Shown here piece after piece: positions 1-64,000 of a stretch of 64,000 nt of DNA (position 1 is the first letter of the stretch; each line of letters starts with the position of its first letter). The translations under genes and the position numbers were made by a program. The notes beneath the pieces were generated by a model, which saw only the letters and a list, made by a program, of their open reading frames with translations, searched no databases and was not told where the DNA came from. Origin of the DNA: Eledone cirrhosa (taxonomy: Eukaryota); assembly GCA_964016885.1 (NCBI GenBank), contig OZ024756.1, forward strand, positions 2,232,001-2,296,000, read 5' to 3'.

Positions 1-1286
1 CGAGAGGCGCGGCGGGCCGTCGAGGTATGGACCGAAATCCACGTCCTCGCCCGGACCTTCGCCTCCTTCGAACAATCGGGCAAAGTGCCTTTGAAAGGCC
101 TCGCACATCTGCTTAGGCTCCCGGATCACCCGTCCATCCTCGTCCTGCAAAGACCGGATGGTGGATCGATTTCCACTCTTAGCTTCTGTCACGCGGGCCC
201 AGCCAACGGCTTTGGCCCCCTCATTACCTAGAGCACGTATTTTACTTCGAATGACGCAGCCTTCGTGCTTTGCATCGAAAAACTGGCTCAAGGCCGTCCT
301 CGATGCCAGCACTCTGGCCACATCTTTGCTCTTGATTGCCTCTTCTAATTTACTTGTTAATTCTTTCTCGTTCCTATTCCTATCGGCAGCTAACATCTTG
401 CTATAACTTATTGATTCTGTTCTAATCTCTCTTTTGAGAGATGCCCACCATCTGTTGTTGACGATTGCACCCGTCAACCTCTCCTAAACTAATCTGCTAA
501 TCCGGTCTCTGTAAGCCTCTTTTGCCGGCAAAGACAAATTAAGTTTCCAGTAACCGGGACCCTGTCTATGTGTTCTCTCGAGGTTGACTACGCAGGTCAC
601 TAATTTGTGATCTGTATAGCCAACCGTGAGCATTTCTGGACGGCTTAATATGTCCCTATCCTTACTTCTAACTAAGAATCTATCTAAGTACGATCTAAAT
701 TGACCACTGTGGTTCGTCCAAGTCCAGGTTGACACAGTTGGAAAATCTAGTCGATATCTATCGACCAAGTTAAAACGGTCGAGTAACCTCTTGAGGCTGT
801 TACACCCCCTCTATTAGGATATGCTCCTGCATAGTCCCAACGTGCATCTAGGATGTCATTCCAGTCCCCCGCTAGAAGCAGGGAACGCGACGTTCCGAGA
901 AAAGTCTCCAGACGCTGGAAGAAGTCGGGTCGTTCAGCTCCGAAAGGGGAGTAGACGGCGACCAGTCTCAAGGCCGCACCTCCACGACTGCCAACGTCTA
1001 GCACCAACAAACGACCTTCCGGGTCCGAGTGAACAACCTGTACGGCGAGACTCAGGTGTTTTTCCAGCAGTACGACAACCCCACCCCCACCTCCAGGTTG
1101 ACAGAGAGATGCGTGCACCTCAAAGTCATCGAAGGTAGGGGCCAGCTGCCGCACGACGCTGATCCGAGTCTCACAGATAACCATTACATTTATACCACGT
1201 GACCTGAGGTCATTTAGAAGATTTGCTTGCTTCCAAGTTGAGCCCAGGCCACGTGCATTCAAACATCCTACTCTTAACACATCCAT
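1..1286 (-). pseudogene. LINE ORF2 N-terminus (APE endonuclease + linker), disrupted
   Basis: APE motifs CLNARGL, ICET, AVYSP, AGDWN, SYLDRFLV, TDHKLV and GPGYWKLN. Frameshift near 770-800 and a stop at 484-486. Confidence 0.92.
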
Positions 1287-3229
1287 GTGGGCGGCAAAGC
1301 CAAAGGAGAGTGTAGAGACCTACCTTTCTGCTTCCCGGGTTCGGGTCGCACGACTTCCATGGGGTCGGGGGTGTTGGGTGAAGGGGTGTCTTGTGGTGGT
1401 GTGGGGTCGTCAGTGTGTGGTGGGGTTTGGGTGTTTGGAGTTGTGTTGGGGAGGGGAAGGGGAGGGGGAAAGCTTTTTAGGAGGACGCGGTTTATGGGTT
1501 TGACAGAGAGTGGTCCTACGTCCTCCTTAAAATCCTTTTTTAGTTTTTGGTAGAGGTTCATTGGGACCTTTATTAATTTTAATTGTGGGTTGTTTTCTGA
1601 AAAAATAAAGTTTACCCCTTCGGTTTGTACCGAAGGGTTATTGTTTATGAGTTCATTTAATTTATTATTGTTTCTGTTGATGTAAGTATAGTGTAATGTC
1701 TTTTTTTCGGATGGTGTGAGTGTTTCGAAGAGGGGAGGGGCAGGTTTGGATTTGTTTGTTGCTGGAGGGGTGTTTTGTGTTTTGTTGGATTGTGTTGACA
1801 TTTGGATAGGGGCTGTTTGGCCTTGTGTGTTTTGCACATGTTTTTTTTTTTTCCTTTTAATCTGTCTGAAGGACTCCGTTTCTTCCTCCGAATTCGTTGG
1901 GTTATCTTCAGTGTTGGAGGGAAGATGTATGTTTGCTGGTAGTGTTTTCGTGTTAGTTATCTTTGTGGGGGAGATGGATGTCACTATGTTAGACTGTCTT
2001 GTGTGTTGTGGCTGCGGTGGTTGTGTTGTTTTATTGAGTGAGGGGTTGGGTGGGACTGTATTTTGTTTTTGGGTAATGTGTTGTGTCTGTTTGTGCTGTG
2101 GTGGTGGTGTAGTTTTACTGAGGGACGGGTTGGGTGGGACTGAGTTTTGTTGTTTGTTTATCTGTTGTGGTGGTGGTGGAGCTGGTGTTGATAGCAGAGT
2201 TTTCTTCTTGTTGAATTGGGGACAAGCCGCCTTCAGGTGCCCTCTGCCTGCACAGATATGACAGGACGGCCTTCTCCCCTCCACGCTAATGTTTATATAC
2301 CCGTGGCCTTCTAATAGGATTCTGTCAGGTATTTGGGCAATGCGTTCAGGCTTCATTTGCACTACAAGTTCTATACCTGTTCGACTGAACGCATTGCCTG
2401 TGGTTTTCCCAATGGAAATCACGTTGTCATTCGCTGGATCGATGAAGCCAACTATGAGCCAGCAGTAGTCCATATCTGGCATCATCGCATCCAGCCATAT
2501 GCGCTGAGTTCTTTTACCCATATAAGATGGATAAAAGGTAAAATTTGTCGAACGAATCGGCGACAAAGCATATTTTTTCGCCGCCGATTCGTTCTTTATA
2601 ATAATGGCAAGGCTTTCATACAGCCTGTCTCTTCTTATGAAAGTGGCTTCATTAAATACTTCTCTAAGTACCGCTTTAATTTCTACTTGTGTTGGTTGTT
2701 GGGGCTTTTTTGAGATGTTGTTGATGGTGCGGAAAACGACCGTCCGACTTTCAATATCTTTGGTAAGATCTTGGGGCATTTTTACCGACAAGGCTCCATT
2801 TCCCCCTTGAGTTATGAATTGTTTGGCGTTTTTTATTCTTTGTGCCACATCTGAAATATTTTCAGGTATGTACGTTAAAGATTTTTTAGTTTTTTGTGCA
2901 AATGAGATGTTATTGGTGTTGACTTTGTCGTCTGTTTTGCTTTCTGTTATGATGTTGTTGTTTTCAAATGTTATTTTTGTGTTTGTTGTTTCTTTGTTTG
3001 TGGTATTAATATTGTCATGCAATTCTTTCACATTTTTGTTGTTGTTGGAATCAATCTCCAGATTTGTGTTTTCGTCGACATTTTTCTCCGCACATTCGTC
3101 TGTTTTTATTTTATTTTTTCTTTCCTTGTCTATGACGTTAATTGGGAAGGAAGGGGGGACTAAAGCGTGCGAGCTTACAACTCTTACCGCTGTCCCCCCA
3201 CCACTATTTTCTTTAGCTTCATTTAACAT
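1274..3229 (-). CDS. LINE ORF1 protein (gag-like nucleic-acid binding), 651 aa, open
   Basis: Uninterrupted ORF with the CX2CX4HX4C knuckle CHICAGRGHLKAAC and a Pro/Gln/Thr-rich C-terminal half. It lies directly upstream of ORF2 and overlaps it by 13 nt. Confidence 0.88.
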   Translation of the reverse strand: MLNEAKENSGGGTAVRVVSSHALVPPSFPINVIDKERKNKIKTDECAEKNVDENTNLEIDSNNNKNVKELHDNINTTNKETTNTKITFENNNIITESKTDDKVNTNNISFAQKTKKSLTYIPENISDVAQRIKNAKQFITQGGNGALSVKMPQDLTKDIESRTVVFRTINNISKKPQQPTQVEIKAVLREVFNEATFIRRDRLYESLAIIIKNESAAKKYALSPIRSTNFTFYPSYMGKRTQRIWLDAMMPDMDYCWLIVGFIDPANDNVISIGKTTGNAFSRTGIELVVQMKPERIAQIPDRILLEGHGYINISVEGRRPSCHICAGRGHLKAACPQFNKKKTLLSTPAPPPPQQINKQQNSVPPNPSLSKTTPPPQHKQTQHITQKQNTVPPNPSLNKTTQPPQPQHTRQSNIVTSISPTKITNTKTLPANIHLPSNTEDNPTNSEEETESFRQIKRKKKKHVQNTQGQTAPIQMSTQSNKTQNTPPATNKSKPAPPLFETLTPSEKKTLHYTYINRNNNKLNELINNNPSVQTEGVNFIFSENNPQLKLIKVPMNLYQKLKKDFKEDVGPLSVKPINRVLLKSFPPPLPLPNTTPNTQTPPHTDDPTPPQDTPSPNTPDPMEVVRPEPGKQKGRSLHSPLALPPTWMC

Positions 3230-3526
3230 TTCTCCCAGACGATTGAAATTTTATGCACCAACATTTTTAAAAACAGGTTTTTCACCCCTGGGAGGGGCGA
3301 AAATGGGCTGACCCACCGCCTGACAGTTCAGACGGGGGGTTAAGCTACACAATAGTATCAAAATTAAAATTAAACTTACAAAATTTCCGCAATAAATTGG
3401 AACAAAACTTCTGCGCGAAGTGAATTACGTCTACGCTATCGAACAGACGACAGCTAGATTACACACATATATATATATAGAGAGAGAGAGGGTGGAGAGA
3501 GGGAGAGAGAGGGAGGGAGAGAGAGA

Positions 3527-3720
3527 TTTTACCAGTTTAAAATAGTAAGGCCATTGTTCGACAGAGTACTCGATACTTAGGATAGTTGTGTTTAAATATG
3601 GTAGACAGGTAAACCCAACGGCTGAGCTCTTGCTGTTTCAACACCAAATTCTAGACTCAGTCAGAAATGTACTTTTGAAACGGTAAGAGCTCAGCCGTCG
3701 GGCCCCAACAGTCTACTGTA
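3527..3720. mobile_element. Hairpin insertion carrying hammerhead 3' halves (PLE-type terminus)
   Basis: Inverted arms 3614-3641/3675-3702. The + arm reads GAAA-CGGT-loop-GCCG-TC (stem III + GUC). Shares the gagtactc(g/a)atac motif with the elements at 4844, 16923 and 43080. Confidence 0.6.
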
Positions 3721-3817
3721 TATATAAATATCAGGATAGAACCAGTTTAAAACTAATTAGATCATTACTCGATTACTTGGCGTAGTAGAATATGACTATG
3801 ATATAAAGAGTAACTCC

Positions 3818-4693
<876 letters not shown>

Positions 4694-4806
4694 GAGTATG
4701 TATTGGTTGTTTACCGACACTTCAGTATGGAGGTTACAACACTCAACGAGTGCGCAGACTTGTTTACTCCGGAGTAATGTAAAAACAAGAAGTGTAAGTC
4801 AACAGG

Positions 4807-4843
<37 letters not shown>

Positions 4844-4846
<3 letters not shown>

Positions 4847-4995
4847 AAAATGTTCAAGAGCCCCGACAGCAGAGCTCAAGCCGTTTCGACGGCTATTTCT
4901 GGGCTAGTAGGGGTCCTATTACCCACTCTACTACCCAAAGTATTGAGTACTCTGGTGCGTTATGGTCCATCTGGTTACTTACCACACTTCCTTCG

Positions 4996-5000
<5 letters not shown>
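4844..5000. mobile_element. (TA)n-flanked short element, same family as 16923-17062 (inverted)
   Basis: The reverse complement of 4915-5000 matches 16923-17009. The minus strand has GAAA-CGGC-ttgagctct-GCTG-TC (hammerhead stem III + GUC). Confidence 0.75.
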
Positions 5001-5032
<32 letters not shown>

Positions 5033-5076
5033 TAATAACAACAGTAACAAAACAAACGGCACAGTAACAGAAGAGA

Positions 5077-5113
5077 GTCTTAACGTTTCGGACACTAGAT
5101 CTTCATCAGAAAA
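5077..5113 (-). ncRNA. Minimal type I hammerhead ribozyme (PLE-type) within island 5028-5460
   Basis: Minus strand reads tttt-CTGATGA-agatctagtgtcc-GAAA-CGTT-aaga. Palindromic AACGTT stem III; stem I is weak. Confidence 0.6.
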
Positions 5114-5499
5114 TAAAACTAGAAATACAAGATAAATAGAGAGTAAAGAGTGAAGAGAGGAAAGGAACGGCGAATATGAGAAAAAAGATTGAGGAGAAAG
5201 AACAAAAACACACGTGTGTATTCAGTCGGCCATCTTGCAACAAACCGGTACGAAGAACAAAGCTATCTTGCGGTATTTATATTCGAATAGCATATCTAAT
5301 ATTTAACGTTACATTCCGTTATAACAGAATCGATAAAACAAAGTAGTGAGATCGATATATTAAGCATGGTCACAACCCAATAGATGAAACCAATAATAAA
5401 ATGACCGCTCCAACAAAGACATGTAGATATTGCAGAGTATATTAGAATTTGGGGTGGCTTACATTCAGATATATGTCTATATAAATCTCTCTCTCTCTC

Positions 5500-5577
<78 letters not shown>

Positions 5578-5580
<3 letters not shown>

Positions 5581-6427
5581 TGAAGGATAAGTATTTACCC
5601 TTAATTTTATTCTGAGTTAAACTCTATTGGTTTTTCCTGGATTACACAAAATCTGTGGATAAAATTTCTGTCTTGGCTTTTTTTGAATTGAGATTGAATT
5701 ATTTTCCTATATCTTACGTTAAATATTGTCCATATTGACGTAATAGTCACTTATATGTATGAATTACTGTTGGCTTCTTGCTCACATTAATTTCTCTATT
5801 TTCCTTTATATTTATACTCGGAATTCTTCCTAGAGTGCTTAAAATTATTTGTGACTAATCCCGTTTTTTTTTTTTAAAACCGCAATAATATTGCTTTATG
5901 CTGAACTTCATATTTTTTGTTGAGTTTTTTTCGGAATGTTTTGACTGCTGTTTCTTGTAAAAAGTCATTCGTCTCATTCTGACGTCACTAGCCCTGTTCT
6001 CCATGTGTGTTTATTATCTTAATTCCACACGAGGTGTAATTAGCCTGCTTTTAAATTCCCTTTCTGGCATATTTTAGCTGTGGTCTTAGTTATCGCGTTG
6101 AGCTCTACTGATGAACGATTTAACCGTGACTAACCCCACTGACAAGTTTCGTGAAATAGTCTTTTTAGGACTATATAGAGCATTTGTAGATTTTTCCAAA
6201 TTGAAGGATAAGTATTTACCCTTAATTTTATTTTGAGTTAAGATTCTATTGGTTTTATTCCCTGGATTCCACAAAATCTGTGAATAAAATTTCTGTCTTG
6301 ACTTTTTTTAATTAAGATTGAATTATTTTCCCATATCTTACGTTAAATATTTTCCATCTTGACGTAATAGTCACTTATATGTCTGAATTACTGTTGGCTT
6401 CTTGCTCACATTAATTTCTCTATTTTC

Positions 6428-6430
<3 letters not shown>
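5578..6430 (+). mobile_element. Retrozyme/pseudo-LTR-like element: 620-bp unit present about 1.37 times, with a hammerhead, between (TA)n tracts
   Basis: 5578-~5802 is repeated directly at 6198-~6427. Complete hammerhead at 6102-6181. (TA)n on both sides and no meaningful ORF. Confidence 0.8.
6102..6181 (+). ncRNA. Type I hammerhead ribozyme, canonical core
   Basis: Stem I GCTCTA(6102-07)/TAGAGC(6176-81); CTGATGA 6108-14; stem II ACGA/TCGT with a 30-nt loop; GAAA 6153-56; stem III TAGTC/GACTA; AUA triplet, predicted cleavage after 6175. Confidence 0.88.
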
Positions 6431-6496
<66 letters not shown>

Positions 6497-6555
6497 AATA
6501 ACTTTGATAGGTTTCGGCTAGTATTGGTCCAGGCCATATCTAACTTAAAAGCACC

Positions 6556-6601
<46 letters not shown>

Positions 6602-6754
6602 GGGGGGATGTGTGTGTATGTGTGTGTGTGTAAATGTATATAATAGCATATCTGCTTCTATAAAATGTTGGTATGTATACTGCGCAAAAAGATAAATCTC
6701 TCTCTCTCTATATATATATATATTTAATAGAGAGAGGGGGAGGGAGAGTGTGTG

Positions 6755-6812
<58 letters not shown>

Positions 6813-6919
6813 AAGCGTACCCATGTAGATATATATTCATTGATTTGCTTTGAATCTGAACGAAAATATGTACGGCCATGTTTATCTATGTATACACGCT
6901 ATTCTACACCATTAGAAGA

Positions 6920-7311
6920 CACACACACACACACTCTCTTATACACACACACATACAGACATACATACACACACTCTCTCATACACACACACAGACAAAC
7001 ATACATACACACTCTCTCTTATACACACACACAGACAGACATACATACACACACTCTCTCATACACACACACAGACAGACATACATACACACACACTCTC
7101 TCATACACACACACAGACAAACATACATACACACACACTCTCTTATACACACACACAGACATACATACATACACACACTCTCTCATACACACACACAGAC
7201 AGACATACATACTCACTCTCTCTTATACACGCACACAGACAGACACACACATTTGGAGAAGAAGAAGAAGAAGAAGAAGAAGAAGAAGAAGAAGAAGAAG
7301 AAGAAGAAGAA
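6920..7311. repeat. About 42-44-bp CA-rich minisatellite followed by (GAA)n
   Basis: Repeating cacagacagacatacatacacacactctctcatacacaca units; pure GAA run at 7258-7311. Confidence 0.9.
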
Positions 7312-7949
7312 GGCATGTACTGATTAAGCTATGAAACGCCGTCAAAGGGAAGGAACCGAACCAAATAAGCGGACGGTGGAGATAACTAGATTATTTAAAA
7401 CATAGACCAACGGCTTAGCTAACCAGGCTGAAGTAATTCGTACTCACTTAACTTTATTCTTCATTAGGACATGTCGGCTGCTGTTAGAGACGGCCGCCAT
7501 TTGCACAGAATCAAATAATGTCGGCGATATGTTTTATCTTATTTTTAGCTTATGTGACTATCTCTGACCATCAGTTCATTTTAATGTACATTTAGACGTG
7601 TGTGTGTGTGGGGGGGGAGGTGTATGAGTGTGTGTGGGGTGGGGGTGGGGCGGGGGGGGGGGGGACATATATATATATATATATTCATACATATAATATA
7701 CATATATATATATATATATACATACATATAATATACATACATATATATATATATATATTTATATATATACATACTTACATATAGTATATATATACACACA
7801 TACATATTGGTGCCCCAGCATGGCCTCAGCCGGATGGCTGAAACAGGTAAAAGAGAATATATATATATATATATATATACATACATATAATATATATACA
7901 TAAATATATGTATGTATACATACAATATATATACATACATATAGTATAT

Positions 7950-7982
<33 letters not shown>

Positions 7983-8119
7983 CATAAATATATGTATGTA
8001 TACATATATATATATATATACATAAATATATGTATGTATACATATATATATATACATATAATATATATATATATACATATAATGTACATATAATATATAT
8101 ATATATATACATACATATA

Positions 8120-8161
<42 letters not shown>

Positions 8162-8371
8162 TATATGTGTGTGTGTATGTATGTGTGTGTGTGTGTGTGT
8201 ATGTGTGTGTTTATGTGTATATGTGGATGTATGTATGTGTGTGCTCGCGTATGTATGTATGAGTGTATGTGAACGTATGTATGTATGTATGTATGTGTGT
8301 GTATGTGTGTGTATGTGTGTTTCTTCCTCTCTATTAACTTCATATATTTCTATAAGGTACATTCTATCTTG

Positions 8372-8522
8372 GTATGTGTATGTAACTCTCTATGTGTGTA
8401 TGTAACTCTCTATGTGTGTATGTAACTCTCTATGTGTGTATGTAACTCTCTATGTGTGTATGTAACTCTCTATGTGTGTATGTAACTCTCTATGTGTGTA
8501 TGTAACTCTCTATGTGTGTATG
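8372..8522. repeat. 20-bp tandem repeat (tgtaactctctatgtgtgta), about 7 copies
   Basis: Exact period 20. Confidence 0.95.
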
Positions 8523-8866
8523 GAATTATTCTCTGCTACGGACGTTCGTGTTTTTTTCTGCTAAACCTTTGTATACTTGGTACATTCTCAATGTGAATGT
8601 ATTACTGTGTATGTGAGTGAATGTATTACTGTATGGGTATATGTACGTTTGTGCTTTTGTGTGTATGGCAAGGATTTATATTTAGATATACACAACAAAT
8701 AAATATATATATGTTTAGAAATGTGTATGTACTTGAATGAATTAGCACATGCGTATTATTGTGCTTTTTTACGTGCGTGCTGGAATTTGTATATTTAAAT
8801 GTTTGAAAGATATATATATATATACATACACATACATACACATACATACATACATACATACATACA

Positions 8867-8901
<35 letters not shown>

Positions 8902-8904
8902 TAA

Positions 8905-9000
8905 TACATATTTGCTCTAGGGTTCTTACATATTTGATATATATTTATCCTTATTGAGCCCTCTTTGGATTTTAGTCTTCACATTTATTATTATTACTAT
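8905..9000 (+). mobile_element. Truncated copy of the tail of the 33290-33514 hairpin element
   Basis: Its reverse complement matches 33290-33380 (tagtaataataataaat..gaagactaaaatccaaagaggg...tagagcaaat). It ends at (TA)n at the same position. Confidence 0.8.
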
Positions 9001-9045
9001 ATATATATATATATATATATATGACGCGAGTCCACAAGTTAAAAC

Positions 9046-9134
9046 TTATCCGAGGAGCTTCCGATTTCAGAGTCAGGTTCGATCATTAATAGATCGTTCC
9101 TCGAGCTGATCGACAGTGAAACATATGTAATTAA
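9046..9134 (+). ncRNA. Hammerhead variant with enlarged stem II (family shared with 34043-34137)
   Basis: CCGAGGA 9050-56; stem II GCT/AGT extended by cga..tcag/ctga.tcg; GAAA 9118-21; palindromic CATATG; GUA. Stem I is weak. Confidence 0.6.
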
Positions 9135-9157
9135 ATATGTATATGATGCAACACTGA

Positions 9158-9188
<31 letters not shown>

Positions 9189-9689
9189 TATTGAGGTGGT
9201 AACACTCTCCCTTTATCTCAACATACATCAAGTACTATTCTGATTTGTGGTCTACGCGGTTTCGCACTGTAGGCACTCAAGTTATATACATGAATCTTTG
9301 CATATACTATTGTATGGGAACACGTGTGTGCATGCATGCAATTATATTTTCAATATATATCTTTTGATGTATGTATGTATGTGTACATATACGTTTGTTT
9401 GTATGTCTATACGTATGTATATGCATGAATTATGGGTTAAACTTGTGTAATGTTTTACAGATTTTTACAGTTCTATTACTGTCACGTAGCCCTGAACTCC
9501 CGATTAACAGCGTCTTTTCTGGTTTCCTAAAACCTAGCTTCTCGTTGTTGGTGCCGTGGCTGTCAATTATTTAACCAAATGCCGCAACAACCATAGAATT
9601 AAATCTAAAGTTTTAATCCGTCTGGTGAATCTGTGAATCTTTGCCATAAATTCGACACAACACAAAGCAACAAGCTACAACACTAATTA

Positions 9690-9782
9690 ATTGTTTCTAC
9701 TTTAGGCACAAGGCCAGCAATTACCCAGTGCATTACTGGTACTTTATTTTATCGACCCCGTAAGGATGAAAGGCAAAGTCAA
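9690..9782 (-). mobile_element. tRNA-derived SINE (Nin-domain type), 3' fragment
   Basis: Matches the 3' half of the full copy at 61301-61488. Confidence 0.85.
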
Positions 9783-9879
9783 TGAATTGAGGATATCGCC
9801 CTCACCAATTCCCACAATTTTGAAGTTCCTGAAAAAGTTATATGCGCTTCCCTTCCTAACTAAATAGTCTTTTTCTTCT

Positions 9880-10210
9880 CCTTCAGGGGGTCTTTGGGGC
9901 AACAGTCCTTAAACGTTCCTTCCACAGGTTCCTGTCAGAAGCAACCGTCTTCAACTGATCCGGCTGGATCCCCAAGCGAAAACAGCTAAACTCATGGATG
10001 TTATCCAACCATCTTGCTCGGGGTCTACCCCTGGGTCCCCTACCGGCTGGATTTCCCGTAAAATCTGTCCAGCGATTCTTTACTGAGACATTCTAACCAC
10101 ATGCCCATTGTATCAGAGTTATGTTCTCTCAATTCGGAGAAGTAGTAGCTCTACCTGGAGTGACACCCTGATCTCCGAGCTATGTACTCTATCGAGCAAC
10201 GTAACTCTAT
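9880..10210 (-). mobile_element. RTE-clade LINE 3' fragment, degenerate
   Basis: Minus translation gives RVTLLDRVHSSEIR...GHVVRMS...PRGRPRARWLDNI...VASDRNLWK, the typical RTE C-terminus. A related scrap lies at 45180-45250 (+). Confidence 0.8.
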
Positions 10211-10455
10211 AGTAAAAATAGGCTATTATATTTGTATGGTTATGTTTGAAATGAGGGACATTGGATTGTTATTTCTAGCCTGTTATGTGACCACATAGAC
10301 TATGGTTATCAAACTACTTTTACTCACGTCTCTATTTAGAACAAGTAAACATATTTTGGCGTAGTTTGTACCCTAGCCTCGAAAATTTATTTAAACGAGA
10401 TATTTATATATATTAGCATAGCATTATAAATATTGTAGCAATATATATATTGTAG

Positions 10456-10549
<94 letters not shown>

Positions 10550-10569
10550 ATATATATATAGTATATATA

Positions 10570-10745
10570 TAGAGGTAGAACACTGGAAGGTAATATCCGT
10601 AGTGGTAGAGCACTCAGTCCATGGGAAGAGTTAGATAAAAATGGTTACACAATAGTTAGTTCACCTTACCGAGAACAATTGTTTCACCTTATCTGGTGAA
10701 ACAATTGTTCTCGGTATGGTGAACTAACTGTTGTGTAACCACTTC
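10570..10745. mobile_element. Tail + hairpin insertion in (TA)n
   Basis: Arms 10642-10688/10695-10741 (47 bp) with a 6-nt loop. GAAA-CAATTG-TT lies immediately after the apex. Confidence 0.8.
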
Positions 10746-10764
10746 TATAATATATATATATATA

Positions 10765-11143
10765 TAGTTAAAAGAATAGAGGTGTAACACACAAGTTATT
10801 ATATATTGGTAAACGGAATAGAAAATGCTGACAAATTGTTCACAGTTGAAAAATGGTTTAATTAGGAATAAAAGAGTATTAGTGATTGTATGGGTTAGTA
10901 TTCAGTTGTGGTTTTAAGTTTTTAAGTTTTTACAGGTTGCGCATTTCTAAATGCTTTTCAAAAATAATTTTGAGATAGAGTGTCCGTGCTGTTTGCTAGC
11001 ATTTAGAAATGCGCAACCGGTAAAAACTTAAAAACTTAAAACCACAACTGAATACTAACCCATACAATCACTAATACTCTTTTATTCCTAATTAAACCAT
11101 TTTTCAACTGTGAACAATTTGTCAGCATTTTCTATTCCGTTTA

Positions 11144-11152
<9 letters not shown>
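10765..11152. mobile_element. Tail + long hairpin insertion in (TA)n
   Basis: Arms 10801-10955/10998-11152 (about 155 bp, near perfect) with a 42-nt spacer. Confidence 0.85.
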
Positions 11153-11197
<45 letters not shown>

Positions 11198-11230
11198 GAA
11201 ATAAATTTGTATTTCAGTCTTTACTCAAAT

Positions 11231-11650
11231 TTTTTTTAATATTCTTTTCTTACTGTATCAAGCAGGAAATGAAGTGAAATTATTATTTGGTTAAACATAC
11301 AGAAAAAGAAAGCAATATTGGAAAGGACTATAAATGCCATAAATGAGAGGAAAGGGAGGGGAAGTGCAAGGGGTACTAGATAAAGGAAGACTGAGAAGGG
11401 GAAAGGGAGAGGGTGACAGACTGTACTTCTAGGTCGGCTGGGTCCCGCGGACCAAATGGCAAAGGCATTTCCGTGGACAATAGCCAACGACACACGCTAC
11501 AACAGCCAACCCACTTAGTTGGGCTCCTTCCTCAGACGAGCTGCTATCTATCCTCGGAGGAGGTCAGCTGCCTGGGGTCCGAAGACGTTAGAGGTCTCGA
11601 CGGTGACCAGTGCAATGAGGATGTGGCCAGACAAACCTCTGTATTTGCCT
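11231..11650 (-). mobile_element. CRE-like (restriction-like endonuclease) non-LTR retrotransposon 3' end, degenerate
   Basis: Minus translation KYRGLS...VETSNVFGPQAADLLRG*IAARL...WLL*RVSLAIVHGNAFAI matches the REL C-terminal ET.G..G...QR.S.AI.RGNA pattern. It is followed by a 3' UTR and an A-run. Confidence 0.75.
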
Positions 11651-12144
11651 GTCTCCTTGTCCCCTACACTCAGCAACGTTATCAATATGAAACATACAGT
11701 TGCTATTTGTTAGCAATGTTTTCACTCTTAGTTTAGAGGTTCCACACTTTGACAGTTTTATTACGAATTTCAATTAATATTTTCACATTTTGAAATAGAA
11801 TCTTGCTTTTTTGCACCGTAAACTAATTATATCACGTGGGGTATCAGTGCATCGATGCACACAATTAGAGAACCACTGATCTAGTTAGTTAAAGACACAC
11901 AAGTATATGCTATAGATGTTATGGGTGTAAGTCTCACAGTCATCAATCTGACATATCTAACCTCTATATTACATTAAAACTCTGCCCGTGTCAAACTGAT
12001 TCTTCAGCTGCTGTCATCCAACGCTATTACCTCTGATTCAGAAGTTTCCTCTATCAGTATCAGGCCTTGCGGCAGTTTTACTAAAGTACAACTTTAACAT
12101 GTACACTATTAATTTCTCATGTTTATCATTGAATGAAGCAAATA

Positions 12145-13063
12145 TGTGTTTGTGCGCGTGTGCGTATGTGTGTTTACGAGTGTGTGTATGTGTGTATTTA
12201 CAAGTGTATGTATGTGTGTGTGTTTACGAGTGAGTGTATGTGTGCGCGTTTACGAGTGTGTATATGTGTGTGTTTCCGATTGTGTGTGTGTGTGTGTGTG
12301 TGTTTACGAGTGTGTGTATGTGTTTACGAGTGTGTGTATGTGTGCGCATGTTTATATATGTATCTATGTATGTATATATGTTTGTTTATGTATGAATATT
12401 TGTGTATATGTGTATGTATGTTTGTGTATGTACGTATGTATATATGTTTGTTTATGTATGGATATTTGTGTATATGTGTATGTATGTTTGTGTATGTACG
12501 TATGTATATATGTTTGTTTATGTATGGATATTTGTGTATATATGTATGTATGTATATATATTAGTGTTTGTATGCATATTTGTGTATATATGTATGTATG
12601 TATATATGTTTGTGTATGCATGTATATTTATGTATGTATGTATGTATATTTGTGTATGTATGTATGTTTGTGTATGTATGCATATATGTTTGTTTATGTA
12701 TGTGTATATATGTATGTATATATATTTGTGTTTGTATGTATATTTGTGTATGTATGTGTGTGTATGTATGTGTGTATATGCATGTGTGTGTATGTATGTT
12801 TGTCTATGTGTGTATTATTTAGTCATGGAGGAGTAAATACACATATATATTTCAATATGTGCCTGTATAAATATAAATATCTACATATTTATTCTTGACT
12901 GTATATATGTGTATAGTATGTGTGTGTGTATGTATGTATGCCTGTATGTGTGCGCGTGTGTGTGTATGTATGCATGTATGTGTGTGTATGTATGAATGTT
13001 TGTATTTAAGTGTGTAAGTACGTTTGTGTATGAGTATACATGTATGCATGCATGTATATATAT

Positions 13064-13124
<61 letters not shown>

Positions 13125-13210
13125 TATATATATATATATACACACACACGCACCTATATATATATACACACACATATTTATATACATATACATATATACA
13201 TAACACATAG

Positions 13211-13242
<32 letters not shown>

Positions 13243-13326
13243 CATATACATATATATGTATAAATATGTGTATATATATATATATATGTATAAATATGTA
13301 TAAGTATGTGTGTGTGTATATATATG

Positions 13327-13391
<65 letters not shown>

Positions 13392-13410
13392 ATGTATGTG
13401 TGGTTGTGTG
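12145..13410. repeat. Compound TG/TA/TATG low-complexity tract
   Basis: Direct reading. Confidence 0.95.
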
Positions 13411-13991
13411 TGTTAGTACGTATGAACGCAGTTTTAACGCTAATTGCAATTACTGTAAACATACAGGTTTAATAAACATCTCAAACGTCAAGTGGGGTGG
13501 AGGGGGGGTGGGGGGGTGACGTAGACTAGGGGTTTAGTGGATGATTGAGCGGAGCCCCTTAAAACATCTAATTAACTATCATAAACACCTTGTCGTCAGG
13601 GGTTTAACGAACCCAACCTCCCTAATAAATAAACATAATTTCCCTACTTAGCTTCATATATCTTAATATTCCTTCTAACTTTTCTTATTTTTATGTTCTT
13701 CATTAAATATTCCCAGAGTTGCCAGCCAACCTCCCTGAAACTATACAAATTAGGTTTTTATTAAAACATAATTAATTACCGGAAGTGATATAAGAAAGGA
13801 AGTTGAGACGGTAATCGAACCCGGAATCTCTTAATTTTATAGCTATTTAGTAAACCTGGTGTGTGTGGTGTGGTTAATAACTTGTAAGAAATAATTAATA
13901 GTTTGTCAAAGAAATATATCACTTAGATGGAAGACATGTAGCGTAAGGTGGGTGGTTGCGGTCTTGACGTTTATGTGGTGCCTCTGGCTAA

Positions 13992-14043
<52 letters not shown>

Positions 14044-14222
14044 AAGTTTCTGTTGAATAAGTAGATTTTAAAATGGCGATGGGAACTTTTGTCAATGTAT
14101 CTACACACGAACGTGTGTATATGTATGTTTGTGTTTATATATATATATATATACATATATATATACGTGTGTGTGTGTGAGAGAGAGTGTGTATATATAT
14201 ATATATGTGTGTGTGTGAGAGA

Positions 14223-14264
<42 letters not shown>

Positions 14265-14333
14265 TATGAAGAGAGAAGAAACATTTAGATATAATTAGTA
14301 ATAAAATGTATCATACCTAAACTGTTCCTAAAT

Positions 14334-14421
14334 TCCTCGACTACGTAGTTTCGTGGCATAAACAAAAACAATATATCAAAGATATAGAGTCCTTGCGAGG
14401 TCTGCCGACTTATCAAGAGGA
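14334..14421 (-). ncRNA. Degenerate hammerhead with enlarged stem II
   Basis: Minus strand: TCCTC-TTGATAA-GTcGGCA...TGCCAC-GAAA-CTACGTAG-TC-GAGGA. All three stems are present, but the core differs from CTGATGA at two positions. Confidence 0.65.
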
Positions 14422-14533
14422 TACCTCATTTTACTAGTCTCAAGAACGCGTCTACACGACGTGAGAAAGAATCCCAAAAGGCGGAGGGGGAGATAGTCAC
14501 GCGATATAACGGTCGAGAAACAGAGCTAAGCCT

Positions 14534-14572
<39 letters not shown>

Positions 14573-14618
14573 TATGGAATACTGTTGGCTTTTTGCTACA
14601 ATATTTTCTATACCTTTC

Positions 14619-14664
<46 letters not shown>

Positions 14665-14669
<5 letters not shown>

Positions 14670-15109
14670 AAAGTTTTATTTAAGATTGTTGGGTTACAAC
14701 GAGTAAATATTTCATAACTGATATAAAAGCACTCAACAGTTTCTGGAGTAGGTTTACGATATTAAACAAATGGAAACTATATTTATAAAACTATATTTAT
14801 TTCGTTATATATATTTCTGGGATATCATATTAAAAATATGTTATGCCTTCCTCAGACAAAATACAATATATAAGCTGTTTTATAAATAATTAGTGACATA
14901 CCTTGTGATAATGCAACTTCCTTTTAAAAATCAACTTTTTAAAAGGAAGTTGCATTATCACAAGGTATGTCACTAATTATTTATAAAACAGCTTATGTAT
15001 TGTATTTTGTCTGAGGAAGGCATAACATATTTTTAATATGATATCCCAGAAATATATATAACGAAATAAATATAGTATTATAAATATAGTTTCCATTTGT
15101 TTAATATCG

Positions 15110-15111
<2 letters not shown>
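14665..15111. mobile_element. Tail + 176-bp hairpin insertion with a hammerhead in each arm
   Basis: Arms 14755-14930/14936-15111 with a 5-nt loop; (TA)n flanks. Confidence 0.88.
15003..15068 (+). ncRNA. Type I hammerhead ribozyme (mirror copy on - strand at about 14798-14863)
   Basis: Stem I TATTTTGT/ACGAAATA; CTGAGGA 15011-17; stem II with an inner CATATT/AATATG hairpin; GAAA 15049-52; palindromic TATATA; AUA. Confidence 0.72.
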
Positions 15112-15140
<29 letters not shown>

Positions 15141-15199
15141 ATATGTTTGTGTTTGAGAGAGAGTGTGTATATATGTATATATATATATATATATATATG

Positions 15200-15366
15200 T
15201 AGAAGTTGTATTTAATTTGTTGGAATTCCGACAATCATAAATGTTTATAACTGATTTAGAGCACTCAACAGTTTACTGGAGTAAATATTCCATGATATTA
15301 AACAAATGGAAACTATATTTATAAAATGGTTTTATAGATATAGTTTCCATTTATTTAATATCATGG
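15200..15366. mobile_element. Shorter hairpin sibling of 14665-15111
   Basis: Shares gcactcaacagttt..ctggagta and gatattaaacaaatggaaactatatttataaaa. Arms about 15290-15326/15330-15366. Confidence 0.8.
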
Positions 15367-15368
15367 TG

Positions 15369-15405
<37 letters not shown>

Positions 15406-15888
15406 TTGAGAGAGAGTGTGTATATATGTACACATATATATATATGCGTGTGTGTGCGTGTGTTACAACAACCGTGAATATACTTAATTCGAACATAAAT
15501 ACACCCAGATCAAACTGTGAACCAAACACAATCTATACACCTAGATTCGATCTCATTGACCCTAATCAAACATCTCATCGAGATGTTAAACCATACACAG
15601 CCTTCTCCTCTATGTCCAAACATCCTGGTAAAACGAACGCCGACTTTCACCAATTACTAGTTTGGGGATGACGGACGTCATCAGGCCGCGACCCTCCTAC
15701 TGCATAGCTCCTTCCTGGTATATAACTGCAGAGATAACGACCCCATTACGTCATTGACATATACTTCACACGTGACTTGTACAATCATTTGGAACAACTA
15801 CCGAGCCAAACTGAAAAATCGAACTCCATCTATCACTTTTGACATACATATATGTGCGTGTATGCAAGTATGGATGTAAGCATGTATG

Positions 15889-15917
<29 letters not shown>

Positions 15918-15924
<7 letters not shown>

Positions 15925-16075
15925 TAAAGTGGTCCTTCATCACTGATCTTCCAACCATCATCGGTATTTCTTCGCTTTCTTTAAAGCGAAGAAATACCGA
16001 TGATGGTTGGAAGGTCACTGATGAAGGGCCACTTTATTCATATGTAACCCATTTGCAACCACGCAGCACGTTTAT

Positions 16076-16080
<5 letters not shown>
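15918..16080. mobile_element. Hairpin + tail insertion; family shared with 34200-34300
   Basis: Arms 15918-15978/15983-16043. The tail matches the reverse complement of 34201-34245. CTGATGA here versus CTGACGA in the sibling. Confidence 0.8.
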
Positions 16081-16106
<26 letters not shown>

Positions 16107-16108
16107 CC

Positions 16109-16291
16109 CCCTCCTCATTTAAGAAGAAACACCTAGTTAAATGCAAAAACACCGACAAAACCATAACAGTTAGGATAGAAACTAAGGAAAGAAACCTCGG
16201 CAATCTTAGAATTAAGGAAGCACTATTTATAGACAAAACACAACCACCAATCAATAATAGACTAGAACTCAACACCCAATTTATAACTTGA
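16109..16291 (+). pseudogene. Penelope-like element GIY-YIG endonuclease C-terminal fragment (5'-truncated at (TA)n)
   Basis: The frame reads PSSFKKKHLVKCKNTDKTITVRIETKERNLGNLRIKEALFIDKTQPPINNRLELNTQFIT*, containing the PLE H...L.IKEAL.I....P.IN terminus. It has no start codon, so it is absent from the ORF track. Confidence 0.8.
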
Positions 16292-16855
16292 TAGAGCTTC
16301 TAGCCCCATATTTACCCCCCCCCCCCATACACACACACGCACACACACACGCACGCACACACGCACACACACACGCTTACACCTCCACTTATTCTCTCTC
16401 ACACACACACATACACACACAAAGACCAGTTCTAACACGAGATAACATCTATCCCCCACATTTACGTATAGACATATATTCTCACTCTCACACACACACA
16501 CTCACATACTTACACCTTCATGCATTCTCCCACACACTTAAACAGGCATGTACGAAAAAAAAAAAAAAACCCTTTTAAAGGGAGACTACTCTTTATCCAC
16601 CTAACCGTAACTCTTTGACATTAGAGATAGAACAGATACTCTATACCATTTCCTGTCAGCATGACTTGGCAAGCTATTTAGAACACTGGTTTAACCGCTT
16701 TACTTCCCTCCGAAGAAGAAATATTATCTCGAAAATTAAGGACATTTAAATAAATCTAAGCTAAAAGACTAATTGTCAACAATATCTTTTGCATTTGCAT
16801 TCTTTATTCTATGTCCATACCTGCATTGTTTTGGCTTTATTATACATATACAAAC

Positions 16856-16922
<67 letters not shown>

Positions 16923-16925
<3 letters not shown>

Positions 16926-17058
16926 AACGAAGGAGGTGTGGTAAGGAAACAGATGGACCATAACGTACCAGAGTACTCAATACTTAGGGTAGTAGAGTGG
17001 GTAATAGGAAAAGTTTAACCCCGACGGCTTGAGCTCTGCCGTCGGGGTTAAACATTTT

Positions 17059-17062
<4 letters not shown>
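16923..17062. mobile_element. Tail + hairpin insertion folding back at hammerhead stem III
   Basis: ataggaaaa-gtttaaccccgacggc-ttgagctct-gccgtcggggttaaac-a-ttttcctat; sibling at 4844-5000. Confidence 0.8.
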
Positions 17063-17115
<53 letters not shown>

Positions 17116-17293
17116 GTGTGTGTGTGTATGTGTGTCTGTCCGTGCATGCGTGTGTGTGTTAAAAGTATTGTGAAGCACGGCGTTCGATTCATTGTTACGA
17201 CTGCTGGCCTCTTTCATCCATCAATAGGTACATTTTACATGACTTACTTTTAAATACATACATACATACATACATATATATATATATAAAGAG

Positions 17294-17371
<78 letters not shown>

Positions 17372-17601
17372 GTAAAATCCCAACCGCGGTGACAAGCGAT
17401 TTCGACCGGCTTGGGATATTACATATCTCTATACCCTCTCTCTGCATCTCCCCATGTATAGAGTGCCTCGATGGTTAGTGGTCTCCCCGGTCTCAGCACC
17501 ACATACTCTCCCTCCCTCTCTCTCACACACATACACACTCTCTCTCTCTCTATATATATATATTTACTCATACATCTACCTGTTCTCTCCCTATCCAAAC
17601 T

Positions 17602-17635
17602 TTCCTGACGGATGACCTCGGTCCGAAACGTTGAA
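17602..17635 (+). ncRNA. Minimal hammerhead variant (PLE-type)
   Basis: TTC-CTGACGG-at-GACC-tc-GGTC-c-GAAA-CGTT-GAA. Confidence 0.5.
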
Positions 17636-17727
17636 CCCCTCCCCCACCTTCTCCAAACATAAAGCTAATATAACTGTATTTTTGCATCCCTGTGTTTATT
17701 TTGTTTCATTTATCAACTATACATCAT

Positions 17728-17764
<37 letters not shown>

Positions 17765-17796
17765 CGCATATGTACACACACACACACACACATATA

Positions 17797-17839
<43 letters not shown>

Positions 17840-18227
17840 CTCTACAAAAAGCATACATGTGTATGTGTATTTTCGTACGTGTGCACTCAGTATATTCAGT
17901 GTATACTATGCTGACACTCACCCCTCCACCCGCGCCCCCTTCCTCCCCATGACCCCCACCCTTACTTAACAGTCGTTCAGTTGACTTACTAAGTTGACCT
18001 AATTAATATATCACGTCACTCGTCATCACTGAACCTACTAAACTAAACCAAACTAAACCAAACCGAAACCAAACAATTAAACCTTTATTCTCGTTCGGCG
18101 TTCTCTTATCTTTACTTACTCCCGCCTTCTTTGAGTGGGAATCTCGTTCACTGTTCTTTTATCTTTACTTACTCCTGTCTTGTTTGAATGGCAAACATTA
18201 TGAAATATATTTCAGACTGACTGAATA

Positions 18228-18750
18228 CACCGCCACCACTGCTACCACCCTCAACAACTCCATTACCACCACCACCTCCCCCAACAATACCACCACCAAC
18301 ACCACCTCCACCAACACCAACAACAACACCAACACCAACACCACCACCACGAACAATACCACCACCAACAACAATACCACCACCACCAACAATACCACCT
18401 CCACCACCAACACCACCTCCACCACCAACACCACCTCCACCACCACCACCACCACCACCACCAACTCCACCACCACCACCACCACCACCAATACCACCAC
18501 CACCAACAACACCACCACCAACAACACCACCACCACCACCACCACCACCACCACCACCACCAACAACAATACCACCTCCACCAACAACAACAATACCATC
18601 ACCACTACCCCCAACAACACCACCTCCACTAACAACAACAACACCACCACTACTACCATCACCACCACCACCTCCACTAACAACAACACCACCACCACCA
18701 CCAACACCACTAACAACAACTACAATACCACTCTCATCACCACCAACGCC
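18228..18750. repeat. (ACC)/(AAC) trinucleotide low-complexity tract
   Basis: Direct reading. Confidence 0.95.
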
Positions 18751-18959
18751 ACTCCACACACACATAACCACACATACACCCATACATACACACAACCACC
18801 CACACATGCACATACCCACACGCATACACACATACACACACCCATACACATACATACCCCAAACACACCTACACATACATACACTCACACCAATACACGC
18901 ACACATATTCATACCCCGCACCTATACATCCACACACATATACACCCACATACACACAC

Positions 18960-21411
18960 ATCTATACACCCACATATATACACCGACAGCTATACACCCA
19001 CACATATTTACACCGACATCTATACACCCACATACACACACATCTATACACCCACATATATACACCGACAGCTATACACCCACACATATATACACCGACA
19101 GCTATACACCCACACATATATACACCGACAGCTATACACCCACACATATATACACCGACATCTATACACCCACACATATATACACCGACAGCTATACACC
19201 CACACAATTATACACGGACAGCTATACACCCACACATATATACACCGACAGCTATACACCCACACATATATACACCGACAGCTATACACCCACACATATA
19301 TACACCGACAGCTATACACCCACACATATATACACCGACAGCTATACACCCACACATATATACACCGACATCTATACACCCACATATATACACCGACAGC
19401 TATACACCCACACATATATACACCGACAGCTATACACCCACACATATATACACCGACAGCTATACACCCACACATATATACACCGACAGCTATACACCCA
19501 CACATATATACACCGACAGCTATACACCCACACATATATACACCGACAGCTATACACCCACACATATATACACCGACAGCTATACACCCACACATATATA
19601 CACCGACATCTATACACCCACACATATATACACCGACAGCTATACACCCACACAATTATACACGGACAGCTATACACCCACACATATATACACCGACAGC
19701 TATACACCCACACATATATACACCGACAGCTATACACCCACACATATATACACCGACAGCTATACAACCACACATATATACACCGACATCTATACACCCA
19801 CATATATACACCGACAGCTATACACCCACACATATATACACCGACAGCTATACACCCACACATATATACACCGACAGCTATACACCCACATATATACACC
19901 GACAGCTATACACCGACAGCTATACACCCACACATATATACACGGACAGCTATACACCCACACATATATACACGGACACCTATACACCCACACATATATA
20001 CACTGACATCTATACACCCACATATATATACACCGACAGCTATACACCCACACATATATACACTGACAGCTATACACCCACACATATATACACCGACAGC
20101 TATACACCCACACATATATACACCGACAGCTATACACCCACACATATATACACTGACACCTATACATCCCCACATATATACACGGACAGCTATACACCCA
20201 CACATATAAACACTGACACCTATACACCCACACATATATACACTGACATCTATACACCCACACATATATACACCGACAGCTATACACCCACACATATATA
20301 CACTGACATCTATACACCCACACATATATACACCGACAGCTATACACCCACATATATACACCGACAGCTATACACCCACACATATATACACCGACAGCTA
20401 TACATCCACACATATATACACCGACAGCTATACACCCACACATATATACACCGACATCTATACATCCACACATATATACACCGACATCTATACACCCACA
20501 CATATATACACCGATAGCTATACACCCACACATATGTACACCGACAGCTATACATCCACACATATATACACCGACAGATATACATCCACACATATATACA
20601 CCGACAGCTATACACCCACACATATATACACCGACATCTATACATCCACACATATATACACCGACAGCTATACACCCACACATATATACACCGACAGCTA
20701 TACACCCACACATATATACACCGACAGCTATATACCCACACATATATACACCCACATCTATACATCCACACATATATACACCGACAGCTATACACCCACA
20801 CATATATACACGGACATCTATACACCCACACATATATACACTGACAGCTATACAACCACACATATATACACCGACAGCTATACACCCACACATATATACA
20901 CCGACAGCTATACACCCACACATATATACACGGACATCTATACACCCACACATATATACACTGACAGCTATACAACCACACATATATACACCGACAGCTA
21001 TACACCCACACATATATACACCGACAGCTATACACCCACACATATATACACGGACATCTATACACCCACACATATATACACTGACAGCTATACAACCACA
21101 CATATATACACCGACAGCTATACACCCACACATATATACACCGACAGCTATACATCCACACATATATACACCGACAGCTATACACCCACACATATATACA
21201 CCGACAGCTATACACCCACACATATATACACCGACAGCTATACATCCACATATATACACCGACAGTTATACACCCACACATATATACACCGACATCTATA
21301 CACCCACACATATATACACCGACAGCTATACACCCAGACATATATACACCGACAGCTATACACCCACATATATACACCGATAGCTATACACCCACACATA
21401 TATACACCGAC
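18960..21411. repeat. 30-bp minisatellite (tatacacccacacatatatacaccgacagc), about 80 copies
   Basis: Period 30 with occasional 28-bp units and recurring variant blocks. Confidence 0.98.
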
Positions 21412-21474
21412 TTTCATGCTTTCGCAATCTTCAGGTTCAAATTCAGTGGTGACAGTCAAGTTGGCAATTTTCAA

Positions 21475-21513
21475 TGAACCTGAAGATTGCGAAAGCATGA
21501 ACGTACTTGTTCA
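21475..21513 (+). ncRNA. Minimal hammerhead lacking stem II, within hairpin + tail element 21413-~21560
   Basis: TGAAC-CTGAAGA-ttgc-GAAA-GCATG-aa-CGTAC-TT-GTTCA. Inverted copy 21413-21439 of 21475-21501. Confidence 0.7.
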
Positions 21514-21657
21514 ATTAACACTTAACATTTAATATTCTATCATACTATTTCATTATAATATCATTATAATTTTAAAGGATTGTAAATAAAACGAGTATAT
21601 CAGACAAAGTTGGAATTCCTTTTATTAATATAATCTTCTATACACAATCATACACAC

Positions 21658-21715
<58 letters not shown>

Positions 21716-21767
21716 CAGGAAAGAAGATTGACATGGTTTGCAATACAAAAAAGGTTTTTAATCTCAT

Positions 21768-21875
21768 TGCTGACAATTGTTTCTCTGAACTGGTAGGTCT
21801 AGAGATCGCTATTCGCTTGTTTTCACGTTACTAGATCGCCAATACAAAATTATAACCAGTCAGTTCTTCGGAACA
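21768..21875 (-). ncRNA. Hammerhead variant with about 80-nt stem II domain
   Basis: Minus strand: TGTT-CCGAAGA-a-CTGA-CTGGT...ACCAG-t-TCAG-a-GAAA-CAATTG-TC-AGCA; lies in (TA)n-flanked island 21712-22003. Confidence 0.68.
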
Positions 21876-22394
21876 TGCGAGAATGAAGAGAATATACAGG
21901 CATGAAAGGAATATACAGGCTACTATATGAAGTAGTAATGGCATTCAGTTAGAACAATAACAACAATTACAACAATGCTAGTAATAAATTATTTGTTACC
22001 CCGTATATATATATATATATATATATATATAGCGAATGGTCTTCAAAATGTTTTTAATTAAACATATTGCCAAATATACTATACATACATTCATATATGT
22101 CTCTCTCTCTCTATATATGTGTGTGTATGAATGCAGACAATGGATGCTGTACGCTATCTTGCTACATTAAATGTGGCAGAAACTTGAGTACGAGTATATA
22201 TTTATGGTACCCATTTACGTGTGTTGTATCGAGGCAAATAATTTTGTGTCTAGTCTGTGATTTACACCTAATCTTACCTATTGAGAACTCTGAGATGCAA
22301 CCGGTACTAGCAGGGAAACTTATGCTAGTCCGGTTAACCTCTGCACTGGGTAATTGTTGGCCTTGTGCCTATATAAGTAACTTATTATTATGAT

Positions 22395-22530
22395 GATCCG
22401 AGTTCAAATCCCGCCGAGGTTAACTTTGCCTGTCATCCTTACGGGGTCGATAAAATAAAGTACCAGTAATACACTGGGGTAATTGCTGGTCTTGTGCCAA
22501 AAGTAGAAACAATTATTATTATTATTATTA
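22395..22530 (+). mobile_element. Nin-type tRNA SINE, partial, with (ATT)n tail
   Basis: B-box gagttcaaatcc, central gcct.tcatccttacggggtcgataaaataaagtaccag, (att)n tail. Confidence 0.88.
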
Positions 22531-22540
22531 TTATATATAA

Positions 22541-22620
<80 letters not shown>

Positions 22621-23072
22621 GCGCATGTCTATGTGTGTGTATACATGTTTGAATTCCTGCTTATGTGTGCATATGTGAGAGTATCATGTGCGTGTCTATA
22701 CATGAGTGTGTGTGCACATACTATCAGCGGTCCAGACCTGCCCCTCCATGTTGAATACTTTCTCAGTCCTGTCCTTCTTCTTTCTCCGCCATTATTCTCA
22801 GTCTTTCTACACTGTACATGTGGATGACTGACTCGAACAGATGTCATATCTACCACATAAGCTATTCATATCTCAAACATGTGGGCATCTATATGACCAG
22901 ACAATCTCCTACATGACTACACATACATACATGCCTGTGTGGATGGATATATATATATATATATAGTTAGAGAGAGAGAGAGAGAGAGAACGGAACTGAG
23001 AAATAATTTCGGAAGGAGATATAATATTGAAATAAGAAAATGTGATAAATCTCTTTCCTATTCCGAAATTAT

Positions 23073-23682
23073 CAAACCTACAAACCAACAAACCTACAAA
23101 CGAACAAACCACCAAACCACCAAACTAACAAACCTACAAACCACCAAACCAACAAACTTACAACCCACCAAACCTACAAACCACCAAACCAACAAACCTA
23201 CAACCCACCAAATCTACAAACCACCAAACCAACAAACCTACAACTCACCAAACCAACAAACCTACAAACCACCAAACAAACAAACCACCAAACCAACAAA
23301 CCAACAAACCTACAAACCAACAAACCAACAAACCTACAAACCAACAAGCCACCAAACCAGCAAACCAACAACCCACCAAACCAGCAAACCACCAAACCAA
23401 CAAACCTACAAACCAACAAGCCACCAAACCAACAAACCTACAAACCAACAAACCTACAAACCAACAAGCCACCAAACCAACAAGCCACCAAACCAGCAAA
23501 CCACCAAACCAACAAACCTACAAACCAACAAGCTACCAAACCAACAACCCACCAAACCAACAAACCACCAAACCTACAACCCACCAAACCAAGCAACCAA
23601 CAAACTTAAAAACCAACAAACCTACAAACCAACAAACCTACAACCCACCAAACCACCAAACCTACAACCCACCAAACCAAAC
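23073..23682. repeat. Degenerate aaaccaac/aaacctac (8-bp based) tandem repeat
   Basis: Direct reading. Confidence 0.9.
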
Positions 23683-23939
23683 AATATAACCCCAAACTTT
23701 ACTGTTCCAATATGCTGGCAGTGTGTAATAGAGTCTAAAATATTGTACCACCGGCGAAGAATTGACCCCCCCCCACCTACTGCTAGTACTTCCCTGCTCC
23801 CCCTTTTTATCTGCCCCTCCCCTACTAATATCCCAATTTTTCTCTCCCCTTGTCCGTCTTCGCCCCTATCTTTAGACCTCGAATTCTTTATTCGCTTGGA
23901 TCAGCTTTAACGGCAGCTGTTGTGGTAAAACAGTTGGAT

Positions 23940-24510
23940 GGGGAGAAGGAGAAGGAGATGAAGAAGAAGAAGGAGAAGGAGAAGAAGAAGAAGAAGAAGA
24001 AGAAGAAGAAGAAGAAGAAGAAGAAGAAGAAGAAGAAGGCAAAGAAGAAGGCAAAGAAGAAGAAGAAGAAAGAGAAAAAGACGATGCATAATAATAATAA
24101 TAATAAGAAGAAGAAGAAGAGAAGAAGAAGGGGTTTAACCTGTGTTTATACGCTAAAAGTTTTCAGGCTATCTAACAACAACAACATCAACAACGATATC
24201 TGGGACAACGACAACAGGAACAATACTAACAAAGTTACCAACAACAGAAACAGTAGTAACAACAACAACAACATCACAGTAACAATGTATGTAACAACAA
24301 CAACAACAACATCACAGTAACAATGTATGTAACAACAACAACAACATCACAGTAACAACAACAACATCACAGTAACAACAACAACATCACAGTAACAATG
24401 TAACAGCAACAACAACAACAACAACATCACAGTAACAACAACAGCAACAATACAGACAAGGATACCAACATCAAAAGCCGTTACTATAGCAACAACTACA
24501 ACAACAATAG
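23940..24510. repeat. (GAA)n and (AAC)n-derived tracts
   Basis: Direct reading. Confidence 0.92.
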
Positions 24511-24516
24511 CAAAAT

Positions 24517-24700
24517 GGTTTCTACTTTACGCAGAAAGCCAACAATTTGGGGGGGGGGGGGCAACGTTACTGGTACTTTATTTTATCGACCTCGTAATCA
24601 TGAAAGGCAAAGTTAACCTCGGAAGGGTTTAAACTTAGAACGTAAAGGGCCGTTACTCTGTGCTACAAAGCATGTTGTCCGATGCTCTATCGATTACTGT
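24517..24700 (-). mobile_element. Nin-type tRNA SINE
   Basis: Reverse-complement match to 61301-61488. Confidence 0.82.
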
Positions 24701-25162
24701 CAATAGTAAAATGGTTAAGAAACTGTCTCATCATCAACCATAAGAATACATCATGTTTGGTAGTGTATATATTTATATGTTTATCTGTCTGTAACTTGCA
24801 TTCACACACGGACTCACACAGACACATATACATATATACACAAACACACACACACAGACACACACAGACACACATACACAGACACACAGACACAAATACA
24901 CTCAGACACACAAACACACACAGACACATACACATATAGACAAACACATGCACATACACGCACACACACACACATACACAAACACACGCACACACAGACA
25001 CTCAGACACACAAACACACACACACACGCAGACACATACACAAACACACACACGTAGACACAAAACAAACACACACAGACACACAATCACAAACACACAC
25101 ATACACAGACACATATAGACAAACACATACACATACACGCAGACACACACACACATACACAA

Positions 25163-25196
<34 letters not shown>

Positions 25197-25762
25197 TCAG
25201 ACACACAAACACACATAAACACACACACACGCAGACACACATACACATACAAACATACACAAACGCACACACGCAAACACATACACACAAACACAAACAC
25301 ACAAACACAAACAGACACATACACACAAACACAGACACACAAACACATACACAGACAAACACACACAGAGAGTACATTTCCTGACTCATGTTTTCTAAAC
25401 CCAAGGACTTCTCTTTTATCCCTATATGTGTCCCAGTAAATAACATTTTCATCAAAGTTCCTTCTTCAGTTAACCCAGTAAGTCATTTCTACAAATATAC
25501 GGAGCTAATATGTAAATATATCCCCCAAAATAAGTTATTAAAATATCACTTTTATCTTTACTTAAGCCTAGGGTCAGTAAGCATCATAAACTATAGGGTT
25601 TATTTTATGCAAACCATTAATTTATCAAAATTTCCTGGTTTTTATTATTGTTATTTCATCCAGCTTTCCTGGCATTTATAACACACCAATCTTGAAGTCC
25701 ACAAAAAATAATAACAAAAAAACAAAACAAACAAGATTATTGATGTCATTATTGACAATGCG

Positions 25763-26646
25763 TGAGTTCAAATCCCGTCGAGGTTAACTTTGACTTTCAT
25801 CCTAACGGGGCCGATAAAATAAAGTACCAGTAATGCACTAGGGTCGATTTAATCGACTTACCCCTCCCCCCAAATTGCTGGTCTTGTGCCTATATAAGAA
25901 ACCATTATTGACAACATGGGTACACTAATCACTGCTCACTAAATATAATTGTTTCTACTTTTGGCACAAAGCCAGCAATTACCCCAGTACATTACTGGTA
26001 CTTTATTTTATCGACCTCGTAAGGATGAAAAGCAAAGTTAACGTCGGTGGGATTTGAACTCAGAGCGTGAAGGGCCATAACTCTATGCTACAAAGCATGG
26101 CGTCTGACGCTCTACCGATTCTGCCAAACCACAGCCCTAATAATGCTTTCTGATTTAGGCACAAGGGCCCCAATTTGAAGTGAGGACGAAATCGATTAAA
26201 TCGACCCACTGCTTGACTGCTACTTTACTTTATCGACCCCGGAAGGATAAAATACAAAGTTGACTTCGGTGGAATGTGAACTCAGAATGTAAAGAGTCAG
26301 AACAAATACCGCAAATTATTTTATCCGACGCTCTACCGAGTTTACCAGCTTACTACCCCAATAGTGATTAATAATGCTTTCTGATTTAGGCACAAGGCCA
26401 GTAATTACCCAGTGCATTACTGGTACTTTATTTTATCGACCCCGTAAGGATGAAAGGCAAAGTCAACCTCGGCGGGATTTGAACTCAGATCGTAAAGGGA
26501 TGTAACTATGCTGGAAAGGATGGCGTCCGACTCTCTACCGATACTATAATGCTTTCTGATTTAGGCACAAGGCGAACAATTTGGGGGGAGGGGTAAGTCG
26601 ATTATATCGACTCCAGCGCATTACTGGTACTTCATTTTATCGACCC
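25763..26646. mobile_element. Cluster of five Nin-type SINE copies (one +, four - head-to-tail)
   Basis: Repeated ttaggcacaagg...ctggtactttattttatcgacc...aggatgaaaggcaaagt..acctcggcgggatttgaactcag blocks. Confidence 0.9.
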
Positions 26647-27169
26647 TGCAAGTGTACAGCTAAAATATTGATAATGTGTCAACAGCAACATCGTCCAGTA
26701 TATGTTTATCACCAACCACTTGACCAACAACAGTAACAACATCAACAACATCACGCAAACCTGGTTTCTATATATAGTAATTTAAGAAACTTACGCACAA
26801 ATATGTCCGACTGTGTTAGTGTGACTTTGAATTCTCAACTGGACATTATAACATTTTTGTCAATGGCGTTTACCAACCGGAAGTTGATTGACTCACGTGA
26901 CCGTTCAATGACTGTCCTACTGTTTATTCAAGAACTTATAAGTACAGTAACAATGGACCCCTGGTGGCTAACAATAACACCAATAACAATAAAGAACGGT
27001 AACTCATGGAAAGTGTTTTTTCACGCCTTTTTTTCTTCTATTTTCTCTCTCTCTTTCTCTCTCTTCCTCCTTCATTAAATCTTCTTTCTTTCTTTCATTC
27101 TTGTTTTTCCTTTTCATTATTTTCTCTTGTATTATATTTCTTTTATTCTTCGTTTCAACATTACACTCG

Positions 27170-28810
27170 AGACAACTCTCTCTCATCTCTCACTCTCACA
27201 TCTCTCATCACTCTCTCACTCTCTCACTCCTCTCATCTCTCTCTCACTCCTCTCTCTCACACTTCTCATCTCTCTCTCATCTCTCTCTCTCACTTTTCTC
27301 ATCTCTCACTCTCATCTCTCACTCATCTCTCTCTCTCACCTCTCATCTCTCTCTCACTCTCATCTCTCTCTCACTACTCTCTCTCACTCTCTCACTCTTA
27401 TCTCTCTCTCATCTATCTCTCTCACTTTTCTCATCTCTCACCTCTCTCATCTCTCTCTCACTCTTTTCATCTCTCTCTCTCTCTCACTCTCATCTCTCTC
27501 TCACTCCTCTCACCTCTCATCTCTCATCACTCTCTCTCACTCCTCTCATCTCTCTCTCACTCCTCTCACCTCTAATCATTCTCTCTCACTCCACTCATCT
27601 CTCTCTCTCTTCCACTCCTCTCATCTTTCTCACTCCTCTCATCTCACTCAACCCCTCTCTCTCAGCCCTCTTATCTCTCCCTCACTCCCCCCCCCCACAA
27701 CGTTATCTTCACCCGACTATTTCAATGCAATTCAATTTATTGACAAAGGATGTTTTTACCTCAATAACTACACACACACACCACACACACACACACCACA
27801 CACACACACACACACACCACACACACACACACACACACCACACACACACACCACACACCACACACACCACACACCACACGCACCACACACACCACACACA
27901 CACACACACCACACACACCACACACACCCACACACCACACACACTCACACACACACAATACATACACACCAAACACCACCCACACACTCCACACCCACAC
28001 ATACCACACACACACCACACACACCACACACACACCACACACACACACCACACACACACACCACATACATACCACACACACACCACACATTTCACACACA
28101 CACCACACACACTCACACACACCATACACACACCACCCACCACCCCACACACACATACCCCCCCCAAGAACACACACTCATCTGCCCACCCTCCCTTCTA
28201 TCACTATTTTCACTCCTACCTTCCCTCTTACTCCCCCTCTCTGTCCGCCTTCACTTTCCTCCCCACTCAATGTTTTTGTTATTTTCTCTCTCTCCCTCTC
28301 CCTCTATCTCTGTCACTCTCACTCTCCCTCTCTCTGTGTCACTCTCACTACCTCTTCATCTCTCTTCTCTCCTCCCCTTCCTTACCTTATGTTCCTTATC
28401 TTCACCTCCTCATCTTAATCTTCCCAATTCTCCTCCAACATATCTGCCACTCCACACACCACACTCCACCCTCCATCATCCACAAACCACACTACACTGC
28501 CCCCCCCACACACACACCACACTCCGCATACCACACTCAAAACTCCACACCCGACACTCCACAGCCCACGCTTCACACTCCACAGCCCACGCTTCACACT
28601 CCACACACCACATTCCATCTCCACACTCCAGCACACACACACACCACACTAAACTTCACACACCGCACTTCACACACAACACTCCACACTCCACCTCCAC
28701 ACTCCACCTCCACAACACACTTCACACTCCACTCTCCACACTGCTACCTACACTCCACATTCCACTATCCACACTCCACACAACACTCCACCAATCACAC
28801 TCCACTCGCT
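27170..28810. repeat. CT-rich then CA-rich low-complexity tract
   Basis: Direct reading. Confidence 0.93.
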
Positions 28811-28854
28811 TTCTCTATAACTTTCCTCTACTCCTCTCCTTCCATCTGCTTCTT

Positions 28855-29078
28855 CTAGACCTTAACCGTCGCCATCTTGCCATCTAAATATCCAGACCTT
28901 AACCGTCGCCATCTTGCCATCTAAATATCTAAACCTTAACCCTCGCCATCTTGCCATCTAAATATCTAAACCTTAACCGTCGCCATCTTGCCATCTAAAT
29001 ATCCAAACCTTAACCGTCGCCATCTTGCCATCTAATTATCCAGACCTTAACCGTCGCCATCTTGCCATCTAAATATCT
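28855..29078. repeat. 37-bp tandem repeat, 6 copies (accttaaccgtcgccatcttgccatctaaatatccag)
   Basis: cttaacc recurs at 28861, 28898 and onward with period 37. Confidence 0.95.
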
Positions 29079-29277
29079 CACAATAATTCTGATAATTCAG
29101 TTTTAACCAACAATTCTCTCCATCTTTCGTATTTCTATCTTTAACACAATATGTCGTCTGTTTCTCTGATGTCAGCCATTGTTCCTCAAATTATACAAAA
29201 AACAATTAATTTGTCAGATCTACGAGAAACGGATCTTAACTGAAATATTGGAAACTGTGTAACTACTCTGGCTCACC

Positions 29278-30430
29278 CTGTCTCTCTCTCTATCTCTCTC
29301 TGTCTCTCTCTAACTCTGTCTCTCCCTGTCTCTTGCTCTATCTCTCTCTGTATCTCTCTCTAACCCTGTCTCTCCCTGTCTCTCTCTCTATCTCTCCTTC
29401 TCTCTCTCTCTAACTCTCTCTCTGTCTCTCCCTGTCTCTCTCTCTCTCTCTCTCTCTCCTTCTCTCTCTCTAACTCCGTCTCTCCCTGTCTCTCTCTCTC
29501 CTTCTCTCTCTCTAACTCTGTCTCTCTCTGTCTCTCTCTCTGTCTCTCCTTCTATCTCTCTAACTCTGTCTCTCCCTGTCTTTTCTCTCTATCTCTCCTT
29601 CTCTCTCTCTAACTCTGTCTCTCCCTGTCTCTCTCTCTCTATCTCTCTCTGTCTCTCTCTCTGTGTCTCTCTCTAACTCTGTCTCTCCCTGTCTCTCTCT
29701 CTATCTCTCTGTCTCTCTCTCTAACTCTGTCTCTCCCTGTCTCTCTCTCTATCTCTCCTTCTCTCTCTCTAACTCTGTCCCTCCCTCTATCTCTCCTTCT
29801 TTCTCTCTAACTCTGTCTCTCCCTGTCTCTCTCTCTATCTCTCCTTCTCTCTCTCTAACTCTGTCTCTCCCTGTCTCTCTCTCTATCTCTCTCTGTCTCT
29901 CTCTAATTCTGTCTCTCTCTTCTCCCTGTCTCTCTCTCTATCTCTCCTACTCTCTCTCTAACTCTGTCTCTCCCTGTCTCTCTCTAACTCTGTCTCCCTG
30001 TCTCTCTCTCTATCTCTCCTCTCTCTAACTCTGTCTCTCCCTGTCTCTCTCTATCTCTCCCTGTCTCTCTCTCTATCTCTCTGCCTGCTTCTATCTCTGT
30101 CTATGCCGGTTTCTCTTTGTTTGTGTCAATCTCTCTCTCTCTCTCTCACTTATGTCTGTCTCTCTGTCAGTCACTTTGTCATTCCGTCTATCTACCTCTC
30201 TATCTCTCTATATATTCCCCTCTCTACCTCTCTTTATCCCCCTCTCTATCTTCCTCTCTCTTTCTCTACCTCTCTATCTCCCTCTCTATCTTCCCCTCTA
30301 TCTGTCTCTCCATCTACTTCTCTATCTCCCTCTCTATCTCTCTATCTATTCCCCTCTCTACCTCTCTCTATCTTCCTCTCTCTCTCTACCTCTAGCTGTC
30401 TCTCTAACTCCCTCTCTATCTGTCCCTCTG
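29278..30430. repeat. CT-rich about 45-50-bp minisatellite (ctctaactctgtctctccctgtc...) grading into low complexity
   Basis: Recurring taactctgtctctccctg anchor. Confidence 0.9.
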
Positions 30431-30769
30431 TAGACCCACACGTACACACCACACACACAACACACACACACACGTTTTCCCTTCCACCACCCATCCTTTT
30501 CCCTCTCCCTCTTCCAACTCCCCTCTCACCCTTCAAACTCCCCCACCCCCTCTAACGAACTAACAGACTTAACTGATAATTCCCGTCCATTTCTCGTGGG
30601 ACCAACCAACATTATTTTCATAATTTGCCCGCGGGTACAACTAACCTCTCCTACCAAACTGTAACGACTTTGAAAGCTGACGAGGTGGGGTGGGGTGGGG
30701 TCGGCTGCTGTATTTGGTACACCGCTTGTAGAGCGGTGATGGATCAGATTTTAGCAGTGACTGATTATG

Positions 30770-31063
30770 ACGACAGCAGCAACAACAACAACAACAACAG
30801 TAACAGTAACACTAACAACAACAACAACATCAACAACATCACCACCACCACCATCAACAACAACACCACCAACAACAACAGCAACAACAACATCAGCCAT
30901 TACAACAACAGTAACACTAACAACACCAACAGCAAGAACAGCAACAGCAAAAACAACAGCAAAAACAACAACAAACGGCAGCAAAAACAACAACAAAAAG
31001 AACAAAAACTACTACTACTACTACTATTACTAATAATAAAAATAATAATAATAATGCTGCTAT

Positions 31064-31095
<32 letters not shown>

Positions 31096-32310
31096 ATAAT
31101 AATAATAATAATGCTACTACTACTACTACTACTATTATTATTATGACAAGATAATGACAACAACAATGACAACAATAACCACTACAGCCAGTAACAAGAG
31201 CAACAACAACAACCACCACTACAACAACAACACCAACAACAACAGCAGCCACTACAACAACCACTACAACAACAACAACAACATCCACTACAACAACACC
31301 ACCACCACCAACAACAGCCACTACAACAACACCACCACCAACAACAACGACAACAACAACAGCAACAACAGCCACTACAACAACACCACCACCAACAACA
31401 ACGACAACAACAACAACAACAACAGCCACTACAACAACACCACCAACAACAGCCACTACAACAACAACACCACCAGCTACAACTACAACAAAAACACCAA
31501 CAACAACAAAAGCCTCTACAACAGAAACAGCCACTACAACAACAACAACAGCCACAACAACAACAAAAACAACAACAACACCAACAACAGCCACTAAAAC
31601 AACAACAACAGCCACAACAACAACGAAAACAACAACAACAACAACAACAGCCACTACAACAACAACAGTAACTACGACAACAACAACAGCCACTACAACA
31701 ACAACAACAACAACAACCACTACAACAACAACAACCACTACAACAACAACAACAACCACTACAACAACAACAACAACCACTACAACAACAACAACCACTA
31801 CAACAACAACAATATGGTATCTGCAAGAACAAGGACAACAACAACAAGAGCAACAGCAGCAACAGTTACAACAACATCAGCAACAACAATAACAGCAGTA
31901 ACCACCACCACCACCACCACCACCACCACCACCACCAACACCACCACCAACAACGACAACAGCACCACCACCACCACCAACGATAATAGCACCACCACCA
32001 CCATCACCACCACCGACACCACCACCACTACCAACAACGACAACAGCACCACCACCACCACCAACGATAATAGCACCACCACCACCATCACCACCACCGA
32101 CACCACCACCACTACCAACAACGACAACAGCACCACCACCACCACCAACGATAATAGCACCACCACCACCACCACCGACACCACCACCACCACTACCAAC
32201 AACGACAACAGCACCACCACCACCAACGATAATAGCACCACCACCACCACCACCGACACCACCACCACTACCAACAACGACAACAGCACCAACAACAACA
32301 ACAACCACAG
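30770..32310. repeat. (AAC)/(ACT)/(AAT)/(ACC) trinucleotide mosaic
   Basis: Direct reading. Confidence 0.95.
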
Positions 32311-32478
32311 CAGAGTTTGCACCGAATGTTATTTTTATTAGATTAATCTGTTTTACAGTCGACCATAGTGAAGTAGTTTGGCAGATGACAACAGATCGAG
32401 ATCTACATGTACCGTTATATCTAGCTATATATATATATATATATACATGTATATATAGATGTATATATGCATGTATAT

Positions 32479-32530
<52 letters not shown>

Positions 32531-32655
32531 GTATACGCACACACACGTCCATAAAGACATACAGCCATACAACATATCTACACATATTGTTCTCTACATA
32601 TATACAGCTGTTCATGTGTGTAGACATACATAGATGCTTACACACTCACACACAC

Positions 32656-32690
<35 letters not shown>

Positions 32691-32789
32691 TATTGAAGTT
32701 TCCGTTGAACATTGAAAAAGTCATAAGAGGGAAGAGTGCTCTATGTAAGTTACAGAGCTAAATTTAATGTATAATAAACAATACAATAT

Positions 32790-32867
32790 AATTACCTCAT
32801 TACCAGAGGTTTCCCGAATAAGATGAATACAAGAAACGTCCGCATTCGTTCGTCAGACAAGGCAATT
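32790..32867 (-). ncRNA. Type I hammerhead ribozyme, canonical core, in (TA)n-flanked island 32689-32880
   Basis: Minus strand: AATTGCCTTGT-CTGACGA-a-CGAATG...TATTCG-g-GAAA-CC-tct-GG-TA-ATGAGGTAATT. 11-bp stem I (with GU pairs); GUA triplet. Confidence 0.82.
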
Positions 32868-32876
32868 TAAAACATA

Positions 32877-32917
<41 letters not shown>

Positions 32918-33289
32918 CATACATATGTACTTAAATACGTACATACATACAGCTGGGACCGTACACATACATATATAGAGACATACATACATATGTAGAG
33001 ACAGACATACGTACACACACATACACACACATATATATATTTGTGTGTATACATGTATGTATATTTCTGTATGTGGACACACAGACATACAAAATCACAC
33101 ACACACATACACACACACACAGGCACATGTATATCCATGTGTGTTTGTGTTTAAGTATTTCTGTTTTAGGTACTGGCTGATTAAAAAGCCGGGAGTTCTC
33201 TCCCTTGTCACTTCTAAGAGTAATTTTCTGGTGTTTTCCCTCATTGGTGAACAAATTTCAGTTATTTGATCATATATATATATATATAT

Positions 33290-33506
33290 ATAGTAATAAT
33301 AATAAATTTGAAGACTAAAATCCAAAGAGGGCGCGATAAGGATAAATATATATCAAATATATAAGAACCGTAGAGCAAATATTTATTAAAATAACAGATT
33401 AAAGTTTAAGCAAAGAATCGCTGCTTTCACCCTTAACGGGATCTTCTGAAGATCCCGTTAGGGTGAAAGCAGCGATTCTTTGCGTAAACTTTAATCTGTT
33501 ATTTTA

Positions 33507-33514
<8 letters not shown>
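33290..33514. mobile_element. Tail + hairpin insertion whose apex is the hammerhead core
   Basis: Arms 33379-33446/33448-33514. The + strand reads CTGAAGA(33446-52)-t-CCC-gtta-GGG-t-GAAA-GCAG...TTGC. Confidence 0.85.
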
Positions 33515-33578
<64 letters not shown>

Positions 33579-33948
33579 TAGTAGTTAATAACTTTACGTT
33601 ACTATTGGTTCACTAACTCGAGCACTCGTTGATATGGATCGTACATTGACCTGATTAATCGCGAAACACGCGTCACACCTGAATAGAATTAATGATGATA
33701 CTTTGACACTTCGTTCATACTCATTACTATTATATCATATATATATATATATATAAGGGATAACAAAATATCGTTATAGGTAATCCAGTCATTCTGATGA
33801 CCTACAATTAGGAATGAGTAGCAAAGCACTCAATAAGGGTAGGTCCTTAGAGTAATAATATTACGTTTAGTTAGCTTGACAAATTGAAAATTAAGCAGGC
33901 AAAACCCAGCCATACAGTACCAAAACAACGAAAACACTAATCAGGTTA

Positions 33949-34018
<70 letters not shown>

Positions 34019-34042
34019 AATTGGAGACGAACTCATATACTA

Positions 34043-34137
34043 AGCATATCTCACGACCTTTCGATTACAAAGTCAGGTTCGATCTATTAATAGATCTTGC
34101 CTCGAGCTGATCGATAGAGAAACATCTGTAATATGTT
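34043..34137 (+). ncRNA. Hammerhead with enlarged stem II (sibling of 9046-9134), one core mutation
   Basis: AGCATAT-CTCACGA-cCTtTCGAT...ATCGAtAGa-GAAA-CATCTG-TA-ATATGTT; 7-bp stem I. Confidence 0.7.
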
Positions 34138-34532
34138 ATTAAATATTATGATGCAACACTGGTTCCTTGTTGTTTATAGTATATATATATATATAAAAAC
34201 ATGAGAAGAAAGAATAATGCGTGGTTGCACATGGGTTACATATGATAAAAATAGTCCTTCGTCAGTGATTTTCCAACCTTCATTGGTTTCCATCGCTTTA
34301 AAAATCATATACCTCCGGTTGGTGCGAACAATAGCTAAATAAAGCTATTGGGACAAGTAAATCGCGTAAAGCGGGCGAGACAAGTAAACAAACATAGAAG
34401 GATTGATAGCAACGCAAAGATAGGAAAAAACAAGCAACATGGTTATCCGGTCAGCTTAAACTGGGAGGATTTCATGAGCGAGCAAATATACAGACCATCC
34501 GACGTGAGTGAGATGTGAGCAAGAAGAGAACC

Positions 34533-34607
<75 letters not shown>

Positions 34608-35227
34608 GTGTGTGTATGGATATACATATATGTGTGTGTGTGTATGTGTTTGTATGTATACACACAAATAACACACTCACACATTTACATTCATACAAAG
34701 AGAAGTACGTTTCGTTTCTATAATCTGTTCTTTTCCCACATCAACGAAACAACAGTATATACTTTCTTGTAAAAACAGCTGTTCGTCTGAATGCCCTTAT
34801 GAGTTAGACGCTAGTACTTACCACGGGCGGTTTAGTTTAGTTGAAGAATAAGTAACTCACGAAAGACCATGATTTGGATAAAATGCAATCATTGAACGCA
34901 AAAGCAGAAAAATATAAAAATATAAAATGCATTTAAGAGTGAGTTGGAAGGAAGTGTATATGTTTGAAAGAGAATATAAGACAGTGATAGGGCTGTTGTT
35001 TATTTAAGAGACATGCAAAAAGCATTAATCTAATTTGTTCCAATGAAATACACGTATTCTATAGGATTTCGTCAGATTTCTAATATAAATATTATATATA
35101 TATATATATTATATATGGACAGGGAGGGAGAAGAGGTTATGTTGATATGCATTTCATTTCTGTCTATGTTCATTATATACATATTTATCTAATATGTATA
35201 TATAATATTTATACATATATATATACA

Positions 35228-35263
<36 letters not shown>

Positions 35264-35446
35264 TACATACATAGATGTTCGTATATATGATTGTATATAT
35301 ATATATATGTGTACATGAAATATGTTTTTTAAAATTGCACTTGGTTGTATATATATACATAAAATATCTATACATGTATGTATATATATATATATATGTA
35401 ATCTGAGTTTTTCGAATATTAATAATGGCCGGTTTTGCAAAATTCA

Positions 35447-35891
35447 AACAAAAAAGAAAATGTTGCTCTACATGTCTGAATACAATAAATGTAATCTGAG
35501 TATTTCGAATATTAATATGCAAATCTGGGTGATCAGTGAATCTGCTAATATGCAGATCTGACTAATCAGCCAGTCTGCTAATATGCAAATCACGCCGATC
35601 AGTCACTGCGTACTTTTGAAAATAGCATATATTTTCCCTAGCTCTGACAGTTTGGCAGGTGAACAGTGAGCTGTACTGATGAAGGGTGATACCCAGAAAC
35701 ATTAGTGTCTGCAGTTCTGTTCACATGCCAACACAAGAGCAAGAATGAAGGGTTCATTCTACTGACATGGCAATAAAATTGAGACTTGTTTGCATAATTG
35801 CAAACGAATCGAATGTTATTATTAATATTCGAAAAACTCTGATTACATTTATTGTATTCAGCCATGTAGAGCGAAATTTTTTTTTTTTGTT
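35447..35891. mobile_element. MITE-like element with about 70-bp terminal inverted repeats
   Basis: aacaaaaaa..gctctacatg.ctgaatacaataaatgtaatc.gagt.tttcgaatattaata at the left and its reverse complement at about 35819-35891; non-coding interior. Confidence 0.65.
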
Positions 35892-36001
35892 ATATATATA
35901 TATATATATCAAGTAAGAATATTTTCGAAACAGCGAGTTGATTTGAAATTATTAGAAATCTTAGCTATCGCCGTATTTTGACTAAAGCAATTTAATATAT
36001 C

Positions 36002-36040
<39 letters not shown>

Positions 36041-36046
<6 letters not shown>

Positions 36047-36200
36047 GTTAGCTATCGCCGTATGGAAAAAGATGAGTATCGACGTACATGTACGTCGATA
36101 CTCATCTTTTTCCATTTCTCCGAGGGTTCTTAATCCCACTATCAGGCTAAATAATTTCTTTAATTGCTTTAGTCAAAATACGGCGATAGCTAACATTTCT
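36041..36200. mobile_element. Nested palindromic insertion: 23-bp outer IR plus perfect 54-bp inner palindrome
   Basis: Outer arms 36041-36063/36178-36200; inner palindrome 36062-36115 with no loop; a related copy at 35950-35995. Confidence 0.8.
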
Positions 36201-36221
36201 ATATATATATATATATATATA

Positions 36222-36410
36222 CGTTATTCCGGGTTGAATCGGAGGTAACCACAGTAAGTAAGGTACTCAATACATTGCAGAGTATAAAAGTTTTAATATA
36301 GATGAGATTCTACAGGACTAGAACTGTTTCATTCTTTAGAAATCATCAGATTCCTGATGATTTCTAAAGAATGAAACAGTTCTAGTCCTGTAGAATCTCA
36401 TCTATATTAA

Positions 36411-36414
<4 letters not shown>
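36222..36414. mobile_element. Tail + 61-bp hairpin insertion with hammerhead; sibling at 42872-43051
   Basis: Arms 36289-36349/36354-36414. The tail matches the reverse complement of 42991-43050. Confidence 0.88.
36348..36398 (+). ncRNA. Type I hammerhead ribozyme
   Basis: AGATTC-CTGATGA-t-TTC-taaa-GAA-t-GAAA-CAG-ttctagtc-CTG-TA-GAATCT; GUA, predicted cleavage after 36392. Confidence 0.85.
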
Positions 36415-36453
<39 letters not shown>

Positions 36454-36669
36454 GATATATTAAATTGCACTTAGATATGCTCCAACATGATCGTCTGCTC
36501 GTCTCAATAAATCTATATCTATATTTATTGTTGTTGCTGTTGTATTTGTTGTTTAACACCAAATCGGCCCTGATCGAGCAGACCCTTGATTAAAGTTACT
36601 CCAATCGTGACCATCCAGTCTTTTTCTTATGGACAGGGAAACCCCAAAATACATTATCCAAAATATTCA

Positions 36670-37682
36670 GGGGCGGTGGATTGGCTGAATCAGTAGAGCG
36701 TCGGGCGGACTAACGACTCTGCCAGTTCACCGCTACACCATGCTTTGCAGCATAGAGTCATGGCCCTTTACGTTCTGAGTTCCAATCCCGCCGAGGTTAG
36801 CTTTGCCTTTTATCCTTACGAGGTCGATAAAATAAAGTACCAGTAACGTACTAAGGTCGATTTAATCTACTTTCCCCTCTCCACAAAATTGTTGGCCTTA
36901 GGGCGGTGGATTGGGAGTAATTGTTGGAGCGTCGAAACACATGCTTCGTGGCATGGAGTTACAGCCCTTTGAGTTCTGAGTTCAAATCGTTCGTTCTTTC
37001 TTTTATTTTTCTTTCTTTCTTTCATTACTCTCTTTAATAAAGGGGCGGTGGATTGGCAGTATCGGTAGCGGGTCGGACGCCATGCTTTGCAGCATAGAGT
37101 TACGGCCCTTGCCATTCTGAGTTCAAATCCTGTCGAGGTTAACTTTGCCTTTCACCCTTACGGAGTCGACAAAATAAAGTACCAGTCACGCACTGGGGTC
37201 GATTTAACCGACTTTCCCCTTCCCCCCAAATTACTGGTCTTGTGCCTATATAAGAAACCATTACTTTCTTTAATAAAGAGGTAAAATTAAGAAAAGACCA
37301 GTTGGTTGTCCAATCGAATTATCATTTTCTTGATCTCAGTCTGGCTTGTGGAGAAATCAGAATATTGGGGTGGAGCTGACTACCCGCAGGAATCCCGCCA
37401 GTTGGAATGGTTATTTTAACATATCTACCTCCATATATACCGAGGTAAGGCTTTCTCTAATCTGGGACCATGATCCAGTTTGCACTAAGGGTTCTCCACG
37501 CCAGAGAGTGTTCCCCCACTATATCCGGGTAAAGCATTTTGTCCGCTGCTCTATCTATTTACCAAACCACTGCCATTGTGTCGAGGTTAACTTTGCCTTT
37601 CTTCCTTACGAGGTCGATAAAATAAAGTACCAGTAATACACTGGGTAATTGCTGGCCTTGTGCCAAAAGTAGAAACAATTAT
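36670..37682 (+). mobile_element. Cluster of four Nin-type SINE copies; 37043-37258 is full length with an about 20-bp TSD
   Basis: A-box tggcagtatcgg, B-box gagttcaaatcc. cattact(c/t)tctttaataaag is duplicated at 37023-37042 and 37259-37278. Confidence 0.88.
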
Positions 37683-38125
37683 ATAATGAGATCCATGTCG
37701 TGCAATCTAGGTTGTTTGAAGGTGACACGTTCTTATTAAAGGTAAACGAATTCGACATTTGAAAGTGGCTTAGATTTAGAACTGAAAGTATGATTGTTAA
37801 TTGGTTTTCATAACTAATATACGTGTACTGAGAATATATTAGGAGCTGTTAGAGATAATTCTGACTATTTTTCTCACCTTATCTATGTGTGGTATGCTTT
37901 GTCTTATCTTTGGTTGGTCTTATCTTCTTCGCGTTGTCTTTGATGTTCTTGTGATCTCTCTGCTAAGGAGATAAATAGTTGTTGTTGCTGTTGTTGTTGT
38001 TGTTGTTTTGTTTAGCCCCGAGTCACCCTTTATCGAGTGGATCTTTAGCACTCAGGTAAGTGGTGGAGCAAGTTAACTGTGATCCACGTATCCATTATTC
38101 TAGCTATTTCATGTAATTACATAAT

Positions 38126-38311
38126 TGTTTCTACGTTAGGCACAAGGCCAGCAATTACCCAGTGTATTACTGGTACTTTATTTTATCGACCCCGTAAGGA
38201 TGAAAGGCAAAGTTAACCTCGGCGGGATTTGAACTCAGAATGGCAAGGGCCGTAACTCTATGCGTCAAAGCATGGCATCCGCCACTCTACCAATACTGCC
38301 AATCCACCGCC
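38126..38311 (-). mobile_element. Full-length Nin-type SINE with about 18-bp TSD
   Basis: ttcatgtaattacataat at 38108-38125 and 38317-38334. Confidence 0.9.
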
Positions 38312-38659
38312 TGTAATTCATGTAATTACATAATAGATGGTAATACCATTCCCTCTGACATGCAGTTATTTATAGAATGGTGTACACTCTAGCAGTATGG
38401 CTATCTAGACATTGTCCAATATTCTAGTCTTTATGTTTACAGGGTCAATCAATTGACAGAGTGGAAGGTAACAGGATGGACTCAATCGGAATAAGTTAGT
38501 TACTGCTGTTCTTCAGTTGGTTTGTATCGAATGTTCTTGACTAATGAAAATACGGCTTTGAAAATGTAAGAACATATGTCTAAATTACTTTGTGTCACAT
38601 GTTTGGCAAACAATGGTCAGATTATTCTAGTCTAAGCCATGTTTTAACATCTGGTAATT

Positions 38660-39970
38660 CTAATAAGTTGAGGACATTTAAAGGTTTCATTGCTGATAAG
38701 GTGAGGACATTTAAAGGTTTCATTGGTGATAAGTTGAGGACATTTAAAGGTGTCATTGTTGATAAGGTGAGGGCATTTGAAGGTTTCATTGGTGATAAGG
38801 TGAGGGCATTTAAATGTTTCATTGGTGATACGGTAAGGGCATTTGAAGGTTTCATTGGTGATAAGGTGAGGGCATTTAAAGGTTTCATTGCTGATAAGGT
38901 GAGGACATTTAAAGGTTCCATTGGTGATAAGTTGAGGACATTTAAAGGTGTCATTGCTGATAAGGTGTGGGCATTTAAAGGTTTCATTGGCGATACGGTA
39001 AGGGCATTTGAAGGTTTCATTGGTGATAAGGTGAGGGCATTTGAAGGTTTCATTGGTGATAAGGTGAGGGCATTTGAAGGTTTCATTGGTGATAAGGTGA
39101 TGGCATTTGAAGGTTTCATTGGTGATAAGGTGATGGCATTTGAAGGTTTCATTGGTGATAAGGTGATGGCATTTGAAGGTTTCATTGGTGATAAGGTGAG
39201 GGCATTTGAAGGTTTCATTGGTGATAAGGTGAGGGCATTTGAAGGTTTCATTGGTGATAAGGTGATGGCATTTGAAGGTTTCATTGGTGATAAGGTGATG
39301 GCATTTGAAGGCTTCATTGGTGATAAGGTGAGGGCATTTGAAGGTTTCATTGGTGATAAGGTGAGGGCATTTGAAGGTTTCATTGGTGATAAGGTGATGG
39401 CATTTGAAGGTTTCATTGGTGATAAGGTGAGGGCATTTGAAGGTTTCATTGGTGATAAGGTGATGGCATTTGAAGGTTTCATTGGTGATAAGGTGATGGC
39501 ATTTGAAGGTTTCATTGGTGATAAGGTGAGGGCATTTGAAGGTTTCATTGGTGATAAGGTGAGGGCATTTGAAGGTTTCATTGGTGATAAGGTGATGGCA
39601 TTTGAAGGTTTCATTGGTGATAAGGTGAGGGCATTTGAAGGTTTCATTGGTGATAAGGTGAGGGAATTTGAAGGTTTCATTGGTGATAAGGTGAGGGCAT
39701 TTGAAGGTTTCATTGCTGATAAGGTGAGGGCATTTAAAGGTTTCATTGCTGATATGGTGAGGGCATTTGAAGGTTTCATTGGTGATAAGGTGAGGGCATT
39801 TGAAGGTTTCATTGGTGATAAGGTGAGGGCATTTAAAGGTTTCATTGCTGATATGGTGAGGACATTTGAAGGTTTCATTGGTGATAAGGTGAGGGCATTT
39901 GAAGGTTTCATTGGTGATAAGGTGAGGGCATTTGAAGGTTTCATTGGTGATAAGGTGATGGCATTTGAAG
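38660..39970. repeat. 33-bp minisatellite (ttcattggtgataaggtgagggcatttgaaggt), about 40 copies
   Basis: Period 33, with a homogeneous centre and divergent edges. Confidence 0.98.
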
Positions 39971-40089
39971 TATTCCTTGCTGAATTACTGATTGTTTGGT
40001 GTTTAATAACGAAAACGATATTGCACGTGAGGGCCGTTAACCTCTCAACTGACTATTTGAAATATTTCCTTCAACGAAGAGGCCTCAAG

Positions 40090-40395
40090 TAGTCCCATAC
40101 TCTCAATGAAGGAGCTTCAAACAGCCTCATACTAACAACAAAGGGGCCTAAATTAACCCCTATACTCTCAACGAAGTCCTCTCATATAACCCAATACACG
40201 CAACGAAGGACCCCCCCCCCCCGTTACACGCAACAAAGTAGCCTCAAACACCCCATACTCTCAACAAAGTTGCCTCAAATAACCCCATACTTTCAATTAA
40301 GTGGCACAAAACTCCCATAATCTCAATGATGTCGCTTCAACTAACCCCATACTCTCAACAAAGGGGCCTTGAAACTCCCCATACCCTCAACGACG
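40090..40395. repeat. Degenerate about 30-35-bp tandem repeat (ccccatactctcaacaaag...)
   Basis: About nine recurrences of ccc(c)atactctcaa. Confidence 0.8.
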
Positions 40396-40604
40396 GGTTC
40401 CTCAGTTGTGCGTCCTATCCTTTGTTACTCATTTGGGCTTTCTTATCACTATTTTGTTATTAGTCGCTCCTTTTATTTTCCCCCAACTTTGTTTTAAGAG
40501 AACTTTTTCTGTTGGTTAATAATTTTGTATTTATTAAAAAGGAGGCAAATTGTTAGAATATAAAAACAAATAAACAGTATTCATTATTCATTAATAATAA
40601 TAAC

Positions 40605-40812
40605 AATGGTTTCGTATTTAGGCACAAGGGCAGCAATTTTGGGGGAAGGGAAAGTCAATTAAATTGACCCCAGTGTGTGACTGGTTCTTTACTTCATCGA
40701 TCCCGTAAGGATGAAAGGCAAAGATAACCTCAGCGGGATTTGAACTCAGATCATAAAGGACCGTAACGCTGTGCTGCAAAGCATGTTGTCCGACCCTCTA
40801 CTGACACTTCCG
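40605..40812 (-). mobile_element. Nin-type SINE
   Basis: Reverse-complement match to the family consensus. Confidence 0.85.
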
Positions 40813-41449
40813 CAAACAACAACACCACCAGTAAAATAAACACCAACACCACCAACAGCAACAACACAACCAACAACTCCAACAACAGCAACAACAACTC
40901 CAACAACAACAACAACAACTCCAACAACACCACCACCACCAACAACAACACCAACACCACCAAACCTACCAACAACAACACCACCAAACCCACCAACACC
41001 ACCACCACCAACGACAAAACCAACACCACCAACACCAATACCACCACCAACAACAACACCAAGTTTACCAACAATAGGTGAGAGAATAAAAGATATCTAT
41101 TTTATTCTCTAGAAAATAAAATTATCAAATCGGAAAATATTTTCATGGAAACGAAATGAAATACAATTATTATATATTTACTTTTATGACAATAAACGAC
41201 TATAAACCAATACATAGTATTAATCGAACTGTGTCCATTGTCCTTATCAATATGTAGCTTCCAGATTGTAAGGAAATCGTCTTATTTTAGTTGCTGGCAA
41301 TAAATTCAACTTGAATTATCAAAGACAGAACATTCTAGAAATATTTCCTCACTTCAACGATTAGAAATTATTTCAACGTTAAAATAGAAATATATTTTTT
41401 TCTTTTTTCTGAATTAAACAAAAGTATTTAAAATGAATTTTGCTGTTAC

Positions 41450-41491
<42 letters not shown>

Positions 41492-41620
41492 CTTTCATTT
41501 TTTCATTTCTTTCTTCTTTTTTCCTTCTCTCTCTTTTTTCTTTCGTTTACTCTCTCACTTTCTTTCTTTCATTACTTTCTTTTTCCCCATTTCTTTCTCA
41601 TATATACATACATATATATA

Positions 41621-42105
41621 GTACCCTCTGTACAGACTTTACTTCTAGTTTTACAATTTATTTGTGGATTTATTCTACATATAACACATTTCTTATTCGT
41701 ACAGTGGGCTATCTTAAAGGGGTATGTCTTGCTTATCAGGGATTTTATGGTAGTACCTGGCTTTTCTACCACTTTAATCTTTAAATGGATCTTTCTTAGG
41801 GCCTTTCTAAACTGGTTAGCTTATTTCCCTCCAGGGGTAGCATCCACAAACATGACACACTGGTATCTCTGGTTGTCATACCACGAAGTGGATTTCCCTA
41901 CCTTATGTTTAGTCCTATCTAACCTATTCCATGATTTGCTCCTGTAAAATGGGCAAAATCCCTTCCATGTCCATCTCCTTGAAGGTCTTATATTTCTCCG
42001 TGGCTCCTTTGTATACTCTGATTCTGTCTCTTTGGTTGTAACCAGAGGACTGCAAGTACCCGCTGTACAACTTTTACTATAAACTACATTTCTAGTTTTA
42101 TACAT
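41621..42105 (-). pseudogene. Penelope-like (Naiad-like) RT thumb/linker/Cys-motif fragment with about 45-bp terminal direct repeat
   Basis: Minus strand: QSSGYNQRDRIRVYKGATEKYKTFKEMDMEG / CPFYRSKSWNRLDRTKHKVGKSTSWYDNQRYQCVMFVDATPGGK*ANQFRKALRKIHLKIKVVEKPGTTIKSLISKTYPFKIAHCTNKKCVICRINPQINCKTR. One frameshift and one stop. The clade call is from remembered motifs. Confidence 0.75.
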
Positions 42106-42145
42106 ATATCTATATACACACACACTTATATATATATATATATAT

Positions 42146-42850
42146 ATATTGTTATACTTTGGGAGGGTCATGTTGCCAATAAGAAACACACGCACCAATT
42201 GCTTTCACTTCAATTTATTATAATAAATTTATAAATTTAGGAATTTATAAATTTCCGGTTGGTTGGTTGGTTCCACAACCAGATGATTGTTTATATATTG
42301 TCAAAGTTCTTTCGTCACACATTCTGTGACCTCTTCAGTGACTGGGGATTCTTTTCTTTGTTTTTGTGCCTCTCCTTTGTTCTGTCCTACGCCATCTTGT
42401 TTTTGTGTGTATGTTGTGTGCTTAGTTTGCGCATGTGTTACATCCGGGTGCCTGTGTGTGTTTATATTCGTTTACTTGTTTGTTTATTTACATGTTACTG
42501 GCTGGTTGTTTGTTCTATGTGCATGTGTGTGTTTTCATTTTGTCCTTAATTGTAAGTTGTGATGTTGCTCCAGAACAAAGGAGAGGCACAAAAACAAAGA
42601 AAAGAATCCCCAGTCACTGAAGAAGTCACATAATGTGTGACGAAAGAACTTTGACAATATATAAACAATCATATGGTTGTGGATCCAACCAACCAATCGG
42701 AAATTTATAAATTCCTAAATTTATAAATTTATTATAATAAATTGAAGTGAAAGCAACTGGTGCGTGTGTTTCTTATTGGCAACATGACCCTCCCAAAGTA
42801 CAACAATATCGGTTTCAACAGACATTTTCAGATAAAGAATCTTGACATAA
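42146..42850. mobile_element. 239-bp inverted repeat + tail with a hammerhead in each arm
   Basis: Arms 42146-42384/42571-42809 with a 186-nt spacer. Confidence 0.88.
42613..42655 (+). ncRNA. Hammerhead ribozyme, minimal stem III (mirror on - strand at about 42300-42342)
   Basis: GTCA-CTGAAGA-a-GTCACA-taatg-TGTGAC-GAAA-G-aa-C-TT-TGAC. Confidence 0.72.
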
Positions 42851-42871
42851 TAATAATAATAATAATAATGA

Positions 42872-43051
42872 TAATATAGAAATGGCTTCTACATGACTAG
42901 AACTGTTTCATTCGGAGAAAATTATCAGAAACGCCCTCCGAATGAAACAGTCCTAGTCCTGTAGAAGCCATTTCTATATTAAATATTTAAACTCTGCTAT
43001 GTATTGAGTACCTTACTTACTGTGGTTACCCCCGATTGGACCCGGGATAAA
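42872..43051. mobile_element. Hairpin + tail, sibling of 36222-36414
   Basis: Arms 42872-42917/42936-42981. The spacer holds a degenerate core (CTGATAA on the minus strand). Confidence 0.85.
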
Positions 43052-43163
43052 CATATATATATACATATATATATATAATATAGCCATACTCTACTATTCC
43101 AAGTATCGAGTACTCTGTTTAGTAATGCTGTAACTCGTTTTAAATGGATTCTATCCTCACACT

Positions 43164-43197
<34 letters not shown>

Positions 43198-43227
43198 CAC
43201 ACCCATGAATGTATGTATATTTACAGA

Positions 43228-43265
<38 letters not shown>

Positions 43266-43332
43266 TAAATGAAGTTTAAATTCTTACAGTGATCCTACTG
43301 TGACATACATATATATATATACTCATATACTC

Positions 43333-43378
<46 letters not shown>

Positions 43379-43744
43379 TATAATAAACTCATTTAAAAGT
43401 GAATAATAAAATATTTCAGCTGTACTGACAGCCGTCCGTCTATCTGATTTATCTTCGTTCTAGCTATTACACGCTTCCATAGTTTTCACACATGTCATAA
43501 ATCCTTCAGCACGACCATTCATAGCTTAAATATAGCTGAAATGTTTAACATCGTTTCTACATAATCTAATTTTGAGCTCGACTCTTGACTAAGACGGCTG
43601 AACATTCAGTTTGACTGACATTTTGACTAGATAGTAAGTAGCGTGACTCATAATTGACCAAGTCATTGACAAGGCTGATATTGGTTTGTAATTCACTCCC
43701 ACCATTTTTTTGTCAACGACGAAATTTCTTATTTAGGTCTGTAA

Positions 43745-44057
43745 TAGTGGTTTCTACTATAGGCACATGGCCAGCAATTTTTGGGGAGGCGGAAGTCGAT
43801 TAAATCGACCCTAGTGTGTTACTGGTACTTATTTTATCGACTCTGCAAGGATGAAAGGCAAATGATAATAATAATTGTTTCTACTTTAGGCACAAGGCCA
43901 GCAATTACCCAGTGCATTACTGGTACTTTATTTTATCGACCCCGTAAGGATGAAAGGCAAAGTTAACCTCGGCGGGATTTGAACTCAGATCGTAAAGGGA
44001 CGTAACTATTCTGGAAAGCATGGCGTCCGACCCTCTACCGATACTGCCAATCCACCG
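43745..44057 (-). mobile_element. Two Nin-type SINE copies
   Basis: Family match. Confidence 0.87.
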
Positions 44058-44074
44058 ATAATAATAATGATTTC

Positions 44075-44690
44075 ATTTATTGGCCACAAGGGCCGACATA
44101 TAGGGGACGATACCATAGACGGGGACAGTGGGGGTTTTACATACAAAATCGAGTACAAAATAGGAAAACAATAATAATAAACAAGAAAAATACAACAATA
44201 AAAACTCCCGAATAGGGGGGATAACCAGCCAGGGTTGATTCAGGTACCACCCGACACTTCGAGGGCACCGGAAAGGACACCCCTCTCCTCCTCCAATTCA
44301 CCAGCCTACTGACGAATGCTGAGTGTAGGCCAATTCACACTGAACCATTTCGCCACATTCAGCCACCTTTCAGAAAATGTACTGGGGGGCGGTGGGGGAA
44401 GCACTTCTCTCTCCACTCTCACCTTCCTTTCCAAGTGAAATTTGAAAAAGTTGATGAGGGATTGGCCGAAGAGAAAAGTATCTCTCTTCAAACCTTTCAG
44501 CCTGTTCCACCATTTAAACTCTTTCGCTACTCCCACCAGACAGGAAAATTGCCTGCTGTTCCTCACCAAAGGAAGGCGGCGGGTCGCTCTCCACTATGGA
44601 CTCGGCCGATAGCCGGATCCGTTCTACACGCGACAACAGCTGTTCGACATAAGTCCACAAGTCAGTAATGCACGGGCACTGGATAATAGA
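44075..44690 (-). mobile_element. Tx1/L1-clade LINE 3' fragment
   Basis: Homologous to the end of the ORF at 50929-51921 (LWTYVEQLLSRV; WWNRLKGLKRDTFL; ERWLNVAK). The 3' UTR ends ggcccttgtggccaataaa next to (ATT)n. Confidence 0.85.
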
Positions 44691-45000
44691 GGTTTTTACT
44701 ATAGCCACAAGGCCAGCAATTTGGGGAGGGGAAATTCGATTAAATCGACCACAGTGGGTTATTGCTACTTTATTTTATCGACCCCGCAGTCTATTGAGAC
44801 TGCTAATCCATCGCCCTAATAATAATTGTTTCTAATTAGGCACAAGGCCAGCAATTACCCAGTGCATTACTGGTACTTTATTTTATCGACCCCGTAAGGA
44901 TGAAAGGCAAAGTTAAACTCGGCAGGATTTGTAAACAGAACGTAAACGGCCTTAATTCTTTGATACAAAGCATGTTGTTCGGTGCTCTACTGTTTCTGCT
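44691..45000 (-). mobile_element. Two Nin-type SINE pieces
   Basis: Family match. Confidence 0.82.
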
Positions 45001-46124
45001 GTAATAGTACGGTTTATTTTGCTATAAATGTGTTGTTTATCCCCTACCCCAGCCATAACGTCATCAAAACTATGATTTTCTCATTTCTAGTCTCGATCAA
45101 CCCATTTTCATTTGGTCAACCAATTAATTTTCATTGAGACATAGTTTATATAAAGATACGGGCATCTGATTAAAATATATCAGGAAAGAATCGCTGGACA
45201 GGTTTTACGGGCAGAATCAACCGACAGGAGACCCTGGGGGTGTACCAGAGAAACTTCTCTATTTTCCTCTTTTGATATATCATACAGTTGCCAGTAAGTT
45301 CTGAAAATATCAGATAGCGCTGTTTCATGATTTGTTGTCGGTCACAATACCTAGCAGAAGAAAGAGCAGGAAAGAAAATAAAGTATTTTACTTAACTTAA
45401 GAACTGTGGTACTGCCGTGGGAGAGAGATATCCGGAAGTAGGGGCACGCATGACAGGAAGCATGAGAACGTGACGTCACTCAAGGTTCGATGGACTACAC
45501 TGCTGCGCCCTTGTGCGAGCAGTTGGCATGGTGAGTAGACGTGTTGTGTGAAGGCAGACCTAGTTAGATGTACGCCACGTGGTCAGTGATCTTGTCGAAG
45601 ATTCGAATGCATGGCCTTATAATAAATCACATATATTTAATGTAAAGACTAAAGGGTTAATTTCATATAGTGAAAGTTTAGTAAATAGAAGAATTTAAGC
45701 AGAGTAGAAGAGTGGATGAGTGAGTATCTGACTGATAAAATGACAGGTCAGTCAATCATATCGGTGGCCGCCCCACAGCACTGGGAGACTGAATGGAGAA
45801 GGCGTTTACCCGGAGGACGGCAAGGGAGACGCGCTGGAAAAGCCATTCCGCTCACAAGCCTCCCACCTGCGACTGGACAGCTCAGCGCCTATGGCGGTGA
45901 GTAGAGAGGTAACCCTAGGGCCGAGTTAACCAGAAGTCTTCACTGCCAAGGGTGTCGAACGCCCTAACCACTAGGTCACGTGTCTTCAATAATGTTGTAA
46001 CGGTGACTCATCATCTATTTTATTTTATGTCAATGAAAACCGTTTGGCAATTAAAGTCCGAACAAGCTGCGGTTAAATCATTTAAGGTGTGTTGATGACA
46101 GCAACATCCAGGCCACAGTTACAA

Positions 46125-46462
46125 TAACATATACACACACATAGATACATAAACACATAGATATACACACACATAGATACATAAACACATATAGACACAT
46201 ACATAGATACATAAAGACATAGATATATATACACACATAGATACATAAACACATATAGACACATACAGAGATACATAAACACATAGATATATACACACAC
46301 ATAGATACATAAACACATAGATATATATACACACATAGATACATGAACACATAGATATATACACACACATAGATACATAAACACATATATATACACGCAC
46401 ACACATATATATATATACACACATACACACACATACACACACAGATACATAAACACATATAT

Positions 46463-46493
<31 letters not shown>

Positions 46494-47995
46494 CATAGAT
46501 ACATAAACACATATATATATACACATAGATAAACACATATATATATACACACACACATAGATACATAACCACACACACAGAGATAGATAAACACATATAA
46601 ATATGCACACACATATATACATACACACATAGATACATAAATACACACACACAGATACATAAACACATATATATATATACACACACATATCTATATACAC
46701 ACACACATATATATATATATACACATAGATATATAAACACACATATATACATATAGATACATAAGCACATATATATACACACACACACACATACACACAC
46801 ATATAGATACATAATCACACATATATATATATATACATAGATACATATATATACACAAACACATAGATACATAAACACACATATACACACACACACAGAG
46901 ATATATAAACATATATATATACACACACATATACATAAACACATATATATATACACACACAGATACATAAACACATATATATATATACACACACAGATAC
47001 ATAAACACATATATACACACACACATAGATAAACACATATACACACATACACACACAAATAGATACATACACACACATATATATATATATATACACATAG
47101 ATACATAAACACATATATACACACACAGATACATACACATATATATACACACACATAGATACATAAACACATATATACACACAGAAACATAAACACATAT
47201 ATACATACACACAGATACATAAACACATATATATATACTCACATAGATACATAAACACATATATATACACACACACATAGACACATAGATACATAAACAT
47301 ACAAATAGATAATACACACATACATATACACACACATAGATACATAAACATATATATATACACACACATAGATACATATACACATATATACACACCCATA
47401 AACACATACACACACACACACACATAGTAACATAAACACATATACACACACATAGATACATACACACATATATAGACACACATAGATACATAAACACATA
47501 TATGTATACACACACATTTACATAAACACATATATATACACACAATTAGATACATAAATACATATATATATATACACACACATGATACATAAACATATAT
47601 ATACACACACATACATAAACACATATATATAGACACACACACAGATACACACACACAAATAGATACATACACACATATATATACACACACACACACATAC
47701 ATAAACACATATATATATACACACACAGATACATAAACATATATATATACACACACATAGAGACATAAACACATATATACACACACACAGATACATAAAC
47801 ATACATATATACACACACATAGATACATAAACACATATATATACACACACACACACACATACGTAAACATATATATATATACACATACACACATAGATAC
47901 ATAAACATATATATAAACACACATAGATACATAAACACATATACACACATACACACACATAGATACATAAACACACATATATATATACACAGACA
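46125..47995. repeat. Degenerate acacatagatacataaacacatat minisatellite
   Basis: Recurring agatacataaacac anchor between variable CA/TA runs. Confidence 0.93.
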
Positions 47996-48064
47996 CGTGC
48001 ATCTACACACACTCCAACACACATCTCTTCAATTACTTTCACATACCACACACAGACATATGCA

Positions 48065-50390
48065 CACAATCACACACATACATACACATAACCACATACA
48101 CACAAATACATACACAGAACCACATACACACAATTACACACAGACATACACAGAACCACATACACACAACCACACACATACATACACACAACCACACACA
48201 TACATACACACACATACATACACACAATCACACACATACATACACAGAACCACATACACACAATCACACACATACATACACAGAACCACATACACACAAC
48301 CACACACAAACATACACAGAACCGTATACACACAATCACACACATACATACACAGAACCACATACACACAACCACACACATACATACACAGAACCGCATA
48401 CACACAATCACACACAGACATACACAGAACCACATACACACAATCACACACATACATACACAGTACCACATACACACAACCACACACATACATACACAGA
48501 ACCACATACACACAATCACACACATACATACACAGAACCACATACACACAATCACACACATACATACACAGTACTACATACACACAATCACGCACATACA
48601 TACACAGAACCACATACACACAATCACACACATACATACACAGAACCACATACCCACAATCACACACATACATACACAGAACCACATACCCACAATCACA
48701 CACATACATACACAGAACCACATACACACAATCACACACATACATACACAGAACCACATACACACAACCACACACATACATACACAGAACCACATACACA
48801 CAACCACACACATACATACACAGAACCACATACACACAACCACACACATACACAGAACCACATACACACAATCACACACATACATACACAGAACCACATA
48901 CACACAATCACACACATATATACACAGAACCACATACACACAACCACACACATACATACACAGAACCGCATACACACAATCACACACATACATACACAGA
49001 ACCACATAGACACAATCACACACATACATACACATAACCGCATACACACAACCACACACATACATACACAGAACCGCATACACACAATCACACACATACA
49101 TACACAGAACCACATACACACAATCACACACATACATACACTGTACTACATACACACAATCACGCACATACATACACATAACCGCATACACACAATCACC
49201 CACATACATACACATAACCGCATACACACAACCACACACATACATACACAGAACCGCATACACACAATCACACACATACATACACAGAACCACATACACA
49301 CAATCACACACATACATACACAGAACCACATACACACAACCACACATACACAGAACCACATACACACAATCACACACATACATACACAGAACCACATACA
49401 CACAATCACACACATATATACACAGAACCACATACACACAACCACACACATACATACACAGAACCGCATACACACAATCACACACATACATACACAGAAC
49501 CACATAGACACAATCACACACATACATACACATAACCGCATACACACAACCACACACATACATACACAGAACCGCATACACACAATCACACACATACATA
49601 CACAGAACCACATACACACAATCACACACATACATACACTGTACTACATACACACAATCACGCACATACATACACATAACCGCATACACACAATCACCCA
49701 CATACATACACATAACCGCATACACACAACCACACACATACATACACAGAACCGCATACACACAATCACACACATACATACACAGAACCACATACACACA
49801 ATCACACACATACATACACAGTACTACATACACACAATCACGCACATACATACACATAACCGCATACACACAATCACACACATACATACACATAACCGCA
49901 TACACACAATCACACACATACATACACAGAACCACATACACACAACCACAACACACATACATACACAGAACCGCATACACACAACCACACACATACATAC
50001 ACACAATCACACACATACATACACAGTACTACATACACACAATCACGCACATACATACACATAACCGCATACACACAATCACACACATACATACACAGAA
50101 CCGCATACACACAATCACACACATACATACACAGAACCACATACACACAACCACACACATACATACACACAATCACACACATACATACACAGAACCACAT
50201 ACACACAATCATACACATACATACACAGAACCACATACACACCATTACACACATACACAGAACCGCATACACACAATCACACACATACATACACACAATC
50301 ACATACACACAATCACACACATACATACACAGAACCGCATACACTCAACCACACACATACATACACACAATCACACACATACATACATAT
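48065..50390. repeat. 36-bp minisatellite (cacagaaccacatacacacaatcacacacatacata)
   Basis: Period about 36 with higher-order block duplication (about 48850-49330 repeated at 49350-49830). Confidence 0.96.
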
Positions 50391-50699
50391 ATATATATAT
50401 ATAGACACTCCCATATACACACCCATACACATACTCACATGTGCACACACATACACACTCACATATACACACACATACACACACTCACGCTAACTAGTAT
50501 ATTTACATACACATGTTCATAATCAATCTCTTTCTCTCTGTCTTTCCTTCTTCCTCTCTCCCTCCTCTTCCCCTCTCACACACATACACACTGACACACA
50601 CATCTACACATACATATACACTACTGTGCTGACACAAGAGGTGCAAGGACACATGCAGACAGACATACAGACAGACAGACACAGACAGGCAGACACATT

Positions 50700-53600
50700 T
50701 CTGTTTATTTGCCATGAGGGCACAAAAGAAAGGGACATGTACATGGGGGGGGGGGGTTTACATATAAATCGAGTAAAAAAAAGTAATAACAAATAAAATT
50801 GTAACAAAAAAGTCCTCAATAGGGAGGGATCGTTTTGAGGTCACACACACCCCCGAAAAAAAATGTGCGACCCTTCTCCACGGGAGCACAAGGAGAGGGT
50901 GCTCCCTTCTTCCTTCATTCTTTTCCACCTACAGGCTGATGTAGAGAGAAGGTCCATTCACACGGGCCATTCTCGCAACTTTCACCCACCTTTCATAAAA
51001 CTGGCTGGGGTGGAGCACCTCTCTCTCAATCCTGATCCTTCTTCCGAAATGGTATCGGAAGAAAAGGACCAGTTGTTGGCCGGAAAGAAAGGTGTCCGAC
51101 CTCAGCCCTTTTAGACGCGTCCACCATACAACCTCTTTTACCATGGCTATTACACAGAGGAAGATCGCCTCTCCTTCATTTTTGAAGGGGGGAGGCGGCT
51201 TGATCGTTACAATGGACTCGGAGATCAACCTAATTGGTCCCACCCGTGACAGCAGTTGTTCGACATAGCCCCACAGATCGGCAACGCCCGGGAAGTGCAC
51301 CAATGCGTGCGCGACGGTTTCATCGTCGCGCACGCATCTGGGACAGATCTTTTTCGAGGGGTCCCTACCCGGGCGCCCGTGTCTGTAGAGCTTATCCCGA
51401 ACGGGCAGAGCCCCTCGGTAGCACTGCCAGGCCAAGGACTTCTGGAAGTTGTCCATAGGTCCCGGGCCGAAAGTCCTACCGAATAGGCTGGCCAGTTCGT
51501 CCTCTTCCATGCCTAGGGTTCCTCCGAGGGCGTCGTCGCACCTGCTAACCACCAGCCCTCTATATAATGACCAGGTGGAGTCTCCACCGATAGCCGGGTC
51601 CACCTGCCAGAGAGCCGTGAGCGCCTGGGCACACTCAGTGTGCCAGTCGCCCAGTTTTCTCGGTCTTTGCTTCACCCAGGACTGCAGCTCGGTGAGCGAG
51701 ACGAGCCTCGGGAAGGCTCGCCTCACAAACGGTGCCCACACCGGTTGACCGGTGTGGAATACCTGGAGGTGCCGTAGCCTCAACCCGTGTTTACGCATAT
51801 TTAGCCACAGCATCCCCCGCCCTCCTTTCAAAGGTTGTTGACAGCAGATGGATCTTCTCACCAGAGGAGCCCTCTTCTTCCAAAGTGAAGAGAGCGCGCT
51901 CCATTTTGGTGAGGATCTCACCCGGGCAAGGCACGACTGTCAAGCGGTAATAGATGACGGACGCTATGTAAGCGTTCGCCACCTCCGCCTGGCCTTTCAG
52001 GTATAGTTTGCACTCGGCCCACTTCTGGGTCAGTGCAAACACCCTATTCGTAACCTCACCCCAGTTTTTCTCCACCTGGAGGTCCGGTCCGAACCAGAGC
52101 CCAAGCAACTTCACCGGGCCCTCCGTCCACCTTCCGACGATACCGTCGGACGGCATCGGTTTGCCCGTCCACTCGCCGAGTTGCAAAGCGACTGACTTGT
52201 CCTGGTTCAGGTTAGCCCCTGTCAACATTTCGTACTCCTCCAGTAAGGTGCCGATTGCCCCGATTTCCGAGGTGGTCGACCCCATTACTGTTACGTCATC
52301 GGCGTAGGCCGACACCGCTTCGCGCAATCCCGGTTCCAAAGGCATGCCCTACAACAACTCCAACTTCCGCACTAGTGGCTCGAGAGCCAATACATACACA
52401 AGGGAGGAGAGAGGGCACCCCCTGTCGGATGGAGCGGGTGATTTCGAATGGCTCCGAGAGGTAGCCGTTCACCTTGACTCTAGAGCAGATGCGGCTGCTG
52501 TGCATGGCAGTGATGCAGCCCCTGAAAACGGGTCCGAAACCAGCCGCCGCTAGCACCGCATCCAGGTAACCATGGTCCACCCTATCGAAAGCTTTAGACT
52601 GATCTAAATTGATCAGGGCCCCACCAAAGCCGGGTTCGTTCTCAACCCTCTCTATGATGTATCGCATGAGATGGAGGCTATCGTGGATGGACCTGGATGG
52701 GATAGCGCATATCTGCGCATCCCCACCAGGCCCCCACGACAAGCGCCAGCCTCTTCGCTAACACCTTGGCCAAAATCTTTAACTCTGCATTTAGCATATT
52801 TATGGGCCTAAAATTACGAATGTTATCCCCCTTGTTCTCGTCCTTCCTCACTACCGAGACTACGCCCTTGGTCACAGAACAGGGAATTCTCCCGTTCTGT
52901 TGCCAGTTGCAGTAGACCGCCTCGAGTAGATCGGGGAACAAGTCCAGCATATTAATATATAGACGTAGGGCAGACCATCGAGGCCTGGAGATTTTGCGTT
53001 TGCCGCATAGGCTTAGCACGTCCCCTATTTCAGCAGCTGAGATCGGCAGGCCGTCGAGGTATGGACCGAAGTCCACACCCCCCTCCCCTCCCGAACGATC
53101 GGGCAAAGTGCCTTTGAAAGGCCTCGCACATTTGCTTAGGTTCAAGGATCACCCGTCTATCCTGGTCTCGCAAAGACCGGATAGTGGATCTAATCCCACT
53201 TTCGGCTTCTGTCACGCGGGCCCAGCTAACAGCTTTGGTCCCCTCGTTTCCCAGAGCACGTATTTTGCTTCGGACAACGCAGCCTTCGTGTTTCGCGTCG
53301 AAGAACTGGCTCAAGGCCGTTCTCGACGCTTGCACTCTGGCCACGTTGCCGCTTCTTATTGCCTCTTCAACATTAACTACCAACTCCCTTTCCTTCCTAT
53401 TTCTATCTGAGGGTAACTCCTTACTAACTCCTATTGAAACTACTCTAATCTCTCTTTTCAGAGAGCCCCACCACCTGCTGTTGACGATGGCGCTCGTCAA
53501 CCGCTCCTTAACTAAGGTTCTAATCCGGTCCCTGTAAGCTCTACTTGCCGGTAAGGACAAGTTGAGCTTCCAGTAACCGGGTCCCTGCCTATGCGTTCTA

Positions 53601-54820
53601 TCAAGGTGGACTATGCAGGTCACTAACTTGTGGTCTGAATAGCCAACCATGAGCATTTCTGGACAACTTAAAAAGTCCCTATCCTTAATTCTAACTAAGA
53701 ACCTGTCTAGGTACGATCTAGATTGACCGCTATGGTTTGTCCAAGTCCAGGTTAGCACAGTCGGAAAATCTAGTCGATATCTATCGGTCAGATCAAATCG
53801 GCCGATTAACCCCTTGAGGTTGTTACACCCCCCTCTATCGGGACATGCCCCTACAAAGTCCCAACGTGCATCTAGGATACCATTCCAGTCCCCCACTGAA
53901 GCAAGGAGCGGGACGTCCCTAACCGGGTCTTATGCAGTTGAATTTTATTTTTTGAGACCTTCTTCCCATGTAAGACGGGAAAAAGGTGAAGCGAGTGGAT
54001 ACAATGGGCGCAATAGAATGTTTTTGCGCCGTTTCTTGATCCTTCATAAGCACCGAGATGCTACCGAAGAGTTTTATTTATTGAATGAACAAAATGCTTT
54101 ACATTTGGTTCCTTAAAACCAGCTCTATCTCACTCTGAGACGGTTGTACTGGTTTTTTTGTAGCATTCGAGATTGTCCTGAACACCACCGTGCTCGTGGC
54201 AATTTCTCTTTTTATTTCTTCTGGGGATTAATGCTGAATAAACCATCGGGTTCGAAAGTCACATACCTTTTTGCTTCTTCCAACTTTTGCTTTGCGTTGG
54301 TTAAATCCAAAGGTAGGAACACTTGTGTTTTTTTTACAGTTTCCGCAAAGGAAATGTTGTTGTCGTTGTCTTTCTTGTTATTGTTGTTGTTGTCGCTGTT
54401 CACTTTGGTGTTCGTATTGGTATCGATATGTTTTCCGTTGCTGATATTATTTCCAATTTTTGTCTTTTCGGTTGTTGAGTGTTGTTCCTTATTAACGTTT
54501 TTCGTTAAAGGAAGTGGGAGAAGCTGGGTACTTTGTGCTTTCAATTTTCCTCAAAGATTTATTTTTCCTTTGGGGAGCGTGGCACCATGACTTGTATTAA
54601 TGCCGTCCATTACTACAATCTGAGTTCACAAAATTGTAAGAAGAAAACTTTCACCCCAAAAAGGGGCGAAAATAATAATAACCCCAACCTCTGCAGGCCC
54701 AAACGAGGGGTTAAAATATCTCACAATTGAAAAATAAATCCAAAAACTCACTCTTTACAAGGTAAAACCAATGTAAAACACAGAGCTCGTTAATACACGT
54801 CTACCTCCGTCGACAGACAT
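50700..54820 (-). mobile_element. Tx1/L1-clade LINE, both ends present, internally deleted and frameshifted
   Basis: ORF1 N-terminal remnant (ISFAETVKKT..., FYPSYMGRR) is fused to mid-APE (GDWN, SYLDRFL, SDHKLV). RT motifs NFRPINMLN, DQSKAFDRVDH, SIRQG and AYADDVT; C-terminal CPRC..ETVAHAL. The 3' end has aataaa, and CAGA repeats flank both sides. Confidence 0.93.
50929..53930 (-). pseudogene. LINE ORF2 (APE-RT-zinc finger), several frameshifts
   Basis: Consecutive ORF pieces 53030-53896, 52678-53145, 52296-52742, 51791-52345 and 50929-51921. Confidence 0.93.
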
Positions 54821-55029
54821 ACAGATATATAGACTGACAGACAGACAGACATACATACATACAGACAGACACACAGACAGACAGCTGCTAATCTGTTCGG
54901 CTGGACACACTTTCTCATCTTAATTTAGAACCGGAAGTCTTTAATCTGCAGACGATTTCCTGTTAGCTACACAGGTACAAGCCGACATTTTGTTAGATGT
55001 ATCATAGTAGAGAGCGGATGAGACTTGAA

Positions 55030-57492
55030 TGGTGGTGGCGGTGGTGGAGGCGGTTGGGATGATGCAGATAGTGGAGGTGGTAGTGGTGATGTTGCCGGTA
55101 ATTGTGATGATGGTGGTGGTGTTGGCGGTGGTTGAGATGATGATGGTGGTGTTGTTGGCAGTGGTTGAGATGATGATGGTGGTGGTGTTGGCGGTGGTTG
55201 AGATGATGATGGTGGTGTTGTTGGCAGTGGTTGAGATGATGATGGTGGTGGTGTTGGCGGTGGTTGAGATGATGATGGTGGTGCTGGTGGTTGTGATGGT
55301 GGTGGTGTTGGTGGTGGTGGTGGTGGTGGTGGTGGTGGTGGTGGTGGTGGTGGTGGTGGTGGTGGTGGTGGTGGTGGTGGTGGTGGTGGTGGAAGTGGTG
55401 GTATTAGGGGTGGTGGTGGTGGGGGTGGGGGTAGTGGTGGTGGTGGTGATGGTGGTGGTAGTGGTGGTGGTGGTGATGGTGGTGGTAGTGGTGGTGTTGG
55501 AGGTGGTGGTGGTTGGGGTGGTGGTGGGGTGGGTGGGTGGGGGGGTGGGGGGGGGGGGGGGGGGGTAGTGGTGGTGGTGGTGATGGTGGTGGTAGTGGTG
55601 GTGATGGTGGTGGTAGTGGTGGTGTTGGAGGTGGTGGTGGTAGGGGTGGTGATGGGGATGGTGGTGGTAGTGGTGGTGTTGGAGGTGGTGGTGGTAGGGG
55701 TGGTGGTGGGGGGTGGTGGTAGGGGTGGTGGTGGGGGTGGTGGTAGTGGTGGTGGTGGTGATGGTGGTGGTAGTGGTGGTGCTGGAGGTGGTGGTGGTAG
55801 GGGTGGTGATGGAGATGGTGGTGGTAGGGGTGATGGTGGAGGTGGTGGTGATGGTGGAGGTGGTTGTAGTGGTGGTGGTGGTAGTGGTGGTGGCGGTGGT
55901 GGTGGTGTTTGTGGTAGTGGTGGTGTTGGAGGTGGTGGTGGTAGTGGTGGTGGTGGTGGTAGTGGTGGTGTTGGAGGTGGTGGTGGTGGTGGCGTTGGCG
56001 GCGGTAATAGTGGTGGTGTTGGAGGTGGTGGTAGTGGCGGTGTTGGAGGTGGTGGTGGTGGTGGAGGTGGTGGTAGTGGTGGTGGTGGTGGTGGTGGAGG
56101 TGGTGGTAGTGGTGGTGGTGGTGGTGGTGGTGGTGGAGGTGGTGGTAGTGGTGGTGGTGGTGGCGTTGGCGGCGGTAGTAGTGACAAATAATTTATTGTA
56201 CAACTGCCGTTGGTCAGGTGAGATTTCCAGGTGTGTGATGAGTGTTTAGTTGATAGATATGGTGGTGTCGGGGTTTGTTATGGGGGTGTAGTGGTGTTGG
56301 TGTGATGGTGGGGATACTAGTAGTAACAGTGGCTGCTGTAGTGTAGCAACTGTAGTAGTTGTGGATGTAGTAGTTAGGCAAGTGGAGGTGGTGGGCGTGG
56401 TGGTTGTGGTGATGGTGGTTGTGGTGGCGGTGGTGGTGGTGATGGTGGTGGTGTTTGTGGTGGGCGTGGGGATGGTTGGGATGATGATGGTGGAGGTGGT
56501 TGTGATGATGATGATGGTGGTGGAGGAGTTGGTTGTGATGATGGTGGCGGTGGCGATTATGGTGATGGTGATGGTGGTGGTAGTTGTGATGTTTGTGGTT
56601 GTGGTATTTGCAGTGATAGTGATGGTTGTCGTGGTAGTGGTGGTGGTGGTGTTGGCGGTGGTAGTGGTGATGGTGGTTGTTATTGGGGTGGTGATGGTTG
56701 TGGTGGTAGTGGTGGTGATGGTGGTGGTGTTGGCGGTGGTAGTGGTGATGGTTGTGTTATTGTGGTGGTGATGGTTGTGGTGGTAGTGGTGGTGATGGTG
56801 GTGGTGTTGGTTGTTATTGTGGTGGTGATGGTTGTGGTGGTGGTATTTGAGTGATGGTGATAGTTGTGGTAGTAGTGGTGGTGGTGGTGGTTGTTATTGT
56901 CGTGGTGGTGGTTGTGATGGCGGTAGTGGTTTTTATTGTGGTGGTGGTTGTTATTGTGGTGGTGGTTGTTATTGTGGTGGTGGTGGTTGTGATGGTAGTC
57001 GTGGTTGTGGTGGTGGTAGTGGTTGTTATTGTGGTGGTGGTTGTTATTGTGGTGGTGGTTGTTATTGTGGTGGTGGTGGTTGCTATTGTGGTGGTGGTTG
57101 TTATTGTGGTGGTGGTGGTTGCGATGGTAGTGGTGGTTGTGGTGGTGGTAGTGGTTGTTATTGTGGTGGTGGTTGCTATTTTGGTGGTGGTGGTTGTGAT
57201 GGTAGTGGTGGTTGTGGTGGTGGTAGTGGTTGTGGTGGTGGTGGTGGTGGTTGTTATTGTGGTGGTGGTGGTTGCTATTGTGGTGGTGGTGGTTGTGATG
57301 GTAGTGGTGGTTGTGGTGGTGGTTGTGATGGTAGTGGTGGTTGTGGTGGTGGTAGTGGTTGTTATTGTGGTGGTGGTTTTTATTGTGGTGGTGGTTGCTA
57401 TTGTGGTGGTGGTGGTTGCTATTGTGGTGGTGGTGGTTGTGATGGTAGTGGTGGTTGTGGTGGCGGTGGTGGTTGTGGTGGTGGTAGTGGTG
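55030..57492. repeat. (GGT)n-based low-complexity tract
   Basis: Direct reading. Confidence 0.95.
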
Positions 57493-57894
57493 TAGGGAGA
57501 AGGATTACAGTAGGGTCAACGCCTCTAAAACCACCGACCAAGGACAGCCAGGTGATGTTAAACCAAACAACGGGTTACCTAAAAGTAAAAACATACCGAA
57601 CTAAAAAAATACTATATGCTATTTTAGTCCGGCATTTTACCGTTGCAGCCATACTGCAATGCCCCCCCCCCCAGTCCCCAACCCTCCTCTTCCCCTCCTC
57701 TACCCCACCTCCCCCTCCACCAATCAATAATGAACCAACAAGAAACAGGAGAAAAACAATCAAGAAATCGATAAACTACATGCCAAGTTGATGAAAGGTG
57801 AGAGTTCGAATATCGATTTTGCCGAAACAGCTGTAAGGAAAACTGTTCTTAATATTGTCATTTGTGATGCAAATTTACACTGAAAGATAATTTG

Positions 57895-58390
57895 AACCAC
57901 AACAACAACAACAACAACAACAGTGACAGTGACAACAACAGTGAGAGTGACAACAACAACAGTGACAACAACAACAACAACAGTGTCAACAACAGTGGTA
58001 GTGACAACAACAACAACACCAGTGGTAGTGACAACAACAACAGTGACAACAACAACAACAGTGACAACAACAACAGTGACAACAACAACAGTGACAACAA
58101 CAACAACAACAACAACAGTAACAACAACAACAACAACAGTGACAACAACAACAGCAGTGACAACAACAACAGTGACAACAACAACAACAGTGACAACAAC
58201 AACAACAGTGACAACAACAACAGTGACAACAACAACAGTGACAGTGACAACAACAACAGTGACAACAACAACAACAACAACAACAACAGTGACAACAACA
58301 GTGGTAGTGACAACAACAACAACAACAGTGACAACAACAACAACAGTAACAACAACAACAAGAGTGGTAGTGACAACAATAGCAATAATA
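57895..58390. repeat. (AAC)n with agtgac interruptions
   Basis: Direct reading. Confidence 0.95.
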
Positions 58391-58799
58391 TGAACAATAC
58401 AACTACCTTCACCACCACCGCCACAACCGTCACCTCCAACACCCCTGCCAACAACAAAACCAAGACCAGCGCTAGCACCAGTACCAGAACCTCCACCACC
58501 ACCACCAGCATCAAGGTCATCACCATCACCAACACCGTCGTCATCATTAGTCCCCCCGCCCCAAACAACCACCACCAACACCCCTTCCAACATCACCACC
58601 ATTAACAAAACCAACACCAGTGTTAGAACGTCAGATAAGATACTTTATAGTATTAGTTCCGCCTCTCAGCTCTCTGAGTTCAAATCCCACCAAGGTCAAC
58701 TTTGCCTTTCATCCTTTAGAGGTCGATAATAAAAAGTACGAGTGTAGTACTGGGATCGATTCTTCCTCTATATCTCTTTCTTAGGGTTAACATGCCCTA

Positions 58800-60206
58800 G
58801 AAACGTTGTGTGGCAATACGGCGCCCCTACAACTCAGGAGTTACGGAACCATACATACATGTATGATGGTTGCAAACTCTGCTAAGAGTATTGCAATCGC
58901 TTGTCAGATTTATAAAGTTTGGTGCACTTTTAGGCTACGGCCAGCCACACAAACTTGTAACAGATCCTGGACAAGCAATGCCTGTGTTTTGAAGGTTTTT
59001 TAAGTGGGGAAAGGCCTTGCTCTCGCCCAATCCCACTCTCTGAGCATCGAAAACACTACCCGAAAATGAGAACTGGTCAACATCATCGGATGCTTCCGAA
59101 GCCCCAGGTTTTCTTTTCATAGTTTCTCTCTCCTAGAGTTGTGACAACAAATGGGGGCCTTTCACTCCCAGGTGAAAAAAAAAAAAAAGTACTATTTGCT
59201 TGGCCGTTGACTGCGGAGTTCCTCCGCCCGTTGCCGGGTCTTGTATTTCATCCCACAGGGTGTCCAAATATCACCCTCCTCACCAAGCAAGCACCACTAC
59301 CACAAACACCACCACCACCGCCACCACCACTACCACCACCACCACTACAACCACCTCCACCATCACCACCACCTCCACCATCACCCCTACCACCACCATC
59401 TCCATCACCACCCCTACCACCACCACCTCCAGCACCACCACTACCACCACCATCACCACCACCACCACTACCACCACCATCACCACCACCACCACTACCC
59501 CCACCCCCACCACCACCACCCCTAATACCACCACTTCCACCACCACCACCACCACCACCACCACCACCACCACCACCACCACCACCACCACCAACACCAC
59601 CACCATCACAACCACCAGCACCACCATCATCATCTCAACCACCGCCAAGCATGGTGGGGTTGCCGGTTTAGTCGCCGACGACCCGACTATGAGACAGGTT
59701 GTACTGGGTTACATGTTACCAGTAGCACTTGAGAGCGACCTGACATACATACATATACACATATATACATACATGGTGGCTGCCAACTTGTTTTCAAATA
59801 CGGCCACTACTTTATATCCATGTAGGAGAACCCCTACCGATGCGCTGAACGAGTGTGACTTTTTAGTCCAGCCAGCGATTGAAAACTCTGGTACAAACAC
59901 TACACTTGTGACAATTATTGACACATAGTGATGGGCACATGGTACCATGTGACGACAAGTGCAGAGAGATCTCCAGATATAGAGCAATGCTTGTGCCGTG
60001 AAGCTTTTATAGTGAGCAAAGGCACTGCACAAAGCCAGTCCCACTCTCTTAACCAAGATGATATTTACCAAAAAGAAGAACAAGTCAACATCATTGGATA
60101 CCATCAGGGTTGCAGGTGTTATATCAGAGTTTTCCTTCTCCTAGAATTCTGCCTTGACAAAGGCTAAGGGGTCATCTCTCCCGGAGGCTAAGGGGTCATT
60201 TCTCCC
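58800..60206 (-). mobile_element. Two degenerate RTE-like 5' regions, one interrupted by an inverted GGT-tract copy
   Basis: 58972-59140 and 59982-60150 are mutually homologous (agcaatgc..aaaggc..tcccactctct..gtcaacatcat.ggat..tctcctaga). They resemble reversed RTE 5' UTRs, from memory only. Confidence 0.5.
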
Positions 60207-61300
60207 ATACATACATACATACATACATACATACATACATACATACATGCATACATCTATTTCTCACCTCTCTAGCTCTCTCCCTCCTTTACTTTGGAAG
60301 ATATTGGCTCTCTCCAGATCTTTTGAGGAGACATTCTCCGCCAAATTTTAATGTCCAATGTCTAGATGTTCGACAATGACGTGATACATACAAGGAGTAC
60401 TCGGCTCGTTATGGTCGACTAAAATCAAGGCGGAGCCCCAGCATGGCCGCAGCCTACTGTAACAACAATATGAAATACAAGTTAATGTGTGTGGCTGGAA
60501 GAGATGTACCTGTATTGAACTTCGGTCTCTTTGGAAAATGAGTCCTCCACTTGTTCTAACAACAGACAAACGTCAATACATTCACCCTTCTCGTATTTTT
60601 CAGGGAGATTCAGCATGTCGCAAGTGTGTGACAAGGTTGATCCTTTGAATTACAGGTACAATTCATTTTTGCCAGCTGTGTTGTGTGTAGTAAAACATGA
60701 AATAAAGTGTCTTGCTCAAGGATACAACGCATCAGCGTGAAGAGAAATCCCGACCTTATGTCTGCGAGTCACAGTCTAACCATTAAGTCACACACTGGTA
60801 GATAAAACAAGTGTAAAGTATGTCTCGACTGCGGAGGTTCATCGGGTGGTTGCATATCCAGGTTTCCATGATGTGAAGCGACTGAAAATAAAAGAGTCCC
60901 ATCTCAGGGTTAAACCCCCCAGCTATTGGAGGTATTCATTTTCAGCTGAGTATACTGGGGTAACATGAAATGAAGTGTTTTGCTAAAGAACCCAACACAA
61001 CTCAGTCCGGGAATCGAACCCGCGACATTATGTTTGTAAGTCCATCACCCTTACCACTAGGACTTGTGCCTCCAGTAAGAATACTGGAACAACGTGAAAT
61101 GAAGTGCTTTGCTCAAAAAACAAAACACAACCAAGCCCAGGAATCGAACCCACAATATTATGATCGCAAGTCCAACACACTTAGCACTACGCCACTCAGC
61201 TTCACTGAATATGCTGGAGCAACGTGAAACGAAGTGATTTGCTCAAGAACAGAACGCGTACCTCAGTCCAGCAATAGAACTCCCGGCATTATGATCGTAG

Positions 61301-61488
61301 GGCGGTGGATTTGCAGTATCGATAGAGGGTCGAACGCCATACTTTGTAGCATAGAGTTACGCCCTATTATGATCTGAGTTCAAACCCTGGCGAGGTTAAC
61401 GTTGCTTTTTCATCCTTACAGGGTCGATGAAATAAAGTACCAATAATACACTGATATAATTGCTGGCCTTGTGCCAAAATTAGAAACA
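61301..61488 (+). mobile_element. Full-length Nin-type SINE nested in the CORE-like SINE, 13-bp TSD
   Basis: attatgatcgtag at 61288-61300 and 61489-61501. Confidence 0.92.
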
Positions 61489-61534
61489 ATTATGATCGTA
61501 GTCAACACACTTACCACTAAGCCACGCGGCTGGA

Positions 61535-62250
61535 GTAACGGGAAATGAAGTGTTTTGCTCAAGAACACAACACATAACCCAGTCCACGAACGTGAGATGA
61601 AGTGTCTTGCTCAAGAACACAACAAATAACCCAGTCCAGTAATGTGAGATGAAGTGTTTTGCTCAAGAACACAACACATAACCCAGTCCAGCAACGTAAG
61701 ATGAAGTGTTTTGCTCCAGAACACAACACATAACCCAGTCCAGCAACGTGAGATGAAGTGTTTTGCTCAAGAACACAACACATAACCCAGTCCAGTAATG
61801 TGAGTTGAAGTGTTTTGCTCAAGAACACAACACATAACCCAGTCCAGCAACGTGAAATGAAGTGTTTTGCTCAAGAACAGAACACATAACCCAGTCCAGC
61901 AACGTGAGATTAAGTGTCCTGCTCAAGAACACAACACATAACCCAGTCCAGCAACGTGAGATGAAGTGTTTTGCTCAAGAACACAACACATAACCCAGTC
62001 CAGCAACGTGAGATGAAGTGTTTTGCTCAAGAACACAACACATAACCCAGTCCAGCAACGTGAGATGAAGTGTTTTGCTCAAGAACACAACACATAACCC
62101 AGTCCAGTAATGTGAGATGAAGTGTTTTGCTCAAGAACACAACACATAACCCAGTCCAGTAATGTGAGATGAAGTGTTTTGCTCAAGAACACAACACATA
62201 ACCCAGTCCAGTAATGTGAGATGAAGTGTTTTGCTCAAGAACAGAACACG
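61535..62250. repeat. 52-bp minisatellite, about 13 copies, derived from the SINE body
   Basis: gaacacaacacataacccagtccagcaacgtgagatgaagtgttttgctcaa; period 52 (61771, 61823). Confidence 0.95.
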
Positions 62251-62444
62251 TACCTCAGTCCAAGGAATAGAACTCCCGACATTATGATCGTAGTCAACAC
62301 ACTTACCACTAAGCCACACAGCTTCAATGGTAGTGACTTTATTTGTGATGAGAACAAGAGAAGCTGTGGACGTCCAATACAGATGATAGCATTGTCGTAG
62401 ACAGGGCTATAATAAGGTTGGATATTGTAGTGATATTAGAGTGG

Positions 62445-64000
62445 ATTTGGTGGTGGTGGTGTGGTGGTGGTGGTGTGATGGTGGTGGTGTTATTGGTGGT
62501 GGTGTGGTGGTGGTGGCAATAGTGGTGGTGGTGTTGGTGTGGTGGTGTTGGTGGTGTGGTGGTGTGGTGATGGTGGTGGTATTGGTGGTGGTGTGGTGGT
62601 GTGGTTATGGTGGTGGTATTGGTGGTGGTGTGGTGGTGGTGGCAGTAGTGGTGGTGGTGTTTGTGTGGTGGTGTTGGTGGTGGCAGTGGTGGTGGAGGTG
62701 TTGGTGGTGGTATTGTTGGTGGTGTGGTGGTGTTGGTGATGGTGGTGGTATTGGTGATGGTGTGGTGGTTGTGGCAGTAGTGGTGGTGATGTTGGTGGTG
62801 GCAGTGGTGGTGGTGGTGGTGGTGTGGTAGTGTTGGTAGTGGCAGTGTTGGTGATGGTGTTGGTGGTGGTATTGTTGGTGGTGTGGTGGTGGTGGTGGTG
62901 TTGGTGGTGGTATTGGTGGTGGTGTGGTGGTGTTGGCAGTGTTGGTGGTGGTGTTGGTGGTGGCAATGGTGGTGGTGGTTTGATGGTGGTATTGGTGCTG
63001 GTGTGGTGGTGGTGGTGTTGGTGGTGGTATGGGTGGTGGTGTGGTGGTGTTGGCAGTGGTGGTGGTGGTGTTGGTGGTGGCAGTGGTGGTGGTGGTGGTG
63101 GTGTGGTGGTGTTGGTGGTGGCAGTGGTGGTGTTGGTTTGGTGGTGGTATTGGTGGTGGTGTGGCGGTGGTGGTGGTGTTGGCAATGATGGTGGTGGTGT
63201 TGGTGGTGACAGTGGTGGTGGTGGTTGTGGTGTGGTGGTGGTGGTGGTGGTGTGGTGGAGTTGGTATTGGTGGTGGTGGTGTTGGTGGTGGCAGTGGTGG
63301 TGGAGGTCTGGTGGTGTTGGTGGTTGCAGTGGTGGTGGTGGTTTACTGGGGGTGTGGTGGTGTTGTGGTGGTGTGGTGTGGGTGTGGTGGTGTTGGTGGT
63401 GGCAGTGGTCGTGGTGGTTTGGTGTGGGTGTTGTGGTGTTGTGGTGGTGTGGTGTTAGTGGGGGTGGTGTCTTGGTGGTTTGGTGGTGGTGTGGGGGTGT
63501 TGGTGGTTGTGTGGTGGTGGTGGTTTGGTGGGGGTGTTGTGGTGTTGTGTTGGTGTGGTGTTAATGGTAGTGGTGTTGTGGTGGTTTGGTGGGGGTGTGG
63601 GAGTGGGGGTGGTTGTGTAGTGTTGGTGTGGTGGTGTTGTGGTGGTGTGCTGCTGTTGGTGGTAGTTTGGTGGGGGTGTGGTGGTGTTGGTGGTGATGTG
63701 GTGGTGGTGTGGTGGTGTTGGTGGTGGTGTGGTCGTCGGTGGTTGTGGTGGTGGTGCTGTGGTGGTGTTGGTTGTGTTAGTAGTGGTATTGTAGTGGTAT
63801 TGTGGTGTTAGTCGTGGTATTGTGGTGGTGTGGTAGAGGTGTTGGTATTGGTGGTGGAGGTGGTGTTGCTATTTGTTGTGGTATAGGTGATGGCATAGGT
63901 GGTGGTATTGATGTAGGTATTGGTGGTGTTGTTGATGGTATAGGTCTTGGTATAGGTGGTGGTATTGGTGGTAGTATAGGTGGTAATATAGGTAGTACAG
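62445..64000. repeat. (GGT)/(GT) low-complexity tract
   Basis: Direct reading. Confidence 0.95.

What the first reader, a model, noticed from the sequence alone, without database searches (positions are those of the whole stretch)
6102..34137. Recurrent hammerhead variant class: enlarged stem II, mismatched 10.1-11.1 pair, C at core position 4
Seen: the core-to-GAAA distance is 38 nt (6102), 61 (9046), about 58 (14334), 31 (15003), about 81 (21768), about 37 (32790) and 62 (34043), often with a palindromic stem III (CATATG, CTACGTAG, TATATA, CAATTG). The pair closing stem II is unpaired in unrelated families: U.U (33453, 36361), A.A (15018, 21864), A.G (32849), C.A (34057). CCGANGA occurs at 9050, 21865 and possibly 16710. 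Established: PLE hammerheads are usually minimal, with palindromic stem III that permits dimer cleavage. Inference: these large-stem-II forms would be missed by standard models, and the insert may be an RT-recognition or regulatory domain. Some deviations may be post-insertion decay.
Basis: partly seen in the sequence, partly recalled or inferred. Interest (0 to 1): 0.72.

Follow-up and report, generated by a model that had tools for sequence, protein, structure and literature searches.

The report
Oversized hammerheads in Penelope-type repeats
Several unrelated small jumping repeats in this animal genome carry hammerhead RNA motifs with a long folded extra arm; in the two families tested the arm is inherited and keeps its pairing, and one family also keeps an unusual core letter, so these are likely slow self-cutting RNAs of Penelope-type elements rather than one new class.

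Summary
The motifs are real: 7 descriptor hits against 0.04 in shuffles. Five of the seven quoted lengths are exact and two are off by one base. They are not one class: seven long inserts form six unrelated families, and long stem II, mismatch and C4 occur independently. Two families were tested with public reads. Family A (9050/34050): the 61-62-nt rod is inherited, in a second species too; the C.A mismatch is decay (11.1 is U in 73-85%), but G-C is not restored; C4 is not the majority. Family B (21871): the 81-nt insert is inherited and 11 of 12 listed variants fall in unpaired sites (p about 0.0006); C4 holds 97% of contig depth; A.A is a minority beside U-A. U.U, C.A, U4C, U3-A8 and a 54-nt stem II are already in print. 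Rfam misses short and long forms alike. Cleavage and RT binding are untested. The scan noted oversized stem II hammerheads in this genome before, on other DNA. Verdict: new variants of Penelope-type hammerheads; the family-wide C4 in an 81-nt form is the freshest point.

The parts
6102..6181 (+). Type I hammerhead; canonical core 6108-6114; stem II region 38 nt closed by A-U with an unstructured 30-nt loop; long non-palindromic stem III; predicted cut after 6175
   Evidence: insert z +0.2; family consensus not tested
9046..9133 (+). Family A copy 1; core with C4 at 9050-9056; 61-nt rod-like stem II closed by G.U; palindromic stem III; stem I weak in this copy
   Evidence: z -2.2; 82% identical to the 34050 copy
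14334..14421 (-). Type I hammerhead with U3-A8 covariant core (14416-14410); 57-nt stem II closed by G-C; palindromic 8-nt stem III
   Evidence: (z -3.6); consensus not tested
14798..14863 (-). Mirror copy of the 15011 motif in a 176-nt inverted repeat
15003..15068 (+). Type I hammerhead; 31-nt stem II with A.A at the base and a C.C mismatch after two G-C pairs; palindromic stem III
   Evidence: (z -2.6); consensus not tested
16109..16288 (+). C-terminal end of a Penelope-type ORF (GIY-YIG tail)
   Evidence: 36 hits, best E 1e-15; 4 of 8 hits scanned carry RVT_1 plus GIY-YIG, 2 more GIY-YIG without RVT_1
16705..16742 (+). Minimal hammerhead with C4, extra A after A9, short G-C-closed stem II, no stem III loop; about 420 nt behind the ORF end
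   Evidence: read by eye; consensus not tested
21768..21875 (-). Family B hammerhead; C4 core 21871-21865; 81-nt structured stem II (21864-21784); palindromic stem III; predicted cut after 21772; lies in a 291-nt island between (TA)n runs
32790..32867 (-). Type I hammerhead; 36-nt stem II region with A.G at the base; 11-bp stem I
   Evidence: (z -1.5); consensus not tested
33446..33490 (+). Short-stem-II hammerhead remnant with U.U base, at the turn of a fold-back that replaced its stem I 5' strand
   Evidence: by eye
34043..34137 (+). Family A copy 2, decayed at G5, 11.1, stem III and one insert pair; 62-nt stem II
   Evidence: (z -3.0)
35668..35717 (+). Short-stem-II (13 nt) hammerhead with A.A base; not in the finding
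36349..36398 (+). Short-stem-II (12 nt) hammerhead with U.U base, in a fold-back

Best explanation
These are type I hammerhead motifs of at least six unrelated repeat families, likely the terminal repeats or short non-coding derivatives of Penelope-like retroelements, and each is predicted to cut its element's RNA slowly, likely as a dimer where stem III is palindromic, with the long stem II likely acting as a folded scaffold rather than as a sequence tag. Shown: cores, stems and cut-site triplets; inheritance of the long stem II in two families; variation confined mostly to loops; C4 as the majority in family B. Inferred: cleavage itself; dimer action; Penelope origin of the long forms; and that the rod props up a weak base of stem II (no G-C at 10.1-11.1) and offers a bulge or internal loop 2-5 pairs from the core in place of the usual loop II contact with stem I. 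Each family tunes its ribozyme by its own mix of tolerated changes (U.U, Y.U, W.A, C4, U3-A8), and single copies then decay further.
For: Enrichment over shuffles. Reads restore the catalytic features where the 34050 copy is damaged: G5 in 99% of X1 depth and 294 of 298 X13 reads, and the stem III palindrome in 98%. In family B reads restore a C-G pair in stem I (217 of 221 X13 reads), and a U-A/A-U swap appears on both strands of stem I at similar rates (X13 52% and 48%; X1 15% and 7%; not phased). Insert constraint: in family B 11 of 12 listed variants lie at sites unpaired in the natural copy's own fold and the twelfth turns U.G into C-G. In family A the window's A.C mismatch is G-C in 98-99%, and loose-end consensus lines from a second species keep the helices while changing loops, with one G-C to A-U double change in the apical hairpin (13 contigs, agreement 0.69, table 7). 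Penelope context: every motif sits in a 136-853-nt island between (TA)n runs, the preference listed for Hydra and Naiad elements; five motifs lie in inverted pairs or fold-backs; one C4 motif follows an RT/GIY-YIG ORF end. Dimer cleavage and low activity are reported for PLE hammerheads (PMC4209133).
Against: No cleavage data. No long-stem-II motif in this window is joined to a Penelope ORF. Only 2 of 6 long-stem families could be tested. The read tables show only the best 40 rows (61 and 12 rows hidden), are not phased, and clip divergent copies: 342 clipped X13 reads show a U4 form of family B, perhaps from one RAD locus. The inserts at 6108 (z +0.2), 21871 (z -1.2) and 32856 (z -1.5) are not clearly more stable than shuffles. 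Unconstrained folds of several copies do not give the full hammerhead shape. Most insert pairs are invariant, which fits sequence conservation as well as structure. (TA)n runs are so dense here that flanking by them is weak evidence.
Confidence: 0.55

Rival explanations
1. The long stem II is a binding handle for the Penelope protein (RT/endonuclease), which switches on a ribozyme weakened by C4 or a mismatched closing pair, or which marks the RNA for copying.
For: The Anolis Poseidon hammerhead cleaves only when element protein is added (PMC11167929, passages). Family B's proximal loop and its whole 3' strand (21811-21784) show no listed variant. Summed contig depth is about 4-fold higher over the 3' half of both ribozymes, with the step inside the insert, which could mark a preferred end of copying.
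Against: The inserts share no sequence across families and apical loops vary within families. In the same paper cleavage was not needed for insertion. The depth step may only reflect divergent subfamilies.
Confidence: 0.22
2. The inserts are near-neutral fold-back expansions of loop II, kept paired only so that they do not misfold the core; the odd letters are tolerated slack.
For: Six unrelated inserts. AT-rich perfect hairpins at the tips of 14416, 15011 and family A. The 6108 loop is unstructured. The window has many fold-backs. Stem II is often short or weak in natural hammerheads (PMC3088659).
Against: Family A keeps the same helix and loop layout in a second species at under 90% identity (79 of 96 laid contigs). 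Family B variants avoid paired sites.
Confidence: 0.17
3. The conserved part works as DNA (internal promoter of the terminal repeat), and the ribozymes with C4 or mismatches are dead relics.
For: PLE terminal repeats hold promoters (PMC6765202, passages). Invariant pairs do not prove RNA structure. U4C lowers activity in vitro (PMC3088659).
Against: Reads restore exactly the catalytic and pairing positions, the cut-site base varies only between permitted letters (C/A at 21772), and variants avoid paired sites.
Confidence: 0.06

Closest known systems
Hammerheads of Hydra-clade and other EN+ Penelope-like elements (Craig et al. 2021, PMC8557442; passages and supplement part 2 with File S2 read)
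   Same: Type I layout and (TA)n insertion preference. U.U at 10.1-11.1 in 14 of 26 Hydra rows and U.C in 1. C.A in PLE-X1_cBra. A 54-nt core-to-GAAA stretch in PLE-X1_sMoe, marked as deviating. Eight Naiads, including one from Octopus, are listed as 'HHR_half_core' with the halves 35-50 nt apart.
   Different: Hydra stem II regions in File S2 are short (about 12-26 nt, read off the table). None of the 34 rows has C4. No 57-81-nt structured stem II is listed there.
Minimal PLE hammerheads (Cervera and de la Pena 2014, PMC4209133; parts 1-2 of 4 read)
   Same: [quoted passage not shown] The 16710 motif fits this type.
   Different: That paper calls G10.1-C11.1 highly conserved, whereas families A and B lack it. 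Their inserts are 61-81 nt with several helices.
Natural core variants (Perreault et al. 2011, PMC3088659; passages)
   Same: U10.1.U11.1, U3-A8 and a viroid U4C are described as natural; U4C is slower in vitro but sufficient in vivo.
   Different: There U4C is a rare viroid variant; here C4 is the majority state of a repeated animal family.
Animal non-LTR retrozymes (PMC7229834, passages; bioRxiv 10.64898/2026.07.22.740005, part 1 of 5)
   Same: Short non-coding type I hammerhead repeats linked to PLEs; U.U at the base of helix II in axolotl HHR_Amex2.
   Different: Retrozymes are tandem 300-400-nt units with short helix II; the copies here are single, truncated or inverted, and circular RNA was not tested.

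Membership tests
Type I hammerhead ribozyme | CUGANGA and GAAA core with NUH site in type I order | tested here: met
   Met in 6108, 15011 and 32856; with a known variant core in 14416 (U3-A8) and in 9050 and 21871 (C4); restored by reads at 34050
Type I hammerhead ribozyme | Three helices around the core, beyond chance | tested here: met
   7 hits against 0.04 in shuffles; stem I is weak in the 9050 copy
Type I hammerhead ribozyme | Canonical G10.1-C11.1 pair (usual, not obligatory) | tested here: not met
   Family A: 11.1 is U, 10.1 is C or U, G in some copies. Family B: U-A or A.A. G-C only at 14416 and 16710.
Type I hammerhead ribozyme | Self-cleavage at the predicted site | not testable with these tools
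   Needs in vitro assay or RNA ends
Rfam hammerhead families | Score at or above the gathering threshold | tested here: not met
   0 hits in the window; no hammerhead hit at E up to 10 on the 21871 and 6108 islands; HH9 only 14 bits against 52 on a short form
Penelope-like element terminal repeat or derivative | Motif in a pLTR next to an RT plus GIY-YIG ORF | tested here: inconclusive
   Met for the short C4 motif at 16710; no ORF is joined to any long-stem-II motif in this window (Pfam scan of 13 fragments blank)
Penelope-like element terminal repeat or derivative | Insertion into (TA)n; truncated and inverted arrangements | tested here: met
   weak as a test because (TA)n is dense here
Non-LTR retrozyme | Tandem 300-400-nt units, each with a hammerhead | tested here: not met
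   No tandem unit in this window holds these motifs; arrangement elsewhere in the genome is unknown
Non-LTR retrozyme | Expression as circular RNA | not testable with these tools
   No RNA run was laid
   Long stems with paired closings (6108, 14416); short stems with mismatch (33446, 35676, 36354); C4 in a short G-C form (16710); all three traits together only in the 21871 copy, whose family is mostly U-A

The most novel reading that the evidence does not exclude
Family B is a protein-gated ribozyme: a fixed C4 brake keeps it slow until the Penelope reverse transcriptase binds its 81-nt stem II domain, coupling RNA cleavage to loading of the element's own protein. Six families in this genome would then have evolved such handles independently.
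Probability: 0.15. Interest if true: 0.72.

Novelty: new variant of a known kind. Interest (0 to 1): 0.43.

Why it matters
The role of hammerheads in Penelope-like elements is open: one tested element needs its protein to cleave and does not need cleavage to insert (PMC11167929). Families with inherited 60-80-nt structured domains, one with a family-wide C4 core, give ready deletion and reversion tests of that role. They also show that short-spacer searches (7-17 nt in PMC8557442) undercount these ribozymes, so some elements said to have only half a core may have whole ones. The individual deviations are mostly precedented, which caps the interest.

Tried and rejected
No whole genome is held, so per-family alignments and R-scape-type tests could not be made. 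Pattern scans for families A and B found nothing in metagenome contigs or, for family A, in viral contigs. The one viral hit for family B (L001) is a 20-nt chance match with no flanking similarity. No RNA holder was listed for 32690-37400; this says nothing on expression. Six short motifs from the window were not found in the PMC8557442 supplement; line breaks in its FASTA could hide a match. Word-index protein searches with two ORF fragments found nothing; the full phmmer search did find relatives for one. The Rfam E-value scan of 4700-44000 listed mostly microRNA-like hits on microsatellites and hairpins, and 86 of 236 rows were not shown. The repeat listing was swamped by microsatellites. 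Look-ups of earlier findings by sequence or relatives were blank, as was one by words. Lunse et al. 2017 (PMC5785218) is not held; it treats small PLE hammerhead variants and may bear on novelty. Paper searches for 'extended stem II' with retrotransposon, for 'A10.1' and for position 4 with cytidine gave nothing relevant; 'U4C' gave only PMC3088659. Rejected: common origin of the inserts (only 1 of 21 pairs is similar). Rejected: 14416 as a decayed core (it is the U3-A8 covariant). An A.A closing in the newt satellite 2 hammerhead is recalled only and was not confirmed by any search.
Full report
Setting. The window is AT-rich animal DNA dense in microsatellites, with LINE ORFs at 747-3250 and 50929-53929 and a SINE-like repeat in many copies. 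'Octopus-like' and 'Tx1-type' are my recalled labels; no call names the organism. No whole genome is held.

Observation. All quoted features are present. Two lengths are off by one: 57 at 14416- and 36 at 32856-. A type I descriptor gives 7 hits in 33,073 unmasked bases against 0.04 in 300 shuffles, 5 of them with long stem II (thresholds were chosen after seeing the motifs, and 9050, 34050, 33446 and 16710 do not pass it). Rfam finds no hammerhead at gathering score, none at E up to 10 on two long-stem islands, and only 14-16 bits on a short-stem one. So standard models miss these motifs, but not only because of the long stem.

Not one class. Of 21 pairwise comparisons among the seven long inserts only 9050/34050 are similar, giving six families. 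Long stems close with A-U (6108), G-C (14416) and G.U (9050) as well as with mismatches. Mismatches also occur in short stems (33446, 35676, 36354). C4 also occurs in a short, G-C-closed minimal motif (16710). Insert stability varies from z -3.6 (14416) to +0.2 (6108).

Family A (four runs laid on 34010-34535 at 80% likeness; 40 rows shown, 61 hidden). The family is repeated in run X1 (summed depth 6,600-36,000 over the motif, against 10-20 for single contigs; not a copy number). It is also in X13, another sample with the same species label, and in X6, a second organism; X5 has none of it. The window copy at 34050 is decayed. Reads restore G5 (99% of X1 depth, 294 of 298 X13 reads, 86% X6), the stem III palindrome (98%, 98%, 83%) and a G-C pair in the insert (98%, 99%, 71%). 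Position 11.1 is U (85%, 454 of 620 reads, 82%), so C.A is not the family state. Position 10.1 is not restored to G in X1 (under 10%, from the tally of changes); U is 16% in X1 and 138 of 298 in X13; G occurs in the 9050 copy and in an X6 loose-end line. An A minority cannot be excluded. No majority C4 row appears, so the C4 of 9050 is not the majority among laid reads; clipping of divergent copies could hide a subfamily. The listed polymorphic insert sites 34061, 34099 and 34115 are unpaired in the 9050 copy's own fold. X6 loose-end lines keep the helices, vary the 4x4 loop, and show one G-C to A-U double change in the apical hairpin (13 contigs, agreement 0.69).

Family B (four runs laid on 21713-22003; 40 rows shown, 12 hidden). 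Summed X1 depth over the motif is 44,000-240,000. U at position 4 is seen in 2.6% of X1 depth (9 contigs) and 47 of 220 X13 reads; the one X9 contig covering the site keeps C. A further 342 clipped X13 reads show a U4 form, possibly from one RAD locus, so U4 subfamilies exist. Position 10.1 is U in 70% of X1 depth but in only 78 of 215 X13 reads, opposite an unchanged A: U-A and A.A coexist, and G-C is absent. Reads restore a C-G in stem I and a G-C in the insert, and the cut-site base varies between C and A. Eleven of 12 listed variants in the 81-nt region fall at sites unpaired in the natural copy's fold (37 of 81 sites; p 0.0006; 9 of 10 without the closing base and the near-fixed site, p 0.002), and the twelfth improves a pair. 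The variants are not independent events, so these p values are generous. X6 covers only a low-complexity flank.

Penelope link. Each motif lies in a 136-853-nt island between (TA)n runs, and several form fold-backs. The peptide at 16109-16288 matches C-terminal ends of proteins (36 hits); 4 of 8 scanned carry RVT_1 plus GIY-YIG. The C4 minimal motif follows about 420 nt later. No long-stem motif here is joined to an ORF, so their Penelope origin is inferred.

Mechanism. Shown: the anatomy, inheritance and pairing constraint above. From the literature: PLE hammerheads with palindromic stem III cleave weakly and as dimers (PMC4209133); one needs its element's protein (PMC11167929); U4C slows cleavage but can suffice in vivo (PMC3088659). 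Inferred: each family is a slow ribozyme that frees or trims the element RNA, and the long rod is a scaffold that steadies a weak stem II base and may supply the stem I contact. I put this at 0.55, a protein handle at 0.22, neutral expansion at 0.17 and a DNA-level role at 0.06.

Comparison. U.U is the closing in 14 of 26 Hydra rows of File S2 of PMC8557442, C.A occurs in one plant element, and a 54-nt stem II region in another. U3-A8 and enlarged helix II are in PMC4209133. None of the 34 File S2 rows has C4. My searches found no report of 57-81-nt structured stem II or of a family-wide C4 in animal PLE hammerheads, but Lunse et al. 2017 could not be read and the supplementary figures of the other papers were not examined. 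Earlier scan notes describe oversized stem II, U.U and C.C families in the same genome and U4C in phages; I used them as leads only.

Verdict. Real motifs, partly right reading. They are new variants of a known kind, with a testable extra domain and one family-wide core change. Interest 0.43.

Noticed in passing
window 34200-34400 (-) and inverted pair 15925-16070: Very high-depth family (X1 summed depth up to 348,000; also in run X5) whose hammerhead parts lie in the order cut site, GAAA, CUGANGA, like type-SGC ribozymes (PMC10085705, passages). Stem I 34271-34266 with 34302-34307 pairs 6 of 6; the two stem II strands seem to pair with an upstream extra strand. The window copy is damaged near GAAA.
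   Followed up: partly
window 34100 and 21810: Summed contig depth rises about 4-fold in X1 (14-fold in X6 for family A) just 3' of the insert's tip in both families, so many relatives share only the 3' half of the ribozyme: truncation at stem II or divergent subfamilies.
   Followed up: no
window 41584-42126 (-), 42146-42809: ORF end with a Cys-rich linker, Neptune- or Hydra-like by eye, next to an inverted pair of short hammerhead-like motifs at 42338- and 42617+. Pfam and homolog searches were blank.
   Followed up: partly
   Followed up: partly
window 5109-, 13599-, 15684-, 21434-/21480+, 33794+, 35075-: Further CUGANGA cores in short islands between microsatellites; they did not pass the descriptor and may be decayed, halved or rearranged hammerheads.
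   Followed up: no
window 747-3250 (-) and 50929-53929 (-): Two related LINE copies (82% identical over 889 nt): one with an open 658-codon first frame, one frameshifted.
   Followed up: no
window 8901-8997 and 33293-33389: Both family A copies lie near a piece of the same other repeat (94% identical, inverted), which belongs to the island of the 33446 motif.
   Followed up: no
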